This document shows positions 1 to 64,000 of a stretch of 64,000 nt of DNA, one piece after another. Source of the stretch: Pseudomonadota bacterium. GTDB lineage: Bacteria > Bdellovibrionota_C > UBA2361 > OMII01. The DNA lies in assembly GCA_046300175.1 (NCBI GenBank), contig JBKCMS010000065.1, positions 11,270 through 75,269 on the forward strand, in the 5' to 3' direction. Position 1 is the first letter of the stretch; every line of letters begins with the position of its first letter. Both the position numbers and the translations under genes were made by a program. A model generated the notes under the pieces. That model was not told the origin of the DNA and searched no databases. It saw only the letters and a program-made list of their open reading frames with translations.

Positions 1-5
1 TGTGG

Positions 6-569
6 TTGATTGTCCATTTCGCTGTTACGCTTGCCTGGTCACAGCTTACTTTGTCGCGAGTTCTAGGGACTTTTGGTAATCCATCTAATGCCGAATTTCT
101 GACCAAAAGTATTAAAACATGGAAGGAATGTGTAATCAGCGGGGATCTTGAGGCTATTCGAATCTTGATAGTTCGAGGTTTTGAAAACGCGGCTTTCGCT
201 GGTTTCGGAGTCGGGCTGCTAGTCATTCCCTGTCTGCTATTTGCTTTGCGGCGACCTGTCCGTCCGCAGGCTAAACTAGTAGTTATTGTATGTTTTATGC
301 TTACATTTATGTACTTGGCGTCTAGCTGCGTAATAGCGCCCCAGCTTCCGGTCTGGAGTCCAGGGGGGCTAATACCTCGTTATTCGTATTACTATTATCC
401 GGCATCGTTACTGGCGTTTGGCGTGCTGGCCGACCGTTTGCCACGATGGCTCTCTGGCGTGTTGGTTGGAGGCTTGGTATTGCTAGTCTTTGCTGATACC
501 CTTGGATACTTCCAGCCTGCTATGCTACTGCATTACGGGAATTGGTACGGAACCTTTACTAAGTGGTAG
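6..569 (+). CDS. Hydrophobic integral membrane protein, probably the 3' part of a gene that starts before the window
   Basis: The ORF begins at the window edge. Its translation is dominated by hydrophobic helices and no catalytic motif is recognised. Confidence 0.35.
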   Translation: MIVHFAVTLAWSQLTLSRVLGTFGNPSNAEFLTKSIKTWKECVISGDLEAIRILIVRGFENAAFAGFGVGLLVIPCLLFALRRPVRPQAKLVVIVCFMLTFMYLASSCVIAPQLPVWSPGGLIPRYSYYYYPASLLAFGVLADRLPRWLSGVLVGGLVLLVFADTLGYFQPAMLLHYGNWYGTFTKW

Positions 570-573
570 TGCT

Positions 574-1305
574 ATGAATTCGATATCTGCGCGTCTTGAG
601 AGAGAGCGCGAACATGCACAAGAGATACTCGCGAGTGAGGAGAAGAACTGGAACTGGCACACGCCAGCCGGTAAGATTAGATTCGAGCGTCGTGTAAGAT
701 TTCTCAGCGAAGCTCTTACACCGGAAGTACGGCCAACAGCACGCGTAGTTGAGATAGGAGCGGGCACCGGTACATATTCGGGTCGGTTGGCCGAGGCATA
801 TCCGCTAATTGTTTCGACCGATATAAGTCCAGACCTGTTAGCACGCGCGAGACAGCGCTATCCTCACGTAAGCTTCGAAGTAATGGATGCGCATGGTCTG
901 CCGCTAGAGGATAATTCTCTGGATGCCGTAGTGGGGTGCTCTATTCTGCACCACCTAGAGTGGTCAAGAGCTGTGCGAGAGTACTACCGTGTCTTGAAGC
1001 CGGGAGGAGAGATTCGTTTTAGTGAGCCAAATCTAATGAATCCGCAGATATTTCTGCAGAAAAGCATCCCGTTCCTTAAGAGACTGGCAGGAGATAGTCC
1101 GGATGAGTATGCATTTACGAGATTCGAGATCGCCAAGAGACTATCGCAGGCTGGTTTCTCGAGTATACGGGTGAAGCCATTTGAGTTCCTACATCCAGCG
1201 GTGCCGGAAGCATGGATATCGCGAATAGAAAGGCTTGAGAGCTGGGTCGAGGGTACATTCCTGAGAGAGATCGGCGGTTCCATTCTAATTGAGGCTCGTA
1301 AATGA
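574..1305 (+). CDS. Class I SAM-dependent methyltransferase
   Basis: Motif I VVEIGAGTGTYSGRLA is followed by LKPGGEIRFSEPN, a post-II-like motif. The internal ATG at 574 is preferred over the ORF-track start at 490, which overlaps the upstream membrane gene. Confidence 0.75.
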   Translation: MNSISARLEREREHAQEILASEEKNWNWHTPAGKIRFERRVRFLSEALTPEVRPTARVVEIGAGTGTYSGRLAEAYPLIVSTDISPDLLARARQRYPHVSFEVMDAHGLPLEDNSLDAVVGCSILHHLEWSRAVREYYRVLKPGGEIRFSEPNLMNPQIFLQKSIPFLKRLAGDSPDEYAFTRFEIAKRLSQAGFSSIRVKPFEFLHPAVPEAWISRIERLESWVEGTFLREIGGSILIEARK

Positions 1306-2114
1306 ACGGAACAGTCCAACGTGTTCTTATAGGAGCTTACTCTCTCATTAATAAGACAGGTGTTCTTAGAACAAGACCCTGCAAACTTGTTTTTCGCAAA
1401 TCCTACTTTGCCTATAAGCGTCTATTAGAAGATCCGCTTATAGTCCTAATCAAGGCTGCCCCAAATGTTTGCCGTAACGGGCTAATCATCGATGTAGGAG
1501 CTAACCTAGGATACACTAGCTTGCTGTTTTCACATTATGCGGCTGCGGGCTGTGAAGTAATAGCCTTCGAGCCTGATAGGGCTAATTTTGAGACTCTTAA
1601 AGAAGTTGTTAGAGGTCGGAGTTCTATTCTTCCAGTTTGGGCAGCGGTAGGAGATGAAATTGGAGAGGTGCGCTTTTGGTCTAATCCAGGTCACCACGCA
1701 GATAGCAGAACTGTTACACCTGAGTTTCAAAAAGAGTTGGGAGAGGAAGAGGCGACCTATGCGGTCCCACTAGTGAGTTTGGACGCGTACCTTGAGCGTG
1801 AGAGGCAAGGTTGTGAGGTAGGATTTATTAAGATCGATGTCCAGGGATATGAGGAGAAGGTTTTGCGTGGCTGTGAGGCAACTATCTTGAAGAACCCTGA
1901 TGTCGTTGTCGCTTTCGAATATTCTCCCGAATCTGCCAGGGAGCTAGGATTCTCGCCTGAGTTCCAGCTCTCATTTTTTCTGGAACGCGGGTTTAAGCTC
2001 TATTCACTTAGTAGAGCTGAAGGATTGCTTCCTTTCCGCAGCGAAGATCTCCCCAGATTGCTAGAAGGTCGAGGGTACTGTGACCTTGTGGCTTCACGCA
2101 GCCCTCTTTGCTAG
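1302..2114 (+). CDS. FkbM-family methyltransferase
   Basis: IDVGANLGYTSLLFS is an FkbM-type SAM-binding motif and the length (~270 aa) fits. The start overlaps the upstream methyltransferase stop by 4 nt, which suggests an operon. Confidence 0.7.
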   Translation: MNGTVQRVLIGAYSLINKTGVLRTRPCKLVFRKSYFAYKRLLEDPLIVLIKAAPNVCRNGLIIDVGANLGYTSLLFSHYAAAGCEVIAFEPDRANFETLKEVVRGRSSILPVWAAVGDEIGEVRFWSNPGHHADSRTVTPEFQKELGEEEATYAVPLVSLDAYLERERQGCEVGFIKIDVQGYEEKVLRGCEATILKNPDVVVAFEYSPESARELGFSPEFQLSFFLERGFKLYSLSRAEGLLPFRSEDLPRLLEGRGYCDLVASRSPLC

Positions 2115-2130
2115 TTTTAGCCGAGGCGGG

Positions 2131-3222
2131 CTAAGCGTTTGCTGCCATTGCCCCACCGCTTAGGCGCTCTACCAACTCATCATGAATCTCAACCAAGATA
2201 TCATTTACATTGCGCGTAAGCCGCCAGTTTGGATAATGCTTTTGAAAGTGGCGCACATCAGATACCCACCAGATATGGTCACCAATTCGGTTCGACTCGG
2301 AGTACGCATAGTTCATCGGCCGCCCCGTGATCTGCTCGCATAGGGAGATCGCCTCTGCCATGGAGCAGTGGGAGAATCTGCTGCCGCCGATGTTATACAC
2401 TTCTCCTGAGCGGGGCGCTTTATAGAATTCATTGAAAGCGCTCACCAAATCAAAGCTATGTATATTGTCGCGCACCTGCTTGCCCTTGTATCCGTAAACC
2501 TGATACTGGGTTCCAGTGATGGCACACTTCATTAGGTAAGCGAGAAATCCGTGCAGCTCCGCTCCTGAGTGGCCTGGACCAGTTAGGCAGCCGCCGCGGA
2601 AGCACGCAGTCATCATTCCGAAGTATCTGCCGTATTCTTGTACTAGAACATCAGCGGCAACTTTGGAGGCCCCGAACAGCGAGTGTTTAGTCCTATCGAT
2701 ACTCATCCCCTCGTCGATACCGTGGGTATAGTAAGCGTGCGAAGTGTCGATATCCCACCGCGTGTCATGTTCAACTAGTGGCAAGCTGTTGGGGGTATCG
2801 CCATAGACCTTATTAGTAGAGCAGAAGATAAATACGGCTTCTGGTGCATGGCGCCGGGTCATCTCAAGCATCACTGACGTGCCGTTTGCATTGACTGTAA
2901 AGTCAGTGAATGGTTCCTTAGCCGCCCAATCGTGAGACGGCTGCGCTGCCGTGTGGATCACAAGTGAGATATCAGAGCTGTACTCAGCAAAAATCTTGCC
3001 GATAGCGTCTGCGTCACGGATGTCAGCAGAGTGGTGGGTGAAGGAGTTCCCAAGGTCTGCATGGAGACGCTCTTGAGACCACTGAGTAGACGCCTGTGCA
3101 CCAAAAAAGTAGCTGCGCATGTCGTTGTCTATGCCGACAACGCGCATGCCCTGTTTAGCAAAAAAACGGCACGATTCTGCGCCGATAAGACCTGAGGAGC
3201 CTGTGACGATGACTATACTCAT
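2131..3222 (-). CDS. NAD-dependent nucleotide-sugar epimerase (CDP-paratose/tyvelose 2-epimerase-like)
   Basis: [15 protein letters not shown] is a Rossmann GxxGxxG motif. [21 protein letters not shown] (a YxxxK-like catalytic region) and GKQVRDNIH resemble the Tyv/RfbE-type epimerase family. The start was set at the internal ATG 3222 (MSIVIVTG). Confidence 0.7.
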
Positions 3223-3320
3223 GGGGGAGCCTTTGTTAAACAAACACTCCCCAGGGTAATCCAAACATATTCCTATTTCAACTATGGTAGGAGCATAAAA
3301 AAGCCTATAATCTGGGTCGG

Positions 3321-5525
3321 TTAGCGGCTCAGATCGGCGGATGTGTTGTCACTACTTCTCGTTTTGTATGGTAATCTAGAACTCCACTGCTGCAGCAAGT
3401 GATCCAGGATATTTTTGGCGATGATCTCGTTTCCGGTATCGACAACGTGAAAATGGTCGAGGAATGTAGTTTGAGCATCTAGCGAGTCAAGGGCTGATGA
3501 GAGATCGATGACCGGCACACCATTACGTTGAAGTGTTTTTGATGCCAGCTGCATATCGGGATGAGCACTACTCAGCGCGCACTCGATTGGCTCGCCCGTG
3601 CAATTCGGTTTAGGAGCCCGACTGGACTGTTGATGCGAACTCAAGTGAGGTTGAAGAAAGGCAAGAAAATGTATCGAATTTTTCTTGGTAAGCTCATGTG
3701 CTTCTGAAATGACAGAGGCCCACTGCTGCGCTGTTTCATCGACTAGGCGTCCTCTAATTTCGCTGTCATTCAGATGCGGAAATAAGGGCTGTATTTCCGG
3801 AGTACCTAGAATCTCTATGGTTCGTCGCATGGCAGTGCTGTGCTCCTTAAAAAAAGCGAGTATGGCATTGGCAGGGCTGCGCTTTTGTGCTGCAAAAGAG
3901 GCGCGATCGCTACTATAGATCGTCCCGTGAGGGTTGCCTCTGTACACTCCCTGAACGATATCATTGACCCCGTCGTAGAAGATTACAGCCCGCGGCTGAT
4001 TCCCCTTAGAAAGCTCGATGGCCAATCGGCCTAGCTCCTGTGAAGCTTTGATTGAAGTAGTTCCGAAATTCTTCACCTTCCAGGGAATTGATCGTTGTAC
4101 CAGGAGACGTTGCAAGATGCTTGGCCATGTCAATTCGTTTGGAACCTCGGAGCAATACGTAGTTGACCCACCAAAAACCCAAATTTCACCATCAGCGGGA
4201 TCCAGAGAAGTATCCCATCCAGTAGTTACTCGCACTCCATTTTGAACTGTTATGAAAGGATCGCTTGAATCTTGCCGCAAGATTAAGTTCGTTCCAGCCT
4301 GTTGATACCATCCTACCTGTGCGATGGAGCTAAGCAGGAAATCCTCGGAAAACCATCTTTTAGAGCGATACGCTGGATGATTAACTCGTTTGGCAAACCC
4401 ATCTATGTATCCAGGGGTAGAGAGTAATTTAGAGTATCGCGAGTCGTGGGTTGCACGAGCTCGCACCTTAGAGATGATATCATCTGTAAGGTTTGCCTCT
4501 CCTCGCTCAGCATCAGCTCGGTGCAGCTCGCGGTCTATTGATGGGAAGATAGAATCCACTACCCGAGCGCCTCCTTCCAGTATGAAAAGAAGAGCTGCGG
4601 TGGGGGTGAGAGATAATATGATTGTGAGAAGGACCTTTCGTAGAATTCCATAAGCTATGAATATTCCAGTGCCCAGGAATGCGATGATTACTACTAGGCT
4701 GGTTAAAGCAAATGCTCTGCGATCTGCTCTTGAGCGCTCCTTATCAAGTGGTACCTGGATAGAAGACACTCCTAATCGCTCCAGCCCGAGTGAAAGCATC
4801 GGTTGATATGTTCGATTCGATAAGACTAGAGCATCAATCCGTACATATCCGGCTGGTTCTGCGGAAAAAACTAGCTTCTCAGCTTTGCGGGGTAAGGTTA
4901 TGGAAAATGGGATTGAGGTTGGGCGGGCTTGAGGGTTGAGGCCGTATGTCCATAAAGTGCCGTCACTCGGCTCGTATAGGTCGATTGTCTCCCGTGTATC
5001 GCCGATGCTGAGCATCAACTTCCCGCTTGCACGGCTTTTTAGGAGCATAATCCCGACTTCAGAAGCTTGTAAGTCAGCGCTGAGCTTCGACTTGAGTGTT
5101 GAAGTGCCCGCAAGTGCAGCAAACGGACTCCATGACGGTTGGTTGATCGATTCCCATGATTCGACGCCCGCCAGCTTGTCAAGCGACATTGGTCTTCCAT
5201 CCTGTAAGAGTTGTACCGCATGAACTGCCGTTGCCCCGGACAGAGGGTTTTTTTCCGGTGATATCTCCGCGTTAAATTTTATCCGAAGCGTTTCAGACCT
5301 CGCGTATGGAACCGGTATAATAAACTGATCCAATTGCGAATCTGCAACATCGAGCAGAGTAGCCCTAATTCCGGTTACAGAGAGTCCGTACGTTATTTCA
5401 AGCTTTGCATTAATCGGTTCAGAAGCGATCCAGGATCGAGATACATCGAAAGCTGGGACCGCACAAAACATCGAAAAGACTGCGGCGGCTAATCCAAGTA
5501 ACAATTCCGATCTAGGCGGCTTCAT
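3321..5525 (-). CDS. Large membrane-anchored protein with a C-terminal SGNH/GDSL-hydrolase-like domain, possibly a glycan O-acyl esterase or transferase
   Basis: The N-terminal signal/TM ([19 protein letters not shown]) and internal TM helices are followed by [10 protein letters not shown] (a GDS-like block I) and [10 protein letters not shown] (a GxND block III) in the C-terminal third. Confidence 0.5.
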
Positions 5526-5968
5526 GATTACTATTTACTGTAAAATCGCTGTCTGTAAGCTTAAAAAAATACTCAAACTGGTCTCGAAAATTCGGTTTTT
5601 AGCCATGTTTTTGAGATGCGCGGCGAGATAAACAACCCGAGGCGGAAAAGCAGAAACTGTATCACCAAGATAAGCGCACGGATTATCACGAATCCTGAAC
5701 AAATTAGCCTCCCCCATATAGTCAACCGTATGCAGAGTATAAATTCAAGGCCAGTTCTGGTAGTTTGCCAATGGGCGGAGCAGCTGTTGTCACTCAAGGC
5801 AAGGGTTATTAGCTCCTCATATTTGCTGTTTACTACAGCTCTCAAGCTATTTGTTGCTAGGTCTTACCAGTAGAGGCTTTGCAAGCAAAAGGATGTTCCT
5901 GGTGTGTCACCGGGGCGTCTAAGTCCTGGCATTTAGGAGGGGGGCTTGGTAGATATTTTGGGCGACAT

Positions 5969-6008
5969 CTAGAGCTGATTAGCCCGAATATTGCACGAGA
6001 GTGCGATG
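5969..6008. promoter_or_regulatory. Hairpin in the 690-bp divergent intergenic region
   Basis: ttagcccgaatattgcac-gagag-tgcgatgttcgggctaa forms a ~17-bp stem with one mismatch. It lies 210 nt upstream of the 6217 methyltransferase. Confidence 0.25.
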
Positions 6009-6216
6009 TTCGGGCTAACAGGTGCATGGATGCACTTGCAAATTCCGAAGCGCAGCGTAGGAATTTGGAGCCTACAGTTTGTGTGGGCACTGTTGATAGT
6101 TGCCGTGTAGCTGCTATCGTCAGTTCCGAATATAATCTTCAAAGAGAGAAGATGTTCGTCGGATGATGTGCTATTTGCCTGTTATAGTTGTCTTTATCGG
6201 AAATTAACGGTGACTT

Positions 6217-7230
6217 ATGGGGTTTAACGATTTAATAAGTGACTATTTAGTCGGGGAAGGTGGGCAAGAAACGCCACGTCACCCCTGTAGAGCCTGTGGT
6301 TCAGATAACACTCAACTGCGCGGTAGTAAGCCGGGCTGGACCTCTGCAACTGAATACTCATTCTATGATTGTCGAGCCTGCGGACTGTTATTTGTGGAAC
6401 CCTTCGCTGGCTTCGAGGTTTATAACGACGCCTATTACCGAGGCGAGGGGCCTGACCCTTTTGTTGACTATGAATCAGAGTATCGCGACTGGCGCTCTAC
6501 AGATCGGCGTATAGAACTCAATGACTGTGTTAGAATCGCGGAGCATTATCTGCGGAGAACGTTAGCAGATAGTGGAGTAACGGCAGAAGGGAGCACAGGA
6601 AGCTCCCCGAATTCTGAGCTAGGAAGACCTGTTCGCTGGCTAGACTTTGGATGTGGGGCCGGAGCGCTCCTCAAATGTTTAAGAGATCGCGGGGAGATTG
6701 CTGGCCGACCGATCAAGATAGTTGGTCACGATGTGGGTTCGTATGCCGAGGCTCTATCGTCCGTAGACCATTTCCAAATCCTCGCTATTGATGCTCTTAA
6801 TCAGCAGCCGGATGAGAGTTATGATGTGATTTCGATGATCGAAGTAATCGAGCACCTACCAGCTCCCGCAGAACAGATTAATTTGATCTCGCGCCTGCTA
6901 AAGCCAGGGGGATTGCTATTACTAACCACGGGCAACCTTCAAAGTCCGATGGCAAAGCGTCAGGGTATCTTCTATGGATACTGCGCCCCAGAGATACACA
7001 TTAGCCTTTTTAGCCCGCAAAGCCTGACTAAGCTTTATGAGCGCGCGGGATTATCATCTTTTCGAGTGAAATATCGGGGAGTGGTGGATTTTAAGGTGCT
7101 GAAAACCCTCAGACATCGACCGGTATTAAAATGTCTCGCACGACTATTGTTGCTGCTGCCGCCGATTCGAAGCATAGTCGATTTTCTGTTCGGAGTATCA
7201 GCGATGCCGTGCGCTATTAAGAGAGCGTAG
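6217..7230 (+). CDS. SAM-dependent methyltransferase with an N-terminal Cys4 zinc-ribbon
   Basis: CRACGSDN...YDCRACGL forms CxxC...CxxC at the N-terminus. It is followed by WLDFGCGAGALLKCL (motif I) and LKPGGLLLLTT. Confidence 0.7.
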   Translation: MGFNDLISDYLVGEGGQETPRHPCRACGSDNTQLRGSKPGWTSATEYSFYDCRACGLLFVEPFAGFEVYNDAYYRGEGPDPFVDYESEYRDWRSTDRRIELNDCVRIAEHYLRRTLADSGVTAEGSTGSSPNSELGRPVRWLDFGCGAGALLKCLRDRGEIAGRPIKIVGHDVGSYAEALSSVDHFQILAIDALNQQPDESYDVISMIEVIEHLPAPAEQINLISRLLKPGGLLLLTTGNLQSPMAKRQGIFYGYCAPEIHISLFSPQSLTKLYERAGLSSFRVKYRGVVDFKVLKTLRHRPVLKCLARLLLLLPPIRSIVDFLFGVSAMPCAIKRA

Positions 7231-7626
7231 CAAGATTAATCTCCCAGCAGGTCTTGACTAAAGCGGGACCGACATCAGTGTAGGATAAAAAAGGACAGAA
7301 TATCACTCGGCGTCAATTTTGTGAGATTTTTAGTGAAGATTGCTGTCAGTGGCGCTAGCAGTAGGCCGCGGCTGTGATGGATTGGTAAGCCTTGCGCCTA
7401 CAATCAAAAGAAATAGAAAATTTTTAGCCGTAAACGTGGTATTTTCGCGTACGCTCGGATGGCATGAGCCTCATCTTGCGATCAATTAGTTAAAGTTCAA
7501 GCGGAGCAGGCATTAATATAAATTAGTTACCACCTGCATGGTGGCCCAGCCTCTACCATACTTATATAGACGGATGGTGCGTTAAGTTAGTGAACCTGCC
7601 ATTTTTCTCAGTCCATAATGGCAGCG

Positions 7627-8469
7627 CTAATCAAAATTAGCACACTTAGGTCTTGGTATTGATTCATTCGTTAAAACATCGGCGTTAGCAGCCTTGACCA
7701 CTTGCTTCACAGCCCCCGGATGTTCGTGAAGCTTGGAAAAGCGATGGCGTAGTATAGCACTTACCCAGTTAAATGGATCTCTGAGGATGCGAATCTTCTT
7801 GCCCTCCTCAAATCCGCGGGAGGTATATGAAACAGGTACTTCTACCGGCACGTGTCCGAGGCGAATAAGCTTGCCCGTAAGTTCGTAGTCAAAATCAAAA
7901 CGATTGGCCTCAAACAAAACTCCTTCAATGCATGACCGGCGAAATACCTTGTACATGGTGGTTGGGTCTGTGAGTTTCGTCCCGAATACTATATTAAATA
8001 GCGCGTGAAACAGGGTGCCGCCAAAGTTAAGCAGGGAAGCTTTTAAAGGCGAGTTCTCAAATTTTCTGATCTGCCAGCTGCCAGCAGCCATATGCCGACT
8101 GCCGAGAACAAAGGAGGCTCGTCCTTCCACGAGAGGGGCTAGTAATGCCGGATAATCGTTGGTGTCATACTCTGAATCAGCATCTTGAATGAGTACTAGG
8201 TCCCCTGTTGCCTCTTTTAGTCCCGCACGTATCGCATGCCCCTTGCCTCGAGGTGTATCTTGGAGCACTAGCTTAACTGAACCCGGCGATTGCAGATTAA
8301 TCTCTCGCGTAAAATCCTGGCAGATGGACCGAGATGCATCACTAGAGTTGCTTTCGACAATCACTATCTCTTTATTTATTCCCTGGAGGTCTTGCTTCCA
8401 CACCCGACGAAGTGTGTCCCCAACGAACTGTCCCTCGTTATATACCGCTACGATAATCGATAATTTCAT
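7627..8469 (-). CDS. Family 2 glycosyltransferase (polyprenyl-phosphate sugar transferase-like)
   Basis: MKLSIIVAVYNE is followed by DAS and LIQDADSEYD (a DxD-type motif), a typical GT2 fold signature. The start was set at the internal ATG 8469. Confidence 0.75.
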   Translation of the reverse strand: MKLSIIVAVYNEGQFVGDTLRRVWKQDLQGINKEIVIVESNSSDASRSICQDFTREINLQSPGSVKLVLQDTPRGKGHAIRAGLKEATGDLVLIQDADSEYDTNDYPALLAPLVEGRASFVLGSRHMAAGSWQIRKFENSPLKASLLNFGGTLFHALFNIVFGTKLTDPTTMYKVFRRSCIEGVLFEANRFDFDYELTGKLIRLGHVPVEVPVSYTSRGFEEGKKIRILRDPFNWVSAILRHRFSKLHEHPGAVKQVVKAANADVLTNESIPRPKCANFD

Positions 8470-8544
8470 AATGAGCCCCAGGCTTACAGGTAAGGGAGCA
8501 TGCAATCATGCACTCCCGGCTGATATCTATTATAGCAGGGATTT

Positions 8545-9522
8545 TCACAATAGCGACTTAGTGCCATCAAAATCGAAATGAAATCTGACTTCCTCTAGTC
8601 CTGCAAGGGACATAGCCTGCCTGAGGCGGGCTCTATCAGCTGCATAAAACATCAAAAAGCCACCGCCCCCCGCTCCAACTAGTTTACCTCCAACAGCTCC
8701 GTTGGTCATACCTAGAGAGTACCACTCGTCAATCTGAGGGTTGCTCATCCCCCCAGATCGCCTGCGTTTATTCTCCCAGTGTTCATGCATGATCTCTCCA
8801 AACTCAGCGCAGCGACCCAACTCTAGGGCCTTTCTGCTCCTTGCGCCTAGTTCCCGGACGTAGTGCAGATTTTCGAACATCTTGGGGTCAGCCTTTTTGG
8901 TTCGGTCATCTTGATCTCGCAATATGCTGCCAGCCGCTCGATCAAAGCCGGTGAAAAATAGCAATAGATTGTCTTCCAGGTCGAAGAGAGTTTCGCGTGA
9001 TACGGAGAGCGGTTGGGCCTCAACGCTGCCATCAGGATTAAATTCGAAACATGTTATGCCTCCATAGGCGGCTATATACTGGTCCTGCTTACCGATGGGC
9101 TCATGTAGGCGATTCAGCTCGATCTCGCATGCTAATTCGGCTAACTCGTTTGGTAGGATCATTTGTCGTTTGTGGGAGTATAGAGCTTTGAGCAAAGCAG
9201 TGGTAAAGCTACCTGAAGAGCCCAATCCGGTCCCCGAGGGTATGTCTGCTAGCGTAGTTATCTCGATTTGCTGCTCAGGGAAATTCAAACACGCCAGGGC
9301 TTCACGAATTATTGGATGCTCAACTTCATGAAATGAATTAACTCGCTCCTGTTTTGAGTATTTAAGATATATTCCTGGTAGAAAGGGACGCATTACCGTT
9401 ACGTATACGTACTTGTCTATCGCAGCCGAGAGAACAGTTCCGCCGAATTGGGTGTAGTATGACGGTAGGTCTGTTCCGCCGCCACCCAAGCTAATACGAA
9501 GTGGACTACGTGCGATAATCAT
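8545..9522 (-). CDS. hddA: D-glycero-alpha-D-manno-heptose 7-phosphate kinase (GHMP kinase, HddA-like)
   Basis: The N-terminus MIIARSPLRISLGGGGTDLPSYY and the GHMP ATP motif PSGTGLGSSGSFTTALL closely match the HddA/WcbL family. Confidence 0.8.
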   Translation of the reverse strand: MIIARSPLRISLGGGGTDLPSYYTQFGGTVLSAAIDKYVYVTVMRPFLPGIYLKYSKQERVNSFHEVEHPIIREALACLNFPEQQIEITTLADIPSGTGLGSSGSFTTALLKALYSHKRQMILPNELAELACEIELNRLHEPIGKQDQYIAAYGGITCFEFNPDGSVEAQPLSVSRETLFDLEDNLLLFFTGFDRAAGSILRDQDDRTKKADPKMFENLHYVRELGARSRKALELGRCAEFGEIMHEHWENKRRRSGGMSNPQIDEWYSLGMTNGAVGGKLVGAGGGGFLMFYAADRARLRQAMSLAGLEEVRFHFDFDGTKSLL

Positions 9523-10504
9523 ATCCTGACCTCTTGTAGATTGACTCTACTATTTTTACGGCAGCATAGGCGTCGTGAATACTAGAGCTAGGAGCTCTTC
9601 TAAGCCGGACATCCTCTAAAAATTCCTCGAACTCTCGTTCCCACGAAGTATCTCGCTGCGGGTACTCCCAAGATGTTGTTTCTGGCGGCCCCATCTCAGG
9701 GAGCATCTTGTACCACGTCAATCTTTCAACGCCGTAACTGCCACCAAGCCCTTCAATCTGAAGTTTGCCATGGCGGCCGTAGATTTCAAAAGAGAATAGG
9801 TTTTTCCACTCCGAACAACTAACGTGAAGGAAGGCAGTTTGGAGTTCGGCAGTGCGCAGGATCATAAAGGCATTGTCGTCGACGGGCATATCCCAGAAGC
9901 AAGTCTGGGCATGCCCGTTGACCTCCGAAAAGTCGCCGAGAAACCAACGTGATAGATCTATGAGGTGAACGCCTTGGTCAATCAGCTCACCTCCACCCGA
10001 GATCTTAGGATTGGCTCTCCACTCCTTTTCGTATCCAATACGGCCGCCGTGTCCATATCGGGAGCGAATAAACATAAGGGGCCCAATTGCACCTTCGTCA
10101 ATAAGTGCTCGAGCTTTGAGTAGGGCTGGATGATAGCGATGATTAAAGCCTACTCGAACTAGACCACCAGAGCGCTTAGCGGCCTCTATGATATGACTGA
10201 TCTCTTCAGCGCTCCGTCCCGCAGGTTTTTCTACTAAAACGTCCTTCCCAGCAGAAAGCGCCTGAATTGCTAAATTCGATAAAGAGTCGTTGGGAGTGGC
10301 AACGATCACTAAACGTGTTTCCGGGTCTGAAAGAGCCATAGACACATCCGAGGAGGACCGCACATCCTTGTACCTGGCAGCTAAAGCTTGAGCGCTGACC
10401 AGATTGGTATCAATACACCACCGCAGCTCGCAACCACATAGGGCGGCTGAGCGTTTGAGCCCGATAAGACCGCACCCGATAATCGATACGCCAAACGTGC
10501 TCAT
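9506..10504 (-). CDS. Gfo/Idh/MocA-family NAD(P)-dependent sugar oxidoreductase
   Basis: The N-terminal Rossmann motif VSIIGCGLIGLKRS and the overall architecture are typical of Gfo/Idh/MocA dehydrogenases. Confidence 0.75.
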   Translation of the reverse strand: MSTFGVSIIGCGLIGLKRSAALCGCELRWCIDTNLVSAQALAARYKDVRSSSDVSMALSDPETRLVIVATPNDSLSNLAIQALSAGKDVLVEKPAGRSAEEISHIIEAAKRSGGLVRVGFNHRYHPALLKARALIDEGAIGPLMFIRSRYGHGGRIGYEKEWRANPKISGGGELIDQGVHLIDLSRWFLGDFSEVNGHAQTCFWDMPVDDNAFMILRTAELQTAFLHVSCSEWKNLFSFEIYGRHGKLQIEGLGGSYGVERLTWYKMLPEMGPPETTSWEYPQRDTSWEREFEEFLEDVRLRRAPSSSIHDAYAAVKIVESIYKRSGYDYRT

Positions 10505-11382
10505 TTATCTCCCCAATCAAAACCACGATCTTTTCCGATTAACCGCCGCAGCGTATACACATCTGAATTGTTCAGTTCTGAACGGTAGAGAGGAAATTGC
10601 TCCCAGTTATCCCACAAAGCACTGATTAGTTTTCCGCTGATTCCATCACTTTGTGGACTGGCAAGGAAGAGGCATAGCGATACCGCAGGGCCAAATGGAG
10701 CCCCACCTGAATCTAGCTGCTCAAGAGCTCGCTTGTATGCGGCTTCTCCGATCCTCTCTGGGCCAGCGTCTAAAAGTTCACCTAGAAGGCGAGTATTCAG
10801 CGCGCCAGGTGCAACGGAATTTACATCGATGTTAAACTCACGAAGATCTTCAGCAAGAGACTCTGCATACCTGACTACAGCTACTTTTGAAGCGGCATAG
10901 GCTGTGAAGCGTGGGTTTGGTTGAGTCGCGCCTCCACCCGAGAGTTGTACAATTTTGCCGTAGCGCGCGTGCTTCATATACGGTACAACGGCCCGCGTCA
11001 TTAAAACCGAACCGAAAAGATTGACCTGAATAGTGTAGGTCCACTCATCCCAAGGAATCTCTTCGGTCGGGCCCTTAGGTCCATGAATTCCCGCGTTGTT
11101 GACGAGAATGTCTATTTTTCCGCTAAAAAGCTTGGAAGCGCTCTGGATAAGCCGAGTGACATCCGCTTCCTTTGAGACATCAGCTGTAATAGCAGCCAGA
11201 CTTTGGTCAGCGCTGAGATTGGAGCGAAGATTAGAGGCTGCAGCTTCAAGAGCTTCCCCGTTTCGGGCGCACATGCAGACGTTAGTCCCAGCCGCGACAA
11301 AGGCAGCAGCAAGTTGCAAGCCAAGTCCCTGACTTGCGCCGGTTATGATTGCTGTCTTACCTCTGAGTCCCTCCATCTGCAT
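10501..11382 (-). CDS. Short-chain dehydrogenase/reductase (SDR)
   Basis: KTAIITGASQGLGLQLA is a TGxxxGxG motif, NNAG is present, and YAASKVAV is the YxxxK catalytic motif. Confidence 0.8.
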   Translation of the reverse strand: MQMEGLRGKTAIITGASQGLGLQLAAAFVAAGTNVCMCARNGEALEAAASNLRSNLSADQSLAAITADVSKEADVTRLIQSASKLFSGKIDILVNNAGIHGPKGPTEEIPWDEWTYTIQVNLFGSVLMTRAVVPYMKHARYGKIVQLSGGGATQPNPRFTAYAASKVAVVRYAESLAEDLREFNIDVNSVAPGALNTRLLGELLDAGPERIGEAAYKRALEQLDSGGAPFGPAVSLCLFLASPQSDGISGKLISALWDNWEQFPLYRSELNNSDVYTLRRLIGKDRGFDWGDK

Positions 11383-11401
11383 GGTCCTCTAGCAGCGCTC
11401 C

Positions 11402-12400
11402 CTAGAGCCTACTCTCAAACACCCACTTATTATCAAGAAGCCAGCGCACTGTCGCCTTTACACCTTGCTCAATTGAGAGCTTGGGTTCCCAGCCCAGTGA
11501 GTTCACTTTGGAGGTGTCGAGAAATATAAACGGATTGTCGCCAGTCCAGCCGCGCTCGCCACCAGAGGTCTCTATCGTTGGCTTCACACCCAATTCTTGG
11601 CAGATCCAACCGACGGAGTTGAGAACCTCACAGTATTCTTTCGTGCCAAGATTGAATACTCCGACATTGTGTTGCTCGGATGTAGCAGCACGTTTGCCAA
11701 TGGTCCACAGAATAGCATCAAGGCAGTCCTGGACGTATAGGTAAGATTTTCTCTGCTTGCCGTTACCTAGCACGCGCAGGTGCGCTGGGTTTGAAATGAG
11801 TTGCTTGCAGAAATCAAAGACGTGCCCGTGCGTGTATCGCTCGCCAAGGATGGAGACGAAACGAAAGATATAACCCTCGAATCCGTATCCCTCACAATAG
11901 GCTTGTATTAGCCCTTCGCCGGCGACCTTTGATGCTCCGTAGAGAGAGGTCTGGACTGGAAATGGCGCGTCCTCCGGAGTAGGGATGACTTTCGCCTCGC
12001 CGTACACAGAGCCGGTTGATGAGAAAGCAATCCGCTTTACATCGTTGGCCCGCATCGCTTCGAGGACATTAAAGGTTGCAATCGTATTCTGCTGAAGATC
12101 GCGCTCGGGGTGATTGAGCCCAAACCTTACGTCGGCGTTGGCAGCGAAGTGAAAGACGATGTCCACACCGATAAGAGCTTCTTGAAGTTCGTTGAGCCTG
12201 AGGGTGTCTCCGCGGACTAGTCTAAACCGCGAGTTTTTTGATGCTGCCGAAAGGAACAGCTCCTGGCCGGTTGAGAAGTTGTCAAATCCGACCACTTCAT
12301 GCCCAAGAGAGAGCAGTCGGTCAACCATGGAGCTACCGATGAAGCCGGCGGCTCCAGTAACCAAGGCTCGAAGGGGTTGGTTAGAGAGGGGTGTCGTCAT
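11402..12400 (-). CDS. NAD-dependent epimerase/dehydratase (extended SDR), a candidate GDP-heptose/GDP-sugar modifying enzyme
   Basis: ALVTGAAGFIGSSMVDRLL and YGASKVAGE are the motifs. It is co-located with the GDP-heptose pathway genes. Confidence 0.8.
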   Translation of the reverse strand: MTTPLSNQPLRALVTGAAGFIGSSMVDRLLSLGHEVVGFDNFSTGQELFLSAASKNSRFRLVRGDTLRLNELQEALIGVDIVFHFAANADVRFGLNHPERDLQQNTIATFNVLEAMRANDVKRIAFSSTGSVYGEAKVIPTPEDAPFPVQTSLYGASKVAGEGLIQAYCEGYGFEGYIFRFVSILGERYTHGHVFDFCKQLISNPAHLRVLGNGKQRKSYLYVQDCLDAILWTIGKRAATSEQHNVGVFNLGTKEYCEVLNSVGWICQELGVKPTIETSGGERGWTGDNPFIFLDTSKVNSLGWEPKLSIEQGVKATVRWLLDNKWVFESRL

Positions 12401-12579
12401 GGTATCGCTCGAAAAATCCGGGGCTGTCAGGTGTCTTTATTTGGGCGCTCCGCGGTTTGACACGTGACTGAAAGAGCATGTAGCATTCTTGGTTTTAAAT
12501 CAACCAATAGGGCGGATTTGAAGTCAAATTACCGGTTGCTCAAGGGTGGTACGGAATATGTCGCGTTCTGGAGGATACA

Positions 12580-13311
12580 GTGACAGCTGAGCCGATTCTT
12601 CCAGTAGTGGTGCTAGCAGGGGGCCAAGCAACCCGGCTAAGGCCGATAACGGAGACCATTCCAAAATGCCTGGTTGAGGTTCAGGGTGTGCCATTTATCG
12701 ATATCCAGCTCCGACAGTTGGCAGGCCAGGGTGTGCGCCGAGTGTTTTTGCTGGTGGGCTACCTTGGCGAGATGGTGCGGCAACACGTAGGCACCGGCGA
12801 GCGGTATGGGCTCTCAGTAACGGTGGTTCAGGATGGGCCTAAATTACTCGGGACAGCCGGCTCGATCAAGGCAGCTCGCTCCCTCCTTCCTCCCATGTTT
12901 TTTGTTCTCTACGGGGATTCGTACTTGCGGTGCTCATATGCTGATGTTCAACGAGCGTTTGAGGCTGGTGCAAGACCTGTACTGATGACTGTGTTTAGGA
13001 ACGATAAGCAGTGGGACACTAGTAATGTGATATTTGCAGATGGCAGAGTGGTCAGGTACAGCAAAAGAAACCTTTCGCCAGATATGCGTCACATCGATTA
13101 TGGACTTATGGTGTTCAGTCGAGATGTGTTTGATACTGTCCCCGATTGGGAGCCCTATGATCTCGCAGCGGTGCTTGAAGAGCAGGTTAGCAGGGGTAAC
13201 GTGACCGGGTTTGAGGTTAATGAGCGCTTTTATGAGATCGGGTCGCACTCAGGGTTGAAGGATTTAGGTGAGTTTTTTGAATCGAGTGCAATTCGCAGCA
13301 GCGCAAGTTAG
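12580..13311 (+). CDS. hddC: Sugar-1-phosphate nucleotidyltransferase, probably D-glycero-alpha-D-manno-heptose 1-phosphate guanylyltransferase (HddC-like)
   Basis: VVLAGGQATRLRPITETIPKCLV is a G-x-G-T-R-L nucleotidyltransferase motif. It is small (243 aa) and sits in an operon context with gmhA and gmhB. Confidence 0.7.
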   Translation: MTAEPILPVVVLAGGQATRLRPITETIPKCLVEVQGVPFIDIQLRQLAGQGVRRVFLLVGYLGEMVRQHVGTGERYGLSVTVVQDGPKLLGTAGSIKAARSLLPPMFFVLYGDSYLRCSYADVQRAFEAGARPVLMTVFRNDKQWDTSNVIFADGRVVRYSKRNLSPDMRHIDYGLMVFSRDVFDTVPDWEPYDLAAVLEEQVSRGNVTGFEVNERFYEIGSHSGLKDLGEFFESSAIRSSAS

Positions 13312-13358
13312 TGCTTGGGAGTGGTGCGTTTGCAATAGATTGTTTAACCGTTATTAAC

Positions 13359-13976
13359 ATGGATAGGGTGATTGCTATGGAGTTCGCAGCGAAGTTTCTC
13401 GATGAAGTTCAAGAGGTGTGTCGCCGTCTAGATTGTGCAGAGATTGAGCGAATGGCGCAGTTGTTGGCAACGGTTCGTGAGTCAGGCGGGCGTTTGTTTA
13501 TTCTGGGAGTCGGTGGTAGCGCCGGTAACGCCGCGCACGCAGTGAACGATTTTCGAAAGATAGTTGGCATTGAGACCTACGCGCCAACAGATAATGTGTC
13601 TGAGCTTACTGCTCGCACGAACGATGAAGGTTGGAGTACGGTTTTTTCTGAGTGGTTGGCGGTGAGCCGCCTTTCATCAAAAGATGCAGTGCTGGTGTTC
13701 TCCGTGGGTGGGGGCGATCTAGCGCGTAATGTGAGTCCAAATCTCGTGGAGGCCCTGAAGTATGCCAAGGAGGTGGGGGCAAGGATAACTGGTATCGTTG
13801 GTCGTGATGGTGGATTTACTAAGACTATGGCTGATGTCTGTGTTGTAGTTCCAACAGTTAATCCGGACCACGTTACTCCCCACAGCGAGGCATTTCAGGG
13901 GGTAGTGTGGCACCTGCTAGTATCCCATCCACTCCTGAAAAAGCGGCAGACTAAATGGGAGGGAGCGGCTCGATGA
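13359..13976 (+). CDS. gmhA: Sedoheptulose 7-phosphate isomerase (SIS domain, GmhA)
   Basis: LFILGVGGSAGNAAHAVNDF is a SIS-domain motif and the size (~200 aa) fits GmhA. Start chosen at ATG 13359. Confidence 0.75.
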   Translation: MDRVIAMEFAAKFLDEVQEVCRRLDCAEIERMAQLLATVRESGGRLFILGVGGSAGNAAHAVNDFRKIVGIETYAPTDNVSELTARTNDEGWSTVFSEWLAVSRLSSKDAVLVFSVGGGDLARNVSPNLVEALKYAKEVGARITGIVGRDGGFTKTMADVCVVVPTVNPDHVTPHSEAFQGVVWHLLVSHPLLKKRQTKWEGAAR

Positions 13977-14509
13977 GCGGACCCAGAGCCGTTTTTCTTG
14001 ATCGGGATGGAGTTCTGAATGCCTCGGTTGTACGACATGGCAAGCCCTATCCGCCGGCCAACATAGCAGAGGTTGTTGTTCCTGATGATGTCCCCGAAGC
14101 GGTATCTATGCTGAAACGTGCCGGGTTTCTTCTTATCTGTTGCACGAACCAACCTGATGTTGGTAGGGGAACCCAGAGTATTCAAGAAGTTGAGCGGATA
14201 AACCGGTATCTTGCTGATCTCCTTGGATTGGACTCCGTTGAGGTGTGCTACGATGCAGCAGATGGAGGGCCCCGCAGAAAGCCGGAGCCGGGGATGCTGT
14301 TGGATGCAGCAGATCGTTTCAGTATCGATCTGTCGAGGAGCTTTATGGTTGGGGATAGGTGGCGTGATATCGAAGCTGGCCGTAGAGCTGGCTGCACACC
14401 GGTTTTCATAGACCTGGGTTACCACGAGCAGTGGCCGGTAGCTTTAGCAGAGCATGTGGTGTATTCATTAAGTGGTGCAGCTGAGCTAATAATGAAGCTT
14501 GCGAGATAA
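13973..14509 (+). CDS. gmhB: D,D-heptose 1,7-bisphosphate phosphatase (HAD-IIIA, GmhB)
   Basis: AVFLDRDGVLN is HAD motif I as seen in GmhB, and the size is ~180 aa. The ATG at 13973 is preceded by a GGGAGGG RBS and overlaps the gmhA stop. Confidence 0.75.
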   Translation: MSGPRAVFLDRDGVLNASVVRHGKPYPPANIAEVVVPDDVPEAVSMLKRAGFLLICCTNQPDVGRGTQSIQEVERINRYLADLLGLDSVEVCYDAADGGPRRKPEPGMLLDAADRFSIDLSRSFMVGDRWRDIEAGRRAGCTPVFIDLGYHEQWPVALAEHVVYSLSGAAELIMKLAR

Positions 14510-14558
14510 TATTTTTTTATAAGCTGGTTAATAGCTAGGTGGGTAAGAGTTAACTTTA

Positions 14559-15350
14559 TTGTTTCGGTTTGTGGCTATGGAAACTGTGACGCTTGAATCT
14601 GTGACTCTTGAAGCTTTAAGGGTGAAGTTGTTTGCCGATGGAGCTGACAAGGCCGGGATGCTTGAGATGTACGCTAATCCCTACATCAAAGGTTTCACCA
14701 CTAATCCAACGTTGATGCGCAAAGCGGGCATATCGGACTATCTTGGCTTTGCACAAGAGATTTTAGAGCATATTCCAGACCGGCCGCTCTCTCTTGAGGT
14801 TTTCTCGGACGATTTTGCAGAGATGGAGCTACAAGCTCTCAAGCTTGCCCGTTTAAGTGACACAGTTTACGTAAAGCTCCCGATCACCAACACCCGCGGA
14901 GAGTCGGCGTTACCGCTGGTTCGACGCCTAGCGGAAAGGGGAGTCAAGACAAATGTAACGGCAGTCATGACTCGAAAGCAGATAGAGGAGTCGCATGAGG
15001 CCTTGAAGAATGGGCCGGCCTGCTACTTATCTGTGTTTGCCGGTCGCATAGCCGATAGCGGGATTGATCCAGTGCCGCTAATGCGTGAGACGGTGCAGCA
15101 GATCAGCGGGTCATCGAATATAGAGCTTATCTGGGCCAGCCCGCGGGAACTGCTCAATGTTGTTCAGGCTCACAATGTAGGGTGCCACATAATCACTGCG
15201 ACCAATGATATCTTGAAAAAGCTGCCACTTCTGGGGAAAGATTTAGGGCAGTTTTCTCTGGAAACAGTTCAGATGTTCAGGAGCGACGCGGTTCAGGCTG
15301 GATTTTCGTTGCCTCTTAACGACGACCTACCTATGGCTGGTAATCAGTAG
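14559..15350 (+). CDS. tal: Transaldolase / fructose-6-phosphate aldolase family (type 3B)
   Basis: KGFTTNPTLM is the TTNPSL active-site region, the protein is ~250 aa, and it has the TIM-barrel aldolase pattern. It would supply sedoheptulose-7-P to GmhA. Confidence 0.7.
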   Translation: MFRFVAMETVTLESVTLEALRVKLFADGADKAGMLEMYANPYIKGFTTNPTLMRKAGISDYLGFAQEILEHIPDRPLSLEVFSDDFAEMELQALKLARLSDTVYVKLPITNTRGESALPLVRRLAERGVKTNVTAVMTRKQIEESHEALKNGPACYLSVFAGRIADSGIDPVPLMRETVQQISGSSNIELIWASPRELLNVVQAHNVGCHIITATNDILKKLPLLGKDLGQFSLETVQMFRSDAVQAGFSLPLNDDLPMAGNQ

Positions 15351-15466
15351 GCTGAAGCCTAGATTCTCACGGAAAGCGCCGCACAGCGGCAGAGAGTGAG
15401 GTTGGGTCCGAAATTTGACTGGCATCCGCTTGAGGCGGATTTAGAGCGAGCAGTGCAGAGTAATCT

Positions 15467-16438
15467 TTGTGGATGGTGAGTATGAGTGGGGTAGCTTTAG
15501 CTGATCAAGTTTCAGGGGCTGGTGGGGCAATCGTCCACTCTGGGTGTGTAGCCTGCGGGGGTAGCGCCGTGCACTCATTTCGCTCGTTTAAGACGCGAAG
15601 TGTAAGTCAGTGCTCTTCGTGTGGTCTTCAATGGCAAAATCCACAACCTTCGGATTCGGAGTTGGCTGAAATCTATGGAACTTACTATTTCATCGGCTCT
15701 GATGATGGTGAGGTTCGAGCCCGGAAATTGCTAATCAAACAGCTGACGGCGAAGTTGTACCTGGACATGATCGAAGGATACCGAGCTGCTTCGGGTAGAG
15801 GCGCTGATGCTGGAGGGGCAATTCTAGAAGTAGGCAGCGGGCAGGGTGAATTCCTCAGCGAGGCTCTAAGTCGGGGCTACTCGGTAACCGGGGTAGAGTA
15901 CTCGTCCGATGCCTGTGAGTCAGCGCGTTCATCTCTGGCTGAGCTAAATCCGCAGCGGGATAGGTTTAGCATAGAGCAGGGGGCGCTAGAGGCAGTTAAT
16001 CTTCGTCCTGGCACTTTCGATCTCTGTGTGATGAACGATGTGATCGAGCATGTTCGGGAACCTCAGAAGACACTGGCACGCTTAAGAGAGTTGCTGAAGC
16101 CAGGAGGGGTTATCTTCATTGCAACGCCAAGCCTGGATTCCTGGTCTGCGAAACTCATGGGCAGTCTATGGATGGAGTACAAAGATGAACACCTTTTCTT
16201 TTTCTCAAACAAGTCTCTGACAAAGATACTGGAGAATAATGGGTTCTCCCGTGTGGCATTAAAGCCTGGTCTAAAGGTGTTGACGCTTGAGTATGTGGCG
16301 CAACACTTCGATAAGTTCCCAGTACCGGGATTCTCTCCATTGGTTAAGGGGTGTGTCGGGCTCCTACCCCGTTCTGTTGCCAGGCGACCTATTCGAATAG
16401 TGGCAAGTGGGGTAATAGCCATGGCAACAGCTAGCTAA
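15467..16438 (+). CDS. SAM-dependent methyltransferase with an N-terminal Cys4 zinc-ribbon (paralog-like to the 6217-7230 gene in architecture)
   Basis: CVACGGSAVHSF...CSSCGLQW forms CxxC...CxxC at the N-terminus. It is followed by ILEVGSGQGEFL (motif I) and LKPGGVIFIATP. Confidence 0.7.
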   Translation: MWMVSMSGVALADQVSGAGGAIVHSGCVACGGSAVHSFRSFKTRSVSQCSSCGLQWQNPQPSDSELAEIYGTYYFIGSDDGEVRARKLLIKQLTAKLYLDMIEGYRAASGRGADAGGAILEVGSGQGEFLSEALSRGYSVTGVEYSSDACESARSSLAELNPQRDRFSIEQGALEAVNLRPGTFDLCVMNDVIEHVREPQKTLARLRELLKPGGVIFIATPSLDSWSAKLMGSLWMEYKDEHLFFFSNKSLTKILENNGFSRVALKPGLKVLTLEYVAQHFDKFPVPGFSPLVKGCVGLLPRSVARRPIRIVASGVIAMATAS

Positions 16439-16469
16439 CTGTTGTACTTTGCTTGATATGCTGTTTGGT

Positions 16470-16537
16470 ATTGCTTGATCGGGGGCGCTTAACCGGGGCG
16501 CTTGATAGGGCCGCTTGACAGGGCCGCTTGATAGGGG
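16470..16537. repeat. Degenerate ~13-bp tandem repeats x5 (cgcttgataggg-like) upstream of wzm
   Basis: The units are gcttgatcggggg, cgcttaaccgggg, cgcttgataggg, ccgcttgacaggg and ccgcttgatagggg. Confidence 0.65.
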
Positions 16538-16585
16538 CTCACGCTGGCAAGTACAGCTCCCTTGGTGTAAGTTTCTAGGCTGCAC

Positions 16586-17443
16586 ATGCACACTATCGCG
16601 CCATCTTCACAATCTGACTCTTTGCTTCAGGTATTCACCAATGTGCTTGCGCCGTGGCATACCCTAAAGGAATCTCGAGGGCTGATTGCCAGCCTAGCGC
16701 GCCGAGAGGTGCGCGCTCGCTTTGCAGGTACGTTGCTGGGAGGGGCTTGGACGGTCATATCGCCCCTGATTATGTTAGCGATCTATAGTTTTGTTTTTGG
16801 GGTTGTTTTTAAAGGTAAGTGGGGACAAAGCAACGAGCAGAGTCTGGCCAACTTTGCTCTCATAATCTTCTGTAGTATCTCGGCATTTGCCATCTTTCAA
16901 GAGTGTCTGGTCAAAGCGCCATCATTGGTGATTTCGCAGCCTAATTTAGTAAAGCGAGTGGTGTTTCCAACAGAAACCCTGGTACTAAGTTCCCTAGCAG
17001 CAGCGCTCTTTCAAGCTCTGATAAATTTCACCTTGGTGATCTGCGCTCTCTATGTGCTGAACGGCGCGGTTCCAGTGACGGTGCTGTTGCTTCCTGTAAT
17101 GCTTTTACCTTTGGTATTCATGACCCTTGGGGCAGCCTGGCTCCTTGCAAGTTTGGGAGTTTTTTTCCGCGATATACAGCATATAGTTGGTCTTGTAGCG
17201 AATGCTTTGCTTTTTCTGACGCCGATATTTTTCTCACTAGAGATGTTGCCTTCATCAGTGAGATTTTACGCTGAGCTGAATCCGTTGGCTCCGATCATTG
17301 AGGGGATAAGAGATGTAGTTTTGTGGGGAGAGATTCCGAATCTGAACTCTTTTGTCGTCTCTCTGGTTATATCTTGGTGTGTAATGCAGCTAGGGTATGC
17401 TGTCTTTATGCGTCTCAAGCCAACTTTTGCCGATGTCATCTAA
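16586..17443 (+). CDS. wzm: ABC-2 type polysaccharide export permease (Wzm-like)
   Basis: It has about 6 TM helices and is ~285 aa, with an ABC-2 signature region. It lies immediately upstream of the ATPase. Confidence 0.75.
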   Translation: MHTIAPSSQSDSLLQVFTNVLAPWHTLKESRGLIASLARREVRARFAGTLLGGAWTVISPLIMLAIYSFVFGVVFKGKWGQSNEQSLANFALIIFCSISAFAIFQECLVKAPSLVISQPNLVKRVVFPTETLVLSSLAAALFQALINFTLVICALYVLNGAVPVTVLLLPVMLLPLVFMTLGAAWLLASLGVFFRDIQHIVGLVANALLFLTPIFFSLEMLPSSVRFYAELNPLAPIIEGIRDVVLWGEIPNLNSFVVSLVISWCVMQLGYAVFMRLKPTFADVI

Positions 17444-17458
17444 GGGAACTAGGGAGCC

Positions 17459-18919
17459 ATGGCGCTGGTGCAAGGATTCGAATCAGAGACGGGTAGGAGC
17501 TTAGACACATTGGCTACAGCTGAGGGTCGACGAGCAGCAGAGGATTTGGTCATCAATCTCTCCGGAGTTTCAAAGCTGTATCGTATTTGGGCGTCGCCAG
17601 CTGCTCGATTTAAGGCGCCGGTTCTGTCAAAGGTGGCGGGCCTATTGCCGGCAGCTGCAAAACTCCGTGATAAATTAAGCGCTAAAGCTGCTGGCATGTG
17701 CCGAGATTTCTATGCAGTGTCTGATGTCAATCTACAGGTGCGCAGAGGTGAGTCAGTGGCGATCGTTGGTCGAAACGGTGCCGGAAAGAGCACTCTGCTG
17801 CAGATAATTGCCGGAACTTTACAGGCCACATCAGGCAGTGTTGCCGTTCAGGGAAGGGTGGCTGCTCTATTGGAATTGGGAAGCGGATTCAATCCGGAAT
17901 TTACTGGCCGGGAGAATGTCTATTTGAATGCGTCGATTCTCGGGCTGTCTAAAGACGAGATTAACCAACGCTTTGAATCGATCGTGGAATTTGCAGAGAT
18001 AGGTGAATATCTTGATCAACCTGTAAAAACCTATTCCAGTGGCATGGTCATGCGGCTCGCCTTTGCCGTCCAAACAGCTATTGAACCAGATGTCCTGATT
18101 GTTGATGAAGCGCTCTCTGTAGGGGACAGCCTGTTTCAAGCTAAATGTATGACGCGCATGCGTAAGATGCTTGATAATGGCCTGACGTTGCTTTTTGTAA
18201 CTCACGATGTGTCTTTAGTCACCCAGCTATGCCGTAAAGCTCTTTATTTGCGAAACGGTGAGCAGAGACTTTTTGGTAATGCAGCAGATGTGGTCGATCT
18301 CTATCTAAGGGATTTGCGTGACACCCAGGCAGGAGTTGTTAGAAGTGATTTAAAGCCTATAAGTAGCGATACAAGTGAGGTGACCCATGCCTCATCATCA
18401 GTGGAGTTTTTAGAGGACGCAGGCTTTGATGATCGTGTTAAAAGCTACCGCTACGGTTCGGGACGTGCGCGAGTTAGAGCTTTGCAAATACTTGGAGCAG
18501 ACGGTGAGCCCTCGATTTCTTTCTGCTTCAGGGAAAAGATAACGGTACGTGCCCACATTGAAACCTACGGTGAAGTTAGTAATCTAAATTGTTGTCTGCT
18601 TATAAGAAATAGACTCGGTGTCGAGATTCTTCACGCTACGTCTCACCAATACAGACACCGCTTCCCAGTGATGAAGACGGGAGAACGTATAGTGGTGGAT
18701 ATATCCTTTGAGAATATTTTAAAGGCCGGCCAAGGATATGCGATCAGCTTTACTGTGAATGATACCGTTACCCCAGAGAGCCAAGAGATACTAGATCTAA
18801 TCGAGTTGGCGGCGTCATTTGAGGTCAGACATGACCCTACTAATCCAATCTACTACTTGATTTGGCATCCATTTGAATTTTCTCATCACGCGACACTAGG
18901 CGGTGAGGTGCTCTTATGA
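17459..18919 (+). CDS. wzt: ABC transporter ATP-binding protein (Wzt-like) with a C-terminal extension (~200 aa), a putative glycan-terminus-binding domain
   Basis: Walker A is GRNGAGKSTLLQ, the signature is YSSGMVMRLAF, and Walker B is LIVDEALSVGD. The extra C-terminal domain is as in the O-antigen Wzt proteins. Confidence 0.8.
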   Translation: MALVQGFESETGRSLDTLATAEGRRAAEDLVINLSGVSKLYRIWASPAARFKAPVLSKVAGLLPAAAKLRDKLSAKAAGMCRDFYAVSDVNLQVRRGESVAIVGRNGAGKSTLLQIIAGTLQATSGSVAVQGRVAALLELGSGFNPEFTGRENVYLNASILGLSKDEINQRFESIVEFAEIGEYLDQPVKTYSSGMVMRLAFAVQTAIEPDVLIVDEALSVGDSLFQAKCMTRMRKMLDNGLTLLFVTHDVSLVTQLCRKALYLRNGEQRLFGNAADVVDLYLRDLRDTQAGVVRSDLKPISSDTSEVTHASSSVEFLEDAGFDDRVKSYRYGSGRARVRALQILGADGEPSISFCFREKITVRAHIETYGEVSNLNCCLLIRNRLGVEILHATSHQYRHRFPVMKTGERIVVDISFENILKAGQGYAISFTVNDTVTPESQEILDLIELAASFEVRHDPTNPIYYLIWHPFEFSHHATLGGEVLL

Positions 18920-20388
18920 GGGTAGGTGTATTGTCTCAGGAGATGTATCCCCTTTTCTACGGGGGGATTGGCGTCCAGATGTACCTAGTAGCAAAGTGTC
19001 TTGTAGAAGCTGGGCATTCAGTCGAGTTTTTTACCAAAGGGCTAACTGGAGCCCATCCAGATATGGCTTCTCAGTTACCTGCGGGTATCAGAGTGCATTT
19101 TGTGTCTTCGCACTCTACACCTGACTGGGACTATCTTCCATCACTCTCCTACGCACGCAGAGCTGAGCGACTGGTGAGAAAAGTACATGAGCAAAGTGAG
19201 CTCGATTTGCTTCTGGTGACCGATTTTGGGGGGGAATCATTATTCTTACAGTTAGCGCCACTTCTGAGAAGGGACGGTCGAGATGTTCCTATGGTGATGA
19301 CAATTCACGGAGCATCAAGAGATGTAAATCAAGCTAACCTAAGGACTTTGACGTTAGAGGATGAGATAATCTGCTTGCAGGAAGAGATAGCGATTGCGTG
19401 CAGCTCCGTGTGTCTAGCGCCAAGCCAGATTTACTGGAAGCAAATACTGGAGAGGCTAGATTTAGCCGAGATGCCGGTCCGAATCATTCCTAATTTCTTT
19501 AACCGCGAGCTATTTTCCGACCCTATCCCATCAGTGTCCTCTGGAAGCGAGCACAAAAGCGACCGGAAAAAGATCGTATTCGTAGGGCGACTTGAGTACC
19601 GCAAAGGCATAGATATTCTGCTAGCTGCTTTTGATAGGGTGGCTTCTTCAAGGAGCGATATAGAGCTACATATCGTAGGCCGGGATTTGGAGTGGTCAGA
19701 ATATAAGGGGTACTTTAGCGAGTATTGGCTCAGTAAGTTGTCTCTAGAGGTTGCTCAAATGGTCCACTTTCATGGGCATAAATCACCTGAAGAGCTAAAG
19801 TCATTGATCCAGTCAGCGTATGTAGCGGTATTTCCATCACGATGGGAGCCTTTTGGAATCGTGGCACTAGAGGCGATGGCAACTGGGATGCCAGTAGTAG
19901 TCACAGCCGGCACAGGATTAGCTGAGATAGTCGGTGCTAGGTATGAGCTATTAATCGATCGAGACTCGAGTGATAGCGACCTTGAGCGAGTGCTAAAAAA
20001 AGTAATAGACGACGATGTGCTTCGAGATCGCATCGGTGCGGAATGTAGGATACTAGCCGATGAGTTGTGTAATCGAGCTCAGAGAGATCTATTAGCGGCA
20101 CTTAACGAGCTTCAATCTAGAGGATTGTCGTCTAGTCGTAAGCTTCCCGGAAGATTGATTGCTAGGTTGCAGGCTTCAGTGTTGGAATATGGAGTAGGAT
20201 GTGCGGCCGCGTCGCGAAATGATTCTCATGAATTGATCAAAGCGGTAGAGGTCAGGGACGCAATTATTCAAACCGAGCAGCAAAAGATATTGCAGAAAGA
20301 TACAGAGATTCTTAAGAGAGATGCGATCATATCCGCTCAGCAAGAGGAGATTGCTCGATTAAAAAGGTCACCGCAGGGGACACATTAG
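18916..20388 (+). CDS. GT4-family glycosyltransferase with a C-terminal coiled-coil tail
   Basis: FPSRWEPFGIVALEAMATGMPVV is an EX7E-type GT4 motif. The C-terminus LKAVEVRDAIIQTEQQKILQKDTEILKRDAIISAQQEEIARLK shows a heptad-like pattern. Confidence 0.8.
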   Translation: MRVGVLSQEMYPLFYGGIGVQMYLVAKCLVEAGHSVEFFTKGLTGAHPDMASQLPAGIRVHFVSSHSTPDWDYLPSLSYARRAERLVRKVHEQSELDLLLVTDFGGESLFLQLAPLLRRDGRDVPMVMTIHGASRDVNQANLRTLTLEDEIICLQEEIAIACSSVCLAPSQIYWKQILERLDLAEMPVRIIPNFFNRELFSDPIPSVSSGSEHKSDRKKIVFVGRLEYRKGIDILLAAFDRVASSRSDIELHIVGRDLEWSEYKGYFSEYWLSKLSLEVAQMVHFHGHKSPEELKSLIQSAYVAVFPSRWEPFGIVALEAMATGMPVVVTAGTGLAEIVGARYELLIDRDSSDSDLERVLKKVIDDDVLRDRIGAECRILADELCNRAQRDLLAALNELQSRGLSSSRKLPGRLIARLQASVLEYGVGCAAASRNDSHELIKAVEVRDAIIQTEQQKILQKDTEILKRDAIISAQQEEIARLKRSPQGTH

Positions 20389-20441
20389 GAGTATTTGAAT
20401 CGGCAAGAATGGGTGAACGACGTTTACTGGGGATATAGAAA

Positions 20442-21620
20442 GTGTTAGCGCGGATAGCGGAAAAGTTCCGATTAAGGCGACAGGGTGCTAAAACGCACCA
20501 CATCCTTGTTCTTGTCGAGGAGGAGATTTTCTGTCCAGTGACCTACGTACGTGTCGTCAATCACCTGCAGCATGCTCCGGCTGGGTGGACGTCAGAGATA
20601 TATGTGCTTCCTAGGGAAGCCGACCGTGCCCAGGAGAGGTTAAAGAAAGCCTCGCTGGTTTTCATGGCCCGGTGCGTAACATCTGAAGCTCTGCGGATAG
20701 CATCTCAGGCCCGTAGTGCCTCGGTGCCGGTGGTTTACGATATAGATGATTATCTCTGGCGGCTTCCAGAGTATCTGGATGCCAAGAATGGTGCTTTAGC
20801 AATCGATGAAATCATCCGTCAGGCAACGGTTGTTACAACTCCATCGGAAGCATTAGGAGAATTTATTCGCGAGCGCATTCCCGGCACAGCAGTGGTGCGA
20901 ATATCTAACGCAGCTAATCTGCCTATGCCAGAGTCGCCGACAGCAGAACTGACGGCAGTGATGGCAAATAGCGATTTCTTCCGATTAGCGGGGTCAAAAC
21001 AAGCGCTGTTCGAGGCGATGAAAGAGGCGGCTCGTTCTGCTAATCGCAGAGTATGGTTGTACTATCTCTCCAACGATCCTCCCGAATACTGCACGGACGA
21101 CCCTAATTTGCAGATTATCTGGTGTGGAGTTCGTTCCTATACCTCGTACAGAGCGCTACTGAATAAATTCAAGCCGGACCTAGCATTGGTTCCTCTGCCA
21201 GAGGACCATTTCAGCCGCTACAAGTCTGTGATTAAGTTTGCCGAATTCGGAGCTAGTGGTATCGCGACTATTTTTAGTGACGTGGAACCCTACAGAGGGT
21301 TTGTCAGGCATGGAGTAGATGGTTGGCTGTCAGGGAACTCTCCAGCAGAGTGGCGCCAGACAATGCACGCTGTCTTTTCATTGCCAAACGACGAGCTGCG
21401 CCTTGTTAGTGAACGTGCTCGCGAGAGGTCTCTAGGGCAATTCTCATCAACATCAGTTCGCCAGGAGCTCTTTGCTCTTTTTTCTAGTCTTAAAACCGAA
21501 AAAGTTAGTTATGATCGAGGTGGCATTTCTTTACCTCAGCCGCAGAACTTTACCTTTCAAGAGGCGTACTCCTACATCGTAGATGTTTGGCGTAACTCTA
21601 GTAGCCACAGGAAAGCATAA
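20442..21620 (+). CDS. Hypothetical protein, possibly a divergent GT-B fold glycosyltransferase
   Basis: The C-terminal segment KSVIKFAEFGASGIATIFSDVEPYRGFVRHGVDGWL resembles the GT-B C-terminal nucleotide-sugar binding region. The similarity is weak. Confidence 0.4.
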   Translation: MLARIAEKFRLRRQGAKTHHILVLVEEEIFCPVTYVRVVNHLQHAPAGWTSEIYVLPREADRAQERLKKASLVFMARCVTSEALRIASQARSASVPVVYDIDDYLWRLPEYLDAKNGALAIDEIIRQATVVTTPSEALGEFIRERIPGTAVVRISNAANLPMPESPTAELTAVMANSDFFRLAGSKQALFEAMKEAARSANRRVWLYYLSNDPPEYCTDDPNLQIIWCGVRSYTSYRALLNKFKPDLALVPLPEDHFSRYKSVIKFAEFGASGIATIFSDVEPYRGFVRHGVDGWLSGNSPAEWRQTMHAVFSLPNDELRLVSERARERSLGQFSSTSVRQELFALFSSLKTEKVSYDRGGISLPQPQNFTFQEAYSYIVDVWRNSSSHRKA

Positions 21621-21625
21621 GACTC

Positions 21626-24600
21626 ATGGATAATAGTTGTCCCATTATTACAGGTGTATTGAGCCTACACCGCGAAGGTGAGTTGTTGCGTGACTCATTT
21701 CGATCGCTTCTCGCTGCTTTGCGGCGCCTCGATATTGAAGGTATTGCCTGGGAAATGCTTTGCATTCTGGATAGAAGCGACGACCACACCCGACAGGTAG
21801 TGGCAGAGGAGATGGATAAAAATGAAATTGTGGGAGAACGACTTAAGGTACACGAGGTAAATAGGGGTGACCTGGGTCTGAGCCGCAACGAGGCTGCTCG
21901 ACTCGCTCAGGGACATTTTGTTGGTTTTCTCGATGGCGATGATCTGTGCAGCGCTGAATGGTTATTAAGAGCATACCGGTGCTGTGAACGCGATAGGCGA
22001 TTGATTGCTCATCCAGCAGCTAATATCTATTTCGGCCGCAGTAAGGGAATATTCGTTCATCCCGACCAAGTGCGCTATGACATCCGTTCACTGTTCTTCC
22101 ACAATCTGTGGACCGCACTCTCATTTGCTGCACGAGATGTTTATTGCTCACTGCCCTACGAAGCTAACGAACTGGATAGCGGTTTGGGATATGAGGATTG
22201 GAATTTTAACTGCCGATCGATCGCCGCAGGGTATAAACATGTAGCAGTTCCGCAGACCTGTCACTTTATACGTGTTAAAGCCGAGAAAGAGGGGTTGTGT
22301 GAGCAGAGTGCGGCACAGTTATGTGTAATTAAGCGTGTTCCTCTGTGGAGTCGATTAGCTGAGGAGAGTGAGGTTCTCTCAACAGATATTAGCGACAGTG
22401 AGCTTGCAGGGCTTGTAGCTAATGATCCGCAAAGGATTAATATTCGTCAGCTACCGCAGTGGTTGCGGGATGAGGTTTCCCGCCAAGCTCCGTCCATCGG
22501 AAGTGATGATTCATTGGCTAATATATCTCCCCCCACACTCAATAAGTTGGCTTCGTTTCTGCCGCAACCTGTTCTAAAGCGGATCGGCGCTGGTGTACGT
22601 GAATTGCATTTTATTGCGTCCGCATCTTTGGGCTGCCGTTCAACCGCTGACAAACTAGTGGTTTGTGATGATGCGCTGAATTGGCCAGATACGGAGGAGC
22701 CGTTAGTGCTGGCGCAGCTAGAAAGACATCTGCACGAGAGATTAGTACTGTTTGTAGGCGCGCTCATCACGCAGACGAATTGCTCAAGAATTCACTTATG
22801 GGACAGTATCAAAGCGCCTGCTTTAATAGCCAGACTGCAACAGTTGATTCGCAGATGTAATGTAACTGTTGTATGGCATCAGATGATCCCAGGAGACTTT
22901 CCAGCTCAGGTGAGCTCGCAGGAAATGGATGTTCTTCCTGAAGCATGGCGGCTGCAGTCAGAGGTTAATTCTAGCGCAAAGACGCTATCGTATGGCATAG
23001 ACGCGCCGAGAGAAAAGGATCAACTGCGGGTTCTGTTTCTGATTGATTGCCCGAGAGATCGAAACCCATGGGCCAGCCAGTCGATTTGGTACCGAGTTAT
23101 AGGGCCGGGGCAGGCATTACAGGCGCGCGGGCACGAAGTGATGTTCGGGTTGCTCGGTGAGGAAGACTTTTGGCGGGTAATTATCGAGCGTTATAGGTGT
23201 GATATAGTAGTTACCCATCGACCAGGTAGGTCACGGCACTTTCAGGAGCTGCGACGGATCACTCGACAACGAGGTGTACCCCTGGTTTACGAAGTCGACG
23301 ACAACATCATATCGCCAAGCGAGATACGGCACGCTGAGCATCTGAAATTACGAACCGCTCGTGAATTAGAATCGATCGTTGCTTGGGCGAATGAAAATGT
23401 TCAGTGTTTGAGTGAGTGCGATGCAGCTATTTTTGCGACCCCGGAATTGCAGGCGTGTGCACAAGGAAAACAGCTACATAGTTGGGTGGCGCCGAATTTC
23501 ATACCTGATTTTTATAAGCCCCCATCCGTGCTCCCAGATATAGCTGCTCGAAAATCGGGCCAATTCACCCTATTTTATGGACCAGGGTCACTTGAGCACG
23601 GTGTTTACTTTGAAGCGATCGGCGCCCAATTGGCAGAGGCGCTTAAAGCTATACCGGATTCGAAGTTAGTTTTAGGGGGCGGGCTTTCAGCTCCTACCAC
23701 TTTAGCCAGTATGGCCAATAGAGTGGAACGGATTCCGCGAGTAGCGCCGCAGCTTTATATGCAGTGCCTGTCCAAAGTTGATGTGGTGCTAGCCCCTATC
23801 GTCCTAGACCCATTCTCGAAATGTAAGAGCTGGATTAAGGCATTAGAGGCGACAGCAATGGGTAGCCAGTGGATCGGTTCAGCGCTGCCTGACTATGAAC
23901 GTTTTACCCACAAAACGGCCACAGGTGCGGTGGTAAAGAACGAAGCAGGCTGGGTAGAGGCGATTAAGGAGATGCACTCGCGAGTTGTTTCTGGTCATCG
24001 CGGAGATATTCCGGAGGGTTTCGGCGCTTGGATGTCAGATCATGTTGATGAATACGCAGACCTACTTCGAACAATACGCAATAATCATGGCTCTTCCGCG
24101 CGGGTTATGCCGCAGACTAAGTTTGCAGCTAGCGATCTGGAACAGGAGCCGGTGCATTGTCAGGTATATTGGGCGTGCGCTGCTGGCGGATTTAGTGAGG
24201 AGCGGTCTTTAAGATGCAAGGTAGTCACAGGCCAGTTGTTGACCTACTCATTTAATGTTGAAGCCCCAGGAATATCAAAGTTAAGAATTGATCCGATCGA
24301 TGTAGCTGGGACCACAGAGGTTGTTGAGTTGGTGGTGCGAGGTACAGGAGGTAAGAAAGTCATATTCAGAGCGGACGAACGTGGAGGGTGGGGTAGGCTT
24401 GTTATTGCGGGTGCACAGGCTGGCCAAAGTAGTCTAGGACAACTTCTTCTAGATGGTGATGGTATCGATCCACAGATATATTTACCTACCATGCGAGACC
24501 CGGTTAATTCACTGAGCGTGAGTATAACAATGCGACCTGGTAGACAGGACCAATCAGTATCAAGTACTAGGCACGGACGAAGAGGGTGGACTGAGTGGTT

Positions 24601-24628
24601 CCGTACACGGAGAATGGCAGCAGGGTGA
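21626..24628 (+). CDS. Multidomain glycosyltransferase (N-terminal GT2 domain, central GT-B-like domain, unknown C-terminal domain)
   Basis: The N-terminus PIITGVLSLHREGELL...FVGFLDGDDL carries the GT2 DxD motif. The central region shows a VLFLIDCP...VPLVYEVDDN...FYGPGS GT1/4-like pattern. The protein is 1000 aa. Confidence 0.65.
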   Translation: MDNSCPIITGVLSLHREGELLRDSFRSLLAALRRLDIEGIAWEMLCILDRSDDHTRQVVAEEMDKNEIVGERLKVHEVNRGDLGLSRNEAARLAQGHFVGFLDGDDLCSAEWLLRAYRCCERDRRLIAHPAANIYFGRSKGIFVHPDQVRYDIRSLFFHNLWTALSFAARDVYCSLPYEANELDSGLGYEDWNFNCRSIAAGYKHVAVPQTCHFIRVKAEKEGLCEQSAAQLCVIKRVPLWSRLAEESEVLSTDISDSELAGLVANDPQRINIRQLPQWLRDEVSRQAPSIGSDDSLANISPPTLNKLASFLPQPVLKRIGAGVRELHFIASASLGCRSTADKLVVCDDALNWPDTEEPLVLAQLERHLHERLVLFVGALITQTNCSRIHLWDSIKAPALIARLQQLIRRCNVTVVWHQMIPGDFPAQVSSQEMDVLPEAWRLQSEVNSSAKTLSYGIDAPREKDQLRVLFLIDCPRDRNPWASQSIWYRVIGPGQALQARGHEVMFGLLGEEDFWRVIIERYRCDIVVTHRPGRSRHFQELRRITRQRGVPLVYEVDDNIISPSEIRHAEHLKLRTARELESIVAWANENVQCLSECDAAIFATPELQACAQGKQLHSWVAPNFIPDFYKPPSVLPDIAARKSGQFTLFYGPGSLEHGVYFEAIGAQLAEALKAIPDSKLVLGGGLSAPTTLASMANRVERIPRVAPQLYMQCLSKVDVVLAPIVLDPFSKCKSWIKALEATAMGSQWIGSALPDYERFTHKTATGAVVKNEAGWVEAIKEMHSRVVSGHRGDIPEGFGAWMSDHVDEYADLLRTIRNNHGSSARVMPQTKFAASDLEQEPVHCQVYWACAAGGFSEERSLRCKVVTGQLLTYSFNVEAPGISKLRIDPIDVAGTTEVVELVVRGTGGKKVIFRADERGGWGRLVIAGAQAGQSSLGQLLLDGDGIDPQIYLPTMRDPVNSLSVSITMRPGRQDQSVSSTRHGRRGWTEWFRTRRMAAG

Positions 24629-24636
24629 TCAGATAA

Positions 24637-26331
24637 ATGGGCCGATTTTTGCACTATTTAACGCATCTTCTAGCGATCTTTATCGTAGTGCTGCTGTGGG
24701 CTCTTTGGCCTAGTGGTCAGATAGCCAATATGGCTGCTGATGCGGCGAGCTCAGGAATATCGGCAGATACGATTAGAGCTTATGAGGCAGCTTCACCGGT
24801 GACAGCTCTTCCTATGCCGGCCATATTGTGGGCGGCCGCTTACATTTGTTGTTGCCTGCTGGGCAGAGTCGGTCTCAAAAATAGGTTCTCAGACGGCCTT
24901 GCCAGTAGTTCGGAGATTGGTCCGCCGAGATATGCTGAGGATTATTTAGCCAAGTCTGACGAAGTTACATCTCGCATATCGTCAACTGTAGCAGATGATA
25001 TTTTTGAGACTAATTATAGTCGCCCAGCAGGTGGCACTGCGCGCCAATCTTTTTACCAACGCGTCGCCAAGCAAATCGTTGGCTTCGGGATGGTATGGGC
25101 CTCTCTTGGGGCATTACAATGGGTTTTTGGTAGTCCACTTTTAACTGGCGATTCAATTGTATATCTTCGTGGTGCCCTTAGTCCGTGGTCCCAATTTGGT
25201 GGTCATCACCCATCAGGAAGTGGTTGGCTGTTGTGGTTAGGCAAGCAGTTGGGATTTGCTGTTGGTGCCACTCTGACGGCGGTGGGCGCTATTGAGATAA
25301 GTATTATTCAACAGGTAGTGCGTAGGAATCTCGGCGCTGGAGTGGCATGGGCGGCAGCAGCGGCTTTCATGTTGTACCCAGATTTCCTTCTAATCCGTCT
25401 CTCTCTTTGGTCAGAGCCGGGTATGTTGCTACTGATCTCGATTTTGATTTTTGTGCTCGCTGCCAAGCGTTCAGGCGTAGTTTCGTGGTGTGCAGGACTG
25501 GTTGGCTTGTTTCTGGTGATGAGTGAGATGCGTCACGCTGCGATCTTTCTTCTTCCAGCGCTAGTCATTTCAGTCTCGGCGTGTCTTAGATTGTTTAAGG
25601 ATTGGAAAAGGGCAGGCATCAGCATCTGCACGGTGGCCAGCTGCTTTCTCGGGGGCTGGATGCTGGTGAATATGGCTCGCACTGGCAAACCTTTGGCTCC
25701 AGCAACTGGCTCATTTGAGTGTGTGCATTTCATAGCAGCTTATCACCGGGTTCCTTTCTGCAGTACAGCTCCAGGTATAGCTCTCTGCCAGATGGATTTG
25801 GATGGCGCGTGGCTTAAACAGGGGCTAGGCAATAACCCCGATTTTATCTCACTAGATCGATTTATATTTCGCCCTGATAGTCCTCTTAACAGGCTGGCTC
25901 TAAACAGTGAAGGTTTGTGTGAGCTCTGGAGGTCGATGCGCTCTGAATTAATAGCGAACTACAAAGTTGAGACCGCTCGATTGCTAGCATCTCGCACCGC
26001 TGGCCAATTCGGGTGGTGGCAGATAAGCGAGCGTGGGGCCAATCTGCGTAAAGAGGGGGTGTCGGGAGCCCTGGCTTTTCTCGACGCGGCTCTTGCCGCA
26101 TGCAACTCAGCTGTGTGGGTTCTCTGGAGTGCCTGGGCGGTTGCGTTGCTAAACGGGATCCGAACTCGGCGCGTTTTGAACCCTGTGGTGCTATTTTGCT
26201 TACTTGGAGGCTTAGGCCATGCCGCTGGGATAGCCGTCAACAATCCTTTTTTAGGCCTACGCTATCTGGCTATATCTAAATATCTCGTGTCCTTCGCGGC
26301 AGTGCTGATGATTGGGCGAAGGCGCTCTTAG
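24637..26331 (+). CDS. Polytopic integral membrane protein (candidate glycan polymerase/ligase or lipid-linked glycosyltransferase)
   Basis: It has more than 10 predicted TM helices and large loops. It sits directly after the multidomain GT and has no soluble catalytic motif. Confidence 0.45.
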   Translation: MGRFLHYLTHLLAIFIVVLLWALWPSGQIANMAADAASSGISADTIRAYEAASPVTALPMPAILWAAAYICCCLLGRVGLKNRFSDGLASSSEIGPPRYAEDYLAKSDEVTSRISSTVADDIFETNYSRPAGGTARQSFYQRVAKQIVGFGMVWASLGALQWVFGSPLLTGDSIVYLRGALSPWSQFGGHHPSGSGWLLWLGKQLGFAVGATLTAVGAIEISIIQQVVRRNLGAGVAWAAAAAFMLYPDFLLIRLSLWSEPGMLLLISILIFVLAAKRSGVVSWCAGLVGLFLVMSEMRHAAIFLLPALVISVSACLRLFKDWKRAGISICTVASCFLGGWMLVNMARTGKPLAPATGSFECVHFIAAYHRVPFCSTAPGIALCQMDLDGAWLKQGLGNNPDFISLDRFIFRPDSPLNRLALNSEGLCELWRSMRSELIANYKVETARLLASRTAGQFGWWQISERGANLRKEGVSGALAFLDAALAACNSAVWVLWSAWAVALLNGIRTRRVLNPVVLFCLLGGLGHAAGIAVNNPFLGLRYLAISKYLVSFAAVLMIGRRRS

Positions 26332-27227
26332 CTGCTCGTGCCGGTATGTGCAGAGGATGGTTTCTTGCAGCTCTCAGGCCGGTTTCCAAGTAAGCGACAA
26401 AATCCGTTTATGACAACGCGACGCAACCTGGTGATCGGTGATGAAAGCTTAACGATATCATGGGTAAAGGTTGATTTATCTCGAATACACGGGAATTCAG
26501 GCATACGAGAGCAGCGACCATATGCAAGCAGGCTATCGACAACCTCACGAACGCGCTCCTGCTGTGAATCATCGAATACGATAATAGCTCCGGGTTTAAG
26601 GATCGGGAGCAAATTGTTGAAGTCAGCGAGATAGGTAGTTTTCTCTCCATCAATATGGACAAGGTCCACATCTCTAGCTTGGTGAGCTTTGACATACTCC
26701 GGAACCGCTGTCAGGCAGTCACCGATGATCGTAGATACACGTCCTGGAAAGAGACGTTTTAGGGTATCACAGGCAGCCGGCACATAGACCTCTGGGTGGC
26801 ATAGCGGCTCTGGGGGATAGAATTGAGCAATGTCGTTTGCGACCAGCTTCAGCTTTGGGTTAGCCATCAGACAAAGCAGGGCCGAGTGGCCTCCGTTGAT
26901 ACCGATCTCAAACATAAAAGATGACTTCTTAGCAGCTTCAAAGAGACGTCGGCGCTTTAGGTCGTAAACGGGATAAAGGGGTGCCTGTGAGAATTTATCC
27001 TGAAGATGGTCGTAGAACAGGTTGCCGATGAGAACCTCAGGGTAGCCATGCTGAATAAGGGCACTACTTAGAGCCCGATTGAGCTCGGTGAGATTTCGTT
27101 CAAAATCCTCACTTGAGATCATTTCATCGTACGATTTATATGACATGCCTGCTAAGCTCCATTTAATAGGTGTAGCGATTCTATCTTTTGCGAGCGCGAT
27201 GTCAATTGCAGTGTCTATTCGGGCCAA
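26328..27227 (-). CDS. Class I SAM-dependent O-methyltransferase (TylF/MycF-like)
   Basis: FEIGINGGHSALLCL is a motif I-like sequence and GAIIVFDDS is typical of TylF-like sugar O-methyltransferases. Confidence 0.55.
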   Translation of the reverse strand: MARIDTAIDIALAKDRIATPIKWSLAGMSYKSYDEMISSEDFERNLTELNRALSSALIQHGYPEVLIGNLFYDHLQDKFSQAPLYPVYDLKRRRLFEAAKKSSFMFEIGINGGHSALLCLMANPKLKLVANDIAQFYPPEPLCHPEVYVPAACDTLKRLFPGRVSTIIGDCLTAVPEYVKAHQARDVDLVHIDGEKTTYLADFNNLLPILKPGAIIVFDDSQQERVREVVDSLLAYGRCSRMPEFPCIRDKSTFTHDIVKLSSPITRLRRVVINGFCRLLGNRPESCKKPSSAHTGTSS

Positions 27228-27270
27228 ACCGTTGGGCTACAGGGCTGTAGATCAATTTTAGATACAGGTT

Positions 27271-28755
27271 CTACCTATTGTTCGCAATCACCGAGAACCC
27301 CATCTCCAAGAGCTTCTGCTGTGCTAGCGGCGAGGCTTTTCCGGCTATGTTCATCTGGGCCGATGTTATGCGGGCCTCTTTCTCTATCCGCTTTTTAAAG
27401 TCTTGGAAGATCCCTGCAACCTCCTCGGTCCAAAACAGGTAATCTACCGGCAGCGGAATGAATAGTTGGTTGGAAGTTGTTACGGCTGCCGGAAGATAGA
27501 GTGATGCGATGATGCGCTTGAGCGGATATCTGGAGTGTTGCTTTTCTAGTGATTCAGCCACCGAGACAAAGTAAAGCGTCGACGGCTCATTTGTTGCGGT
27601 ACAAGCGGCTTTAATAAACTCTGTGTGGCCGGATACCTTTGGGCCTATCGTCGTCAGAGATGCTGAGATAAATCGTCGTGACCATGGGGTATAGGCTTGG
27701 TTGGCGAGAAATTGTTTGGCGACATCCTCGGGTACTCCCAGGGCTGCAAGCTCTTGCTGGTTCTTCTTGCCGATGGCATCAGGGTCCTCGTACAGAGCTA
27801 GTTTCTCTGCACGCTCGTACCAGGTGTTAAAGGTAGCGAGTTCGCCAAGGAGCCCTAGACCTGGGACAAAACGAAAGGCAGTCCCGACTGCTGTCTCAAT
27901 ACCAGCGACGCGAACTATTTCGCTGCGGAGCTGCTCGTTTGAAGTATAGGGATTAACACGGAGCTTGCGGAACCACTCGCGCTCGCGTTTTGTATAGCCG
28001 ATATATTTTAGGCCGAGCTTAGCACCCTGATCGAGGGTTTCCGATGCTGATATGCTGGAAGATTCCTTTGATGATTCAGATTTTTTGGGGGTACTGCTGT
28101 CTGATGACACAGCATCACCGACAGCATTGACTGCGCTCTTGCCTTTCCGGTATGCCCAAGTAAAAAGTCGCTCTGCCCCCTCAGGCACAGCAGCGAGTGT
28201 GTCCCCTAACTTCTCAGGATCAGAGAGAGTTTTTGCTGTTTTCTGAACGACTTTAACCGGCGCCATAACGATCCCCTTGCCTGCTTTATAAGCAGCGTCG
28301 GCAAATACACTTGAGCTTGAGAGCTTGTCGAGCTCTGCCAGGGCATTCATCTCGCCCACGCGGGTCTCTAGGAGTTGCTGCCCCTCAACGGTCATCGCTC
28401 CGAACTTAGACTCGATCCGATAATTATTGAAGTACCCGTCGCTGGTAACGCGTTCTGCCACTCTGTGGTAAGGACCCTTTAAAAGGTGTGCTGGGAGGAG
28501 CCTAGAGGCGGAGAGAGTAGTCGGTCTTTCAAAATGCGAAAGCGATGAATTCGATTGAGCTCTAGCAGGGAGGTTAGCGAATAAGCTAAAGACGGCTAGC
28601 GTTAGGAGACAGACAGAGTAGTAGTCTCTTGGAGCCGCTTTCCTCGTAGGGCTCATCGACGTATTTAGGTTTAGCGAACGGCGTGGCAGTGCTTTCATAC
28701 AGATATGCAGAGTACGCAAAGAAAGAACAAGTAAGGGCATAGCGTACGACAGCAT
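27271..28755 (-). CDS. Secreted hypothetical protein with a Ser-rich linker
   Basis: It has an N-terminal hydrophobic signal-like segment and the low-complexity stretch SSDSSTPKKSESSKESSSISASE. No recognisable catalytic motifs were found. Confidence 0.4.
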   Translation of the reverse strand: MLSYAMPLLVLSLRTLHICMKALPRRSLNLNTSMSPTRKAAPRDYYSVCLLTLAVFSLFANLPARAQSNSSLSHFERPTTLSASRLLPAHLLKGPYHRVAERVTSDGYFNNYRIESKFGAMTVEGQQLLETRVGEMNALAELDKLSSSSVFADAAYKAGKGIVMAPVKVVQKTAKTLSDPEKLGDTLAAVPEGAERLFTWAYRKGKSAVNAVGDAVSSDSSTPKKSESSKESSSISASETLDQGAKLGLKYIGYTKREREWFRKLRVNPYTSNEQLRSEIVRVAGIETAVGTAFRFVPGLGLLGELATFNTWYERAEKLALYEDPDAIGKKNQQELAALGVPEDVAKQFLANQAYTPWSRRFISASLTTIGPKVSGHTEFIKAACTATNEPSTLYFVSVAESLEKQHSRYPLKRIIASLYLPAAVTTSNQLFIPLPVDYLFWTEEVAGIFQDFKKRIEKEARITSAQMNIAGKASPLAQQKLLEMGFSVIANNR

Positions 28756-28794
28756 CTTATCGCTATCAAGAGTGCTCAGAGAAGCTCGCCTCTC

Positions 28795-29997
28795 TTACTG
28801 CTGCGCTACTGACCGGGCATCAATTACCCTTTTAGAGATGAGCAGAGCGATCATCGCCAGGGCAGCGCCCACTAGAAACGGAGCATTCGGATTCAGCGTG
28901 AAGAGTGCTCCAGCTGAAGTGGGCCCGATGATCCGCCCCAGTGCAGCAGCTGATTGATTCACTGATAGTCCAAAGCCCTGTTTTGAGTCAGGGGAGGCGA
29001 TAGAAACCAGGCCAGCCATCGATGGATTAAACATGCCGCTACCGAGCGCCAAGGTGGCCCCTGAGATGAGAAATAGCGCGAAGCTGCCACTCCATCCTAA
29101 AATGGGTATAGCGATAAAACTTCCCATTATAACGAGTAGGCCGGAGCGAAAAAGTACCACCTCGCTCTTGGTGCGAAGCCACTTGCGCACTAAAAATCCC
29201 TGCACAAGAGTTGCCGTTATTCCGACAACAACAAGGAACAGGCTAGTAAGGCTAGTGGCTTCCTCTAACGCTAGCGGCGATGTTGGATCAATCCAATGTC
29301 GCTCGATAAAAAGCCCAATGCTTTGCTCCATCAGAGCAAAGGCAGTGATAAACAGCAAAGTAGTGAGCACGAGATAGTGAAGTTGGGGGCCGAGCTCAAA
29401 AAGATCTTTGAGCTTGGGGCGCAGATGCGCTCTGACCGTATTCATCGGGTTGCGAGTCTCCGGGAGGAATAGGGCAACAAAAATAAAATTTATCAGTGCA
29501 AGCATTGCGCCGAAGCTCGCTGGAGCTCGGTGATCAAAATGAAAGAGGATACCTCCCAGTGCCGGTCCGAATATAAAGCCGAGACCAAATGCGGCTCCAA
29601 TAAGCGCCATGGCTCGGCTACGCTCAGAAGCCTCGTGAGTATCAGCGAGTACAGCTTGTGCGGTTGCTATATTGGCAGCTCCAGTGCCGGCAAGAGCCCG
29701 AGCAGCAAACAACATCGCTAGCGATGTGGCTGCTGCAAATGTTGCATGACCGATCAAGGTCAAGGCGATTGTACAGAGTAAGATAGGTCTGCGACCCAAG
29801 CGGTCCGAGAGATTGCCCCACACAGGAGCGATCAGAAACTGCATCAGACTATAGACGGTACCGATCAGGGTCACCGTGGCAGCGCTGGCCCCAAAGTTTT
29901 TGGCAAGAAACGGTTGTGAAGGAATGATCAGACCAAATCCCATTACGTCTAGCAGAACGATGAGGAACACAGCAAGGCGCGGGGAAGGGGTCTTCAT
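28795..29997 (-). CDS. MFS transporter
   Basis: It has 12 TM helices and GNLSDRLGRRPILL, the MFS loop 2-3 signature G-x-L-x-D-R-x-G-R-R. Confidence 0.8.
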   Translation of the reverse strand: MKTPSPRLAVFLIVLLDVMGFGLIIPSQPFLAKNFGASAATVTLIGTVYSLMQFLIAPVWGNLSDRLGRRPILLCTIALTLIGHATFAAATSLAMLFAARALAGTGAANIATAQAVLADTHEASERSRAMALIGAAFGLGFIFGPALGGILFHFDHRAPASFGAMLALINFIFVALFLPETRNPMNTVRAHLRPKLKDLFELGPQLHYLVLTTLLFITAFALMEQSIGLFIERHWIDPTSPLALEEATSLTSLFLVVVGITATLVQGFLVRKWLRTKSEVVLFRSGLLVIMGSFIAIPILGWSGSFALFLISGATLALGSGMFNPSMAGLVSIASPDSKQGFGLSVNQSAAALGRIIGPTSAGALFTLNPNAPFLVGAALAMIALLISKRVIDARSVAQQ

Positions 29998-30297
29998 AAG
30001 ATCGGATGGTAGCTTGATGAGGATAGGTGTACCTGTTTAGCGGGGATGTGGCAACAGACTGGGTGCTTTTGAGCTTATCGGCGATTAGCAAATGTCCGTT
30101 CCAGTGAAACTTGCAAGGCTTTTTCCGTAAATCACTATAGGTTATCGTTCATTTGCTGATCCTAGAATAGATAGCGTTTTCGGAGAGCCAGGCTTTAACT
30201 GCGTACTTTTAAAAACGCTATATCTTCTCGGTTCTTTACGGTATCCCGTCTTTGGCTTAGAGTGATGAGGCCACGAATATTAGGGTAATTTAGCTCC

Positions 30298-31353
30298 ATG
30301 ACTAACGATATATCTCCAGCTAGTTTAGCCAAGCTCTCAGCGTCTTTTGAGCAGCAACTTCGCGACGTTCAGCAGCAGTCAGACATTGAGTTGCTTAAAC
30401 GTGATTGGTTGGCCAAGGAGGGTATCATCAAGGAGCTTTTTAAGGGCCTACGAGACGTTGCGGCTGATCAGAAGCCGGTCGTAGCAGCACAGCTAAACGC
30501 TTTAAAGAATAAGGTAGAGAGCGGGATTGAGGCTAAGGAGCAGGAGTTTAAGCTTGGGGCGCTCCGTAAGCAGCTGGAGGATGAGTATCTGGACCTGTCG
30601 TTACCGGAGATGGGTGGTGGGTTGGGAAGTGTGCATCCGATAACGATTGTCGAAGAGCGCATCACCGAGATTCTGCGGCCATTTGGCTTTGAAAGCGTTA
30701 TGGGCCCTGAAATCGAAACTGAGTATTACTGCTTTGATTCGCTGAATATCCCTGCCCACCACCCTGCTCGTGACATGCAAGACACGTTTTATACTGAGAC
30801 CGGGCACGTGTTGAGAACGCATACAACTGCCGTCCAGGCCCGCATGCTGCAAAATAGAGCCCTTTTTCAGGGTAAAAAGCTTCCCTTAAAGGTGGCTTCG
30901 TTTGGCAAGGTCTATCGTAACGAGAATGAGGATGCATCGCACCAGGCAGTCTTTCACCAGTACGAGCTCGTTTGGGTTGAGAAGGGACTGACTTTGTCTA
31001 ATTTGCAGGCGCTGATTACACATATTCTCAAAGAGCTATACGGCAAGCGCCGAAAGGTGCAATTTGTCCCAAAATTCTATCCGTACACAGAGCCAAGTAT
31101 CGGTCCGCGTATAGACTGTGCGATCTGTCGGGGCGCTGGATGTCCGGCGTGCGGAAGCTCGGGGTGGGTGACTGTGGCAGGGGCAGGTATGATTCACCGT
31201 AATGTATTAGCCGAGTTTGGTTTTGATCCGAGCGAGGTATCAGGATTCGCTTTTGGTTTGGGAACATCGCGCTTAGCGGCCCAACTCTTCAATCTGCCGC
31301 ATTTAAGAGCAGTATACGAGAACGATTTACGGGTTTTGCGGGAGGTTGTATGA
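30298..31353 (+). CDS. pheS: Phenylalanine--tRNA ligase alpha subunit
   Basis: It has class II aaRS motifs (FYTETGHVLRTHTT, GFAFGLGTSRLA) and a Cys4 knuckle CAICRGAGCPACG in the catalytic-domain loop. Confidence 0.9.
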   Translation: MTNDISPASLAKLSASFEQQLRDVQQQSDIELLKRDWLAKEGIIKELFKGLRDVAADQKPVVAAQLNALKNKVESGIEAKEQEFKLGALRKQLEDEYLDLSLPEMGGGLGSVHPITIVEERITEILRPFGFESVMGPEIETEYYCFDSLNIPAHHPARDMQDTFYTETGHVLRTHTTAVQARMLQNRALFQGKKLPLKVASFGKVYRNENEDASHQAVFHQYELVWVEKGLTLSNLQALITHILKELYGKRRKVQFVPKFYPYTEPSIGPRIDCAICRGAGCPACGSSGWVTVAGAGMIHRNVLAEFGFDPSEVSGFAFGLGTSRLAAQLFNLPHLRAVYENDLRVLREVV

Positions 31354-33476
31354 AGTTTCACGTTAGGCTTGTAGAGAAATTCCTAGAGTTGCCCGAATGT
31401 CAGGTCGATGCTGCTGGAACTTCGCCGCTGCGGCATACCCTCGATGACATCGGACTTGAGGTTAAGGGAGTCGAGGCCAGTAGTGATGCAGGGGTGGTGT
31501 TTACCATCGAGACCCTTGCAAATCGTGGTGACCACCTCTACGCGCTCGGAGTAGCACGTGAGATATCAGCGCGTACTTTGGCGCAAATCAGCATGCCAAC
31601 CATTGCCGGTCAGCTCAGTGACCGCAAAGCATCGATCGTAGTTCGACGTGCCACCGATAAGTGTTCGCGTTATGCGCTCCTAGAGATGAGCCTACCGAAT
31701 CCAATGCCTTTGAGGAACGATGTAGCAGTCTTCATCGAGGAGCCTGGAAAAAGACACGCGATAGTCGATCTGCTCAATTTTGTGCAGATGGAATTGGGTC
31801 AGCCTATGCATGCATTTGATGCCAGTAAGGTTGACGGCGAGATCACAATCGATTGTGCGACCAAATTAGAGCAGGTAGAAGCGCTTGACGGGAAAACATA
31901 TCAGGTACCCGAGGGATCGATTTTGATTCGCGATCGCAAGAAGATACTAGCTGTTGCTGGAGTCATCGGATGTTCCAACAGTATGGTAACTGCCGAAACA
32001 ACTAAGGTCTACGTTGAGGCGGCGATCTTTGATCCGGTTTCTGTGAGGAAGACCGCCCGAGCCATGGGGCTCTCAACCGATGCATCGTACGCGTTTGAGC
32101 GAGGTGTTGACCCAGAGGGGATATCCCAGGCGCTCAAGCGCTTAGTCTACTTGGCGGGTGGTTCAGCCGGAGCAGCTAAAGACACGGGGGCAGCCCACGT
32201 CATTGGATATTCTTATGTCGAGTCAAACCCGCCAGAAAAACGGAAGCTGAGAGCTTCGCTCAGTTACATAAAGGAGCAACTAAATCTGCCGCGACTTGAG
32301 GAGTTGGAGGTCGTCACTCGCTTTAAAAACCTAGGATATGGCGTAGAGGTCACGCCAGTGGGCAAGGATCGCGAGCTGACTTTGCTTGTGCCTTCCTGGC
32401 GTCTTTACGACGTGGCGGGGATTGATGATCTGCTAGAAGATATCGCGCGTTCTGTTAGTCTTAATCGTGTGCGGCAGGAGCTCCCATCGCTGCAATACGA
32501 GGTATTGCCACGAAATCCAATTGAGGTCATACAATCAACCGTGCGGCCAGCACTGCGTGGATCTGGATTTGTAGAGGTAGTCACGCGCGGGTTTTATTCC
32601 GCGGCAGAGGTGCAGCTGTTAGATAGTCTGCACAAAGGCGTAGCTGCTCGACACGTCGCGGTCAAGAACTCGCTTGAGGCGAGCAATTCGCATATGAAAT
32701 ATTCTAATGTGGTGTTCCTCGCCCGTATTCTCGGAGCTAACCTAAAACGCGGAGTTGTAGCTCCTAAAGTATACGACTATACAAGGGTCTTTTCTTTGCC
32801 AGAGGAGGCCGTGACTGACGATCCTCGTCAGCGCGAGGATTTGGAGTATAACTACGAGCACGATGTGTTGACCTTGGCATCAGCTGGAAGGTGGACGGAA
32901 TCAGATTGGCGCAAGGGAGAGACTCTTGAGGAGTACAGTAGATTGTTCAAAGGGAGCATAGCCGCAGTAATCAAGAGCCTTGGAGCTGTGTTCTCTGTGG
33001 GCAAGAGTACCGACCCTTTTCTGCACCCAGGAATGCAAGCTTCGATTAAGATGGGGCGCAATGTAGTCGGCGTGTTCGGTGTGATTCATCCAACTATTAG
33101 AGAAGCGTGTGATCTACGGGTACCGGCTATGTATGGCGAGTTTGACTTGCGTCTTGTGCGAAAGTTCATGGGCAAGACTGAGAGTGTTGAGTTGAGCGAC
33201 TTGCCAGCTATCACACGCGATATAACACTGATGGTTGAGGCTAAAGAGCAGGCTGGACGGGTAGTGCGGCTGATTCGTGAGGCCCAGATCGCTACGCTCA
33301 AAGATGTGCAGATAGCCGATGACTTCACTAAGTCGGGAGAGGCATGTAGGCGAGTTACTTATCGAGTAGTGTTCCAGAGCAGGGAGCGCACCCTCAAGCA
33401 CGAGGAAGTTGACTCGGCGATGAGCCAAATCTTAACAGACCTTAAAGATAAACATGGTATCCTACTCGCTCAGTAG
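31350..33476 (+). CDS. pheT: Phenylalanine--tRNA ligase beta subunit (short form lacking the internal tRNA-binding/EMAP domain)
   Basis: LNFVQMELGQPMHAFD (B3/B4), FERGVDP and the C-terminal anticodon-binding FDVY-like region are present. At 708 aa it is ~90 aa shorter than E. coli PheT, with the N-terminal region jumping from B1 directly to B2. Confidence 0.9.
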   Translation: MKFHVRLVEKFLELPECQVDAAGTSPLRHTLDDIGLEVKGVEASSDAGVVFTIETLANRGDHLYALGVAREISARTLAQISMPTIAGQLSDRKASIVVRRATDKCSRYALLEMSLPNPMPLRNDVAVFIEEPGKRHAIVDLLNFVQMELGQPMHAFDASKVDGEITIDCATKLEQVEALDGKTYQVPEGSILIRDRKKILAVAGVIGCSNSMVTAETTKVYVEAAIFDPVSVRKTARAMGLSTDASYAFERGVDPEGISQALKRLVYLAGGSAGAAKDTGAAHVIGYSYVESNPPEKRKLRASLSYIKEQLNLPRLEELEVVTRFKNLGYGVEVTPVGKDRELTLLVPSWRLYDVAGIDDLLEDIARSVSLNRVRQELPSLQYEVLPRNPIEVIQSTVRPALRGSGFVEVVTRGFYSAAEVQLLDSLHKGVAARHVAVKNSLEASNSHMKYSNVVFLARILGANLKRGVVAPKVYDYTRVFSLPEEAVTDDPRQREDLEYNYEHDVLTLASAGRWTESDWRKGETLEEYSRLFKGSIAAVIKSLGAVFSVGKSTDPFLHPGMQASIKMGRNVVGVFGVIHPTIREACDLRVPAMYGEFDLRLVRKFMGKTESVELSDLPAITRDITLMVEAKEQAGRVVRLIREAQIATLKDVQIADDFTKSGEACRRVTYRVVFQSRERTLKHEEVDSAMSQILTDLKDKHGILLAQ

Positions 33477-33529
33477 AGCGAATTATGAGGGCCAGTTATC
33501 GTCGACAGGTGATTTATAACTCCACAGCG

Positions 33530-33820
33530 ATGGTCGCGATACTGTGTTGCAGTGCTTGCACCTCTCGACCAGCCATAGTTGCTGATCCTCCGCGGCATAC
33601 ACATGCTCCACCTGAGCTTGTACCGTGGGAAGAGGAGTACGCACGTATGCGCCCACGGCCAGAGATCTTTGATGAGACAGTTAACGGCGAGGAACAACAT
33701 GGATTTAACGGCACACTCGTCGAAGCCAATGAAGATGACTCCGGAGTGCTCAACACAGTGGCTGATGTATTTGCCTTTCCATTTAGGGGCGTTGGGTGGC
33801 TGTTGGAACAGGTATTTTAA
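33530..33820 (+). CDS. Small putative lipoprotein
   Basis: MVAILCCSAC is a lipobox-like signal. It has no homology anchor and may be spurious. Confidence 0.25.
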   Translation: MVAILCCSACTSRPAIVADPPRHTHAPPELVPWEEEYARMRPRPEIFDETVNGEEQHGFNGTLVEANEDDSGVLNTVADVFAFPFRGVGWLLEQVF

Positions 33821-33984
33821 TCCAGCCTTGCTCTTTTTTTAAGGGTGGTAGACGGTTCTAATAAGTACTAAGGAGCATGCTCATGTGATTTGCTGATTAA
33901 AACAGCGCATTGAGACCTCTGATCCCCTCTGGTTGCCAATTAGTTACGTCGATGACCTTTTCAAGAATGAATCAGGCTGGGTTA

Positions 33985-34584
33985 TCACACCCCAGGAGTA
34001 GCACGTGCTGGACGTGAGGCTCCTGGAACCCACAGATACTCCGGCTTGTTTTCTGCGCGGACCACTGCCCGCGCCATTACAAACAACAGGTCGCTCAATC
34101 GATTTATGTATCCCAGGATGTGAAGCGATACAGGCTCAATTTTATGAAGCTTACAGATATGCCTCTCGGCGCGTCTGCAAACGGTGCGAGCTACGTGTAT
34201 CTGAGCTGAGATAAGCGAACCTCCGGGCAGGATAAAAGAACGCAGAGGAGGCAGCGCTTCGTTAAGGGTGTCGATCCAGAGCTCTAATTGTTTGATGTGT
34301 TCAGGTCCGGCTTTCAGCATTCCTTCCCAGTGGGCCTCCGCTGGTGTTGCGAGTTCGGCTCCGATATCGAAAAGCTCATTTTGTATAGTAGTGATGATGT
34401 CACTGATCAGCGATGTGGTTGGTCCTGATAATAGCTCTTTACACAGGCCTAGCTGTGAGTTGAGTTCATCAACATCGCCGTATGCCTCAACTTTGATGGC
34501 GTCTTTGTCTATTCGCGCACCGCCAACTAGGCCGGTTGAACCCGAGTCTCCGGTACGAGTGTATATCTTATTTAGGTTAACCAT
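33985..34584 (-). CDS. PduO-type ATP:cob(I)alamin adenosyltransferase
   Basis: The N-terminus MVNLNKIYTRTGDSGSTGL is the hallmark of the PduO/MMAB family, and the size is ~190 aa. Confidence 0.8.
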   Translation of the reverse strand: MVNLNKIYTRTGDSGSTGLVGGARIDKDAIKVEAYGDVDELNSQLGLCKELLSGPTTSLISDIITTIQNELFDIGAELATPAEAHWEGMLKAGPEHIKQLELWIDTLNEALPPLRSFILPGGSLISAQIHVARTVCRRAERHICKLHKIEPVSLHILGYINRLSDLLFVMARAVVRAENKPEYLWVPGASRPARATPGV

Positions 34585-34614
34585 TGGTGATACCTCCTTG
34601 GGTTTGAAAGTGTG

Positions 34615-34878
34615 CTACTCGGCAAGCAAACCTCTAAGCTGCTCAAGGTCGCTTGGGTTACTGGGAAGAGGGTCGGCGACTTCATCGACGGCAGGATAGT
34701 CAGCCGAGCCGCTATTTTCTAACTCTGAAGATGGAGAAGCTGATTTTGCCGGCACGTCATAACTTTCGTCGGCCGCCGGTGGAGACGACATAATGTGAAT
34801 GCCCAGATAGGGGGAGAGTAATAGAGCGGCAGCTATCAAGGCGAGCCATAGTAATATAGGAGGAGGGGAGGTCTTCAC
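34615..34878 (-). CDS. Small membrane-anchored acidic protein (hypothetical)
   Basis: One N-terminal TM helix is followed by a Pro/Ser/Asp-rich tail. It lies upstream on the same strand as the PduO-type gene. Confidence 0.3.
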   Translation of the reverse strand: MKTSPPPILLWLALIAAALLLSPYLGIHIMSSPPAADESYDVPAKSASPSSELENSGSADYPAVDEVADPLPSNPSDLEQLRGLLAE

Positions 34879-35272
34879 AAATATCGTTTTACCTCTTCGG
34901 GGATCCGGAAGCTATACTAGGGTACTAAATAATGCAGCCACGAGCCGTGGTTGCCCACCACCGGCGGTGAGCTGAGCCGTTTGTAACCAATCCGACATCT
35001 TACAATTTCTAGGAGGGGATTTCCAGGTAAATCATGCTGTTGGGCATATTTGCATGTCCGTACTGCAGGATTGGCGTGGCACGGGTCAGGATTGAACGTG
35101 CGCCCTCAAGCAAGGCGTGGAAGATGTAGCTAAGCATTCAGCTCTTGAGTGACATACGAGATTCACCGATAGAGTTAGTGAGCGGTGAGATTTGAGGCGG
35201 TGTCGAAAGAGGCGCCTATGACTTTTTATTTTTGTCAGGGCGCCGTTTAGATTAGCAACAAATAGAGCAGAC

Positions 35273-36286
35273 ATGAGTTCCTATCACGAATCAGGCGAGA
35301 ACAGGCGGGAATTTAAGCGCAAGGGGCAAGCGTTGGGCGGTTTTCGTGCGGCGGGCCTTAGCGATACCGGTTGTGAACGTGAATCCAACGAGGATCGTTT
35401 TTTAATTGAGACACAGGAAGAGGGAGGCGGGTATTTCGTCTTTGATGGAATGGGCGGCCAGCCAGCTGGAGAAACAGCTGCAGCTATAGCGGAGGATGTA
35501 ATACGTGAGATGCTGCTCAGGTCTGAGGGAGGAGACATCGAATCTTTAATGGTTCGGGCAATTGAGTCCGCCCAGGAGGAGATTCTTCAACGACATGAAG
35601 ACCCGACCTCAGTGGGAATGGGTACAACGGCAGTCGGGGTGATAATGCTCGGCAATCGACTTGTCGTAGGAGCAGTCGGCGATTCACGTGCATACCATAT
35701 CAATAGATCGACTATTAGTCAGATCACCAATGATCACACCCTAGTGCAGCAACTAGTTGATGCTGGCCAGATATCGTCTCATGATGCGCTTGTTCATCCT
35801 CAGTCGCACGTTCTCACCCGTTGTCTCGGCTCAAGGGTAGACTTTAGCGTAGATATCCGTTGCTATGCTCTCAAGCGGTCTGCGCTTAAAGGTACGCCCG
35901 AGGAGTGGCTGCTTCTCTGCTCTGACGGCCTATACAGTTTGGTTTCTGACGAGGAGATGAGGACCTTGGTAGTTCAGCTGTCTGCTGATGACGCGGTTAG
36001 TAAACTTGTGGAGCTAGCTCGGTCTAGGGGAGGTTTTGACAATATCACAGCGGTAATCGTCCCCATTTGCGGCCGATTGGTGGCTGAGTCTGAGGAATCG
36101 GATGCTTCGGGGGATTTTGGCAGTTCGCCATATGCACCCCGTAATTTTCGAGGGCCATCTGAACTTGAGAGTGGGAGCGCGATTCAAGATGAATCGGTGT
36201 TGTCTTGGCGTCGTCTGGGCGCTGTTATTGTCTTGAGCGCGATTGTATCAATTTTATCGGTAATAGGATTGCAATTTTTACGATGA
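35273..36286 (+). CDS. PP2C-family Ser/Thr protein phosphatase with a C-terminal TM anchor
   Basis: FVFDGMGG, GTTAVGVIMLGNRLVVGAVGDSRAY and DNITAVIV are PP2C motifs 1, 2, 8 and 11. The C-terminus has a hydrophobic helix. Confidence 0.8.
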   Translation: MSSYHESGENRREFKRKGQALGGFRAAGLSDTGCERESNEDRFLIETQEEGGGYFVFDGMGGQPAGETAAAIAEDVIREMLLRSEGGDIESLMVRAIESAQEEILQRHEDPTSVGMGTTAVGVIMLGNRLVVGAVGDSRAYHINRSTISQITNDHTLVQQLVDAGQISSHDALVHPQSHVLTRCLGSRVDFSVDIRCYALKRSALKGTPEEWLLLCSDGLYSLVSDEEMRTLVVQLSADDAVSKLVELARSRGGFDNITAVIVPICGRLVAESEESDASGDFGSSPYAPRNFRGPSELESGSAIQDESVLSWRRLGAVIVLSAIVSILSVIGLQFLR

Positions 36287-36299
36287 GACAGGAGCTGGT

Positions 36300-37193
36300 A
36301 TGAGCACGGATGCAAATGACAAGGTTCAGTCGAAGTTTCCGCGTGCCTCTTTGAGAGCGCGTAACAAGACTATGATGATTACTCCTGCTGATGTAGCGGA
36401 CTTTCAGGTGCGACCTGATGAACGGGGAATGTCAGCGATCGATCTAGACGACATATTCGAGGACTCACTTGTTGATCAAGAAAATCTTCAACAAAGCAGC
36501 TCGCCGGAATCGACACGAGTTTTTGACAACATGACGGGTGATAAACAGGAAGTCGGTAAGTCAGCCATGAATGCTCTGCAAGATGCTTTAGGGGAAGAGA
36601 TTGAAGACGTTCCTGAGGTAGCAGACCCGATCATTCGGTCGGTTAGATCAACTGAACCGGTGTCTTTCGCATCATTTGATAAGCCAACAATCAGCGGAGG
36701 AGGAGTTATGGGCCAAGGATATCAGAACTACTCTGGAGGCTCTAGCAGCATTCTCGATAGTGCGGCCGAAGAGTTAGCCGATAGTTCAAGCGGGATGCTG
36801 GATAGTACTGCAGAAGATTATGTGGACTGGAGGAAGGAAACTAAGTTGGTAGGTTTCCTGGTGTCGTACGCGCGTGATCCGCGCGGCAGCTATGTAGAGC
36901 TACGCGAGGGAAGGTTGCTGGTGTCAAACGCTAAGGTTGCCGGTGATAGCTGTTTGGTGATCCGCCACGAATCGGTCTCTCCAATGCACGCGATTATGCG
37001 CGTAGCGGCCGATGGCTCGATTCTGATTTTAGACCAGTTGTCGGAGCGCGGAACGCGCATACACAGAGTCGATAGTGACAAAGAGGAATCGCTGATGGGC
37101 GACAAATCCACGATTTGTCACGGCGATGTGGTAGTATTCGGTGAGTGCGAGTATCATGTGGTCATATTAGGTTCTGCGGCTCTCCGTAGGTAG
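36300..37193 (+). CDS. FHA-domain protein with a disordered N-terminal half
   Basis: The C-terminal part GRLLVSNAKVAGDSCLVIRHESVSPMHAIMRV...ILDQLSERGTRIHRV shows an FHA fold pattern (GR...SR/H...N). Confidence 0.7.
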   Translation: MSTDANDKVQSKFPRASLRARNKTMMITPADVADFQVRPDERGMSAIDLDDIFEDSLVDQENLQQSSSPESTRVFDNMTGDKQEVGKSAMNALQDALGEEIEDVPEVADPIIRSVRSTEPVSFASFDKPTISGGGVMGQGYQNYSGGSSSILDSAAEELADSSSGMLDSTAEDYVDWRKETKLVGFLVSYARDPRGSYVELREGRLLVSNAKVAGDSCLVIRHESVSPMHAIMRVAADGSILILDQLSERGTRIHRVDSDKEESLMGDKSTICHGDVVVFGECEYHVVILGSAALRR

Positions 37194-37244
37194 GTCCATT
37201 TGAAACACAGGTCCGTTAATTATAGGCACGGTAAGGATTAGTAG

Positions 37245-38642
37245 ATGAACGAGTCCCATGTAACAACTCTTCAGCCAGGAACGGTGATAGGAGGTAAGTA
37301 TGAGGTGGTAAAGTGCCTCGGTGCAGGCAGCATGGGTATGGTGTATGCCTGTCGCCACCGTGACCTACAGGGACAGCTTGTAGCAGCCAAGGTTCTATTT
37401 AATGAGGTAGCCTCAGATAAAGTTGCCGCGGCTCGCTTTAAGAATGAGATTTTAGCCTCATATGGAGTCTCGCACCCGAACGTGGTGCGCGCATACGAGT
37501 TCATCAAGGACGGCGATCTAGTTGCATACACTATGGAATTCATCGGTGGGGGTGATCTGGCTGATCGCATGAGTCGACCAGAGCTATTGAGTATCGCAGA
37601 GATAATCCGTTTGTTGAGCCAGATGACGGCAGGGGTTCAAGCGATTCATGATGCAGGTATCGTACATAGGGATCTTAAACCAGAGAACATCCTCCTGACC
37701 AATGAGGGCACCGTAAAGATTGCGGATTTTGGAATAGCCAGGAAGACCGATGGTCCTAAGCTTACCGAGCACGGAGGAGTGGTCGGAACTTTGGAGTATG
37801 TTTCTCCTGAGTACATGCTACGTTCTCAGGTAGATTGGCGATCTGATATTTATGCCATCGGTGTCCTGGCTTATGAGTTAATAACTGGAGAGCCGCCATT
37901 TAAGGGAGATAGCGCGTACGCCTCTATCAGTAGGAGGCTTCAAACTGATCCATATTCTCCGAGCCGCTTTAGAGTGGAGTGCCCGATCGGCTTAGACAAG
38001 ATAGTACTCAAGGCGTTACAGCGCGATCCAGATGAGCGTTACCAGTCGGCGATGGAGATGTTTTACGATCTTCAGCAGGTGGCAGCGGTGCTGGGCATAG
38101 CTGAGGCCAGCTCGTCTGGAATACTGATTCCACCCGCATCTATGTTGGCCGGCAAGAGGTATGTAGGCCCAACTCTGAGTAAGGCCGTGGAGCCAGGAGC
38201 GCAGCCGACTGAGACACAGTTTTTAACATCTGATGGTTCGATCGATTTTCAAGGTGTTGGGCCTTTACCATCTGGCGGTATGATTACTTATGCTGATGCA
38301 GACGATGAGTCTCGTGAGCGCCAATCTACCGATTATCTCGAACCGGCAGATATTCTAGATCGACTCGGCCGAGGGCGTGTCAGAGTTAACGATACGGAAG
38401 TCCCTCTGTCTGGAGCTGGGGCTCTTCAGACAAAAAGGTATAGCGGCGCAAAGCGTGTTGGCGGCGAGGCGGCCAGATCTAGCGCCGACAGTAGCTCTGT
38501 TGATGATGGACGCTCGCCTGCGCTTGATATGCTGATTTTGTTCTTTGCTGCCTTGAGTGGCGTAGGGGTAGGGTATCTGTTTCTGCGCCTGATAGCCCCA
38601 TCATTCTTGGCGAAGATCGGAGTATTTGGCTTAGGGTCATGA
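37245..38642 (+). CDS. Hanks-type Ser/Thr protein kinase, membrane-anchored
   Basis: The glycine loop is GAGSMGMVY, the catalytic Lys is VAAKVL, the catalytic loop is HRDLKPENILL, the DFG motif is DFGIA, and the APE-like motif is SPE. There is a C-terminal TM helix. Confidence 0.9.
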   Translation: MNESHVTTLQPGTVIGGKYEVVKCLGAGSMGMVYACRHRDLQGQLVAAKVLFNEVASDKVAAARFKNEILASYGVSHPNVVRAYEFIKDGDLVAYTMEFIGGGDLADRMSRPELLSIAEIIRLLSQMTAGVQAIHDAGIVHRDLKPENILLTNEGTVKIADFGIARKTDGPKLTEHGGVVGTLEYVSPEYMLRSQVDWRSDIYAIGVLAYELITGEPPFKGDSAYASISRRLQTDPYSPSRFRVECPIGLDKIVLKALQRDPDERYQSAMEMFYDLQQVAAVLGIAEASSSGILIPPASMLAGKRYVGPTLSKAVEPGAQPTETQFLTSDGSIDFQGVGPLPSGGMITYADADDESRERQSTDYLEPADILDRLGRGRVRVNDTEVPLSGAGALQTKRYSGAKRVGGEAARSSADSSSVDDGRSPALDMLILFFAALSGVGVGYLFLRLIAPSFLAKIGVFGLGS

Positions 38643-39889
38643 GAGTTCTGATTGTAGACAAAACAACAGAGGCGCAGGCTCTATGCGCTCGCAAGATAGA
38701 GGCTTTTGCCAAGGCCGACCGGGAGATGCTCGACCTAAAAGTTAGGCTGGTCAATGAGAAGGAGGTTTCGGAGCGTCTTGCAGAAGCTGAAGTCATGATT
38801 ATCGGTGCAGGGTTGGCGTCAGAGGCTATCTCCGTAGCGCGAGCTGCCCGTAAAGATGCGGCATGGCTTCAGATCATCATGTTTGTAAGCGATGACGAAT
38901 ATGGTGGAGGGGCGTTTCGATCGGCTCATTCCGTAGGTGTGCGTAAAGTATTTCCTGACAGTGCCAGCTCCCTCGATCTGCTCCAGGAGTTGGTAGCCAT
39001 TCACACAGATTTTCGTAAAGAGGGACGCACCGTTGAAGGCCGCGTGATTGTGGTGGTACACGGGAAAGGGGGAGTTGGCGCTACTTCTGTAGCGGCGGCT
39101 CTCGGTGAAGTATGCAGCGCAGCAGAGCGTAGAACATTGCTGTGGGATTTAGACGTTGAGACTAAGGACCTTAGTCGCTGCTTGGCTGCTGCAGGACCAG
39201 AGGCAAAGATAATTAGTGGGTGGGTAAATGGTAGTCGGGATATCACCAGGGAGACCTTTAGAGATGCGCTCATTCCGATAGCTAGCGATGTATCCGTTCT
39301 GACAGCACCAGACCGTTTTGCGGAATCAATGGACCTAGTTTGCCACGCAGATGGCATGGAGATAGCCCAAAGAGTAGTGGAATTGGCAAAGGTGCTGTTT
39401 GACGTGGCTATTATTGATACAGCTGGACGTATGGGGCCAGCAGTTGGTGGAATCATTCGCCAGGCTGATATTGTGTTGATCGTTAGTGACGAGTCAGAGC
39501 TTGGAGTTACGGCAACAGATCTGTTACTCACCTCGATTAAGCCTCTTATCGGAGGTTCCGACCGTATACGTTTCTTAATGCGAGCATCGGGCGACGGAAC
39601 AGTAAATTTAAAGGAGATATCAGATGATCTTGATTCAACGCACGAGCTCAGCGACGCATGTTGGAGTCTGCCTTACGTGCCATATGACCCCACCGTATCG
39701 TCCTGGCCAGGTAGTGGACATACCCTGTATAGCGCGGGCAACAAGGAGCTGAATCGAACGTTTACAGAGATCGCCCGAGCACTCGGTCTCCTTGATGGTG
39801 AGGCCAACGGTATAGCTGGGAGTCAGGGAACTGCGGCAAACGCCAGTTCGCAAAGCGGTAGAGGGTGGCTAAGGCGACTCTTTAGTTAA
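38639..39889 (+). CDS. cpaE: CpaE/TadZ-like pilus assembly ATPase (degenerate receiver-like N-domain plus ParA/MinD-like domain)
   Basis: VIVVVHGKGGVGATSVAAALG is a deviant Walker A of the MinD/ParA type. The N-terminus MRVLIVDK is REC-like but lacks the acidic pair. The start overlaps the kinase stop (ATGA). Confidence 0.75.
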   Translation: MRVLIVDKTTEAQALCARKIEAFAKADREMLDLKVRLVNEKEVSERLAEAEVMIIGAGLASEAISVARAARKDAAWLQIIMFVSDDEYGGGAFRSAHSVGVRKVFPDSASSLDLLQELVAIHTDFRKEGRTVEGRVIVVVHGKGGVGATSVAAALGEVCSAAERRTLLWDLDVETKDLSRCLAAAGPEAKIISGWVNGSRDITRETFRDALIPIASDVSVLTAPDRFAESMDLVCHADGMEIAQRVVELAKVLFDVAIIDTAGRMGPAVGGIIRQADIVLIVSDESELGVTATDLLLTSIKPLIGGSDRIRFLMRASGDGTVNLKEISDDLDSTHELSDACWSLPYVPYDPTVSSWPGSGHTLYSAGNKELNRTFTEIARALGLLDGEANGIAGSQGTAANASSQSGRGWLRRLFS

Positions 39890-40031
39890 TAAATAAACCT
39901 TCGTTTGTTTTTGGTGCGTTACGAAAAACCCCTAGTATGTTTTTCGGTTCCAGTGGAGTTTTAGTTGCATCACATACTTTAATGTATTTTCAAAAGCAGG
40001 TTGATGATGCATCTTGGTAGTGAAGGTTGTT

Positions 40032-40048
40032 TAGACGCAGCGCGTCTA
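40032..40048. promoter_or_regulatory. Short inverted repeat upstream of flp (candidate operator)
   Basis: tagacgc-agc-gcgtcta lies ~160 nt upstream of the first flp start, in the 320-bp cpaE-flp spacer. Confidence 0.2.
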
Positions 40049-40208
40049 GGGGACCTCGGTAAATTAACTGTAATAGTAGAAAGGAGTGTGTGTGTCGGCC
40101 CCGGGGAGACGCTCTCACCCTTAGTAGTGTGTGCATGTGAGCATGCGGCGATTTAGCGGCCACAATTATCGCTAATATACGCAGCACGCGATACGCTGTG
40201 CAAACGCT

Positions 40209-40400
40209 GTGAAAATTGGAGAAATTATGAATACTCAGGAAAATAAGCAGGTAGCTGATTCAAATAATGAGCGTGGAGCGTCGATGGTTGAGTACGCGAT
40301 AATGGTGGCACTAATCGCCATTATTGCCATTGCAGCTGTTACAACGCTTGGACGTTCAGTCAGTAACCAGTTCAGCACGACCGCAGCGCAGATCAACTAG
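40209..40400 (+). CDS. flp: Flp-family type IVb prepilin
   Basis: RGASMVEYAIMVALIAIIAIAAV carries the GxxxxEY processing motif followed by a hydrophobic helix. It is ~60 aa. Confidence 0.75.
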   Translation: MKIGEIMNTQENKQVADSNNERGASMVEYAIMVALIAIIAIAAVTTLGRSVSNQFSTTAAQIN

Positions 40401-40547
40401 TGTCTCTTTGATCTGCCGTTTTGCAGATCAAAGGATTTAGCTTGAGTTTGCACGTAGGTGCGGATTTTAAAGCGAATCTTGCCCTGAGGCAGCCTGCTTT
40501 AGGCCAAAATTGCCTAAAGAGGGTGCCTCGGGGCTTGGCCACTTCAT

Positions 40548-40599
40548 GGTTGTATATAATAGTTGTGCATAATGGTTGTGCATAATGGTTGTGCATTTT
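40548..40599. repeat. 13-bp tandem repeat x4 between the two flp genes
   Basis: The units are ggttgtatataat, agttgtgcataat, ggttgtgcataat and ggttgtgcatttt. They lie ~85 nt upstream of the second flp ORF. Confidence 0.75.
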
Positions 40600-40684
40600 G
40601 AAGTGCGCCTGCAGTTCCTGCCACTGTTAAAAAAAGCTAAACGCGGTAATTCGAAAAGGTAAATTTCTAAAGCCTTAGCGTTTT

Positions 40685-40888
40685 TTGTTCGAGATGCACA
40701 GTATGAAAGAATTAGAGCCTAATATGAGTGTTAAATCATGTGATCGGTCGAGCGATCAACGCGGCGCCTCAATGGTTGAATACGCGATAATGGTGGCCTT
40801 GATCGCTATAATCGCTATTTTGGCAGTTAGGACCCTTGGTAGAAGTGTTAGTAATCAGTTCAGCACTACAGCATCTCAACTTAACTAG
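40685..40888 (+). CDS. flp: Flp-family type IVb prepilin (second copy)
   Basis: The mature region ASMVEYAIMVALIAIIAILAVRTLGRSVSNQFSTTASQLN is nearly identical to the first flp gene. The start is uncertain, with several in-frame ATGs. Confidence 0.75.
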   Translation: MFEMHSMKELEPNMSVKSCDRSSDQRGASMVEYAIMVALIAIIAILAVRTLGRSVSNQFSTTASQLN

Positions 40889-40980
40889 GGGGATAGTGCC
40901 AAGGTGTGGTAGCTGGTTAGGCTTCTTAGTCTAAGGGCTCTGTTGCCCAACGGGTGTGGAGTGAGGGCCGGGCGCTTGGT

Positions 40981-41832
40981 ATGCGGAAAAATCAGTCCCG
41001 GAATGCAGTAATACTGGTCGTCTTAGCGGCAGCTCTGGTAGCTATAGGGGGTGCTGCATGGTTTCTTTTAGTTAAGAATGAATCTGGCCCTCCCCTGAAT
41101 CACCCACCACAGCCGAGTGCCGCCCTTCCTGTCACTTTAGACGTGCTGGTGGCGATTCAGAACATAGAAGAGGGGGTGGAATTAAAGGCGGCGCTCTTCC
41201 GCAAAGAGAATCGGAGTGCGTCTGACTTTGCCTCACTAGGGGTAGTGGGAGATTTCGATCAGATAGCAGGAGCCTACTCAAAATCTTTTATTCCAGCCGG
41301 TCAACCTCTTTTAGCTGACCACTTGACCTTTCGCGCCCCGGTCAACAGTGTCGTTCCCCAAATTCGCGTTGGATACCGTGCAATAACTATTAAACTCGAC
41401 AAGCAAGCTACCAATGAGGGTTGGGCCAGAGCTGGAGTGCGGGTTGATGTGCTTTGGGCTTGGAAGCAAGGTACGGTAAGCCAGGCCAGTGTTATAGCTC
41501 AGAACGTGAGGGTGCTCTCAAGCGGTACCAGTGTTTCTTCCGAGTTCGGCGGGGAATCAAAGATAATTCAGAACGGCGAGTCTACGGTTACTCTGGAGGT
41601 GTCAACTGAGGATCAGAAGCGGCTAAAATTAGCATCCGGCAAAGGAGAATTGCGACTTCTTCTCAGGGGTGACGAAGATACTGCTGAGTTACCGGATGGC
41701 GCAATACTGACAGTCGAGCAGATTATGGGGCCTCAAGGCGAGCCCAATAAAGCTGGTCCCCCGGACCAGGGATGGGTTGTAATCGACGGCAAAAAGTACC
41801 GTGTAGTAGGCAATACACTAATTCCTGGATAG
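40981..41832 (+). CDS. cpaB: CpaB/RcpC-family Flp pilus assembly protein
   Basis: An N-terminal TM helix is followed by a SAF/RcpC-like beta-rich domain. It sits between flp and cpaF in the locus. Confidence 0.6.
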   Translation: MRKNQSRNAVILVVLAAALVAIGGAAWFLLVKNESGPPLNHPPQPSAALPVTLDVLVAIQNIEEGVELKAALFRKENRSASDFASLGVVGDFDQIAGAYSKSFIPAGQPLLADHLTFRAPVNSVVPQIRVGYRAITIKLDKQATNEGWARAGVRVDVLWAWKQGTVSQASVIAQNVRVLSSGTSVSSEFGGESKIIQNGESTVTLEVSTEDQKRLKLASGKGELRLLLRGDEDTAELPDGAILTVEQIMGPQGEPNKAGPPDQGWVVIDGKKYRVVGNTLIPG

Positions 41833-41941
41833 CTGCTTCTTCTAGCCTCCATAGCACCCCAACTATCTCACTGCTGCATCTTAAACAGGCCTTATCTCAC
41901 GGTGCGAAAGTGCCGATATCGTCATCCAACATTAATGAGGA

Positions 41942-43501
41942 GTGAGATCGGCTGGCGCTGGTCAACCCTCGTTTGCAACCGTAAAACTGGGTGATCCACG
42001 GGATAAAAGACTTATGACAGGACGTGAGCGCAGAGATACTACCAGCATTCAGGGGATGTTCTCTACCCGTGCCCAACCTGCGCGCCCCGGTGCCGCCTCG
42101 GATGCTAAACCAGCAGCCGAATCGGCCAACCCGAGACCGTCGCAGTCTTTAGCGATGAGCGCTGAGGAAGTGGCTAAGCAGTCCTCCATGCAACGGACAA
42201 ATCGTGGCTCAACGAGTCGAACAATGGAGGTATCAGCGGCAGCTGTAACTGTAATGCAAGAAGCTCGTAGAGAGCTCGGGAGCGATAGCGCCATGCAGCA
42301 ACAGCTTGCGACACCTGGTAAAGCTGAAGCTGTTATTAGTCAGGCAGTGGATCGTGTGCTTAAAAAACGTGGCGAGAGCCTCGATGATATCGAGCGCGCG
42401 AATGTAATCCTCACACTACAAAAGGACCTAGTGGGGTGGGGAGTGCTACAGCCCTTGGTCGACAATCGTGAAGTAACAGATATTCATGTGTATGACTACA
42501 AGACAGTGGTATTACAGCGAGGAAAGGTGAGTGAAACAACCGGCCTTTCTTGGCCGTCTCACCAAGCGTATGTCACCTTTCTCGATCGTTTATTACTAAG
42601 GCTCGGCAAATCCCTGACAACCCAGCAGCACACAGTCGATGCGTCTTTCTCAAACGGCATACGCCTGTGCGCCGTTCATGAAAGCGTTTGCGGGCAGAGA
42701 GGGCCGCTGCTGTGTATTCGCGTGCCGCGAATTTCCGAGGTGTCCCTCGATAACTTGGTAAAATTTCAGGTGGCACCACCCTTGATTGTTCAATACCTCG
42801 CCAGCCTAACCCGCAGCGGATTAGCCACTATGATGGTGGCAGGAGAAACAGGGACGGGCAAGACAACGCTGATTAAGTGCTTAGCTACCCAGTTTGGCCC
42901 TGATGAATCAATCGTTGCTGTAGAGGATACCCCAGAGCTTAATTTTCAGCATCCGTACTTCCGCTCACTCGTCTCACGCCCGCCCAACTCAGAGGGTGTG
43001 GGGGAAGTAACCCTCCAGGAACACATTAAGACAACGCTGCGAATGACCCCAACTCGGGTATTGTTAGGAGAGATGCGTAGCCCCTTTTCAGCAGAGGCGT
43101 TTTTGGAGAGTGCTCAGACAGGGCACGTTGGTATGTCAACTGTGCACGCGAGAAATGCGCGCGAAACTCTGGTTCGGCTCGAGAGCTTGTTGGGCCGGGC
43201 ACAGAAATCAGTCGCAATAGATATTATTCGGCAACAGATCGCTCTTGCCGTCGACTCCGTTGTCTGGCTAATACGTGAAAAAGCCACGGGTCGCCCCAGG
43301 ATCGCAGAAGTAATTGAGGTTGGTCATTACGTTGAAGGGCAGATTCAGGTGCGGCCAATGTTCACTCTCATTAAACAGGGAGTAAGACCGGTTTGGAGAG
43401 TGGATTCGTGGGCCAGCAATTTTGCCGAGCAGCTCAAAAAAGACGGGGTGAGTCTGGGTGATTCGACGCAGGAGCTCACTCTACCGGAGACGAATAAGTA
43501 G
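41942..43501 (+). CDS. cpaF: CpaF/TadA secretion ATPase (type II/IV secretion NTPase family) with a ~100-aa disordered S/T/R/Q-rich N-terminus
   Basis: Walker A is MVAGETGTGKTTL. The Asp box and Walker B lie in ESIVAVEDTPEL. The His box is GHVGMSTVHA. The true start may be an internal ATG. Confidence 0.85.
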   Translation: MRSAGAGQPSFATVKLGDPRDKRLMTGRERRDTTSIQGMFSTRAQPARPGAASDAKPAAESANPRPSQSLAMSAEEVAKQSSMQRTNRGSTSRTMEVSAAAVTVMQEARRELGSDSAMQQQLATPGKAEAVISQAVDRVLKKRGESLDDIERANVILTLQKDLVGWGVLQPLVDNREVTDIHVYDYKTVVLQRGKVSETTGLSWPSHQAYVTFLDRLLLRLGKSLTTQQHTVDASFSNGIRLCAVHESVCGQRGPLLCIRVPRISEVSLDNLVKFQVAPPLIVQYLASLTRSGLATMMVAGETGTGKTTLIKCLATQFGPDESIVAVEDTPELNFQHPYFRSLVSRPPNSEGVGEVTLQEHIKTTLRMTPTRVLLGEMRSPFSAEAFLESAQTGHVGMSTVHARNARETLVRLESLLGRAQKSVAIDIIRQQIALAVDSVVWLIREKATGRPRIAEVIEVGHYVEGQIQVRPMFTLIKQGVRPVWRVDSWASNFAEQLKKDGVSLGDSTQELTLPETNK

Positions 43502-43515
43502 GTGTAGGTCGGGTC

Positions 43516-44517
43516 ATGGATCAGCAAACAACTGTCCTGATAATAATCGGTTGTGCAGTCTTTGTTCTGGCGACGATGATCGCTATGGAGATACTACGCG
43601 CGAAACCGGCATCTGGAAGGGGACGCAGAAATTCATTAAGAGGCCAGCTAGAGGATTACAGGCAGGATGTTTCGTTTGCTCAAGAGTCGAACAGTGCCGA
43701 TGCTTTCGCAGGTCGTGCTGATGATCAGGATTCGCCATCCGAGGTAGAGGGACCGCGGGAGAAAAAGCAGGGGCAGACGCTTCGGGCGCGACTTAGGTAT
43801 GCCAATTTGGCGTGGATGCCACCACTCGTCATAACTCTGCTGCAAATGCTTATTAGTTTGGGGCTTTTTGCAGTCGCATACGTTTATCTCAGGCTGCCGC
43901 TTCAGATTGTTGCCGCCGCTCTTGGTCCACTAATAGTGAATGCGTGGATCAATATGCGCATCACTAAGCGCGTCAGAAAGTTTGATGCCGATTTTGCTCC
44001 ATTTCTGCTTTCAGTAGTTGGTATGTTGAAGACTGGACTGAACCCGATGCAGGCATTGGAGGCTGCCGCCGAGAGCCTCGACGAAGAATCCTTAGTAAGA
44101 CAAGAAGTAGAGTTGATGCTTGAGCGCGTGCGCATGGGAGTGCCGGAGGACCGCTCAATAGGTTCATTCGGCGAGGACTTTGACCAGCCAGAGATAGAAC
44201 TATTTGTACAAGCGTTACTTCTGAGTCGAAGAGTAGGGGGTACGCTCTCTGATACACTTGATCGTTTGTCAAAGCAGGTGCGCAAGCGTCAGACCTTCAA
44301 GATGGCAGCAACGGGTGCAGTTTCGATGCAGCGGGGGTCAATCTATGCAATTATTGCAGTCATCGGAGCCGTGCAGGTTTATATGTATTTCATGGCTCCA
44401 GTCATGGTGGTTGGTGCTTGGACAAATCCGAAATTAACGGGATGGGCGCAGGGGGCCGTAGTAATTATATTTATTGCCATTTTAACCGTAAACAAGCTCA
44501 CAAAAATTAAGATATAG
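43516..44517 (+). CDS. tadB: TadB-like pilus assembly membrane protein (GspF-like family)
   Basis: It has an N-terminal TM helix and the TadB/TadC architecture. The T2SS-F-like segment GLNPMQALEAAAESL is present. Confidence 0.7.
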   Translation: MDQQTTVLIIIGCAVFVLATMIAMEILRAKPASGRGRRNSLRGQLEDYRQDVSFAQESNSADAFAGRADDQDSPSEVEGPREKKQGQTLRARLRYANLAWMPPLVITLLQMLISLGLFAVAYVYLRLPLQIVAAALGPLIVNAWINMRITKRVRKFDADFAPFLLSVVGMLKTGLNPMQALEAAAESLDEESLVRQEVELMLERVRMGVPEDRSIGSFGEDFDQPEIELFVQALLLSRRVGGTLSDTLDRLSKQVRKRQTFKMAATGAVSMQRGSIYAIIAVIGAVQVYMYFMAPVMVVGAWTNPKLTGWAQGAVVIIFIAILTVNKLTKIKI

Positions 44518-44531
44518 GTTCGATTTAATCC

Positions 44532-45455
44532 ATGAATGCATCGGGAACGATAGTGCTAATGATAGTTGCGACTCTGGTGGGTCTAGCAGCCATTATTGCA
44601 GCTCGCGTGGTTCGCGAGTCACGTCGTGAGAAGGAGCGATACTCAACGCTGCGTCGGGTCGGTCGCTATGAGAATGTAGTTGAGGCTGAGGCTAGAGAGG
44701 CTGCCGAGGCCCATCAGAACGTAGTGGCAGCGGCTAAGAAGAAAAAGAAGAGGAAGAGAAAGGAGCCTACAGTCGACGAGCTGCTCTTCATGGCCGGCAG
44801 ATTATCGAAATCAGAGCGAGATGCGTTTCAAAAAAAGCGTATCCTGGCGCCGATTATTTACGGTGCTGCAGGTCTTGCTCTCGGCCTGCTAGATGGTACG
44901 TCTGCCAACATGCTTTTATTTTCTGGTGGTGGCGTTTTGGCCGGCTTGATGTTGCCAATGAAGAAATTACGTGGATGGGTCAAGCAGCAGCACGAAGAAC
45001 TCTCCTACTATCTACCTTTAATGATCGAGCAGATATCAATCGGAGTGAGTAGCTCTCTTGATATTGGTCCATGTATTTCTCAGTTAGTGGAAATGGCGGA
45101 CGAACGGAATAGCCATAACGCCACTATAGATCTTTTGAAATATGCGCTTTCATTGGTTAAATCGGGGTCGAGTCTCGATGAAGCTTTGATTGAAATCGGT
45201 CGGGCATCAGGCCAGCATGATTTTAACCAGGCGTTAATTTCACTAGCTCAAGTTACTAAGTTCGGAGGTGAAGTATCGAGGCAGCTTCAGGAGCTAGCGG
45301 ACACGATATCCAGCCAGAGGGACGCAAAGATCGAAGCGACTATACGACAACTGGAGTTAAAGGCGACCGGGCCTGTATCTCTGGTGTTCTTGGCATTTGT
45401 AGCGCTACTGGGGCTTGGAATAGCAGCCCAGATAATGACGGGAGGCGAAAGCTAG
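44532..45455 (+). CDS. tadC: TadC-like pilus assembly membrane protein
   Basis: It is a paralogous GspF-like membrane protein following tadB, with the similar segment SGSSLDEALIEIG. Confidence 0.65.
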   Translation: MNASGTIVLMIVATLVGLAAIIAARVVRESRREKERYSTLRRVGRYENVVEAEAREAAEAHQNVVAAAKKKKKRKRKEPTVDELLFMAGRLSKSERDAFQKKRILAPIIYGAAGLALGLLDGTSANMLLFSGGGVLAGLMLPMKKLRGWVKQQHEELSYYLPLMIEQISIGVSSSLDIGPCISQLVEMADERNSHNATIDLLKYALSLVKSGSSLDEALIEIGRASGQHDFNQALISLAQVTKFGGEVSRQLQELADTISSQRDAKIEATIRQLELKATGPVSLVFLAFVALLGLGIAAQIMTGGES

Positions 45456-45484
45456 ATGGATAACAAGGGTGATGGAGTAGTCCA

Positions 45485-47581
45485 ATGCAAGCATCAATGA
45501 AGATAAGTTTAGCCGACATAGTGTTGATGTTTTTGGTGATAGCTATCGCCGCGATGTTAATCGTGCCGTTGCCTACCCCTGTTTTAGACGTTCTGCTCGT
45601 CTTAAATCTCTCTCTCTCGATACTGCTCCTTCTTGTTGGTCTGTATGTTGGCAGCTCATCAGCCCTTTTCACATTCCCATCAATCCTGCTTCTCAGCACG
45701 CTCTTTCGCCTTGGCCTTAACGTTGCCTCAGCGAGGCTAATACTGAGTCAGGGAGAGGCGGGTAGAGTTATTGAGGCATTTGGTACTTTTCTGATCCGCG
45801 GAGAGATAGTAGTTGGATTGATTATCTTTGCCATAGTCACTGTGGTGAATTTCATCGTTATTTCCAACGGCGCAGCCAGAGTCTCAGAAGTGGCTGCACG
45901 TTTTGCTCTGGATGCATTACCTGGGCGACAGGTGATGATCGACAATGACGCTCGGTCGGGAGTTATATCGGCAGATGAAGCAAGTCGAAAGCGTGATGAA
46001 TTAAGGCGTGAGTCGCAACTGTATGGCTCCATGGATGGAGCTATGAACTTTGTTAAGGGAGATGCGATAGCTGGCATTCTGATTATCCTCACCAATATAT
46101 TCGGCGGTATCTACATGGGAATGTCATCCGGATTGGGACTCTCTGACGCCATTCAGACCTACACGGTCCTCACCGTTGGAGATGGTCTTGTTACCCAGAT
46201 TCCAAGCCTTCTGACATCTATTTGTGCTGGTATAATAGTGACTCGTGTTTCAACATCTGAGCGTTCGAGTTTGAGCGCAGATTTACACACCCAGCTTTTT
46301 AGCCAGCCGATAACTCTCTTGGCTACCGCCGGTGTGCTGATCATCATATCGTTAATGCCAGGCATCCCGATGCTACCTTTTCTGCTGGCGGCTGCCGGCT
46401 TAATTGCGATCGGAATAGTTGGCCGGAAAAAAAGTCATACTCGATTAACAATGCAGGCAGAGGCACCCGGCGACAGTGGAGACGGACTCACGGCGACTGG
46501 CGAGGGAGATGCGGCGGATTCGACGTTAGTGCTGGCCTTGGATAAGACATCACTATTTCGCGTATATCGTGCCCGAGCTGTTGATTACTCGGCCTCTTGG
46601 CGTCGCTTCCGTGAAGTATTCTTTGAGGATACGGGGATCCAATTACCTCTTTTACGCGTAGTTGCCGATGATCTACTACCGCCTGGAGCGTATGTAGTAC
46701 GCCACATGGGGGTTGAAATGCTCTCAGGAACTGTTCCAGATGATGCGATTCTTGCTGAGATATCGAGCACCCAAGCTGCGGTGCTCGGATTTAGATCTCT
46801 AAGAGAGGAGGAACATCCCTGTTCAGGGCATCGCTTATTCTGGACACCACGCACTTCTCGTTCACTTGAAATGCTACAGGCGGCTCGAGTTCGGTACTAC
46901 GATTTTCTGGAATTCATAGCACTGAGAATAGCTCAGGTCACCCGGGAGCATCCTGAGGAGGTCGTATCGGTAACGTATGTGCACTCGCTGCTGCGCCAGA
47001 TTGAGAAGAAGCACCCGGGATTAGTCGCTGAAGGATTCAGACGGGAATTTGTCTCAGTACCCAAGCTGGCCGAGATCGTTCAGGAATTGATTCGTCAAGG
47101 AGTTAGTATACGTGACTTCCGCTCGATCATGGAGTGTGTCGCAGCCTACTGTGCATCTTCTGGGGTTGCTGACAACTCTGAATCGCCGGTTGATCTGGCA
47201 GAAGTAGTACACTTTGTGCGAGCGTCTCGCCGCCGGCAGATAGTTAGGCGATTTGTTGGCAGTGTTAATTCTCTGCCGGTTTTGACCCTCTCACCGGATG
47301 TGGAGCAGAATTTTGAGGAGGCGTCAGCCGATCGTTGGACGACTTCACTTGCGATGGCACCAGAGCTCTATGATACACTTCTTCGAGGGCTGTATTCTGT
47401 TGTGCGACCAACGCTAGCAGCAGGGTGCCTTCCAGTGGCGTTACTTTGTAGCCGAGACATCAAGGAGAAAGTGATCGCTTTTGTGCGCATGAGTGGCTTG
47501 CGTGTATTCGTTACTACTCTCGATGAGATCGATCCGGCTTTTCCGGTCATGCAGATCGGGGTCTGGGATGCGAAGGTTTAG
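45485..47581 (+). CDS. FHIPEP-family export-gate protein (FlhA/SctV homologue), an orphan within the window
   Basis: The N-terminal TM region contains FPSILLLSTLFRLGLNVASARLIL. The segment RVSEVAARFALDALPGRQVMIDNDARSG matches the FHIPEP signature (R-x-[SA]-E-V-[GA]-A-R-F-[TS]-L-D-[GA]-[ML]-P-G-K-Q-M-x-I-D-x-D). GAMNFVKGDAIAGILI is also present. It is 698 aa, typical of FlhA. Confidence 0.8.
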   Translation: MQASMKISLADIVLMFLVIAIAAMLIVPLPTPVLDVLLVLNLSLSILLLLVGLYVGSSSALFTFPSILLLSTLFRLGLNVASARLILSQGEAGRVIEAFGTFLIRGEIVVGLIIFAIVTVVNFIVISNGAARVSEVAARFALDALPGRQVMIDNDARSGVISADEASRKRDELRRESQLYGSMDGAMNFVKGDAIAGILIILTNIFGGIYMGMSSGLGLSDAIQTYTVLTVGDGLVTQIPSLLTSICAGIIVTRVSTSERSSLSADLHTQLFSQPITLLATAGVLIIISLMPGIPMLPFLLAAAGLIAIGIVGRKKSHTRLTMQAEAPGDSGDGLTATGEGDAADSTLVLALDKTSLFRVYRARAVDYSASWRRFREVFFEDTGIQLPLLRVVADDLLPPGAYVVRHMGVEMLSGTVPDDAILAEISSTQAAVLGFRSLREEEHPCSGHRLFWTPRTSRSLEMLQAARVRYYDFLEFIALRIAQVTREHPEEVVSVTYVHSLLRQIEKKHPGLVAEGFRREFVSVPKLAEIVQELIRQGVSIRDFRSIMECVAAYCASSGVADNSESPVDLAEVVHFVRASRRRQIVRRFVGSVNSLPVLTLSPDVEQNFEEASADRWTTSLAMAPELYDTLLRGLYSVVRPTLAAGCLPVALLCSRDIKEKVIAFVRMSGLRVFVTTLDEIDPAFPVMQIGVWDAKV

Positions 47582-47615
47582 CATATAGTATGTTACGGGC
47601 GACAGCGGGTACTGT

Positions 47616-49925
47616 ATGAACGATGCCGGACAACAGAAGTTGCTTGAGCAATCAGCAGAGGACCTTTGGGTAGCCGAATCGCGGCTCGGAGCAGTACTTC
47701 ACGCCGACAGCTATCTAGCCCACGGAGTTGAAGATAGGGACGATCTTATCCTGTGGCTTTCGCGCGATAGTCTCAAAACAGAAGAGCAAGAGATGTTTCT
47801 GGGGCACGCCGAAGGGCTAGTCTCGGTTTGTGAAATTGACGAGATCGAATACGGAGTAGAGTCTCAGGGCCGAGGATTTGTTGTCATACGAAACGGCAGC
47901 ACGCAGGGAGTTCTCGCTGGAGCTCTAAGTCCAATTACTGCACGTAATCGATTTCTCATGTGCTTAGCGATTGTATCTCGCATACACGATTCGGGCGTGG
48001 CCTGCGGAAATATATCTGATAGTAGTTTCTCAGTAGACTCGTTCGCAGTGGTTCGTTTTGTTGGATTGCTGGGGGGCTATCGGGATCCCCAGCCAACCAT
48101 GATCTCGCCTGAGTTATTGCGGTTTATTAAGCCCGGAGATGCTACGCCGGGAGAGCCATCGACAGCAGCAGACGTTTACGCATTAGCGGTTCTGGGGTTA
48201 ATGCTTTTTGGGGTATCGATTCCCTTAGGTGCAGTAGATCCGGCGCGAATTGACGAGTACTTAAAGAGTGTGCCAGCGGGAGCACCATCATGGGTGGTAT
48301 CTGTTTTGGGTGTACTTGTTCGGGAGCCAGAGCGCGGATTCTGTAGCGATGCTAGCGCCGTTATACACGCGATCGCTGGTAGAGATGCTGAATGGTTAGA
48401 GGGTCTAAAGCAGGACGACCCGACGAAACTACAAGGCTCAAGAGATGAAAAGGCGCTAACGCTCTTTGAGATTCAGAAGCTTCTTGGGCTGCAAAAGGGA
48501 TCTGACGGCAGAAATAAAGATATCGCGCGGCAGAAGCGGTTTATTCTCGCCGCTGTTGCAGGATTTATAGCGTGTGTGGCAGGGCTATTATCCATCGATA
48601 AGGCTGGTCAGCTTGGTTACTTACCGCGAGGGAAATGGGGTTTTGAAGCTGCCAATGAAGAAACAGCTATGCCACTCTCGGCTGTGATGCGTAGCTTGGG
48701 TAGGTTGCGTGGAGGAGGAGTACACAGCTTAGGGTCTCACCCCGGAGGTGCTGGAACAGCACTTGAGACACACGCAAAAAAATCTGGCGCGGTCACAGAA
48801 GGTTTACAACAGGGGGGAGTTGAAAGTGGGGAGGCGGTGGGTTCGCTGGCTGAGGTGAATATGGCTCATGATGAGGAGCTCCTGAGCCATATCTCTGAGG
48901 GTTCGGTTGCACCTGATGAACACCCTTTAGTGTTTGAGCTGTACGACAAGCTTAATCAGCAGTCTAAAGCGCTCATAGCAAAAGCGTATGTCAAAAGTGG
49001 CGGTGAATCAGAGAGGCTATTTAAGGATTTTTTACAGAAAAGGTCACAGCGGAGCGCTTTGGTCGGCCAGTCACATCCTAACGAAATCTCGACAGATGCG
49101 TGGTTCCTGGCGAGTGAGTTGCGTCTAACGAGGCAAGTGGCGCAGGAGTGGGGGCGAGCAGGGGCCCTTTCTCCAGATGAGCTTTGGTGGTTAGCGGAGA
49201 TTTTAGCGAAAAAACGTGCACCTCTATTCGGGTATATCGCCCAGGAAATGGTTAAGCGAGGGATAGTGCCGGAACCTCGTGCTATATTCCTTGGCGTAGC
49301 TGCAGAAGCTAACGAGACGAGTGGGGTGCCGTATGAGGTTCTATTTCGGCTCACTAGAGACGAGCCTAATTTAGCAGATGTGGGTGTATTTACGAGTTGG
49401 AGCGGCGCGGAATCAAGTAGGGCTCTGTTCGGTGTGGTGCTATCTTCCTCACAGCCCGAAGTCATTCAAGGAGCTCTTAGCAGTTTAGTCGATAAGCCCG
49501 GCACCAGCGAGCTTGTCCGCTCTGTGCTTGAGTTCCTTAATGCCCGCGAAGATAGCCAGGCTGTGACACTCGCGCCGCTAATTGGTGCATTGGGTTTATT
49601 GGGTACTACAACGGAAGCGGTGCTAGAAAATGGTTTAGAAAATTTGCGAACGTATCCAGATAAAGCCGAAATTCTCACGATTTTGCTCAATAATGGGTCT
49701 ACGGAGCTTGCGCTTGAAGTGTTGCGAGTATTTGGCAGCGAAATTCATCCTGGATCGATTATTCCTTTACTTAGTCGCTCGGAACCAAGAATCAAAAGAG
49801 CCGTTATCCCACTGCTCTCTGATGTGCGCGTTGCCTCGTTGAAGGCAAGTATTAGAGAATACTACGAGGCTGAGTCCGATCCCGAGTTGAGACGCTTGTT
49901 TGAGCAGCACCTCTTTACTCCCTAG
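47616..49925 (+). CDS. Large cytoplasmic protein: predicted N-terminal pseudokinase-like domain plus C-terminal HEAT/PBS-lyase-like repeats
   Basis: FLMCLAIVSRIHDSGVACGNISDSSFSVD...VRFVGLLG aligns with a kinase catalytic loop and DFG region, but the catalytic Asp and Lys are missing. ISPELLR and DVYALAVLGLMLFG are APE-like and subdomain IX-like segments. The C-terminus shows repeated ~30-aa alpha-solenoid units. The whole assignment rests on unaided pattern recognition. Confidence 0.4.
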   Translation: MNDAGQQKLLEQSAEDLWVAESRLGAVLHADSYLAHGVEDRDDLILWLSRDSLKTEEQEMFLGHAEGLVSVCEIDEIEYGVESQGRGFVVIRNGSTQGVLAGALSPITARNRFLMCLAIVSRIHDSGVACGNISDSSFSVDSFAVVRFVGLLGGYRDPQPTMISPELLRFIKPGDATPGEPSTAADVYALAVLGLMLFGVSIPLGAVDPARIDEYLKSVPAGAPSWVVSVLGVLVREPERGFCSDASAVIHAIAGRDAEWLEGLKQDDPTKLQGSRDEKALTLFEIQKLLGLQKGSDGRNKDIARQKRFILAAVAGFIACVAGLLSIDKAGQLGYLPRGKWGFEAANEETAMPLSAVMRSLGRLRGGGVHSLGSHPGGAGTALETHAKKSGAVTEGLQQGGVESGEAVGSLAEVNMAHDEELLSHISEGSVAPDEHPLVFELYDKLNQQSKALIAKAYVKSGGESERLFKDFLQKRSQRSALVGQSHPNEISTDAWFLASELRLTRQVAQEWGRAGALSPDELWWLAEILAKKRAPLFGYIAQEMVKRGIVPEPRAIFLGVAAEANETSGVPYEVLFRLTRDEPNLADVGVFTSWSGAESSRALFGVVLSSSQPEVIQGALSSLVDKPGTSELVRSVLEFLNAREDSQAVTLAPLIGALGLLGTTTEAVLENGLENLRTYPDKAEILTILLNNGSTELALEVLRVFGSEIHPGSIIPLLSRSEPRIKRAVIPLLSDVRVASLKASIREYYEAESDPELRRLFEQHLFTP

Positions 49926-49970
49926 GAAGTGTTTAAAGTCAATTTTCCTCGGGGCTCGCCCGAGACTTAT

Positions 49971-50154
49971 AAACCCAGCCTCATTCATTTTTGAAAAAAA
50001 TGAATGAGAATAGTCCCACGTTTATCAGCAACTAGATAGTCTCTTTCTGGAGCTAGAGTTTTTTGTCTTCTGCGGCGCAACTTGGCTACGCCAAGATTGC
50101 GCTCGCCCTGCAATTGCGAGTGATTTTTTTAAAAAATCACTCGCGCAGGGTTTA
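49971..50154. repeat. REP-like intergenic element (long form) with two internal palindromes
   Basis: The ends aaacccagcctcattcattttt and aaaatcactcgcgcagggttta recur contiguously at 58573-58620. The internal palindrome is ccctgcaattgcgagtgattttttt/aaaaaatcactcgcgcaggg. Confidence 0.6.
49980..50008. terminator. AT-rich hairpin 55 nt downstream of the 47616-49925 gene
   Basis: ctcattcattttt-g-aaaaaaatgaatgag forms a 13-14 bp stem. It is part of the left end of the REP-like element. Confidence 0.35.
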
Positions 50155-50243
50155 TGCAGAAGTCTTTGCCAGTGAAACCGGCAAGGCTTTTGCTGTAGTT
50201 CACTATAGGGTATTGTTTCAATGCGCCTCAGTGAATAGGTATA

Positions 50244-50422
50244 ATCCTAAAAACGGCAGTTGCGGGTCCCAAAACGGCGCATCCGGCTAAAATCACTGCG
50301 GCTTTTGAATTTCCGGTGCTCACCCTGACGGTGCCAGGGTTCCGCGCCGAAAATATCAAGATCCTTTGTGCTTTTAACCAGCTGCACCATTTTGGTCCAC
50401 CTTACCTGCCGTTTTTAGGATA
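50244..50422. ncRNA. Candidate structured RNA: ~180-nt long imperfect hairpin (6S-RNA-like architecture)
   Basis: The termini pair perfectly: atcctaaaaacggcag (50244-50259) with ctgccgtttttaggat (50407-50422). The extended arms pair imperfectly: gggtcccaaaacggcgcatccggctaaaatcac against the reverse complement gtggaccaaaatggtgcagctggttaaaagcac. The element lies in a 560-bp non-coding gap. Confidence 0.3.
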
Positions 50423-50482
50423 ATTTTCCAAAAGAATGGGTTTGCTACGAACTCCGAAAAAACGCTTTATTAGCTTCAAAAT

Positions 50483-51064
50483 ATGTCTTCTGTGATATTG
50501 AACACTCTGCAGTGGCTTAAAGCCAGAACGCGATTGTGGTCGTTTATGCTGTTAGTGTCTTTAAGCGCATGTTCCTCAGTTTCTCCGGATGCTCTTCTGC
50601 TTGTTGGGCAGCCAGTTCCTGATGGTAGGCTTATGTTGATGCGCGGCGATGATATCGCTCTTAAAAACACTCAGGGGCGGCACAGAGCTATATTGTTTTG
50701 GGCAACGTGGTGTGCGCACTCGCGTAGCGTTATAAGTCAATTTGAGGATTTAGCGCGAACTTATGCGAGTCGTGGTGATACCGATTTTTTTGCTGTTAAT
50801 CTGGATCGAAATGAAGATATAGCCGGTGTAAAGGAGCGAATTGAAGCTCAAGATCTCACTACCGTAACCCACGTATTCTCGGGTAACGATGTTCAGGATG
50901 AGGCATTCCTTGCGCTTAAAGGGGATCACGTCCCGTACTCTGTGTTTGTCGATCGAGATGCGATCGTGAGGTATGTAGGGCTTGGGGTAGGTGGGCTCGA
51001 AGATTTCTTTGAGCAGCGACGAGAAGCAGCAGATAAGAGGGCGCTAGAAGAGTACCCGGGCTAA
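50483..51064 (+). CDS. TlpA/ResA-like thioredoxin-fold lipoprotein (CxxS variant)
   Basis: The lipobox LLVSLSAC is present. LFWATWCAHS is a WCxxS thioredoxin motif. The size is ~190 aa. Confidence 0.65.
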   Translation: MSSVILNTLQWLKARTRLWSFMLLVSLSACSSVSPDALLLVGQPVPDGRLMLMRGDDIALKNTQGRHRAILFWATWCAHSRSVISQFEDLARTYASRGDTDFFAVNLDRNEDIAGVKERIEAQDLTTVTHVFSGNDVQDEAFLALKGDHVPYSVFVDRDAIVRYVGLGVGGLEDFFEQRREAADKRALEEYPG

Positions 51065-51083
51065 GCTTTTGTGATAATCGAAA

Positions 51084-51165
51084 TGCGGGAGGGGGGACTT
51101 GAACCCCCAAACCTTGCGGCACCAGATCCTAAGTCTGGCGTGTCTGCCAATTCCACCACCCCCGC
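51084..51165 (-). tRNA. tRNA-Leu (anticodon TAG), long variable arm, CCA not encoded
   Basis: The minus-strand read is GCGGGGGTGGTGGAATTGGCAGACACGCCAGACTTAGGATCTGGTGCCGCAAGGTTTGGGGGTTCAAGTCCCCCCTCCCGCA. The anticodon loop is CTTAGGA. The T-arm is GGGGGTTCAAGTCCCCC. Confidence 0.8.
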
Positions 51166-51434
51166 GCAGGGTTGCAGGCCCGAATAAGCGCCTGATTCAA
51201 CACGGCGAACCTGGTATAGCTCGCAGCGCTCAAGCCGATCTTAGTTCTCGGAACCGGGAGACAGAAGGATATAGAATCCTGCTCAAGGAAGCAATAAGCA
51301 GAGATTGGCAAAGTATCTTGGTAACAAGCTGATTCTTGGCACAAATCGCTGACCATAGGTTGGCATTTGACCCCATTTGGGCGTATCCTCTTGTCTTCCA
51401 GTGGATTTTGTCCCGGTAGTTGCGGAGTAATAGA

Positions 51435-52745
51435 ATGGATTTTGAGTCGTCAGTACAAGATATAGATGAGGTCACCAAAAAAATCACAGTGGTGGTGGGT
51501 AAAGATCGGGTGTCCAAGGAGTATGAAAGCTCGGTTAAGCAAGTTGGCCGGACAGCGCGCGTTGACGGTTTCCGTCCGGGCAAAGTTCCTCGGCAGATGG
51601 TTGAGCGTCTGCTCGGTGATCGAATTAAGTTTGATATCACCAATAAGTTGATCAACGAAGGGCTTCGTGCGGCATTTGAGACACATAGTCTGAACACAAT
51701 AGGTCAGCCACAGATTGACCTAAAAGAGATGCAGACGCAGAAGGAGCTAGAGTTCACAGCTACTGTGGAGCTCCTACCGGAACCTAAAATTAGTGCTTAC
51801 TTTGATCGCAGCGTTGAGGTTGAAAAGAAAGACGTTGGTGACGCTGATGTGAATCAGGCAATAGAGCAGCTTGCTGAATCCCGTGCGCAGCTAACCCCGA
51901 TTGAGGGCCGAACGGTTGTTGAATCTGGAGATGTGATTGCCTGTTCAGTATCAATAAAAGTTGAGGACGGAGAGTTTTCTCCTGCGGAGCCTTTCGTAGA
52001 TCAAGTGGGCTCAGGGCGACTCTCCAAGCAAGTAGAGCAGCAGCTAGTTGGGCTCGACGTTAAGGCCGGCGAGAAAGAGTTCGAGATAGTCGCTGATGAC
52101 GAGCATCCGATCGAGGGCATGCGCGGAAAGAAGGCTGTTTACAAGGTAGTTCCTCATGGAATCTACTCGAAGCAGCTGCCGACGGTTGACGATGAGTTCG
52201 CAAAGTCTGTCGGCATGGAGGTAGAGAGTGTATCGGCGCTCAAGGAGAAGGTTAGGACCCAGCTTGTTGAGAATGCCGAGACAACAGCGAAGAACGATGC
52301 CCAGGGAGCTTTGTTGGACCTTTTAGTTAAGGAAAACGAATTTAAGGTGCCGGGCACTCTAGTTGACGATGAGATCCGTGAAATGGTAGTGCGAATGGGT
52401 TTTGGCGGTAAGGGCGCGGCTCCAGAAGAGATCGATGTGACCCCTTTTCGTCAATACTTTGAGGAGGCTGCTACTAAGCGTATCCGCACAGCAATTATAG
52501 TTGACCGGATCGGAATGCAGGAAGAGGTCAAAGTCGAGGAAGCCGATACCAAGGCGATGTTGGCCCGGGTTGCAGAGCAGAATGGGGTGAGTGTTGAGGT
52601 TGCCACCAAGGCGCTCCTTGATAAGTCGCGCATTGGAGGTTTTCTCTCGGAAGTACGCAGGACTAAGATTCTCGATATGCTAATGGCCAGGACCCAGGTA
52701 AAGTATCTGTCACAAAAGGAAAAAGGGTCTAGCAAGAAGAAATAA
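51435..52745 (+). CDS. tig: Trigger factor
   Basis: It has the ribosome-binding N-domain (GFRPGKVP), the PPIase and C-terminal arm architecture, and conserved tig-clpP-clpX-lon synteny. The ATG at 51435 is preceded by a GGAG RBS. Confidence 0.85.
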   Translation: MDFESSVQDIDEVTKKITVVVGKDRVSKEYESSVKQVGRTARVDGFRPGKVPRQMVERLLGDRIKFDITNKLINEGLRAAFETHSLNTIGQPQIDLKEMQTQKELEFTATVELLPEPKISAYFDRSVEVEKKDVGDADVNQAIEQLAESRAQLTPIEGRTVVESGDVIACSVSIKVEDGEFSPAEPFVDQVGSGRLSKQVEQQLVGLDVKAGEKEFEIVADDEHPIEGMRGKKAVYKVVPHGIYSKQLPTVDDEFAKSVGMEVESVSALKEKVRTQLVENAETTAKNDAQGALLDLLVKENEFKVPGTLVDDEIREMVVRMGFGGKGAAPEEIDVTPFRQYFEEAATKRIRTAIIVDRIGMQEEVKVEEADTKAMLARVAEQNGVSVEVATKALLDKSRIGGFLSEVRRTKILDMLMARTQVKYLSQKEKGSSKKK

Positions 52746-52760
52746 GAAAGAGGGGTTTTT

Positions 52761-53363
52761 ATGGCATACATCCCATTTGTAATCGAGCAGACTGGACGCG
52801 GTGAGCGGTCGTACGATATTTACTCGCGTCTTCTCAAGGAGCGGATAATCTTCCTGGGAACCGAGGTAAACGATGTAGTAGCGAATCTGATCATAGCTCA
52901 GCTTTTGTTTTTGGAGAGCGAGGATCCAGAGAAGGATATCTTCCTATACATCAACAGCCCTGGAGGTGTGGTGACCTCCGGCATGGCGATCTATGATACT
53001 ATGCAATACATTCGCCCGGATGTGGCGACAGTTTGTGTGGGTCAGGCGGCTAGTATGGGTGCGGTTCTGCTCGCAGGCGGAGCTAAGGGCAAGCGCTCAG
53101 CACTGCCACACTCCCGTATTATGATCCACCAGCCTTTGGGTGGCTTTAGCGGACAAGCATCTGACGTTGAGATTCATGCGCGGGAGATGCTCAGGGTTAA
53201 GGCAGAGCTGAACCACATCCTTGCGTTTCATACTGGTAAGCCTCTGAAGCAAGTTGAGGTGGACAGTGACCGTGACTTCTTTATGACCTCTGGTCAGGCC
53301 AAAGAATACGGGTTAATAGACGATGTATTCGAGCGTCGGGCAGGGGCAGAGAAGAAGGAGTAG
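52761..53363 (+). CDS. clpP: ATP-dependent Clp protease proteolytic subunit
   Basis: The catalytic-triad context is [19 protein letters not shown], and a conserved Asp in [17 protein letters not shown]. Confidence 0.95.
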
Positions 53364-53647
53364 GGCTTTTTGCGCCCATATAGTCCTGATTTTGGGCGGC
53401 TCCAAAGAGTGCCACGAACCACGCCCGGGCTTAGGCAAGATGGGGTTGTAATTGCCTGGAATATTAGGACTGGGCTCAGAATTCAGTCTTCGTTGCGTAG
53501 CGCGGCCACTTGAGGGATAAATAGTAGTAGCTCCAAAGTCGCTGGCGAAGGATCGCAGCTGCCTAGGTGCAAGGTGCGGCCAAGGTACAACCAAGGCGCG
53601 GCAGCGGAAGCGTGGCGAGTAGTTGGAATCGAACAAGGAGAGATAAA

Positions 53648-54916
53648 GTGAGCAAATCCGGCGATAAGAACAGAAACACCCTTATTTGTTCATTTTGCAA
53701 CCGTTCTCAGGAAGAAGTACGTAAGTTAATTGCCGGTCCATCTGTATATATCTGTGATGAGTGCATAGAGCTTTGCAATGAGATTATCCGTGAGGAGGTG
53801 GACACGGACGTAGTGGCGCCAACATCTTCAAAGGTGCCCAAACCAAAGGAGATTAAATCGTTTCTTGATCAATACGTAGTAGGGCAGGACTTTGCAAAAA
53901 AAGCTCTCTCTGTAGCAGTACATAACCACTACAAGAGGCTAGAGGCAAAGACCATCGGCGGTGATGTTGAGCTTTCGAAATCTAATATTCTTTTGATCGG
54001 CCCGACCGGCACAGGAAAGACTCTTCTTGCCCAGACTTTGGCCAGGATACTTCAGGTGCCTTTTACGATCACTGATGCCACTACCTTAACAGAAGCGGGA
54101 TACGTCGGTGAGGATGTAGAGAACATAATCCTCAATCTACTGCAGAATGCTGATTACGACGTAGAAAAGGCGCAGCGGGGAATCGTCTACATAGACGAAA
54201 TAGATAAGATATCGCGCAAGGCCGAAAATCCATCGATTACTCGAGATGTTTCGGGAGAAGGAGTCCAACAAGCGCTGCTCAAGATGCTTGAAGGCACAGT
54301 TGCAAGTGTGCCACCAAAGGGTGGAAGGAAGCATCCTCAGCAGGAGTTCTTGCAGGTCGACACGAGTAATATTCTTTTCATCTGCGGTGGGGCTTTTGTT
54401 GGCCTAGAGGATATTATTCGGCGTCGTGTTGGTGAGAAGAGACTTGGTTTCGGTGCGCATGCAAAGAATGCCAAGGATGTGGAGAAGTCCAAGAAGGATG
54501 AGAAGCGATCGCTGCTTAGCATGGTGCAACCGGAAGATCTGCTAAAGTTTGGATTGATTCCGGAGTTCATTGGTCGATTGCCGATGATAGCCGTGTTGGA
54601 TGATCTCACAGAAGGTGCGCTGGTCAAAATTCTCGTGGAGCCAAAGAACGCGCTGACCAAGCAGTACAAGAAGCTCTTTGATATGGAGAATGTTCAGCTT
54701 AGATTTTCTGAAGGTGCGCTACTAGCGGTTGCTAAACAGGCTATCGAGCGTAAGGCTGGAGCACGAGGACTTAGAGCTATCCTTGAATCAATCATGCTCG
54801 ATGTGATGTACGATGTTCCGTCAGAGCCGGATATTAAAGAGGTTATCGTGTCTGAAGACACGGTATTAAAGGGCGAGAAGCCACTGATTGTATACCAGCA
54901 CGCAGAGTCTGCTTAA
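53648..54916 (+). CDS. clpX: ATP-dependent Clp protease ATP-binding subunit ClpX
   Basis: The zinc-binding N-domain is CSFCNRS...CDEC, Walker A is GPTGTGKT, Walker B is IVYIDEIDK, and GYVGEDVE is present. The start is GTG 53648 with an AAGGAG RBS 7 nt upstream. The ORF-track start at 53567 is too long for ClpX. Confidence 0.95.
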
Positions 54917-54949
54917 CCATGTCTGCTTAACCATGTTTGCTTAACCATC
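54908..54949. repeat. 14-bp tandem repeat x3 (tctgcttaaccatg) spanning the clpX stop codon
   Basis: Three direct copies are present. The first contains the TAA stop of clpX. Confidence 0.7.
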
Positions 54950-55124
54950 GCTCCGCAAACGGCGTTTGCCTAATTGAGCTGCCGAATTTCATAAGCTCCA
55001 TGATCCAGATGCTGACTGTCCCCCTGTGTTGGCAATTAGCTTTAGGAGGAGCGTAAAAGCATCCAAAAAGCTTTGGAGATAGGCAGCCGAACAAAGGGCA
55101 GCTTTGGACGATTTACTCGGAATA

Positions 55125-55271
55125 TATAGCGTTCTCCAAAAGTCCGCGAGAAATACCGGCTTTTGGCGAACTCTAGCTATTCACGGACGCGAATCAAAAC
55201 AACAACCTATGGTGATATACGGCAAAAGCCTTGCCAGTTTTACTGGCACAGATTTTTGCACAACATCATAG
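55125..55271. repeat. 147-bp intergenic repeat family, copy 1 (clpX-lon spacer)
   Basis: It is tatagcgttctccaaaag...gcgaatcaaaacaacaacctatggtgatatacggcaaaagccttgcca...caacatcatag. Visual alignment puts it at roughly 80% identity to the copies at 62384 and 63586. Confidence 0.8.
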
Positions 55272-55627
55272 GTAAAGCGGGACATATAGGCGACAAAAAA
55301 ATTCGCTGCGTCTCTCGATCACTAGCTCGATATATCATTGCTGGATTATTGTGGATTTTTTATCCCTCTACTAGCATCATACTAAGACAGATAAACGTCA
55401 GTTGTGGGCTGCACACACTTTTTGGTTTTGATCTAAAGATGTAGTGTGAAGCTGCGCATAGAATGCTACTCTGAGTGTAGTAAATACAAATGGTTAAGCT
55501 TGGCTTGATCGAATTTCTCGCGGAGGTTGCTGCTCAATGACCAGCTCGTTGAGTGAAACCTAAGCAGCGCTGAGATTCGGCCAAAGATGGTTTGGCCCGT
55601 AAGTGTGACAACCTGAGAAACAATAGA

Positions 55628-58087
55628 ATGAAGCCACCGATTACAAATCCCATCCCTCTCCTCCCACTCCGCGAGCTTGTTGTTTTCCCGCAGCAGGTCG
55701 TGCCGCTTTTCGTGGGTCGAGAAAAGAGCGTGCGTGCTATCGAAGAATCTCAGCGTGAAGGGAAGTATATCTTCCTTGCCGCGCAGAAGGATGCTCGAAC
55801 GAGCAACCCCGGCGCAAAAGATATATACACGACCGGAACGCTCGGTGAAGTAGTTCAACTTATTAGATTGGCAGATGGCCCGATCAAAGTTCTAGTCGAG
55901 GGTAAGTGTAGGGCGCGTATTAAGAAATTTGTGCGCGAAGATGACTTCATGCTTGTTGATGTCGAGGAGATCCTTCCTAACCTCGAAGTTTCAACTGAGC
56001 TAAAGGCGCTCATGCGCTCTGTGAATATGACCTTTGAGAACTACGTCAAGCTCGGTAAGAAGGTCAATCCAGAGATGATCATGCAGGTCAACGCGATCGA
56101 GGACCCTTCTAGGTTAGCAGACGCTATCGTAGTGCAGCTTAATATCAAGCTTGAAGACAAGCAGGAGATACTAGAGACGATCGAGCCGCAAGAGCGACTT
56201 GAAAAGATTCTGGGTCACATGAAATCTGAAATAGAGATTCTCCAAGTAGAGAAGCGCATACGCAGCCGCGTTAAGAAGCAGATGGAGAAGACTCAGAAGG
56301 AGTACTATCTAAACGAGCAGATGCGCGCAATCCAGAAAGAGCTGGGAGAGAAGGACGACTTCCGCAATGAGATTCAGGAGCTTGAGGCTAAGTTCAAAGA
56401 CAAAGATATGCCTGAGGATGCTCGCGAAAAGACTGAGAAGGAGATTCGCAAGCTCAAGATGATGTCGCCAATGTCTGCTGAAGCCACAGTGGTGCGTAAT
56501 TACGTAGACTGGATGTTGGCTTTGCCGTGGAATGAGTGCTCTAAAGAGGGTATTGAGATCGACAAGGCTCGTGATGTGCTCGATGAGGATCACTACGGCC
56601 TTGAGAAGGTGAAGGAGCGAATTCTTGAGTACTTGGCGGTACAGAAGCTGGTGGGCAAGATGCGCGGTCCGATTCTGTGCCTTGTTGGTCCTCCAGGAGT
56701 AGGAAAAACATCTCTAGGCAAGTCGATAGCTAAATCTACAGGAAGAGAGTTCGTTCGTGTAGCACTAGGTGGAGTACGAGATGAGGCTGAAATTCGTGGC
56801 CACCGCCGTACTTATATCGGAGCCTTGCCTGGTAAAATCATTCAGTCACTCAAGAAAGCAGGCACGAGTAACCCTGTGTTCCTGCTCGATGAGGTTGATA
56901 AGATGTCGACCGATTTCCGAGGCGATCCATCATCGGCGCTGCTAGAGGTGCTAGATCCTGAGCAGAACGATAGCTTTAACGATCACTACCTGGATTGTGA
57001 CTATGACCTGTCGAAGGTGATGTTTATTACCACAGCGAATTCGTTACACACGATTCCAGGGCCTCTGATGGATCGTATGGAGATCATACGACTATCGGGG
57101 TACACGGAGCTTGAAAAGATAGCGATCTGTAAAAAGTACCTGATAGAGAAACAGTTGCAGGAGAATGGACTAAAGTTGGAGAACGTGAAAGTTGATGATG
57201 GTGTCTACTCGGATATTATCAATCGATATACGCGAGAGGCGGGCGTTCGTAACCTAGAGCGCAACGTTGCCACGCTCTGCCGAAAGGCGGCGATCGAGGT
57301 CGTTGAGAAGGGTCCGGACACGTTGGTTCATATAACTACTGACAATCTCCCCAAGTTCCTCGGTCAGCCTAAGTTCCGCTTTGGAAAATCCGAGGACCTT
57401 GACCAGGTTGGTCTTGCCACGGGTCTGGCGTGGACCGATAAGGGCGGAGAGCTTCTAGTTATTGAGACCACAGTATTGCCGGGCCGCGGCCGCCTGCAAA
57501 TTACTGGTAAGCTCGGTGATGTGATGCAGGAGTCAGCGCGGGCGGCGCTGAGCTATGTTCGTTCGCGAGCAGCAGTGTTCGGCTTGCCTCGATATTTCTA
57601 CGATAAAGTAGATATCCATGTGCACGTGCCAGAGGGAGCTATTCCGAAAGATGGTCCATCGGCAGGTATCACCATGGCCACATCTATTGTATCAGCGTTG
57701 ACCGGTATTCCGATCGACAAGCACATAGCGATGACCGGAGAGATTACTCTTCGAGGGAATGTGCTGCCGATAGGCGGGCTGAAAGAGAAAGCTCTTGCAG
57801 CACATCGCGGTGGCATAAAACGAGTTCTATTCCCGAAAGAGAATGAGAATGACATCGAAGAGATTCCAGCAACAGTTCGTAACGAACTAGAGCTCATTCC
57901 CGTCGCCCATGTAGACGAGGTGCTCTTTGAGGCTTTGCAGTGTCGTAGCGCCCAGGATTTTTCCGCTATGTTGGCAAACAAGAAGGTGCGTGACGAGCTA
58001 CTGTATGCAGATGAGAAGAAGAAAGAGGAGCGTGGTGATGGCGAGGCTCGTGAGGATAAGCAGAGCGCCAGCATCGTAGCGCACTAA
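55628..58087 (+). CDS. lon: Lon protease
   Basis: The N-domain is [12 protein letters not shown], Walker A is GPPGVGKTS, and the catalytic Ser is in [17 protein letters not shown] (S-K dyad). Start chosen at ATG 55628. Confidence 0.95.
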
Positions 58088-58428
58088 GTTAAACCGGCTG
58101 GCCTCAGTGCGGCCAGACGTGTTTCCGTTATTAGCACAGCGCAACTAACCCAGATGGATTGGTCCTGCGCTGTGCCAGCTATTCAGCTTTAATGTCAACC
58201 CTTGAGCGCGTGTGGCCGGGCATTGCAGCACGCACATAGCCCCAGGAATCCTAAGGTGTTGGGCCCAGGTCACCGGCGTTTTGCCAAGGGTTGACTTTTA
58301 AACCTAAAATCGATACTTTTTTCTCCCTGCTAGGTGCACATTGAGCGCTCTCAAGCGTTTCTAGCGAGCATTGAGGCAGCAACGACATTCAGCTCCCCGC
58401 GAAGCTGTTTGTTTCCTGGTAATCTTGC

Positions 58429-58504
58429 GGGCGCTTAGCTCAGTTGGTAGAGCGTCAGCCTTACAAGCTGAATGTCGTAGGTTCGATCCCTGCAGCGCCC
58501 ACCA
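58429..58504 (+). tRNA. tRNA-Val (anticodon TAC), CCA encoded
   Basis: The sequence is GGGCGCTTAGCTCAGTTGGTAGAGCGTCAGCCTTACAAGCTGAATGTCGTAGGTTCGATCCCTGCAGCGCCCACCA. It has a 7-bp acceptor stem and the anticodon loop CTTACAA. Confidence 0.9.
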
Positions 58505-58572
58505 TCATCCTCCTACCACGATTTCTGAATTTGCGACTCGAACTGCCCGGCTGAATTGGTCAGATATTAGTT

Positions 58573-58620
58573 AAACCCAGCCACATTCATTTTTTTCAAA
58601 AATCACTCGCGCAGGGTTTA
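58573..58620. repeat. REP-like intergenic element (short form) matching the fused ends of the 49971-50154 element
   Basis: It is taaacccagccacattcatttttttcaaaaatcactcgcgcagggttta. It overlaps the stop codon of the 58618-59187 gene. Confidence 0.6.
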
Positions 58621-59187
58621 ATTCTCTGGAGTCTGTGTTCCAGACGGGGTAGGGGTGGGAGTCGGTTCCGAGGTGTCCGAGTCGACATAAATACTTCGAC
58701 GCTCCTTGGGTGTAAAGCGCGGGGACTTAGGATCAAACTCCTGACTATCGGGAATAGACGGATCGTTATTATCGAGGTCGACCTCTATGAAGCCGCGCTT
58801 ATCTCCGGTAATGCCTTTGACGTTAAACGAAAGAGATATAAAGTCCCCACCAAGGGCATCACTTGGATGTAGGAAGAAAACCAGAAATCTTTCATTATCG
58901 GTAGCTACTCGATCATCTGGTGATGTTTGGCGCTCCTCATCGCGATTGGGAAAGAGAACGGCACTCCCTTTGACATATAGAAGTGATTTTGAGAGCCGTA
59001 TTTTAAGCAATGAGCCATTTGGATTAATGTCTACTACTTCAAGAGAGACCCGATTTAAATCGCCTGAATCGATGTGATCACGCTCAAGGTCAAGGGCTAT
59101 AGTGCCTGCATAGTTAGTGTCGCTGCCACCACCACCGCCGCAGGCAGTAATCAATGTAGCTAGCGCGATGGTGAGGATAATTTTCAT
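58618..59187 (-). CDS. Hypothetical lipoprotein
   Basis: The lipobox LITACGGGGG is followed by a TPTPTP-rich C-terminus. Confidence 0.5.
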   Translation of the reverse strand: MKIILTIALATLITACGGGGGSDTNYAGTIALDLERDHIDSGDLNRVSLEVVDINPNGSLLKIRLSKSLLYVKGSAVLFPNRDEERQTSPDDRVATDNERFLVFFLHPSDALGGDFISLSFNVKGITGDKRGFIEVDLDNNDPSIPDSQEFDPKSPRFTPKERRSIYVDSDTSEPTPTPTPSGTQTPEN

Positions 59188-59388
59188 GGTGGTGGCAAAG
59201 TTCAGTAATCCTAGACTACGATGCGATCTTGGATGCCAGGGATTCTAAGAGCTCTTGTACCTAGCAACCTAAAAGCGGAAGTCACGGGTATTAAAAAAGG
59301 TCAATACACACAAAAGTCGCAATAATTTTGATTATCTGCGCTAGTTTTCAGGGCTGCTCTTTCTCTATTTGGCCTCAATTAAAGCGGA

Positions 59389-60216
59389 CTAAACCAACAC
59401 CTCAAAACCGCCCTTTGGGTTACGCCCAATGCGTGCCAGAGCGGTATCTCGGTCGTGCTGAAAGCAGACAGTGGCATTTAGGGCCGTAGCGCGCTCTAGG
59501 AAAGATAACTTCTCCCGAAGCAGCGTATCCGCGCAGACATCGTAGCCCATATGAAAAGGTAGCGGCACGTGGTGTGACGTTGGGATTAAGTCGGTCGGGA
59601 AAAACAGTCGAGGGTTTGATTCACTACTACAGTTGCCTATTTCGATCCACTGTTGGCCAGGTGTGTGCCCATCAACGCGGTGAACCTTGAGATCGGGGAG
59701 TATTTCTAGCGTGCCGTCGTAAAGCTGTAGGTCGGCCGACCGTAGAGGTGCGATATTCTCTAAGAGGTAGCTGGCCCGATCTTTCGGGGTGGGATTATTG
59801 GCGCGCTCCCAGTTTGCAAGCTGAAGGTGAACTTTTGCTCGCGGATAAGTTAGTGCGAGCTCGCCATCAGAGGTGATATGAGAGATCCCTCCAGCATGAT
59901 CAAAGTGAAGATGGGTGAGTACTACATCTGTAATCTCTAATGGATCGAATGAAAGCTCGCGAACAGGGGTGGTATCTATTGCATAAATCTGGCGCAGTTT
60001 GTCATTCCATTTATCTCCCGTTCCAACATCGACCAATATCTTGCGTGAGTCATCTTCCAGGAGAAGTGAACGGCACACTAGCGGTATGCAATTATCAATG
60101 TCGGCAGGTATGCTCTTGTTCCAGAGGGTCTTAGGAACAGAGCCAAACATGCTTCCTCCATCGAGCCGGAAGGCACCGAATACAACCAGGCTGACTGAGT
60201 ATCGTCCAAACTGCAT
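59389..60216 (-). CDS. MBL-fold metallo-hydrolase
   Basis: THLHFDHAGG is the HxHxDH metal-binding motif. Confidence 0.75.
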   Translation of the reverse strand: MQFGRYSVSLVVFGAFRLDGGSMFGSVPKTLWNKSIPADIDNCIPLVCRSLLLEDDSRKILVDVGTGDKWNDKLRQIYAIDTTPVRELSFDPLEITDVVLTHLHFDHAGGISHITSDGELALTYPRAKVHLQLANWERANNPTPKDRASYLLENIAPLRSADLQLYDGTLEILPDLKVHRVDGHTPGQQWIEIGNCSSESNPRLFFPTDLIPTSHHVPLPFHMGYDVCADTLLREKLSFLERATALNATVCFQHDRDTALARIGRNPKGGFEVLV

Positions 60217-60326
60217 TGTAGCTCCTCATACATTAATCAAAAAAGAGCAGTTGAGATCCTTTTATCCTGATTAACCGCTTTTTTTAGTTTTAATAAATAG
60301 ATCCTTTCACGTATCTTGTTACTGCG

Positions 60327-61121
60327 CTATTTGCTTGTGCTGTTTTTCCATCGCGGAGAACGTTTCTCAGAAAATGCTTGAATACCCTCGTTTGCCTCGT
60401 CCGAAAGGCTCACTAAAGCGCTACGATCAGCTAGCTCGTGCAAGCAACCCTTGCCGCTCAGAGTACGTAGTTCCAGTAGGTTCGCCTTGGTTGCACGCAC
60501 GGCGTTTGGCCCCCGCTGAGCGATCACGTTACAGAGAGCTAGGGTCTCATTGAGGGCTATATCCTTCGGGACAGTGCGGGATATAAGCCCGATTCGGAGT
60601 GCTTCAGCCGCTCCAATACGCTCTGCAGAGAGAGCCAGATACGATAGTCCACGACCGGACACCACCTTAGAGAGTGGAGCTGCTACCACCAATGGAGCAA
60701 GGCCTACAGCGACCTCTGGTAGGCCAAATTGGGCATCATCAGCCGCGATCGCGATATCTGAGGCCGCCACGAGCCCTAGGCCGCCTGCCAACGCAAATCC
60801 ATAGACTATGCATACTACAGGAGGGGCGCACTCCTGAATCGCCTGCACGAGCGTGGCAATCGCGCTAAAGAACTCCCGGCGGGTGGCTGGAGACTTGGCG
60901 TTGTTGAGCTCCTGCAGGTCGGCCCCTGCACAGAATGCCTCTGTACCACTTCCACGTAAGAGCACGCAGCGCACGGCAGGGTCTATACTTAGCCCTGTAA
61001 AGGCCGTTGTGAGCTCGCCGATGGTCTTCATATTGAGGGCGTTACGCGCCTCGGGGCGATTGATTGTTACTGTGGCGATATGCTTCTCAATATGAACGCT
61101 GATGTGCGAGTAACCTGTCAT
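60327..61121 (-). CDS. Enoyl-CoA hydratase/isomerase (crotonase) family protein
   Basis: AFCAGADLQEL is the oxyanion-hole motif and GFALAGGLGL is present. The size is ~260 aa. Confidence 0.85.
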   Translation of the reverse strand: MTGYSHISVHIEKHIATVTINRPEARNALNMKTIGELTTAFTGLSIDPAVRCVLLRGSGTEAFCAGADLQELNNAKSPATRREFFSAIATLVQAIQECAPPVVCIVYGFALAGGLGLVAASDIAIAADDAQFGLPEVAVGLAPLVVAAPLSKVVSGRGLSYLALSAERIGAAEALRIGLISRTVPKDIALNETLALCNVIAQRGPNAVRATKANLLELRTLSGKGCLHELADRSALVSLSDEANEGIQAFSEKRSPRWKNSTSK

Positions 61122-61125
61122 AGTG

Positions 61126-61905
61126 TCACCTTATCTGAGGGAAGAGAGTCAGTGCATTACGGGTAGTTATCGCTGCTACCTCTTCAAGCGACAAGCCTTT
61201 AATCTGCGCAAGCATCTTGGTTGTCTCAACGACAAAAGCTGGCTCACAACGTTTTCCCCTGTAAGGTTCTGGTGCAAGGTATGGAGCGTCAGTTTCGACA
61301 AGTATCTGCTCGAGAGGAATGGCCCTACAAACCTCACGAACCTGGTGAGCTTTTTTGAAGGTCAGTTGACCAGGAAAGGATACTCGAAAATTAATCTCCC
61401 GGAGCCTTTCCGCAAATTCGGCGTCCTCTGAGAAGCAGTGAAATACCCCGCCCACATCGCCTGCATGATGCCTGATTAGCGTATCGAGAGCTGCCACAGC
61501 AGCGTCTCGAGAGTGGATGATTAGCGGTTTCTTACTCTTTCGAGCTATGGCGATCTGGACTTCAAATATCTGATGCTGAGCTTCAATAGGCGCCCAATCG
61601 CGAAAAAAATCGAGTCCAGTTTCGCCAATCGCCACAACTTTTTCATGTTGCGCGAGAGTTTCTATTAAGCTTAGGTCAAGCGCTGAATCAGCGTTGTGCG
61701 GATGCACACCAACAGTAGCCCACACCATCGGATAACTCTCAGCTAATGCGATAGCTCGAGATGCGCCAGAAAGACCTCCGCCAGTTCCAATCGTGATTAA
61801 ACGGGTAACTCCCGCTTCAGTTGCGCGCCTGATAACCTCATCTCTATCCAGTTCAAAAGGCTCCGAATCGAGGTGGCAATGAGTGTCGATTATCTCGATA
61901 GCCAT
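61126..61905 (-). CDS. tatD: TatD-family metal-dependent hydrolase
   Basis: MAIEIIDTHCHLD is the HxH motif, GETGLDF is present, and the protein is 259 aa. Confidence 0.9.
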   Translation of the reverse strand: MAIEIIDTHCHLDSEPFELDRDEVIRRATEAGVTRLITIGTGGGLSGASRAIALAESYPMVWATVGVHPHNADSALDLSLIETLAQHEKVVAIGETGLDFFRDWAPIEAQHQIFEVQIAIARKSKKPLIIHSRDAAVAALDTLIRHHAGDVGGVFHCFSEDAEFAERLREINFRVSFPGQLTFKKAHQVREVCRAIPLEQILVETDAPYLAPEPYRGKRCEPAFVVETTKMLAQIKGLSLEEVAAITTRNALTLFPQIR

Positions 61906-61919
61906 ATCAGGTCAACGCA

Positions 61920-62354
61920 CTACCGGACACGTGCACCAGCCTGGATCGGCTTGTCCGGGGAGAGTAGGGCAAGCACTTCATCGCCTTCAGTCGATGCAGC
62001 TAATAACATACCACGACTCTCAACTCCCATCAGCTTGGCAGGTTTGAGATTGGCAACTATAACAATCTGCCGGCCGACAAGCTGCTCCGGCGTGTAGTGC
62101 AGAGCTATCCCGGATACTATTTGACGTTTACCCAGCTCTCCAACGTCTAGCTGAATCTGGTACAGTTTTTTTGACTTTGGAACTGGCTCCACCTTCTCAA
62201 TCGTCGCAACTCTGAATTTGATCTTTGCAAATGTCTCAATGTCGATCTCGTCACTAGCAGGTGGAACGATTGCTGGCTGCGAGGGCTGCTGTTGCAAATT
62301 GTTGGGCTCGCCACATGCCGTTACTGGTAATTTTTGAGTGTCGTTTGATTCCAT
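61920..62354 (-). CDS. Stand-alone tRNA-binding protein (EMAP/Myf domain, CsaA/Trbp111-like)
   Basis: KFRVATIEKVEPVPKSKKLYQIQLDVGE...IVANLKPAKLMGVESRGMLLAAS is an OB-fold tRNA-binding domain as found in MetRS-C and PheT. Confidence 0.75.
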   Translation of the reverse strand: MESNDTQKLPVTACGEPNNLQQQPSQPAIVPPASDEIDIETFAKIKFRVATIEKVEPVPKSKKLYQIQLDVGELGKRQIVSGIALHYTPEQLVGRQIVIVANLKPAKLMGVESRGMLLAASTEGDEVLALLSPDKPIQAGARVR

Positions 62355-62383
62355 CAGATATCCTCCAGGGTACTAGGCGCATA

Positions 62384-62530
62384 CTATAGCGTTTGCCAGC
62401 AGTCTGTAGCGAAATTCCACCTTTTGGAAAACGCTATCGATTCGCGGAAGCGAATCAAAACAACGACCTACAGTGATTTACGGCAAAAGCCTTGCTGGTT
62501 TGCCGGCACGGACTTTCGACAGGCAATATA
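62384..62530. repeat. 147-bp intergenic repeat family, copy 2
   Basis: It is tatagcgtttgccagcag...gcgaatcaaaacaacgacctacagtgatttacggcaaaagccttgctgg...caggcaatatag. Confidence 0.8.
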
Positions 62531-62560
62531 GCTCAGAATGCTCTTAAATGGCCAGTGAAA

Positions 62561-63580
62561 CTAACTCAGAGCTCGCTCCCACACCGGGGCGACCGAGTTT
62601 GGCGTAGTTTGATACGCATGCCCCAGTTTCTGATTGCAGCTCTTCAGAACCGCAAGAATAGCTAGCGTGGCATTTACATGGCGATCGAGCACCAAGTATT
62701 CCGCGTCGATTGCATTCTGTAGGGCGTGGGCCCACACTGTGGCAGCATTGGGGTCAGCAGCATGATTCAAAAGTCGCTCACGGATAGCGGTTCGGAGAAA
62801 GGTTATTCTCTCGCGCATTCCGGTTTTGTCCGCAGCCCAATCCTGGGCGGCCTTGGCGATAGTTGCGATGTCGCCACGCCAAGCGGCATCAAGTGCTGCT
62901 GTAATCTGTTCAGGTAAGTCGCTCCTTGCGTGAATTGATTCCAGTGCCGCACACGAACCATTGGCAAAAGGAATAAGAGCGCGCTGCTCCTCACTGGCTC
63001 CGTGCTGAGATGCTATCTGATCCAGCTCACTATCGGAGAGACGGTCAAAAAACCAACGCTGACAGCGCGAGAGCACTGTTTGTGGCAATCTCGATGGTGT
63101 TGTAACGATCAAGATAAAAAAGTTCTCAGGCCTTGGCTCTTCAAGGGTTTTAAGCAGGATATTAGCGCCCACGGTTGAGATATTGTCAGCATCGTTTAGG
63201 ATGGTGACCTTACGTAGCCCGAGAAAGGGACGCAGACTGAGTTTTTCGAGAGTGCTGCGTAGGTCATCAACCGAAAGACCCTCTTCGCTCCATTCCAGGG
63301 TGCGCAGATCAGGATGATTACCCGACCTGATAAGCCGACATGCCTGACATTCCCCACACCCACCGTAATTTTCCAGAGGGGGAGCCGCTTCGCTGGCGAT
63401 GCAAAGTAGCCGAGCAGCCAATTCACGAGCTACCAGCCGCTTGCCAACACCAGCAGGGCCACTAAATATAAGGGAGCTTGGTAAACGCTCCTCAGCAACG
63501 AGCGCTGCTAACGCTTTGCGTTGATGAGAGTGGCCAATCAAGGTACAATTTGTTGATGATAACGGCATGTTTAACGGCAA
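62561..63580 (-). CDS. holB: DNA polymerase III subunit delta'
   Basis: The AAA+ Walker A is SGPAGVGKRLVA. The zinc module is CGECQAC and ILNDADNIS is present. The 5' end is uncertain, with an internal ATG a few codons in. Confidence 0.8.
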   Translation of the reverse strand: MPLNMPLSSTNCTLIGHSHQRKALAALVAEERLPSSLIFSGPAGVGKRLVARELAARLLCIASEAAPPLENYGGCGECQACRLIRSGNHPDLRTLEWSEEGLSVDDLRSTLEKLSLRPFLGLRKVTILNDADNISTVGANILLKTLEEPRPENFFILIVTTPSRLPQTVLSRCQRWFFDRLSDSELDQIASQHGASEEQRALIPFANGSCAALESIHARSDLPEQITAALDAAWRGDIATIAKAAQDWAADKTGMRERITFLRTAIRERLLNHAADPNAATVWAHALQNAIDAEYLVLDRHVNATLAILAVLKSCNQKLGHAYQTTPNSVAPVWERALS

Positions 63581-63585
63581 AATGT

Positions 63586-63733
63586 TATAGCGTTGTCCAA
63601 AAATCGGCAGCGAAATACCGCCTTTTGGACAACTCTATCGATTGGCGGATGCGAATCAAAGCAACAATCTATAGTGCTATACGGCAAAAGACTTGCCACT
63701 TTTACAGGCCCGTACTTTTGCGCAACATTATAG
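63586..63733. repeat. 147-bp intergenic repeat family, copy 3
   Basis: It is tatagcgttgtccaaaaatcggcagcgaaataccgccttttgg...gcgaatcaaagcaacaatctatagtgctatacggcaaaagacttgcca...caacattatag. Confidence 0.8.
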
Positions 63734-64000
63734 CATGCTAGCCGGTGGTAGTGCCACCGTTGAAGGCAGGCCAGTAAGCAGACATACTAGCAGGTAAATC
63801 ACCTGCGATAACATTCAGTTATATGGCTGTATAGCGCTAGCTTGTCCTCTCAAAGACCCTAAATGGCCCTAGTATGGTGTATATCGGCAAGCAGTTTTGA
63901 TACTCAATTGATAGTGCTAAAACTAGCAGGAAATGCGCGCATCCTTTCTAGAACCGCTCTCAAAAACATCTTCTGCTCCGGTCGACGAGATGCGGGCTGC

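Follow-up and report, generated by a model that had tools for sequence, protein, structure and literature searches.

The window, a 64-kb stretch of DNA from the MAG of an uncultured Pseudomonadota, holds a cluster of ABC-transporter-dependent glycan assembly. A first-pass annotation had placed its main ORFs; all features named there were recovered from the ORF list at correct coordinates, with identities backed by Pfam and NCBIfam. The genes and domains are the following.

574..1305 (+): class I SAM methyltransferase; Methyltransf_11/25, Pfam E=3e-21
1302..2114 (+): FkbM-family methyltransferase; PF05050 E=2.5e-20; TIGR01444 98.6 bits, above cut-off
2131..3264 (-): extended SDR, NAD-dependent sugar epimerase/dehydratase, 377 aa; PF01370 E=1e-35
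3321..5525 (-): 734-aa membrane protein, C-terminal SGNH/GDSL hydrolase-type domain; weak PF00657/PF13472, E about 2e-5
6217..7230 (+): Methyltransf_23 methyltransferase, N-terminal CxxC…CxxC zinc-ribbon-like motif; PF13489 E=1.5e-24; no coiled coil
7627..8505 (-): GT2, polyprenyl-phosphate sugar synthase-like; PF00535 E=2e-26
8545..9522 (-): GHMP sugar-phosphate kinase, HddA-like (LmbP-like); GHMP_kinases N and C domains
9506..10504 (-): Gfo/Idh/MocA oxidoreductase; PF22725/PF01408; 55% identity to L091 homologue
10501..11382 (-): classical short-chain dehydrogenase; PF00106 E=5e-54; 48% identity to L091 homologue
11402..12400 (-): extended SDR NDP-sugar epimerase/dehydratase, 332 aa; PF01370 E=1.5e-48; PF16363 E=5e-42
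12580..13311 (+): sugar-1-phosphate nucleotidyltransferase, HddC-like (LmbO-like); PF00483 E=4e-19
13311..13976 (+): SIS-domain ketose-phosphate isomerase, GmhA-like (LmbN-like); PF13580 E=9.5e-11
13955..14509 (+): HAD-IIIA sugar bisphosphate phosphatase, GmhB-like (LmbK-like); TIGR01656/TIGR01662 above cut-offs
14559..15350 (+): transaldolase inside the sugar cassette; TIGR02134 313.9 bits vs cut-off 282
15467..16438 (+): Methyltransf_23 methyltransferase, N-terminal zinc-ribbon-like motif; PF13489 E=1.3e-25; no coiled coil
16586..17443 (+): Wzm, ABC-2 permease; PF01061 ABC2_membrane E=5e-22; TM-like segments across residues 46-276
17459..18919 (+): Wzt, ATPase with C-terminal carbohydrate-binding domain (CBD), 486 aa; ABC_tran (residues 88-219) and Wzt_C
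18443..18838 (+): Wzt CBD, residues 329-460; PF14524 Wzt_C E=9.3e-20
18916..20388 (+): GT4cc, retaining-type GT4 with C-terminal helical stalk, candidate terminator/ruler; Glycos_transf_1 E=7e-37
20149..20367 (+): GT4cc helix, single and uninterrupted, residues 412-484; heptad periodicity; conserved tip motif ILxRDxxI…EIxxL
20442..21620 (+): divergent GT-B-like protein of the core module, 392 aa; weak Glyco_trans_4_4 1.7e-4, Glyco_trans_1_4 0.03
21626..24628 (+): 1000-aa multidomain GT, candidate polymerase; GT2 E=5e-14; Glyco_trans_1_4 E=1e-4
24158..24538 (+): LRxDP…DPQ beta-sandwich domain, residues about 845-971 of the 1000-aa protein; homologue alignment
24637..26331 (+): polytopic membrane protein, 564 aa, divergent GT-C-fold glycosyltransferase candidate; TM scan, weak profiles
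26328..27227 (-): Methyltransf_24 / O-methyltransferase-like enzyme; PF13578 E=6e-11; PF01596 (Methyltransf_3) E=2.5e-6
27271..28755 (-): secreted protein, 494 aa; N-terminal hydrophobic segment

The plus-strand operon is translationally coupled and leads from sugar-activation genes through wzm/wzt and four cytoplasmic GT modules to the membrane GT-C-like protein; the start of GT4cc and the stop of wzt share 4 bases. The ORF of the first methyltransferase opens at TTG 490 and runs at its 3' end into the start of the following gene (1302). The upstream ORF ends at 569, which favours ATG 574 as the start. Within the 64-kb window, there was no sign of an initiating phosphoglycosyltransferase, a ligase or a GtrA-like flippase. 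The 494-aa secreted protein has no Pfam or NCBIfam match to a known domain, and its membership in the cluster is uncertain; the P0004 contig has an unannotated 460-aa gene at the equivalent position, a likeness by position alone. For all cluster products, we infer the functions from sequence.

The assignment to the ABC-transporter-dependent pathway is borne out by the domain matches of Wzm and Wzt. The Wzt nucleotide-binding domain matches TarH and Aquifex aeolicus Wzt at ~1e-59. Its C-terminal extension, initially put at ~200 aa, measures ~195 aa and is genuine, as the HMM annotation proposed for this region gives PF14524 at 71.5 bits (cut-off 30.4). Moreover, a profile of the domain recovers the solved Wzt CBDs of A. 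aeolicus (8dky/6o14, 1e-11), R. terrigena (5hno, 5e-5), and E. coli O9a (2r5o, 1e-3). The CBD is 66% identical to that of the related locus L087 and 58% to that of Desulfofustis. These matches establish the Wzt C-terminus as a bona fide CBD. Wherever such a domain has been studied, it marks glycans that need a cap before export (PMC11231755).

The first-pass annotation sought the cap among five SAM methyltransferases, all of which are confirmed by Pfam. In NCBIfam, the product of the gene at 574 has generic UbiE/BioC-like matches only. The enzyme at 26328 had been labeled TylF-like, but it matches PF13578 and PF01596, with PF05711 (TylF) absent among its Pfam matches. The methyltransferase encoded immediately upstream of wzm (15467) has a weak, generic match to the methyltransferase domain of WbdD (E about 4e-3). 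WbdD-type terminators combine a methyltransferase, with or without a kinase, and a coiled coil on one polypeptide. By Pfam and a periodicity scan, none of the five (0/5) has a kinase domain or a coiled coil. Therefore, the proposed analogy to methyl capping by WbdD fails, and a WbdD-like methyl cap is not supported, the coil being found only on the GT4. What stands of the WbdD/WbdA-like logic is a cap, export gated by a carbohydrate-binding module, and a coiled-coil protein, built, as had been claimed, from parts that are not orthologous to WbdD and WbdA.

The GT4 was modeled by AlphaFold as a GT-B fold (residues 1-402) followed by one helix (412-484), at pLDDT 92 for the whole model and 94-97 along the helix; its Foldseek matches are MshA, BshA, PimA, and WaaG. 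A C-terminal coil-like helix is thus present as first noted, but it spans 73 residues, not ~45. The tail has no Pro or Gly, and its hydrophobicity, compared with shuffles, has a period of 7 (p about 0.003-0.006) and none of 3.5, so that the suggested coiled-coil prediction yields a heptad helix, but an atypical one, with one Ile per heptad and an R-D pair. The tail past the GT-B fold is 85-90 aa long here and in P0002, P0003, and P0005, 126 aa in P0004, about 200 aa in L169, 211 aa in L091, and 293 aa in P0007; the longer tails (P0007, L091) are canonical coiled coils with period 3.5 (p<0.001), and the tip motif is kept despite the variation in length. The periodicity scan found no convincing coil in any other cluster protein, methyltransferases included.

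In all characterised systems, the coiled-coil protein is the terminator (PMC11231755). Since the coil here is on the GT4, by analogy with this paradigm GT4cc would occupy the terminator position, and a terminating GT4 with a ruler is the best reading of the cluster. For the same reason, namely that the ruler-like coil sits on a glycosyltransferase and not on a methyltransferase, a sugar is a more probable cap than a methyl group. Several observations speak against this role of GT4cc. As a ruler, the coil reaches about 11 nm at most, which is short; it is atypical in having a polar residue at the would-be d position, and part of it (412-440) may pack on the GT domain. As a capper, GT4cc is the least conserved core protein, with 46% identity to its L087 homologue, where the other core proteins reach 61-83% and the CBD 66%; this is naively unexpected if its product is the CBD ligand. 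Finally, the homologues in L090 and L091 have no wzm/wzt within the available 10-20 kb, so the family is not exclusive to CBD-gated export. The Methyltransf_24 enzyme is conserved together with the core module and could instead be the true capping enzyme: it is 76% identical to the L087 homologue, occurs also on the P0004 and P0125 contigs, and is the sole methyltransferase seen on the contigs related in the core module, each of which ends at or within wzm and so covers none of the region of the four upstream methyltransferases. A terminating GT4 remains our preferred reading, given the position of the coil.

Two further core proteins would build the chain. The 392-aa GT-B-like protein is 70% identical to its L087 homologue. 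The 1000-aa protein was correctly described as a GT2 plus GT-B multidomain enzyme, with the GT2 recognized by Pfam and both folds by Foldseek, which matched GT-A and GT-B enzymes including TarP, GlgM, and BshA; the Glyco_trans_1_4 match is under the Pfam cut-off, and the AlphaFold model used is of low confidence (pLDDT 60). Its layout is GT-A (GT2), an unassigned alpha/beta region, GT-B, and a C-terminal beta-sandwich, and eight homologues were found in total. The beta-sandwich, not mentioned in the earlier description, has no Pfam match and no PDB sequence match, and is an undescribed domain. By hhalign, it is unrelated to Wzt_C.

Also previously overlooked was a conserved sugar cassette with a transaldolase. 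The L091 homologues of the GHMP kinase, the 332-aa SDR, and the SIS isomerase are 62%, 68%, and 70% identical, respectively, and the L091 cassette also contains the transaldolase and a homologue (31%) of the 6217 methyltransferase. The same cassette and/or an FkbM methyltransferase adjoins GT4cc homologues in L089, L090, and L091; in particular, FkbM genes lie directly upstream in L089 and L090, and the transaldolase gene is adjacent in L089. The predicted polymannose- or polyheptose-like glycan is half right: the cassette is heptose-like, but it includes the transaldolase, and scores fall far under the heptose equivalog cut-offs (GHMP kinase to HddA, E=8.5e-47, 160 bits vs 600; nucleotidyltransferase to HddC, 59 vs 300; SIS isomerase to GmhA, 55 vs 209; the phosphatase also scores under the cut-offs of the GmhB models). 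Family by family, the cassette fits the lincosamide GDP-octose route as well as the GDP-heptose one.

Two further genes absent from the first-pass annotation encode the candidate divergent GT-C membrane enzyme and its likely partner, the GT2 resembling polyprenyl-phosphate-sugar synthases (7627), the last gene of the minus-strand sugar-modification operon. The best NCBIfam models of the latter are AglJ, ArnC, dolichyl-phosphate hexose transferase, and PpgS, all under cut-offs. The 564-aa membrane protein has 33 relatives among 1.84 billion representatives; PMT_2 is matched by three of 23 relatives, the profile matches PIG-M (E=1e-3), and hhalign links it to a Desulfofustis membrane protein (E=1.7e-5). 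The profile matches behind the GT-C assignment (E about 1e-3 to 1e-5) are weak. The 734-aa SGNH-domain protein, with TM-like segments at residues 5-30 and 270-321, is a candidate glycan O-acyl modifying enzyme. The 377-aa SDR has 67% identity to a protein encoded close to wzt in Nostoc linckia (L067).

Taken together, we see an even chance that the cluster assembles a capped surface glycan of the O-antigen type, with GT4cc as terminator with a ruler and export licensed by the CBD. The transaldolase, SIS isomerase, GHMP kinase, HAD phosphatase, nucleotidyltransferase, epimerase/dehydratase, Gfo/Idh/MocA oxidoreductase, and SDR would produce an NDP-activated higher-carbon sugar, a heptose or octose derivative. 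At the cytoplasmic face of the membrane, the 392-aa and 1000-aa proteins would extend the chain on undecaprenyl diphosphate until GT4cc ends its growth by placing a distinct sugar at the non-reducing end, probably the one made by the cassette and possibly O-methylated. The 73-residue helix is predicted to oligomerise into a stalk, which would set the distance from the terminating active site to the polymerase and thus act as a short molecular ruler. The capped end would be bound by the Wzt CBD, licensing export through Wzm/Wzt. In the periplasm, the GT-C-like protein may decorate the chain with a polyprenyl-phosphate sugar from the AglJ/ArnC-like GT2, and the SGNH-domain protein may modify acyl groups. 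The putative targets of the five methyltransferases are sugar hydroxyls.

The order Wzm, Wzt with CBD, GT4cc, GT-B-like, 1000-aa GT, GT-C-like, and opposite-strand Methyltransf_24 recurs in four related contigs, and in L169 a long-coil GT4cc homologue lies directly 5' of a homologue of the 1000-aa GT. In the Desulfofustis locus, wzt is likewise followed immediately by the gene for a GT4 of the GT4cc family, and a dual-GT protein and a GT-C-like protein are encoded as well; no methyltransferase or sugar cassette is present among the genes scanned there, a stretch of about 12 kb that begins with the epimerase and ends with the last GT. By contrast, the cyanobacterial loci L025 and L078 encode WbdD(O8)-like proteins with methyltransferase and coil right after wzt; as true WbdD(O8)-like proteins do exist in this position, the contrast with the window is real. 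In the terminator position, GT4cc would parallel the terminating GTs of Klebsiella pneumoniae, O12 WbbB and O4 ORF7; in the O4 system, the terminating GT is a stand-alone protein that ends in a coil (PMC11231755).

The first-pass annotation had read this cluster as the source of a terminally methylated, length-regulated glycan assembled by parts non-orthologous to those of known systems. Each feature behind that reading, including the five SAM methyltransferases and the 1000-aa GT2 plus GT-B protein, was confirmed by an ORF map and by Pfam and NCBIfam scans. Start/stop overlaps in the ORF map define a minus-strand operon, a plus-strand operon and a short pair of methyltransferase genes.

Genes of the glycan cluster (window coordinates; strand where the operon or gene was assigned to one)
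574-1305, SAM methyltransferase, first gene of the short pair
1302-2114, SAM methyltransferase of the FkbM type, second gene of the short pair
6217-7230, SAM methyltransferase
7627-8505, minus, GT2
8545-9522, minus, GHMP kinase
9506-10504, minus, Gfo/Idh/MocA oxidoreductase
10501-11382, minus, SDR
11402-12400, minus, epimerase/dehydratase
from 12580, plus, nucleotidyltransferase
from 13311, plus, SIS isomerase
from 13955, plus, HAD phosphatase
14559-15350, plus, transaldolase
15467-16438, plus, SAM methyltransferase of the Methyltransf_23 family (MT23_c)
16586-17443, plus, Wzm (PF01061, E=5e-22)
17459-18919, plus, Wzt, 486 aa (PF00005, E=4e-23; NBD ending near residue 290)
18916-20388, plus, GT4 with a C-terminal helical stalk (GT4cc)
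between GT4cc and the next gene, plus, GT-B-like protein of 392 aa
21626-24628, plus, 1000-aa protein (GT1000) with GT2 (GT-A), GT-B and a C-terminal beta-domain
24637-26331, plus, membrane protein of 564 aa
26328-27227, minus, SAM methyltransferase of the Methyltransf_24 family

The exporter genes code for an ABC-2 permease adjoining a Wzt/TagH-type ATPase, as assigned by Pfam, and the Wzt NBD matches TarH and A. aeolicus Wzt at ~1e-59. The C-terminal extension of Wzt, previously likened to the terminal-residue-binding domain of O-antigen Wzt proteins, is indeed a carbohydrate-binding domain (CBD): residues 329-460 match Wzt_C (PF14524) with E=9.3e-20 and 71.5 bits against a cut-off of 30.4. 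Moreover, a seven-sequence CBD profile recovered solved Wzt CBDs from A. aeolicus (8dky/6o14, 1e-11), R. terrigena (5hno, 5e-5) and E. coli O9a (2r5o, 1e-3), and therefore the domain is related to known carbohydrate-binding modules. The profile was needed for this, as a single-sequence phmmer search of the PDB with the Wzt C-domain recovered no solved Wzt CBD. A homologue search with the CBD alone yielded four short fragments without usable context. In a genome scan with the entire Wzt, the best match was 50% identical (Desulfofustis), matches from Bacillus and Paenibacillus demonstrated that CBD-bearing Wzt also occurs in Gram-positives, and synteny beyond Wzm/Wzt was seen in none of the 80 loci. 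In a 2024 study of the K. pneumoniae O4 and O7 antigens, a CBM on Wzt goes together with terminated glycans (PMC11231755).

A CBD-bearing exporter raises the question of the cap. Methyl and phosphomethyl caps are established Wzt CBD ligands (PMC11231755; PMC3482155), and the cluster has five methyltransferases of 243-337 aa within ~27 kb. A stand-alone methyltransferase could thus add an O-methyl cap and the CBD could read the methylated end, with GT4cc being a chain-building enzyme whose coil acts as a scaffold or spacer like the WbdD coil. The likeliest enzymes would be the Methyltransf_24 at 26328-27227, which is kept with the core module in relatives (76% identity), or MT23_c just upstream of wzm; Methyltransf_23-type enzymes also recur right after wzt in several cyanobacteria. 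However, in every characterised system the terminator is carried by a coiled-coil protein (PMC11231755), and heptad or coil segments are absent from all five methyltransferases, in which Pfam scans found no kinase domain either. The missing coil is meaningful, since the cyanobacterial methyltransferases encoded directly after wzt (L025:11621-12727 and L078:11294-12370) carry their own coiled coil of ~100 aa and an amphipathic 'SKFWKLR' end; from their sequences, these two are apparent WbdD(O8)-like terminators outside enterobacteria. Next, MT23_c matches the methyltransferase domain of WbdD (4azw and related entries) at E ~4e-3, with UbiG and similar generic class I enzymes ranking higher, and hence we rejected a specific relationship to WbdD. 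Finally, no methyltransferase was seen among the scanned cluster genes of Desulfofustis, whose CBD is 58% identical to the one in the window, which weakens the case for methyl as the conserved CBD ligand. We regard capping by a stand-alone methyltransferase as doubtful, though a serious contender, and the WbdD-like version of methyl-capping favored earlier is not the best fit.

The methyltransferases at 6217 and 15467 share an N-terminal CxxC…CxxC motif. In relatives, the Methyltransf_24 protein is ~480 aa long and has an extra N-terminal class I methyltransferase-like domain (e.g. L087:9534-10970), the window protein (299 aa) corresponding to the C-terminal domain only.

The coil in this cluster is on GT4cc, whose gene start overlaps the wzt stop. 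The AlphaFold model of GT4cc (55-sequence alignment, pLDDT 92) has a GT-B fold at residues 1-402 and one unbroken helix of 73 residues at 412-484 (pLDDT 94-97). By Foldseek, the catalytic part resembles MshA, methylmannose-polysaccharide mannosyltransferase, BshA, PimA and WaaG, all of them retaining GT4 enzymes. The tail contains neither Pro nor Gly, and E, K, R, D and Q comprise 51% of its residues. We assessed the coil by Fourier periodicity with shuffled controls and by AlphaFold, having dropped a simple heptad-scoring scan that did not tell coils apart from ordinary helices. The tail hydrophobicity has a period of 7 (p ~0.003-0.006), while the 3.5-residue harmonic is absent because each heptad has one Ile and then an R-D pair.

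The tail varies in length among relatives. Four relatives with 45-56% identity to GT4cc keep the same tail, and the tail of the homologue P0004 is ~35 residues longer than that in the window. In L091 (34% identity), L169 (39%) and P0007 (33%), the tails reach ~200-290 residues and, in P0007 and L091, have the canonical coiled-coil periodicity (p<0.001). The long tails finish with the same 'ILxRDxxI…EIxxL' tip, and across the homologues the tail spans 85 to 293 aa with the tip conserved. JGI labels on GT4cc fragments and relatives, assigned independently, are DUF3084 and CwlO-like coiled coils. A metagenome scan with the GT4cc alignment, which missed the relatives with 46-56% identity, yielded the loci L089, L090 and L091. 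Judged from sequence, GT4cc and its relatives, with a catalytic head joined to a conserved tip by a spacer that varies in length, have the architecture expected of a molecular ruler.

Alternatively, there may be no ruler: GT4cc could be an ordinary chain-building GT4 whose helix serves only for oligomerisation or membrane association, and the terminator-to-polymerase ratio could set the chain length kinetically, unless length is not controlled at all. This would agree with the short window helix and its lack of canonical periodicity, with GT4cc homologues that have no wzt nearby, and with relatives where the coil is replaced, by an 'LRxDP…DPQ' beta-domain in P0009 and P0010, and by a short tail or a beta-domain in the coil-free GT4 of Desulfofustis. 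Still, a conserved tip on tails of ~85 to 290 residues, the long ones having canonical periodicity, is the signature of a spacer rather than of a fixed oligomerisation motif, and the position of GT4cc, translationally coupled to the CBD-bearing wzt, is conserved. On balance, the absence of a ruler seems unlikely. Both its position and its architecture, with a coil on the GT4 and none on the methyltransferases, make GT4cc the terminator candidate. We infer that GT4cc terminates the chain and that the cap is a glycosyl residue, methylated or not.

The genes around GT4cc form a module found on four related contigs and comprising Wzm, Wzt with the CBD, GT4cc, the GT-B-like protein, GT1000, the membrane protein and, on the opposite strand, Methyltransf_24. 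Identities to the locus L087 are 83% for Wzm, 77% for Wzt (66% for the CBD alone), 46% for GT4cc, 70% for the GT-B-like protein (392 aa), 61% for GT1000, 53% for the membrane protein (564 aa) and 76% for Methyltransf_24. Thus GT4cc is the least conserved core member, which counts against a tight pairing of the CBD and the terminator. Desulfofustis glycolicus (L002) is the only cultured relative. Its locus has the order epimerase, Wzm, Wzt, GT4, GT4+GT2 fusion, 714-aa membrane protein, GT2 and GT4; the CBD is as conserved as the NBD, and the GT4 after Wzt belongs to the GT4cc family (32% identity). The sugar-activation cassette was likewise not found among the Desulfofustis cluster genes scanned.

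The contigs of L001, L087, P0004 and P0125, from four independent metagenome assemblies, are each broken at wzm or shortly before it, a hint that the sugar and methyltransferase genes upstream vary from strain to strain; such variability is usual in O-antigen loci.

GT1000, for which 8 homologues were found, had been considered a WbdA-like polymerase. Its low-confidence AlphaFold model (pLDDT 60) was used just for domain boundaries and broad GT-A/GT-B matches. The modules are GT2, GT-B and a beta-domain and not tandem GT4 mannosyltransferase modules, and no WbdA-like match was found in the PDB sequence search, so GT1000 is not of the WbdA type. Pfam gave no support for a hidden kinase or methyltransferase in the unassigned region of residues 231-465, as in the K. 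pneumoniae O7 protein ORF6. In L169, a long-coil GT4cc homologue lies directly upstream of a GT1000 homologue, linking the two families.

The C-terminal domain of the GT1000 family (24158-24538 in the window) is a beta-sandwich of ~130 residues with invariant 'R.DP' and 'DPQ' motifs. The same 'LRxDP…DPQ' domain ends the GT4cc relatives P0009 and P0010 and, in Desulfofustis, follows the first TM helix of the GT-C-like protein (L002:15400-17541, residues ~50-180). It had no match in Pfam and no PDB sequence match, and seems to be an undescribed domain that is shared by cytoplasmic glycosyltransferases and a GT-C-like membrane protein and may serve in glycan binding. By hhalign the domain is unrelated to Wzt_C, which led us to discard a Wzt-type CBM on the polymerase.

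The 564-aa membrane protein has no Pfam match and belongs to a rare family, with 33 relatives among 1.84 billion representatives. Four cysteines in a loop are invariant across the family, and its 'PDS' and 'RHxGIF' motifs are conserved. Its profile weakly matches the GT-C enzyme PIG-M (E=1e-3), three of 23 relatives match PMT_2 (best 1.7e-6), and hhalign aligns the protein with the Desulfofustis 714-aa protein at E=1.7e-5, with shared 'PDS…W.P…RH.GIF' motifs. BLASTP detected no similarity to the PMT_2 protein of L091. The protein is best read as a divergent GT-C. The GT2 at 7627-8505, the last gene of the sugar-modification operon, is closest to AglJ, ArnC, dolichyl-phosphate hexose transferase and PpgS, below the NCBIfam cut-offs; these are polyprenyl-phosphate sugar synthases. 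The co-occurrence of the GT-C-like protein with this synthase-like GT2 suggests that the exported chain may be decorated in the periplasm. As in three-component extracytoplasmic glycosylation (synthase, flippase, GT-C), the window has a synthase-like GT2 and a weakly matching GT-C-like protein, but no small ORF of the GtrA-like flippase kind was found in the intergenic gaps examined, and the GT-C-like family has very few, divergent members.

The GT-C-like protein could have a different role if the product were not an LPS O-antigen but another Und-PP-built glycoconjugate, protein-linked, S-layer-type or capsule-like, with this protein transferring or anchoring the polymer. It is an obligate member of the core module; within the window there are no genes for a WaaL-type ligase, a WecA/WbaP initiator or the LPS core; and CBD-bearing Wzt occurs in Bacillus and Paenibacillus. 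On the other hand, NCBI labels the MAG as Pseudomonadota, where Wzm/Wzt-CBD systems are classically of the O-antigen type and the genes for the ligase and the initiator are usually found at other genomic locations. Further, the donors of PMT_2/PIG-M-like GT-C enzymes are polyprenyl-phosphate monosaccharides, for which a matching synthase-like GT2 is present. We therefore find a non-O-antigen product very unlikely; a Gram-positive-type S-layer glycan in particular was rated low, given the Pseudomonadota label and the Tad/RcpC genes.

The donor of GT4cc may be sought in the sugar-activation cassette upstream of the exporter. A nine-gene block including the Methyltransf_23 gene recurs in L091 with 31-70% identity, beside the long-coil GT4cc homologue. 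In L089, the transaldolase gene comes right after the GT4cc homologue, and in L089 and L090 an FkbM methyltransferase precedes it. As the GT4cc family is genomically tied to the cassette, it probably uses the cassette sugar as its donor. The L091 cassette ends with a 696-aa protein without a Pfam match (L091:18516-20606), the second coiled-coil protein of that locus; its C-terminus is a coiled coil plus 'SRSWKLANHLR', resembling the tails of the cyanobacterial methyltransferases.

The cassette encodes the same four enzyme families, likewise clustered, as the heptose route (GmhA/HddA/GmhB/HddC). However, the HddA-, GmhA-, GmhB- and HddC-like scores are far below the NCBIfam equivalog cut-offs (160/600, 55/209, 56/250 and 59/300, respectively), whereas the transaldolase is above its cut-off (TIGR02134) and integral to the cassette. 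A literature search found no report of a transaldolase in a heptose polysaccharide cassette. The other members are an extended SDR, a Gfo/Idh/MocA oxidoreductase and a classical SDR. The lincosamide GDP-octose route proceeds through LmbR, N, P, K and O, and then through LmbM, L, Z and S (PMC4351081, PMC12945683). Matched by family and not by Lmb sequence, the cassette shares with its first part the transaldolase, SIS isomerase, GHMP kinase, HAD phosphatase and nucleotidyltransferase, and with its second part the SDR epimerase, dehydrogenase and oxidoreductase. Unlike the Lmb route, which serves an antibiotic, the cassette has no aminotransferase (LmbS) and occurs in a polysaccharide context. 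Since the transaldolase is integral and conserved, giving this family-by-family match, the sugar could be C8 rather than C7; an octose is a tentative suggestion, with the odds against it. The full combination, in which GT4cc represents an unrecognised class of terminator made of a retaining GT4 and a tunable coil ruler, and the cap, perhaps together with the periplasmic side branch, is an O-methylated octose from a transaldolase-initiated, Lmb-like NDP-octose pathway, is quite improbable as a whole.

Other features of the window may lie outside the glycan pathway. The 690 bp at 5526-6216, without a convincing ORF, separate an SGNH-membrane gene from a divergently transcribed methyltransferase gene and are probably a shared promoter region; Rfam had no match in the cluster, this region included. 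At 27271-29997, a secreted protein of 494 aa, in which no domain was detected, adjoins an MFS transporter; the P0004 contig has an unannotated 460-aa gene at the equivalent place beside an MFS gene, the two being likened by position alone. Downstream of the cluster are pheST, a Ser/Thr-kinase/PP2C/FHA group, a Tad pilus locus, an FHIPEP protein and tig-clpP-clpX-lon, i.e. an ordinary chromosomal context. The PP2C phosphatase, FHA-like protein, Ser/Thr kinase and ParA/MinD-like ATPase at 35273-39889 immediately precede the Tad locus and may act as its regulatory module. The Tad genes (CpaB, CpaF, TadB and TadC, 40954-45455) are directly followed by an FHIPEP (FlhA-type) export-gate protein (45485-47581) and then by a 769-aa protein without a Pfam match (47616-49925), no other flagellar or T3SS genes being visible within the window.

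Taken together, a capped glycan, CBD-gated ABC export, a coiled-coil element of length control and non-orthologous parts are retained from the initial reading, and WbdD-like methyl-capping is not. For this uncultured genome, we infer that the anatomy and the published paradigm are better matched by a GT4 that terminates the chain and carries a coiled-coil stalk of tunable length. To our knowledge, nearly everything established about the combination of a cap, CBD-gated export and a coiled-coil ruler comes from a few enterobacterial serotypes, and the terminators we know of are methyltransferases, kinase-methyltransferases and Kdo transferases. The GT4 GT-B fold is the commonest glycosyltransferase fold, and a GT4 in the coiled-coil position, if true, would mean that a ruler module can join it. 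The natural series of tails, from ~85 to 290 residues, would offer ready variants for studying how coil length sets polymer length. With the transaldolase cassette, one can ask concretely whether sugars with more carbons than heptoses are built into surface glycans, and an octose, if true, would place a lincosamide-type route in a bacterial cell-surface polysaccharide. The tail-length series and the possible octose are open leads. The rare GT-C-like family and the 'LRxDP…DPQ' domain are unannotated recurring parts whose description would improve the annotation of environmental glycan loci.

Compared to the E. coli O9a and K. pneumoniae O3 and O5 systems (WbdD, WbdA and Wzt-CBD), the window is likewise ABC-transporter-dependent, with a CBD from the same Pfam family, one cytoplasmic protein whose catalytic domain is followed by a coiled-coil tail, and a separate multi-module glycosyltransferase as the likely polymerase. 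Unlike in WbdD, the coil is much shorter and is carried by a GT4 rather than by a methyltransferase or a kinase-methyltransferase; the kinase is absent, the methyltransferases are stand-alone and coil-free, and the sequence likeness is limited to the generic methyltransferase fold. The candidate polymerase combines GT-A and GT-B, as opposed to the tandem GT4 mannosyltransferase modules of WbdA.

In K. pneumoniae O7, ORF6 is a methyltransferase-kinase with a coiled coil, two GT2 modules and an Ig-like CBM. GT1000 is similar to it in being a large multidomain assembly protein that combines glycosyltransferase modules with an extra beta-sandwich domain, but it lacks the coil, the methyltransferase and the kinase, and its beta-domain is C-terminal, with no Pfam or PDB relatives detected.

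A similar layout is that of K. pneumoniae O4 ORF7 (GT137), a stand-alone terminating glycosyltransferase with a C-terminal coil, and O12 WbbB (GT99): in both, the terminator is a glycosyltransferase whose catalytic module is N-terminal to the coil (PMC11231755), as in GT4cc. Also as in the window, the O4 polymerase modules are on a separate protein, and the Wzt CBD gates export. By contrast, GT4cc, a candidate terminator only, has the GT-B fold of a retaining-type GT4 and not the Kdo transferase fold, and its donor is probably NDP-heptose or NDP-octose and not CMP-Kdo. By its fold, GT4cc would represent another enzyme family doing the job of the GT99 and GT137 terminators.

Follow-up and report, generated by a model that had tools for sequence, protein, structure and literature searches.

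The pathway to UDP-2,3-diacetamido-2,3-dideoxy-mannuronic acid comprises the UGDH-family enzyme WbpA, the Gfo/Idh/MocA 3-dehydrogenase WbpB, and WbpE, WbpD and WbpI. In the textbook GmhA/HddA/GmhB/HddC pathway, four fold classes act in a fixed logical order: a SIS isomerase, a GHMP anomeric kinase, a HAD-IIIA phosphatase and an RmlA-fold nucleotidyltransferase. The GDP-heptose set of Campylobacter holds a C4-dehydrogenase, a C4,6-dehydratase, C3/C5-epimerases, a C3-dehydratase, C4-reductases and mutases, and tailoring in Campylobacter jejuni employs the C4-dehydrogenase Cj1427, NADPH-dependent C4-reductases and the 4,6-dehydratase DmhA (PMC10680097). PhGal4E_1 (8rdg) is a GDP-sugar 4-epimerase that prefers GDP-sugars (PMC12171764). 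Here we analyzed a block of genes in a 64,000-nt stretch of bacterial DNA (the window). These genes are one copy of a horizontally mobile cassette, divergent and uncharacterised, that is common to many phyla. We consider it fairly probable that this mobile cassette, comprising 8–11 genes, makes an NDP-heptose, with GDP as the probable nucleotide, and modifies it for use in a surface glycan. A literature search found no paper describing the cassette.

Gene content of the block

All eight ORFs between 8545 and 15350 were found where the initial annotation had placed them, with the motifs it quoted, and the Pfam domains of all eight products scored above their cutoffs. The block and its neighbors are as follows:

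7627..8505, minus strand: GT2 glycosyltransferase (PF00535), directly downstream of the kinase
8545..9522, minus strand: GHMP sugar-phosphate kinase, HddA-like (anomeric kinase; PF00288 and PF08544), N-terminus MIIARSPLRISLGGGGTD
9506..10504, minus strand: Gfo/Idh/MocA oxidoreductase (Pfam)
10501..11382, minus strand: classical SDR (PF00106, 183 bits)
11402..12400, minus strand: extended SDR, NDP-sugar 4-epimerase type by nearest PDB entries and pocket residues
12457..12486, plus strand: sigma-70-like promoter candidate (consensus match only)
12580..13311, plus strand: sugar-1-phosphate nucleotidyltransferase, HddC/MurU-like (PF00483)
13311..13976, plus strand: SIS-domain ketose-phosphate isomerase, GmhA-like (PF13580)
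13955..14509, plus strand: HAD-IIIA phosphatase, GmhB-like (TIGR01662 and TIGR01656; motif AVFLDRDGVLN)
14559..15350, plus strand: transaldolase, TIGR02134 type (motif TTNPTL)
15467..16438, plus strand: SAM methyltransferase (PF13489 and related models), directly downstream of the transaldolase
16586..18919, plus strand: Wzm/Wzt ABC exporter (PF01061; PF00005 and PF14524 Wzt_C)

The promoter candidate (TTGACA-18-TAGCAT), which matches the consensus at 10 of 12 positions with 0.2 expected in shuffles and is a consensus match only, sits in the 179-bp divergent intergenic region. The true start of the SIS protein is probably 13359 or 13377; the internal ATG at 13359, the position given in the initial annotation, is plausible because the relatives are 199–202 aa long. 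Family alignments showed intact catalytic residues in every enzyme of the block.

The domain assignments proposed with the initial annotation were borne out for the kinase, which passes both PF00288 and PF08544, and for the HAD protein, which passes TIGR01662 (83.7 versus a cutoff of 44.6), while the SIS protein failed the GmhA model TIGR00441 (55.4 versus 209.45). Against the NCBIfam equivalog models, the kinase reached 160 bits against HddA (NF049969; cutoff 600), the nucleotidyltransferase 59 bits against HddC (cutoff 300) and the HAD protein 92 against GmhB (cutoff 178), with all GmhB models below cutoff. Passes among the NCBIfam models were limited to TIGR02134 for the transaldolase (313.9; cutoff 281.95) and generic HAD-IIIA and GHMP models. 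All four core proteins thus lie far under the equivalog cutoffs. The nearest solved relatives of the kinase, SIS and HAD proteins (below) nevertheless support the initial annotation in its four-step route of the GmhA/HddA/GmhB/HddC type from a ketose phosphate to an NDP-sugar.

Synteny and modularity of the cassette

The synteny sample covered many phyla with 48 well-flanked loci, anchored on kinase relatives with 62–75% identity. The nucleotidyltransferase and the SIS protein each accompany the kinase in 43 of these loci, the transaldolase in 39 and the HAD phosphatase in 30; among the tailoring partners, the extended SDR is found in 35, the classical SDR in 30 and the Gfo protein in 29. Gene order is mostly kept across loci in unrelated phyla, and the subfamily extends over many phyla including Gram-positive lineages. 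Rhizobium panacihumi KCTC 62017, Rhizobium jaguaris and Lawsonia intracellularis are among its cultured carriers. The grouping lies far beyond chance, since dozens of loci in unrelated phyla repeat it next to a kinase relative. The co-location in 39 of 48 loci also makes the transaldolase a true cassette member, in line with its earlier description as dedicated. The flanking GT/ABC genes showed no conservation across the 48 loci.

The cassette is modular. Eight loci carry the core only (kinase, nucleotidyltransferase, SIS protein, optional HAD phosphatase and transaldolase), 6–7 loci have the extended SDR without the classical SDR or Gfo gene, and the latter two occur together in 28 of the 31 loci that have either. 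Both are missing from 17 of the 48 loci, which keep the same conserved kinase, SIS protein and nucleotidyltransferase. The core-only loci, the optional extended SDR and the SDR/Gfo pairing support a core pathway followed by tailoring. In relatives, a UGDH-family gene is seen only where the classical SDR is present (21/21); its product scores above cutoff with a generic model for nucleotide-sugar dehydrogenases, a result that fits tailoring on NDP-sugars. This gene is cleanly absent from the window and kept in its closest relatives.

Two flanking genes belong to the cassette as accessory genes, the GT2 as a recurrent one and the methyltransferase in this lineage. Ten loci have a GT2 homologue (44–56% identity) at a distance of 0–2 kb from the cassette, and in the closest relatives (L082/L083) both genes keep their positions, the GT2 with 65% and the methyltransferase with 66–67% identity; the two are also paired in L010, L033 and L042. 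The best NCBIfam matches of the GT2 (AglJ, ArnC, Dol-P-hexose transferase and PpgS) were all below cutoff, and this resemblance to polyprenyl-phosphate sugar synthases would mean indirect sugar delivery. The Wzt has a C-terminal glycan-binding domain, and Wzm/Wzt, also cassette-linked in L082/L083, is likely the export route of the polymer. Use of the sugar by the downstream GT/ABC machinery, as the initial annotation had predicted, is plausible.

Predicted pathway and competing interpretations

The nearest PDB entries of the kinase are the heptose-7-P kinases 3k85, 4usk (WcbL) and 4n3o (E 5e-49 to 1e-37), fucokinase being a weaker match (E 3.5e-19), and all 81 sequences compared share its R9, K145 and D147. 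The SIS protein matches GmhA only in the PDB (E 4.5e-13 and weaker) and, as judged from these scores, is only distantly GmhA-like (about 1e-13). Its H76 and D80 are invariant, E193 and H201 occur in every sequence ungapped there (63/65), and the metal/catalytic positions read H/D/E/H versus H/E/Q/H in GmhA in an alignment judged by eye. The nearest named PDB matches of the HAD protein are GmhB (about 1e-15); the D16-x-D18 motif is invariant, and two Cys of the C..CxC-RKP cluster seen in the family are missing from the copy in the window. In the transaldolase, D27, K106 and F160 never vary, and 56 of 57 sequences have E80; a Phe at position 160 indicates a transaldolase-type rather than an F6P-aldolase-type enzyme.

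The nucleotidyltransferase scored higher with the MurU model (103 bits) than with HddC (59 bits), both below cutoff, and its PDB matches were 4y7t (MurU; 5e-18) and 6jq8 (HddC; 7e-13). This preference for MurU, a UDP-type enzyme, runs against a GDP/HddC reading. The family reads D-G-x-x-L-L-G-T-G-G-A where HddC has E-x-x-P-L-G-T-G-G-A, so the exact HddC motif is absent. In the alignment, Glu80, through which HddC reads guanine, corresponds to an invariant Asp85 and not to the Gln typical of uridylyltransferases. GDP is favored as the probable activating nucleotide.

The nearest PDB entries of the extended SDR are 3ehe (7.5e-83) and 8rdg (1.5e-69). The catalytic T, Y145/K149, R83 and H182 are conserved, G-S follows the catalytic Thr instead of D-E, and all 51 cassette-linked copies have A80, G121, S122 and S174; compared with characterised GDP-Gal4E, two of its four key residues are changed (P80A and N174S). 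By homology and active-site residues, the extended SDR is an NDP-sugar 4-epimerase of a GDP-Gal4E-related clade, not a dehydratase. The Gfo protein is nearest to the sugar C3-dehydrogenases 6a3f and 7xr9, its EKP motif and D176/H180 are invariant, and Asp32 follows beta2. In the classical SDR, which had no NCBIfam equivalog match, S148/Y162/K166 are invariant and Arg40 follows beta2 in 36 of 48 sequences. These cofactor determinants suggest NAD for the Gfo enzyme, probably an oxidase of a sugar secondary alcohol that depends on NAD+, and NADP for the classical SDR, probably its partner as an NADPH-dependent ketoreductase. For neither did NCBIfam, or the PDB matches of the Gfo protein, contain a characterised close relative acting on NDP-heptose.

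We propose that the transaldolase converts fructose-6-P and erythrose-4-P to sedoheptulose-7-P, which the SIS isomerase would turn into an aldoheptose-7-P; the GHMP kinase would then phosphorylate O1, the HAD-IIIA phosphatase would take off the 7-phosphate, and the nucleotidyltransferase would form the NDP-heptose. At the NDP-sugar level, the extended SDR may invert C4 directly, and the Gfo/Idh/MocA enzyme (NAD+) and the classical SDR (NADPH) could act as an oxidise-then-reduce pair inverting a second hydroxyl, so that the predicted product is an epimerised, non-deoxy heptose. The GT2 and the methyltransferase would use or modify this sugar, and the glycan would exit via the neighboring Wzm/Wzt. 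The initial annotation had anticipated a 6-deoxy or epimerised heptose; the former is unlikely because the extended SDR has no Asp-Glu pair of the dehydratase kind and is of the type that epimerises C4 directly, and the latter is likelier.

Could the product be something other than a heptose? The four core enzymes differ widely from the canonical heptose equivalogs yet are 50–67% mutually identical across phyla, and a transaldolase of their own is otherwise hard to justify where S7P should already be made; it might instead make a non-standard ketose phosphate, such as octulose-8-P from ribose-5-P, for divergent downstream enzymes (SIS, kinase, HAD and nucleotidyltransferase). We regard this as very unlikely, as the nearest characterised homologues of the kinase, SIS and HAD proteins are all heptose enzymes, the transaldolase passes a housekeeping-type model with a standard catalytic set, and no positive sign of another chain length was found. 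A Campylobacter-type route to 6-deoxyheptose via an NDP-4-keto-6-deoxyheptose is similarly improbable. The kinase is nearest to WcbL, Cj1425-type and B. thetaiotaomicron heptokinases, the JGI auto-annotation labels its family HddA, and the locus has an extended SDR; however, that SDR carries G-S in place of the 4,6-dehydratase Asp-Glu and lies at 1e-69 to 1e-83 from 4-epimerases, the annotated genes of the locus include no C3/C5-epimerase type, and the equivalog cutoffs are all missed widely. The three oxidoreductases, earlier described as Campylobacter enzyme types, belong to different families, the Gfo/Idh/MocA and classical SDR genes being outside the Campylobacter set (PMC10680097).

It is somewhat less doubtful, though still unlikely, that the extended SDR, with the UGDH-family gene of relatives, is a separate travelling UDP-hexose/hexuronate module (for example UDP-Glc to UDP-GlcA to UDP-GalA), leaving the heptose to the Gfo/SDR pair only or to neither. 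The two genes adjoin in relatives in the classic pairing of dehydrogenase and 4-epimerase, 3ehe, the top PDB match of the extended SDR, entered the database as a UDP-glucose 4-epimerase, and the UGDH-family gene is nearest to UDP-glucose 6-dehydrogenases, below cutoff. Yet many loci, including the window, combine the core and extended SDR without the UGDH-family gene, which tracks the classical SDR and not simply the extended SDR; the characterised relative of the latter favors GDP-sugars (PMC12171764), and the cassette-linked copies invariably have smaller residues at four pocket positions, consistent with a bulkier substrate. Finally, the Gfo protein and classical SDR might act before activation, setting stereochemistry at the heptose-7-P/ketose stage and leaving only the 4-epimerase to tailor the NDP-sugar. 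Their genes lie immediately upstream of the kinase in most loci, and the nearest Gfo relatives use free sugars or glycosides (levoglucosan, inositols, C-glycosides) rather than NDP-sugars. We give this little credence, since the loci that lack both genes and keep a conserved core fit late tailoring better than a changed core substrate, and the UGDH-family gene, encoding a nucleotide-sugar enzyme, depends on the presence of both. Tailoring of an NDP-heptose remains our preferred reading.

Relation to known systems

The cassette shares the four fold classes and logical order of the textbook GmhA/HddA/GmhB/HddC pathway, whose enzymes are the nearest solved relatives of its kinase, isomerase and phosphatase. 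It differs in its far lower equivalog scores, the H/D/E/H of the SIS protein, the altered nucleotidyltransferase motif and the built-in transaldolase, and its subfamily spans many phyla. As in C. jejuni, where a separate oxidase and NADPH reductase change heptose stereochemistry via keto intermediates (PMC10680097), keto chemistry is predicted here, but with a Gfo/Idh/MocA enzyme, a classical SDR and a self-contained 4-epimerase; the annotated genes of the locus include no 4,6-dehydratase, C3/C5-epimerase or C3-dehydratase and hence give no route to deoxyheptoses.

Compared with the WbpA–WbpI pathway, cassette relatives also combine a UGDH-family dehydrogenase and a Gfo/Idh/MocA enzyme on what would be one nucleotide sugar, whereas a ketoreductase-type SDR takes the place of the aminotransferase and acetyltransferase, the window has no UGDH-family gene altogether, and the Gfo protein matches WbpB weakly (2e-8). 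The extended SDR has strong full-length homology (1.5e-69 to 7.5e-83) to the GDP-Gal4E subgroup (PhGal4E_1 8RDG/8RDH of Pyrococcus horikoshii, 3EHE of A. fulgidus, and 3ICP/3KO8 of P. calidifontis) and keeps T/Y/K together with R83 and H182. In contrast to this subgroup, the cassette copies fix P80A, S121G, T122S and N174S in 51/51, and the enzyme is bacterial and embedded in a putative heptose cassette.

Gene layout and distribution of the cassette

The eight genes flagged in the initial annotation, with the motifs quoted for them, were found where it had placed them, and each product passes its Pfam domain model:

8545-9522, minus strand, GHMP kinase
9506-10504, minus strand, Gfo/Idh/MocA oxidoreductase
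10501-11382, minus strand, classical SDR
11402-12400, minus strand, extended SDR
12580-13311, plus strand, nucleotidyltransferase
13311-13976, plus strand, SIS protein
13955-14509, plus strand, HAD phosphatase
14559-15350, plus strand, transaldolase

In the minus-strand arm, from the kinase to the extended SDR, neighbouring genes overlap or lie no more than 19 bp apart. A 179-bp spacer, which contains a sigma-70-like site (12457-12486), separates the two divergent arms. An Rfam scan of the window revealed no riboswitch or leader at the sugar cassette or in its divergent spacer; the sole matches were two tRNA genes (51084-51165, minus strand, and 58429-58501, plus strand), distant from the spacer. 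For the SIS protein and the transaldolase, the mechanical ORF starts (GTG 13311 and TTG 14559, respectively) probably lie too far upstream, judging by the lengths of the relatives (199-202 aa and 238-254 aa); these shorter proteins suggest starts near 13359 or 13377 for the SIS protein and at 14577 or later for the transaldolase.

A homologue search with the kinase, whose subfamily of ~326-aa proteins is very large, gave at least 8000 candidates with E below 1e-20, and the best 120 of these were all at least 72% identical. From a scan of 185,579 species-representative genomes, which returned at least 600 matching stretches, at least 593 of them encoding a kinase relative, we kept 80 loci. The carriers belong to Acidobacteriota, Chloroflexota, Verrucomicrobiota, Planctomycetota, Spirochaetota, Chlorobiota, Margulisiibacteriota, Myxococcota, alpha-, beta-, gamma- and delta-proteobacteria, Legionellales, Bifidobacteriaceae and Oscillospiraceae, and the cassette is also present on plasmid 3 of the pig pathogen Lawsonia intracellularis (NC_008014.1) and on Rhizobium chromids. 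Among the cultured carriers, besides L. intracellularis, are Rhizobium panacihumi KCTC 62017 and Rhizobium jaguaris (NZ_CP032695.1). When the window proteins were compared with the 80 loci by tblastn, the eight genes co-travelled at 50-67% median identity, while the Wzm/Wzt, glycosyltransferase and other flanking genes of the window did not.

The usual gene order, on a single strand, is E-U-c-G-K-N-S-H-T, where E is the extended SDR, U a member of the UDP-glucose/GDP-mannose-dehydrogenase (UGDH) family, c the classical SDR, G the Gfo/Idh/MocA enzyme, K the kinase, N the nucleotidyltransferase, S the SIS protein, H the phosphatase and T the transaldolase. Among the 48 loci with enough flanking sequence, K was present in 48, N in 43, S in 43, T in 39, H in 30, E in 35, c in 30, G in 29 and U in 21. 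Eight of the 48 carry the core only (KNS(H)T) and 6-7 have E without c or G; c and G occur together in 28 of the 31 loci having either, and U is found exclusively alongside c (21/21). Such a modular architecture is expected of a core activated-sugar pathway with optional tailoring steps, and chance clustering of common sugar genes is ruled out by the synteny data. The transaldolase, which had been called dedicated, is indeed a true pathway component, as shown by its modular co-occurrence (39/48 loci). Across phyla, the kinase is conserved at 62-75% and the SIS protein at a median of 67%, whereas the window PheT reaches only ~50% identity to its nearest named relatives (Oligoflexia and 'Deltaproteobacteria' MAGs); this difference points to horizontal spread of the cassette under strong purifying selection.

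In RefSeq/NCBI the kinase is named 'galactokinase', 'GHMP kinase' or 'kinase' and the other cassette genes bear generic names, so that routine annotation does not reveal the pathway; in all likelihood, 'galactokinase' is a systematic misannotation. Automated KEGG/JGI annotation labels the kinase HddA, and the basic heptose reading is therefore not new.

Core and proposed tailoring enzymes

The four core enzymes had been proposed to be HddA, HddC, GmhA and GmhB. Their families were recognized by NCBIfam, but the equivalog cutoffs for these four names were all far from reached; among the NCBIfam models, only the transaldolase model TIGR02134 and generic HAD-IIIA models pass. The kinase scored 160.2 bits against NF049969 (HddA equivalog, cutoff 600). 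In the PDB it matched 3k85 (4.7e-49), 4usk (WcbL, 4.2e-46) and 4n3o (1.5e-37), followed by a fucokinase (3.5e-19) and mevalonate or galactokinases (1e-9 or weaker), and by sequence it is clearly nearer to heptose-7-P kinases than to any other GHMP kinase among the solved structures. Its residues R9, K145 and D147 are invariant among 81 sequences, with R9 and D147 as catalytic candidates; alignment offsets suggest that these two are the counterparts of the catalytic residues R13 and D163 of WcbL (PMC4691232).

The SIS protein fell below the cutoff of TIGR00441 (GmhA; 55.4, cutoff 209.45), the model named in the initial annotation as a check, and below that of NF001628 (45, cutoff 265), and its PDB matches are GmhA only and weak (4.5e-13). 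The catalytic and metal residues of GmhA, H64, E68, Q175 and H183 (B. pseudomallei numbering), align with H76, D80, E193 and H201 of the SIS protein, the C-terminal part having been aligned by eye. H76 and D80 are present in 65 of 65 cassette-linked sequences (copies from loci carrying the cassette), and E193 and H201 in all 63 that are ungapped at those columns; the active-site layout thus appears GmhA-like with two conservative swaps.

For the phosphatase, the predicted HAD-IIIA assignment held (TIGR01662, 83.7, cutoff 44.6; TIGR01656, 106.1, cutoff 84.15), and the DxD nucleophile motif D16-R-D18, invariant among relatives, is intact in the window copy. All GmhB models scored below cutoff (NF006506, 92.2, cutoff 178; TIGR00213, 69, cutoff 149.6; NF050049 for the alpha-anomer GmhB, 56.3, cutoff 250), and the nearest named PDB matches are GmhB at ~1e-15. 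Most cassette-linked phosphatases contain a cysteine cluster, C98...C105-x-C107-R-K-P, similar in pattern to the zinc loop of GmhB. In the window copy, two of these cysteines are replaced, by Gly105 and Arg107, so any metal site within residues 98-107 would be gone.

The nucleotidyltransferase scored 59.4 bits against NF049965 (HddC, cutoff 300) and 103 against NF045761 (MurU, cutoff 250), the latter also below cutoff yet above the HddC score, and its PDB matches are similarly ambiguous (MurU 5e-18, HddC 7e-13). HddC reads guanine by Glu80 within E-x-x-P-L-G-T-G-G-A, in place of which uridylyltransferases have Gln (PMC6981941). The corresponding window motif, Q-D-G-P-K-L-L-G-T-A-G-S, is not the exact HddC motif; in the HMMER alignment, Asp85 lies opposite Glu80 with a one-residue insertion. 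This position is Asp in 68 and Glu in one of 69 cassette nucleotidyltransferases (family consensus D-G-x-x-L-L-G-T-G-G-A), and the Gln beside it in the window copy is not conserved in the family. Owing to a 1-2 residue insertion, HddC, MurU and a GMPP-like enzyme give differing alignments at the nucleotide-reading residue, and it is the conservation within the family that points to Asp85. A carboxylate at this position would favor a purine, which may speak for GDP over UDP.

The transaldolase passes TIGR02134 (313.9 bits, cutoff 281.95); of the residues expected in such an enzyme (Schiff-base Lys, Asp, Glu and Phe), K106, D27 and F160 show no variation, and E80 occurs in 56 of 57 sequences. 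A Phe or a Tyr separates transaldolase from F6P aldolase (TalB F178Y; the T. acidophilum enzyme), and residue 160 is Phe, not Tyr, which rules out an F6P-aldolase role.

The extended SDR is nearest in the PDB to 3ehe (A. fulgidus GalE-1, 7.5e-83) and 8RDG (PhGal4E_1, 1.5e-69), with dehydratases at 1e-28 or weaker. PhGal4E_1 is a promiscuous GDP-sugar 4-epimerase; the key residues of GDP-Gal4E enzymes are P80, R83, N174 and H182 in addition to the catalytic [S/T]..Y-x3-K, and N174 of PhGal4E_1 has been suggested to contact the C6-OH of GDP-Glc (PMC12171764). The cassette enzyme keeps the catalytic T/Y/K, R83 and H182. In all 51 cassette-linked copies, the P, S, T and N of PhGal4E_1 are replaced by A80, G121, S122 and S174; the new side chain is the smaller one each time, which would be compatible with a larger substituent at C5. 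In 4,6-dehydratases, the catalytic Ser/Thr is directly followed by an Asp-Glu acid/base pair, as in the T-D-E of RmlB. At this point the extended SDR has T-G-S, with G-S invariant among 51 relatives, and a 4,6-dehydratase role is out, given the missing pair and the 4-epimerases as best PDB matches. A 6-deoxyheptose, which had been suggested beside an epimerized heptose as a product of enzymes of these types, accordingly has no evident route.

The Gfo enzyme is nearest among PDB entries to sugar secondary-alcohol (C3) dehydrogenases. It contains the EKP motif and D176/H180, and the Asp that follows beta2 suggests NAD as cofactor. In the classical SDR, S/Y/K are present, and the Arg following beta2 suggests NADP. 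The tight co-occurrence of the two genes suggests that they form an oxidize-then-reduce epimerization pair.

Flanking genes and the window variant

In the two loci closest to the window cassette (L082 and L083), the kinase is 84% identical, the divergent layout is alike, Wzm/Wzt is linked, and a methyltransferase follows T and a GT2 follows K as in the window. Both keep U between E and c. The window has 19 bp at this junction (11383-11401) and no U homologue anywhere, which indicates a clean lineage-specific loss of U; with U lost, the sugar would be expected to be neutral, not acidic.

The GT2 (7627-8505, minus strand) has AglJ, ArnC, Dol-P-hexose transferase and PpgS, all polyprenyl-phosphate sugar transferases, as its best NCBIfam matches, each below cutoff, and in 10 loci a homologue lies no more than 2 kb from the cassette. 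Together with a SAM methyltransferase that has N-terminal CxxC pairs (15467-16438, plus strand), it caps the two arms of the cassette. Both genes recur with the cassette elsewhere, and in three loci (L010, L033 and L042) they are adjacent to each other; the functional unit is thus probably ten genes (7627-16438), not the eight flagged. One further gene has a link to the cassette:

24637-26331, plus strand, polytopic membrane protein of 564 aa with ~9-11 hydrophobic segments

It has no Pfam or NCBIfam match and five homologues among 5.8 billion clusters, and a 33%-identical homologue directly adjoins the cassette methyltransferase in L082. Its AlphaFold model (mean pLDDT 50.7) is too poor to classify the fold; candidate roles are those of a GT-C-like transferase and of a heptose polymerase/ligase.

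Methyltransferases are unusually numerous in the locus: there are five, one of them FkbM-type (490-7230, 15467-16438 and 26328-27227). The window Wzt bears a carbohydrate-binding domain at its C-terminus. Where methyltransferases and such a Wzt domain are combined in other ABC-transporter-dependent systems, they go with a methylated chain-terminating cap, and by analogy the glycan of this locus may be heavily O-methylated. A possible glycan O-acyl-modifying enzyme is a 734-aa protein (3321-5525, minus strand). It begins with a signal or anchor, has hydrophobic segments in its interior and shows a weak GDSL/SGNH hydrolase domain at the C-terminus. NCBIfam gave no match for it, and none of the 80 related loci contains a homologue.

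Proposed route, alternatives and relation to known systems

We consider it probable that the cassette makes and tailors an NDP-heptose that is placed on a Wzm/Wzt-exported glycan. The transaldolase would supply sedoheptulose-7-P, which the SIS isomerase would convert to heptose-7-P, the GHMP kinase to heptose-1,7-bisphosphate and the HAD phosphatase to heptose-1-P. The nucleotidyltransferase would then form the NDP-heptose, with GDP favored, the extended SDR would epimerize it at C4, and the Gfo enzyme (NAD+) and the classical SDR (NADPH) would epimerize a second position. The cassette-linked GT2 would use the sugar, possibly through a polyprenyl-phosphate carrier and possibly with O-methylation, and the sugar would end in or on the Wzm/Wzt-exported glycan. 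The proposal builds on direct observations, namely the genes present, their fold classes and intact active sites, and the synteny and modularity of the loci; from these we infer the substrate chain length, the nucleotide, the epimerized positions and the fate of the sugar.

Heptoses are usually treated as LPS-core or pathogen-capsule sugars, and the cassette suggests a second, far more widely distributed NDP-heptose route. The cassette, a heptose pathway that includes a transaldolase and a direct GDP-heptose 4-epimerase are not described in the literature covered, from which subscription journals were mostly absent, so that prior work is possible. Likewise, the literature covered on hepturonic acid, talo-heptose and O-antigen gives no account of the cassette or its chemistry, and papers on the Kuenenia S-layer oligoheptose name no genes matching it. 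What is new here is a distinct, modular and very widespread subfamily that brings its own precursor supply, together with a tailoring set unlike that of Campylobacter, a set that appears to lack prior characterization. Knowing the product would close a gap in environmental glycobiology and correct a systematic misannotation, and the enzymes to be gained are a probable GDP-heptose 4-epimerase and the Gfo/SDR epimerizing pair. The window itself is more modest: it contains a single variant copy of the cassette, which would supply a polysaccharide locus of the ABC-transporter type.

Other readings of the same genes differ in how the parts are joined. The core route may run as proposed, with E (and U in the relatives) belonging to a separate UDP-hexose/hexuronate module, a version that we regard as unlikely; U appears solely in loci with c. 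Rather more doubtful is a self-contained mobile route to an undescribed nucleotide sugar, in which the transaldolase builds a non-standard ketose phosphate (e.g. octulose-8-P) or the UGDH-bearing relatives end at an NDP-hepturonic acid. This would explain why all four core enzymes are far from canonical yet mutually conserved across more than ten phyla, and if true, the window would hold the dehydrogenase-less, neutral-sugar variant of a widespread bacterial surface sugar. It is very unlikely that the product is no heptose at all, with the transaldolase building another ketose phosphate; the kinase matches point toward heptose-7-P kinases. Still slimmer is the chance that the Gfo enzyme and the classical SDR, paired as they are, work on sugar phosphates before activation.

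A canonical Campylobacter-like pathway with deoxygenation is likewise highly improbable next to the proposed NDP-heptose route. The Campylobacter set consists of a C4-dehydrogenase, a 4,6-dehydratase, C3/C5-epimerases, a C3-dehydratase, C4-reductases and mutases (PMC10680097). Its GDP-heptose modification enzymes (Cj1427-type C4-dehydrogenase, C3/C5-epimerases and C4-reductases) did not turn up as a set here, and no Campylobacter-type C3/C5-epimerase gene is among those annotated between positions 490 and 36286. The statement that the three oxidoreductases are the enzyme types used in Campylobacter is not supported, because the Campylobacter enzymes belong to different families. The extended SDR is homologous to the GDP-Gal4E subgroup, yet forms a distinct subgroup of its own. 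Compared with the Campylobacter GDP-heptose system, the keto-intermediate logic is alike, but the protein families are entirely different, with Gfo/Idh/MocA, classical SDR and GalE-type SDR enzymes in the cassette.

Follow-up and report, generated by a model that had tools for sequence, protein, structure and literature searches.

We consider it rather likely that the locus encodes those parts of a Tad/Flp (type IVc) filament machine that form its core in the inner membrane and periplasm, and that the same cluster also encodes a dedicated phospho-threonine switch. The Tad core would comprise CpaE, two Flp pilins, CpaB, CpaF, TadB and TadC, and the switch would be formed by an active Hanks kinase and a PP2C phosphatase, both tail-anchored, together with a soluble FHA adaptor and, at the far end of the cluster, a membrane-spanning pseudokinase-HEAT protein and an SctV-like protein. 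The cluster points to a phosphorylation-switched pilus or secretion machine, akin to those with which predatory bacteria kill their prey. None of the papers in the literature searched reports a Tad operon with a built-in triad of kinase, phosphatase and FHA protein, which agrees with the view of the preliminary description of this DNA that this is an unusual control architecture.

The window, i.e. the whole 64,000-nucleotide stretch that was analysed, comes from an uncultured freshwater lineage of Bdellovibrionota. Every gene named in the preliminary description was recovered, in place and on the + strand. The limit which it had set at 45455 is too narrow, as two further genes, overlooked there and conserved to the same degree as the Tad genes, belong to the cluster (45485-47581 and 47616-49925). 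The features are as follows.

35273..36286, + strand: PP2C-type Ser/Thr phosphatase (Pfam PP2C 2.5e-14; NCBIfam Stp1/IreP 211 bits)
36300..37193, + strand: FHA protein, an FHA adaptor (Pfam FHA 18.4 bits, sub-threshold; FHA fold by AlphaFold/Foldseek)
37245..38642, + strand: Hanks-type Ser/Thr kinase, STK (Pkinase 7e-53)
38639..39889, + strand: CpaE/TadZ (AAA_31 2.5e-10; CpaE-homologue model)
40227..40400, + strand: Flp prepilin 1, 57 aa (cleavage motif G/ASMVEYAI read; Pfam Flp_Fap)
40405..40434, + strand: hairpin directly 3' of flp1 (fold energy -20 kcal/mol, z = -4.1)
40546..40596, + strand: four tandem 13-nt units (ATRGTTGTRYATA), about 110 nt 5' of flp2
40703..40888, + strand: Flp prepilin 2, 61 aa (motif read; Pfam Flp_Fap)
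40981..41832, + strand: CpaB/RcpC periplasmic protein (RcpC 2.4e-18; TIGR03177 124 bits, cut-off 71)
42014..43501, + strand: CpaF/TadA motor ATPase, class II (T2SSE 1.9e-31; 57-orthologue alignment)
43516..44517, + strand: TadB platform protein (T2SSF 2.2e-13)
44532..45455, + strand: TadC platform protein (T2SSF 1.9e-11)
45485..47581, + strand: FHIPEP protein, SctV/FlhA-like export-gate subunit (FHIPEP 1.7e-173)
47616..49925, + strand: pseudokinase-TM-HEAT protein, 769 aa (hhalign against the window kinase; Pfam; predicted structure)

The gene order is kept in about 80 species-level genomes (80 loci) of uncultured Bdellovibrionota or relatives, so the arrangement is not due to chance. PP2C is followed by FHA in 74/74 loci and FHA by the kinase in 78/78 (one later-found ORF included), the three always being contiguous, and TadC is followed by FHIPEP in 42/42. 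The kinase gene is directly followed by CpaE on the same strand in 64 of the 66 genome loci with enough sequence. This order holds even though identity drops to 29% in the FHA protein and 17% in the pseudokinase. Synteny in the clade extends to unrelated flanking housekeeping genes (upstream, Cob adenosyltransferase; downstream, AhpC/TSA, tig and clpP; pheST as well), and conserved adjacency alone is therefore weaker evidence here than usual. A linkage of the PP2C-FHA-kinase triad to the Tad genes far beyond chance is supported.

Spacing is less uniform. The triad genes are separated by 13 nt (PP2C-FHA) and 51 nt (FHA-kinase), and cpaE begins 4 nt before the kinase gene ends, its start codon overlapping the kinase stop in the ATGA that was read directly at 38639-38642. 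TadB and TadC each follow the preceding gene by 14 nt, FHIPEP follows tadC by 29 nt and the pseudokinase gene follows FHIPEP by 34 nt. Three tight blocks are formed in this way, split around the flp genes by gaps of 337 nt (CpaE-Flp1), 302 nt (Flp1-Flp2), 92 nt (Flp2-CpaB) and 181 nt (CpaB-CpaF). The proposal that signalling and pilus genes make up one transcription unit is borne out as to their linkage, but a single unit is unproven given the gaps of 337, 302 and 181 nt and the stable hairpin that directly follows flp1. Among 79 kinase-cpaE junctions, drawn from genome loci and metagenome contigs and including three duplicates, 17 overlap, 27 are spaced by 0-30 nt and 35 by more than 30 nt.

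The catalytic motifs of the phosphatase (DGMGG, GDSR, SDGL, DNIT) and of the kinase (VAAK, HRDLKPEN, DFG, SPE) are intact in the translations. Each enzyme ends in a TM-like segment, a tail anchor, in 73/74 and 70/76 orthologues respectively; the kinase has no extracytoplasmic sensor domain, and the phosphatase is likewise without a sensor domain. The kinase and FHA assignments of the preliminary description are upheld, the former by its Pkinase match. The FHA protein falls short of the Pfam cut-off of 20.7 bits, but its AlphaFold model has pLDDT > 90 at residues 170-290, and the Foldseek matches of this model in the PDB are all FHA domains with probability 1.0 (top matches CdsD/CT664, FhaA, GarA, OdhI and DgcB, of which CT664/CdsD is the best). 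G204-R205 and S227-x-x-H230, the conserved phospho-Thr-binding residues GR and SxxH, are invariant.

The FHA domain is C-terminal, preceded by a disordered linker and an N-terminal Thr motif, SKFPR-x-SLRARNKT24-MMI. Strict matches to RARNRT-x-x-[LMIV] are found at the N-terminus of 63/77 orthologues, and most of the others carry close variants. Several FHA domains are reported to prefer an aliphatic residue at +3, as this motif has. As judged from the sequences, the near-invariant RARNRT-x-x-L motif, and not the CpaF tail, is the strongest candidate for the main phospho-switch. A structural precedent is offered by GarA/OdhI and the Bdellovibrio protein DgcB, which share this layout of N-terminal Thr motif, linker and FHA domain, and in which the FHA domain can bind the protein's own phosphorylated N-terminal tail (PMC6733907). 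Those proteins act on metabolic enzymes or on a diguanylate cyclase, whereas the presumed target here is the Tad/SctV machine.

The CpaF N-terminus had been put forward as unusually long and as an obvious candidate phospho-substrate and FHA ligand. The GTG start at 41942 is probably wrong, since homologues align from M25 (ATG 42014). Counted from there, the stretch up to the first conserved helix is about 70 residues long; the disordered N-terminal region of the class II CpaF of Caulobacter has 79 residues (PMC12019362), and the length here is not exceptional for class II. The layout, a disordered N-terminal region and then a three-helix bundle, is common to class II CpaF and the window protein (PMC12019362). 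Ser and Thr make up 22% of the N-terminal region and 15% of the remainder. A motif there, L-x-G-[LM]-F-S-T-R, is shared by almost all of the 57 orthologues examined, but eight of them have A, S or G in place of its Thr, which is therefore a weak ligand candidate. Class III CpaF, a Tad ATPase fused to an FHA domain (PMC12019362), shows that FHA/phospho-Thr input to Tad motors occurs in nature; CpaF here has no such fusion, and the FHA domain is the C-terminal domain of a separate protein.

The FHIPEP protein scores 558 bits with the SctV model and 514 bits with the FlhA model, both under the curated cut-offs. This pattern recurs in 10 FHIPEP orthologues, and the best PDB matches are SctV. By these comparisons it is a full-length, divergent SctV/FlhA-like export-gate subunit; no other T3SS gene was found in the window. 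The 769-aa protein encoded next consists of a pseudokinase (residues 5-290), a TM helix (~307-330), a disordered linker and a HEAT-like alpha-solenoid (420-765), and its large HEAT domain is probably periplasmic. Its family aligns with the window kinase in hhalign (98.5% probability, E 2.6e-15), the pseudokinase model (pLDDT 81) has Foldseek matches exclusively to protein kinases, and Pfam detects Pkinase in 15/30 members and HEAT_2 in 21/30. The whole family lacks the catalytic Lys, the Asn of the catalytic loop and the Asp of DFG. Distant members retain the HRD Asp, in the form CGD, and the window subclade has Asn in its place. The gene occupies the same position in five further loci (L087, L090, L093, L095, L096).

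As the preliminary description had noted, the window appears to lack a secretin, a prepilin peptidase, TadD and TadE/F: a Pfam scan found none in the larger ORFs, those from about 100 aa upwards, and the peptidase, TadD and TadE/F would be small proteins. Without a secretin, prepilin peptidase and minor pilins, a surface filament could not be built from the window genes alone. The suggestion of a monoderm host is contradicted by the LPS/O-antigen genes in the window (Wzm/Wzt, heptose pathway), which indicate a diderm, by CpaB/RcpC and by relatives that are all Bdellovibrionota.

In the mechanism we propose, the sensorless kinase would be activated at the membrane, where the pseudokinase-HEAT protein could plausibly serve as its receptor or allosteric partner. 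The kinase would phosphorylate the Thr of the FHA protein's RARNRT-x-x-L motif, with CpaF, CpaE or the pseudokinase as possible further substrates. The phospho-Thr would be read by an FHA domain in cis, giving a closed state of the GarA/OdhI/DgcB type, or in trans, and the altered binding of the adaptor could license or block the CpaE/CpaF motor at the level of assembly or of activity, with PP2C resetting the switch. The SctV-like protein would mark an ancestral physical coupling between the Tad machine and an apparatus of the type III secretion kind, which the cluster of a sister subclade still encodes.

Comparable systems are known. The H1-T6SS cluster of Pseudomonas aeruginosa, with its threonine phosphorylation pathway (PpkA, PppA, Fha1), likewise holds a Hanks kinase, a PP2C and an FHA adaptor inside the cluster of an envelope-spanning machine, and in both cases the presumed role is post-translational control of machine assembly. 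The present cluster differs in that it encodes a Tad/type IVc filament system and an SctV-like protein in place of a T6SS, in that its kinase lacks a periplasmic domain such as that of PpkA, and in that a separate pseudokinase-HEAT membrane protein is present; sequence-level orthology to Fha1/TagH was not found. Chlamydial CdsD, the best structural match of the FHA domain, is an SctD with FHA domains, and the resemblance extends to the cytoplasmic FHA-like domains of SctD proteins in general; compared with SctD, the window protein is soluble and far shorter. In the Sulfolobus archaellum network, a type IV filament machine is likewise under Hanks-type Ser/Thr kinases, a phosphatase (PP2A) and an FHA protein (ArnA), but that network belongs to archaea, exerts its control chiefly through transcription of filament genes and works with unrelated partner proteins.

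A parallel in a predator-related lineage is the Kil system of Myxococcus xanthus, a Tad-like apparatus rich in FHA proteins that works with a needleless T3SS* (PMC8460266, PMC12075869). It lends weight to a rival reading which we regard as possible but less likely, that the Tad genes are half of a contact-dependent killing or secretion machine (Kil-like Tad plus T3SS-like export) and not an adhesive or motility pilus, the phospho-Thr module triggering assembly on contact as proposed for Myxococcus. The functional coupling of the FHA-rich Kil clusters with T3SS* (PMC8460266, PMC12075869, PMC12428579), the invariable place of the SctV-like gene after tadC and a lineage within a largely predatory phylum all favour it. 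So do contigs of a sister subclade, which read CpaF-TadB-TadC-SctV-pseudokinase-SctD-like FHA-FHA-SctJ-x-SctO?-SctQ-SctR-SctS-SctT, the genes being spaced by -25 to 32 nt from TadB on, and CpaF and TadB by 126 nt; L096 covers CpaE through the SctD-like gene. The multi-FHA protein of this subclade matches Pfam Yop-YscD_cpl; that of L091 is tail-anchored, lacks the periplasmic ring-building domain and has ArnA as its best PDB sequence match. This block is a divergent type III secretion-like one, and the orthologous SctV gene heads an injectisome-like, not a flagellar, layout. In the window lineage, however, this locus has only SctV and the pseudokinase gene, with AhpC/TSA-tig-clpP after them, CpaF lacks the FHA fusion characteristic of KilF, and no effector, toxin or tip-pilin genes were seen. 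Myxococcus also differs in that Kil and T3SS* form separate clusters with no kinase assigned, whereas here Tad and SctV are adjacent with kinase and phosphatase in the cluster, and the sister subclade has its entire T3SS-like block contiguous with the Tad genes.

Two other readings appear improbable. The triad could be a general envelope or cell-cycle signalling module that sits beside the Tad genes through a stable neighbourhood, with no direct regulatory link. In L046 and L086 unrelated genes replace the Tad genes after PP2C-FHA-STK, so the triad can exist apart from them; this, the syntenic unrelated flanks and kinase-cpaE gaps of more than 100 nt in 22/79 junctions fit such a module. Against it, same-strand adjacency persists even across lineages in which the N-terminal half of the FHA protein is unalignable, 44/79 junctions overlap or are spaced by no more than 30 nt, and the cluster's other end encodes another protein of the kinase fold as well as additional FHA paralogues. 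Slightly less probable still is that the FHIPEP gene is a flagellar FlhA, placed after tadC by flagellum/pilus co-regulation or an accident of operon history. L058 has a true flagellar operon (motAB-fliLMNOPQR) just 5' of the cluster with no flhB/flhA after it, and the L093 protein scores 536 bits with the FlhA model against 528 with SctV. All 11 subclade-A proteins tested nevertheless score only 454-536 bits against the FlhA cut-off of 772 (236-318 short), and the subclade-A proteins tested score higher with the SctV model. The next gene is always the pseudokinase and never flhB or flhF, and the block that begins with the sister-subclade orthologue also encodes a ring lipoprotein of the SctJ type, an SctD-like FHA protein and SctR/S/T of its own.

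Some smaller features of the Tad genes may be added. CpaE is a MinD/ParA-like ATPase with a receiver-like region at its N-terminus. CpaB has an N-terminal TM segment; its ORF opens at GTG 40954, and ATG 40981 is the likely start. The two flp genes share 73% DNA identity across 134 nt; the G/ASMVEY motif was read directly in both products, identical genes carry precomputed Pfam Flp_Fap annotations, and flp2 has an alternative ATG at 40694. The hairpin after flp1, which has a weak U-tract, is a candidate attenuator or mRNA stabiliser, and the tandem array of ATRGTTGTRYATA is a possible regulator-binding array.

The genes between 35273 and 45455 are exactly those listed in the preliminary description, and all lie on the + strand. 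A PP2C phosphatase (35273-36286), an FHA protein (36300-37193) and a Hanks-type Ser/Thr kinase, STK (37245-38642), together referred to here as the triad, are followed by the Tad genes cpaE (38639-39889), flp1, flp2, cpaB, cpaF, tadB (43516-44517) and tadC (44532-45455). Intergenic gaps are 13 nt between PP2C and FHA, 51 nt to STK, -4 nt to cpaE, 337 nt to flp1, 302 nt to flp2, 92 nt to cpaB, 181 nt to cpaF, and 14 nt each to tadB and tadC. The reported overlap of the kinase stop codon with the cpaE start can be read in the sequence as ATGA at 38639-38642, and a terminator separating the triad from cpaE at this point is impossible because the two genes overlap.

Among the Tad core proteins, CpaF is assigned to T2SSE, TadB and TadC each to T2SSF, and TadZ/CpaE to AAA_31 as well as to a CpaE-homologue model. 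CpaB/RcpC is recognised by TIGR03177 (124 bits, cut-off 71), and both flp genes encode Flp-type prepilins with the G/XXXXEY signature.

Flp prepilin genes of the cluster
40227-40400, + strand: Flp prepilin 1, RG/ASMVEYAI cleavage motif; the identical gene in public contigs has Pfam Flp_Fap
40703-40888, + strand: Flp prepilin 2, RG/ASMVEYAI cleavage motif; the identical gene in public contigs has Pfam Flp_Fap

A secretin (RcpA/CpaC), a prepilin peptidase (TadV/CpaA), TadD and the minor pilins TadE/F were all lacking among the larger ORFs of the window in a Pfam scan that covered ORFs from about 100 aa upwards, TadD and the minor pilins being expected in the size class below this. In relatives, no secretin, prepilin peptidase or minor pilin TadE/F lies within 10 kb on either side of the cluster. 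Most likely the missing parts are encoded elsewhere. The suggestion that their absence might point to a monoderm host does not hold: the window contains O-antigen/LPS genes in addition to CpaB/RcpC, and the relatives all belong to Bdellovibrionota, and the host is therefore diderm. The LPS/O-antigen set (12580-26331) comprises a nucleotidyltransferase, SIS and HAD heptose-pathway enzymes and a Wzm/Wzt ABC exporter in which Wzt has its C-terminal domain; several glycosyltransferases, one of them a 1000-aa two-domain protein, and a 564-aa ORF without a Pfam match are found in the same stretch.

Scanning for the FHA family at one genome per species found 92 genomes, of which 80 were kept as loci. 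All are uncultured MAGs; Bdellovibrionota, Bdellovibrionales or Oligoflexia is the label of most, and several are lake-derived by record title. The gene order of the window is strongly conserved among them.

Gene adjacencies in the relatives, from tblastn of the window proteins against the loci, counted over loci with enough sequence
PP2C followed by FHA: 74 of 74 loci
FHA followed by STK: 78 of 78 loci, one tblastn miss corrected
STK followed by CpaE: 64 of 66 loci
CpaE followed by CpaB: 55 of 56 loci
CpaB followed by CpaF: 53 of 53 loci
CpaF followed by TadB: 54 of 54 loci
TadB followed by TadC: 50 of 50 loci
TadC followed by FHIPEP: 42 of 42 loci

An apparent loss of the kinase in one locus (L029) proved to be a tblastn miss, the kinase ORF being there. 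The order is kept while the FHA protein drops to 29% identity, with its N-terminal half unalignable. Across 79 STK-cpaE junctions, taken from genome loci and metagenome contigs with 3 duplicates among them, the genes overlap in 17, are 0-30 nt apart in 27 and 31-100 nt apart in 13, and are separated by more than 100 nt in 22. The flanks are syntenic too (Cob adenosyltransferase upstream; AhpC/TSA, tig and clpP downstream), so the neighbourhood is generally stable in the clade, which is a caveat on the adjacency counts. Two relatives, L046 and L086, keep the triad with unrelated genes in the place of the Tad genes. At L046:8652-19797 the triad is also beside Cob adenosyltransferase and is followed by DUF3313, glutathione peroxidase, acyltransferase and M16 peptidase genes instead of Tad; the second such locus is L086:3941-15167. 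A 111-aa ORF after pheT (33485-33820, +) and a small hydrophobic ORF by Cob adenosyltransferase (34615-34878, -) occupy the same places in relatives.

The catalytic motifs of both enzymes are intact. The PP2C protein matches Pfam PP2C (2.5e-14) and the NCBIfam Stp1/IreP model (211 bits, under the equivalog cut-off of 230), and its translation contains the metal-binding Asp motifs DGMGG, GDSR, SDG and DN. The kinase matches Pfam Pkinase (7e-53, 180 bits), with complete active-kinase motifs (VAAK, HRDLKPEN, DFG and SPE). A C-terminal transmembrane segment with almost nothing after it is present in 70 of 76 kinase and 73 of 74 phosphatase orthologues.

The FHA call was the weakest of the domain calls in Pfam, with 18.4 bits for the 297-aa protein where the cut-off is 20.7, but many of its homologues pass the threshold. 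FHA domains in general are eleven-stranded beta-sandwiches with conserved Gly-Arg and Ser-x-x-His phosphopeptide-binding loops. In an alignment of 28 family members, the residues of these loops, G204 and R205 (GR) and S227 and H230 (SxxH), are invariant. An AlphaFold model, with pLDDT above 90 at residues 170-290, supports the fold itself; its top-ranking Foldseek matches in the PDB are FHA domains throughout (probability 1.0), among them chlamydial CdsD/CT664, FhaA in complex with the Rv3910 pseudokinase, GarA, OdhI and Bdellovibrio DgcB. A sequence-profile search of the family against the PDB returned no matches, and the fold search was needed instead.

The FHA protein also has a conserved candidate phospho-site. 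Its N-terminal motif in the window reads SKFPR-A-SLRARNKT24-MMI, and the family consensus is RARNRT-V-M-L-[TS]-P-E. The strict N-terminal Thr pattern occurs in 63 of 77 orthologues, with close variants in most others, and all matches to the pattern have L, M, I or V at position +3. An aliphatic residue at +3 is preferred by several FHA domains, and the motif fits this preference. With a short Thr motif at its N-terminus, followed by a linker and an FHA domain, the protein resembles GarA and OdhI, and self-binding is putative here. Binding of an FHA domain to its own phosphorylated N-terminal tail has been described for DgcB (PMC6733907).

The N-terminus of CpaF had been put forward as an unusually long phospho-substrate and FHA ligand. 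CpaF probably starts at M25 of the ORF (ATG at 42014). Its N-terminal motif is L-x-G-[LM]-F-S-T-R, and a linker of variable length (44-138 residues) connects this to a conserved core. This is the layout of the known class II CpaF proteins, and the disordered region of Caulobacter CpaF is 79 residues long (PMC12019362), so the length is not unusual. Ser and Thr make up 22% of the linker and 15% of the remainder of the protein. Within the motif the Ser is invariant across 57 orthologues, and the Thr is replaced by A, S or G in 8 of the 57; the CpaF tail was downgraded as the main FHA ligand because this Thr is not invariant.

The cluster runs past 45455. A full-length FHIPEP gene (45485-47581; Pfam 1.7e-173, 579 bits) starts 29 nt after tadC and scores 558 bits with the SctV model (cut-off 692) and 514 bits with the FlhA model (cut-off 772), under the curated equivalog cut-off in both cases. 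Ten orthologues show this pattern too, the SctV model scoring above FlhA by 15-66 bits, and the best PDB sequence matches are to SctV (376 and 328 bits) and then to FlhA (313, 293 and 271 bits). A further 34 nt on is an ORF of 769 aa (47616-49925) without a Pfam match. Its family has 265 representatives by exhaustive HMMER, compared with 3 matches in a word-indexed homologue search, and its profile aligns to the window kinase with 98.5% probability (hhalign, E 2.6e-15). This significance comes via the family profile alone, as the single 769-aa protein and the kinase gave no significant BLASTP match (E = 1.1). Among 30 members of the family, Pfam Pkinase is found in 15 and HEAT_2 in 21. In these 30 the beta-3 Lys is changed to Trp, the catalytic-loop Asn is gone, DFG has become F[IV]G and HRD has become CG[D/N], with the Asp kept in distant members and Asn in the subclade of the window. 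The structural model (pLDDT 81) begins with a kinase fold at 5-290, continues through a transmembrane helix and a disordered segment, and has an alpha-solenoid at 420-765; its Foldseek matches are without exception protein kinases. The 769-aa protein is thus a pseudokinase, since its kinase fold is missing three key residues: the catalytic Lys, the Asn of the catalytic loop and the Asp of DFG. Basic residues ahead of the helix suggest that the pseudokinase domain is cytoplasmic and the HEAT domain extracytoplasmic. A sensor domain is absent from both kinase and phosphatase, and the pseudokinase-HEAT protein is therefore the obvious candidate sensor. It stays behind FHIPEP down to 17% identity (L087, and likewise L090).

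In the sister subclade a T3SS-like block is located directly downstream of the Tad genes.

T3SS-like block in loci of the sister subclade
L093: 3745-15991
L096: 7392-13891
L095: 447-7522
L091: 34-8592

The gene order in L093 is CpaF, TadB, TadC, SctV, pseudokinase, a multi-FHA protein (Pfam Yop-YscD_cpl and FHA), a second FHA protein, SctJ, ORFs of 75 aa and 163 aa (the latter a faint FliJ), SctQ (a FliMN_C protein), SctR, SctS and SctT, with gaps of -25 to 32 nt from TadB on and 126 nt between CpaF and TadB. L096 is a single contig from CpaE through the SctD-like gene, and the order SctV, pseudokinase, SctD-like is seen again in L091, L094 and L095. The SctD-like protein of the block is the tail-anchored multi-FHA protein, the second FHA protein has an N-terminal zinc ribbon, and the 163-aa ORF is the possible SctO-like gene. 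All proteins of the block fall under the curated NCBIfam cut-offs and the ring lipoprotein is of the SctJ type, not FliF; the system is thus very divergent and is laid out like an injectisome. Up to the ends of the contigs the block shows no SctN, SctU, secretin or needle, and SctJ of L091, as a homologue-search query, returned only itself. The loci closest to L093 and L096 in their Tad proteins (CpaE 77-79%, CpaF 75-77%), namely L084, L075, L080, L069 and others, have PP2C-FHA-STK upstream of cpaE, and the sister subclade therefore appears to possess a single supercluster of triad, Tad genes, SctV, pseudokinase and T3SS-like block. In the window none of SctJ, SctD-like, SctQ, SctR, SctS and SctT is detectable, SctU and the SctN ATPase being equally absent, and the cluster of its subclade stops after the pseudokinase. 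L091 was also tried as a continuation of the contig of L005, another relative, from a common sample, and was rejected on GC content (31% versus 51%).

Flagellar genes are found near the triad in another relative, L058, where a complete operon at 2334-7886 (motA-motB-fliL-fliM-fliN-fliO-fliP-fliQ-fliR) ends just before Cob adenosyltransferase and the triad. No flhB or flhA follows fliR in L058, and a FliP-like gene is found at the equivalent position in L053. Judging from these genes, at least the L058 lineage has flagella, with a FliPQR set of their own.

Tad pilus control is usually attributed to two-component systems, c-di-GMP or cell-cycle regulators. To our knowledge, phospho-threonine control of Tad has been hinted at by FHA domains on Tad ATPases and in the Kil clusters of Myxococcus, with no kinase assigned. 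Gene content and order suggest that the locus probably encodes a Tad-type machine core with a putative cluster-encoded phospho-threonine switch (kinase, PP2C, FHA adaptor and pseudokinase receptor), historically coupled to a T3SS-like apparatus. The switch would work like the T6SS PpkA/PppA/Fha1 pathway; the analogy is one of logic only, with no T6SS genes among the larger ORFs scanned in the window. That the triad is instead a general regulator, merely nearby, would suit the stable flanks and the two loci where it persists beside unrelated genes; the kinase precedes cpaE in 64 of the 66 loci with enough sequence, and we consider this explanation quite unlikely. It is very unlikely that the FHIPEP protein is flagellar FlhA: FlhA structures do appear among its best matches, behind SctV, and the SctV model is ahead for the window protein and its ten orthologues. 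A Kil-like killing or secretion device in place of an adhesive pilus is a less probable candidate, and is compatible with the same switch. Kil clusters are likewise rich in FHA domains; they have a CpaF/KilF with an N-terminal FHA fusion, a short secretin KilC and tip minor pilins, whereas CpaF here is without an FHA domain and the larger ORFs scanned in the window include neither a secretin nor a minor pilin.

The most far-reaching reading, which we put forward tentatively and regard as rather unlikely, is that CpaE, CpaF, TadB, TadC and CpaB, the SctV-like nonamer-forming protein and the transmembrane pseudokinase-HEAT protein form one composite envelope machine, a Tad/T3SS hybrid derived from an ancestral single cluster and gated by a self-contained phospho-threonine circuit of kinase, PP2C, FHA protein and pseudokinase. 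If so, the lineage of the window, which has kept the SctV-like gene with Tad while the rest of the T3SS-like block is gone from the locus, would point to SctV and Tad as direct partners and not to two independent machines. Returning to the Tad core with its putative switch, the parts all belong to known families, and CpaF proteins fused to FHA, like the wealth of FHA domains in Kil clusters, already foreshadow phospho-Thr input into Tad motors (PMC12019362, PMC8460266). In the literature searched we found no description of a kinase/phosphatase/FHA/pseudokinase circuit complete within a Tad cluster, nor of physical linkage between a Tad cluster and an SctV gene or a T3SS-like block. Co-occurrence of Kil and T3SS* seems to be restricted to one myxobacterial suborder (2025 review, PMC12428579). 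The linkage of Tad with an SctV-like gene, which in the sister subclade extends to an entire T3SS-like block, is independent genomic evidence for the Tad-T3SS* partnership of Myxococcus, and comes from another, largely predatory, phylum. As the cluster itself encodes the kinase, phosphatase, reader and candidate receptor pseudokinase together with a conserved candidate phospho-site, the circuit is testable in vitro.

By their spacing the genes seem to fall into three compact blocks, PP2C-FHA-STK-CpaE, flp1 and flp2 with cpaB, and CpaF-TadB-TadC-SctV-pseudokinase, and the gaps before flp1, flp2 and cpaF are large enough for promoters. A scan of 34400-50600 for sigma-70 and terminator consensus gave no excess over shuffled sequence, the sole notable feature being a hairpin after flp1 (-20 kcal/mol, z = -4.1). 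A sigma-54 promoter (TGG-N9-TGC-like) upstream of flp was rejected, the consensus scan giving 90 matches against 94 expected and none at the site. Four tandem 13-nt units (ATRGTTGTRYATA) at 40546-40596, which precede flp2 by about 110 nt, and a tandem pair of 11-nt units (ACGCTGTGMAA) at 40193-40214, just upstream of the flp1 ribosome-binding site, are possible binding sites for a regulator. In the subclade of L005 an insert of about 7.5 kb separates Cob adenosyltransferase from PP2C (L005:835-8451). It encodes two sigma-54 activator-type proteins, a response regulator, a 905-aa protein that contains a receiver domain and two small proteins with no Pfam match, and may serve the cluster as a further module of transcriptional control.

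An Rfam scan of the whole window found two tRNA genes alone, at 51084-51165 (-) and 58429-58501 (+). ORFs without a Pfam match are located at 27271-28755 (-) and 58618-59187 (-), in addition to the two small ORFs at 33485-33820 and 34615-34878. PheT (31350-33476) is short, at 708 aa, with no match to the N-terminal tRNA-binding domain, and a separate 144-aa tRNA_bind protein is encoded at 61920-62354, about 28 kb from pheT and on the opposite strand.
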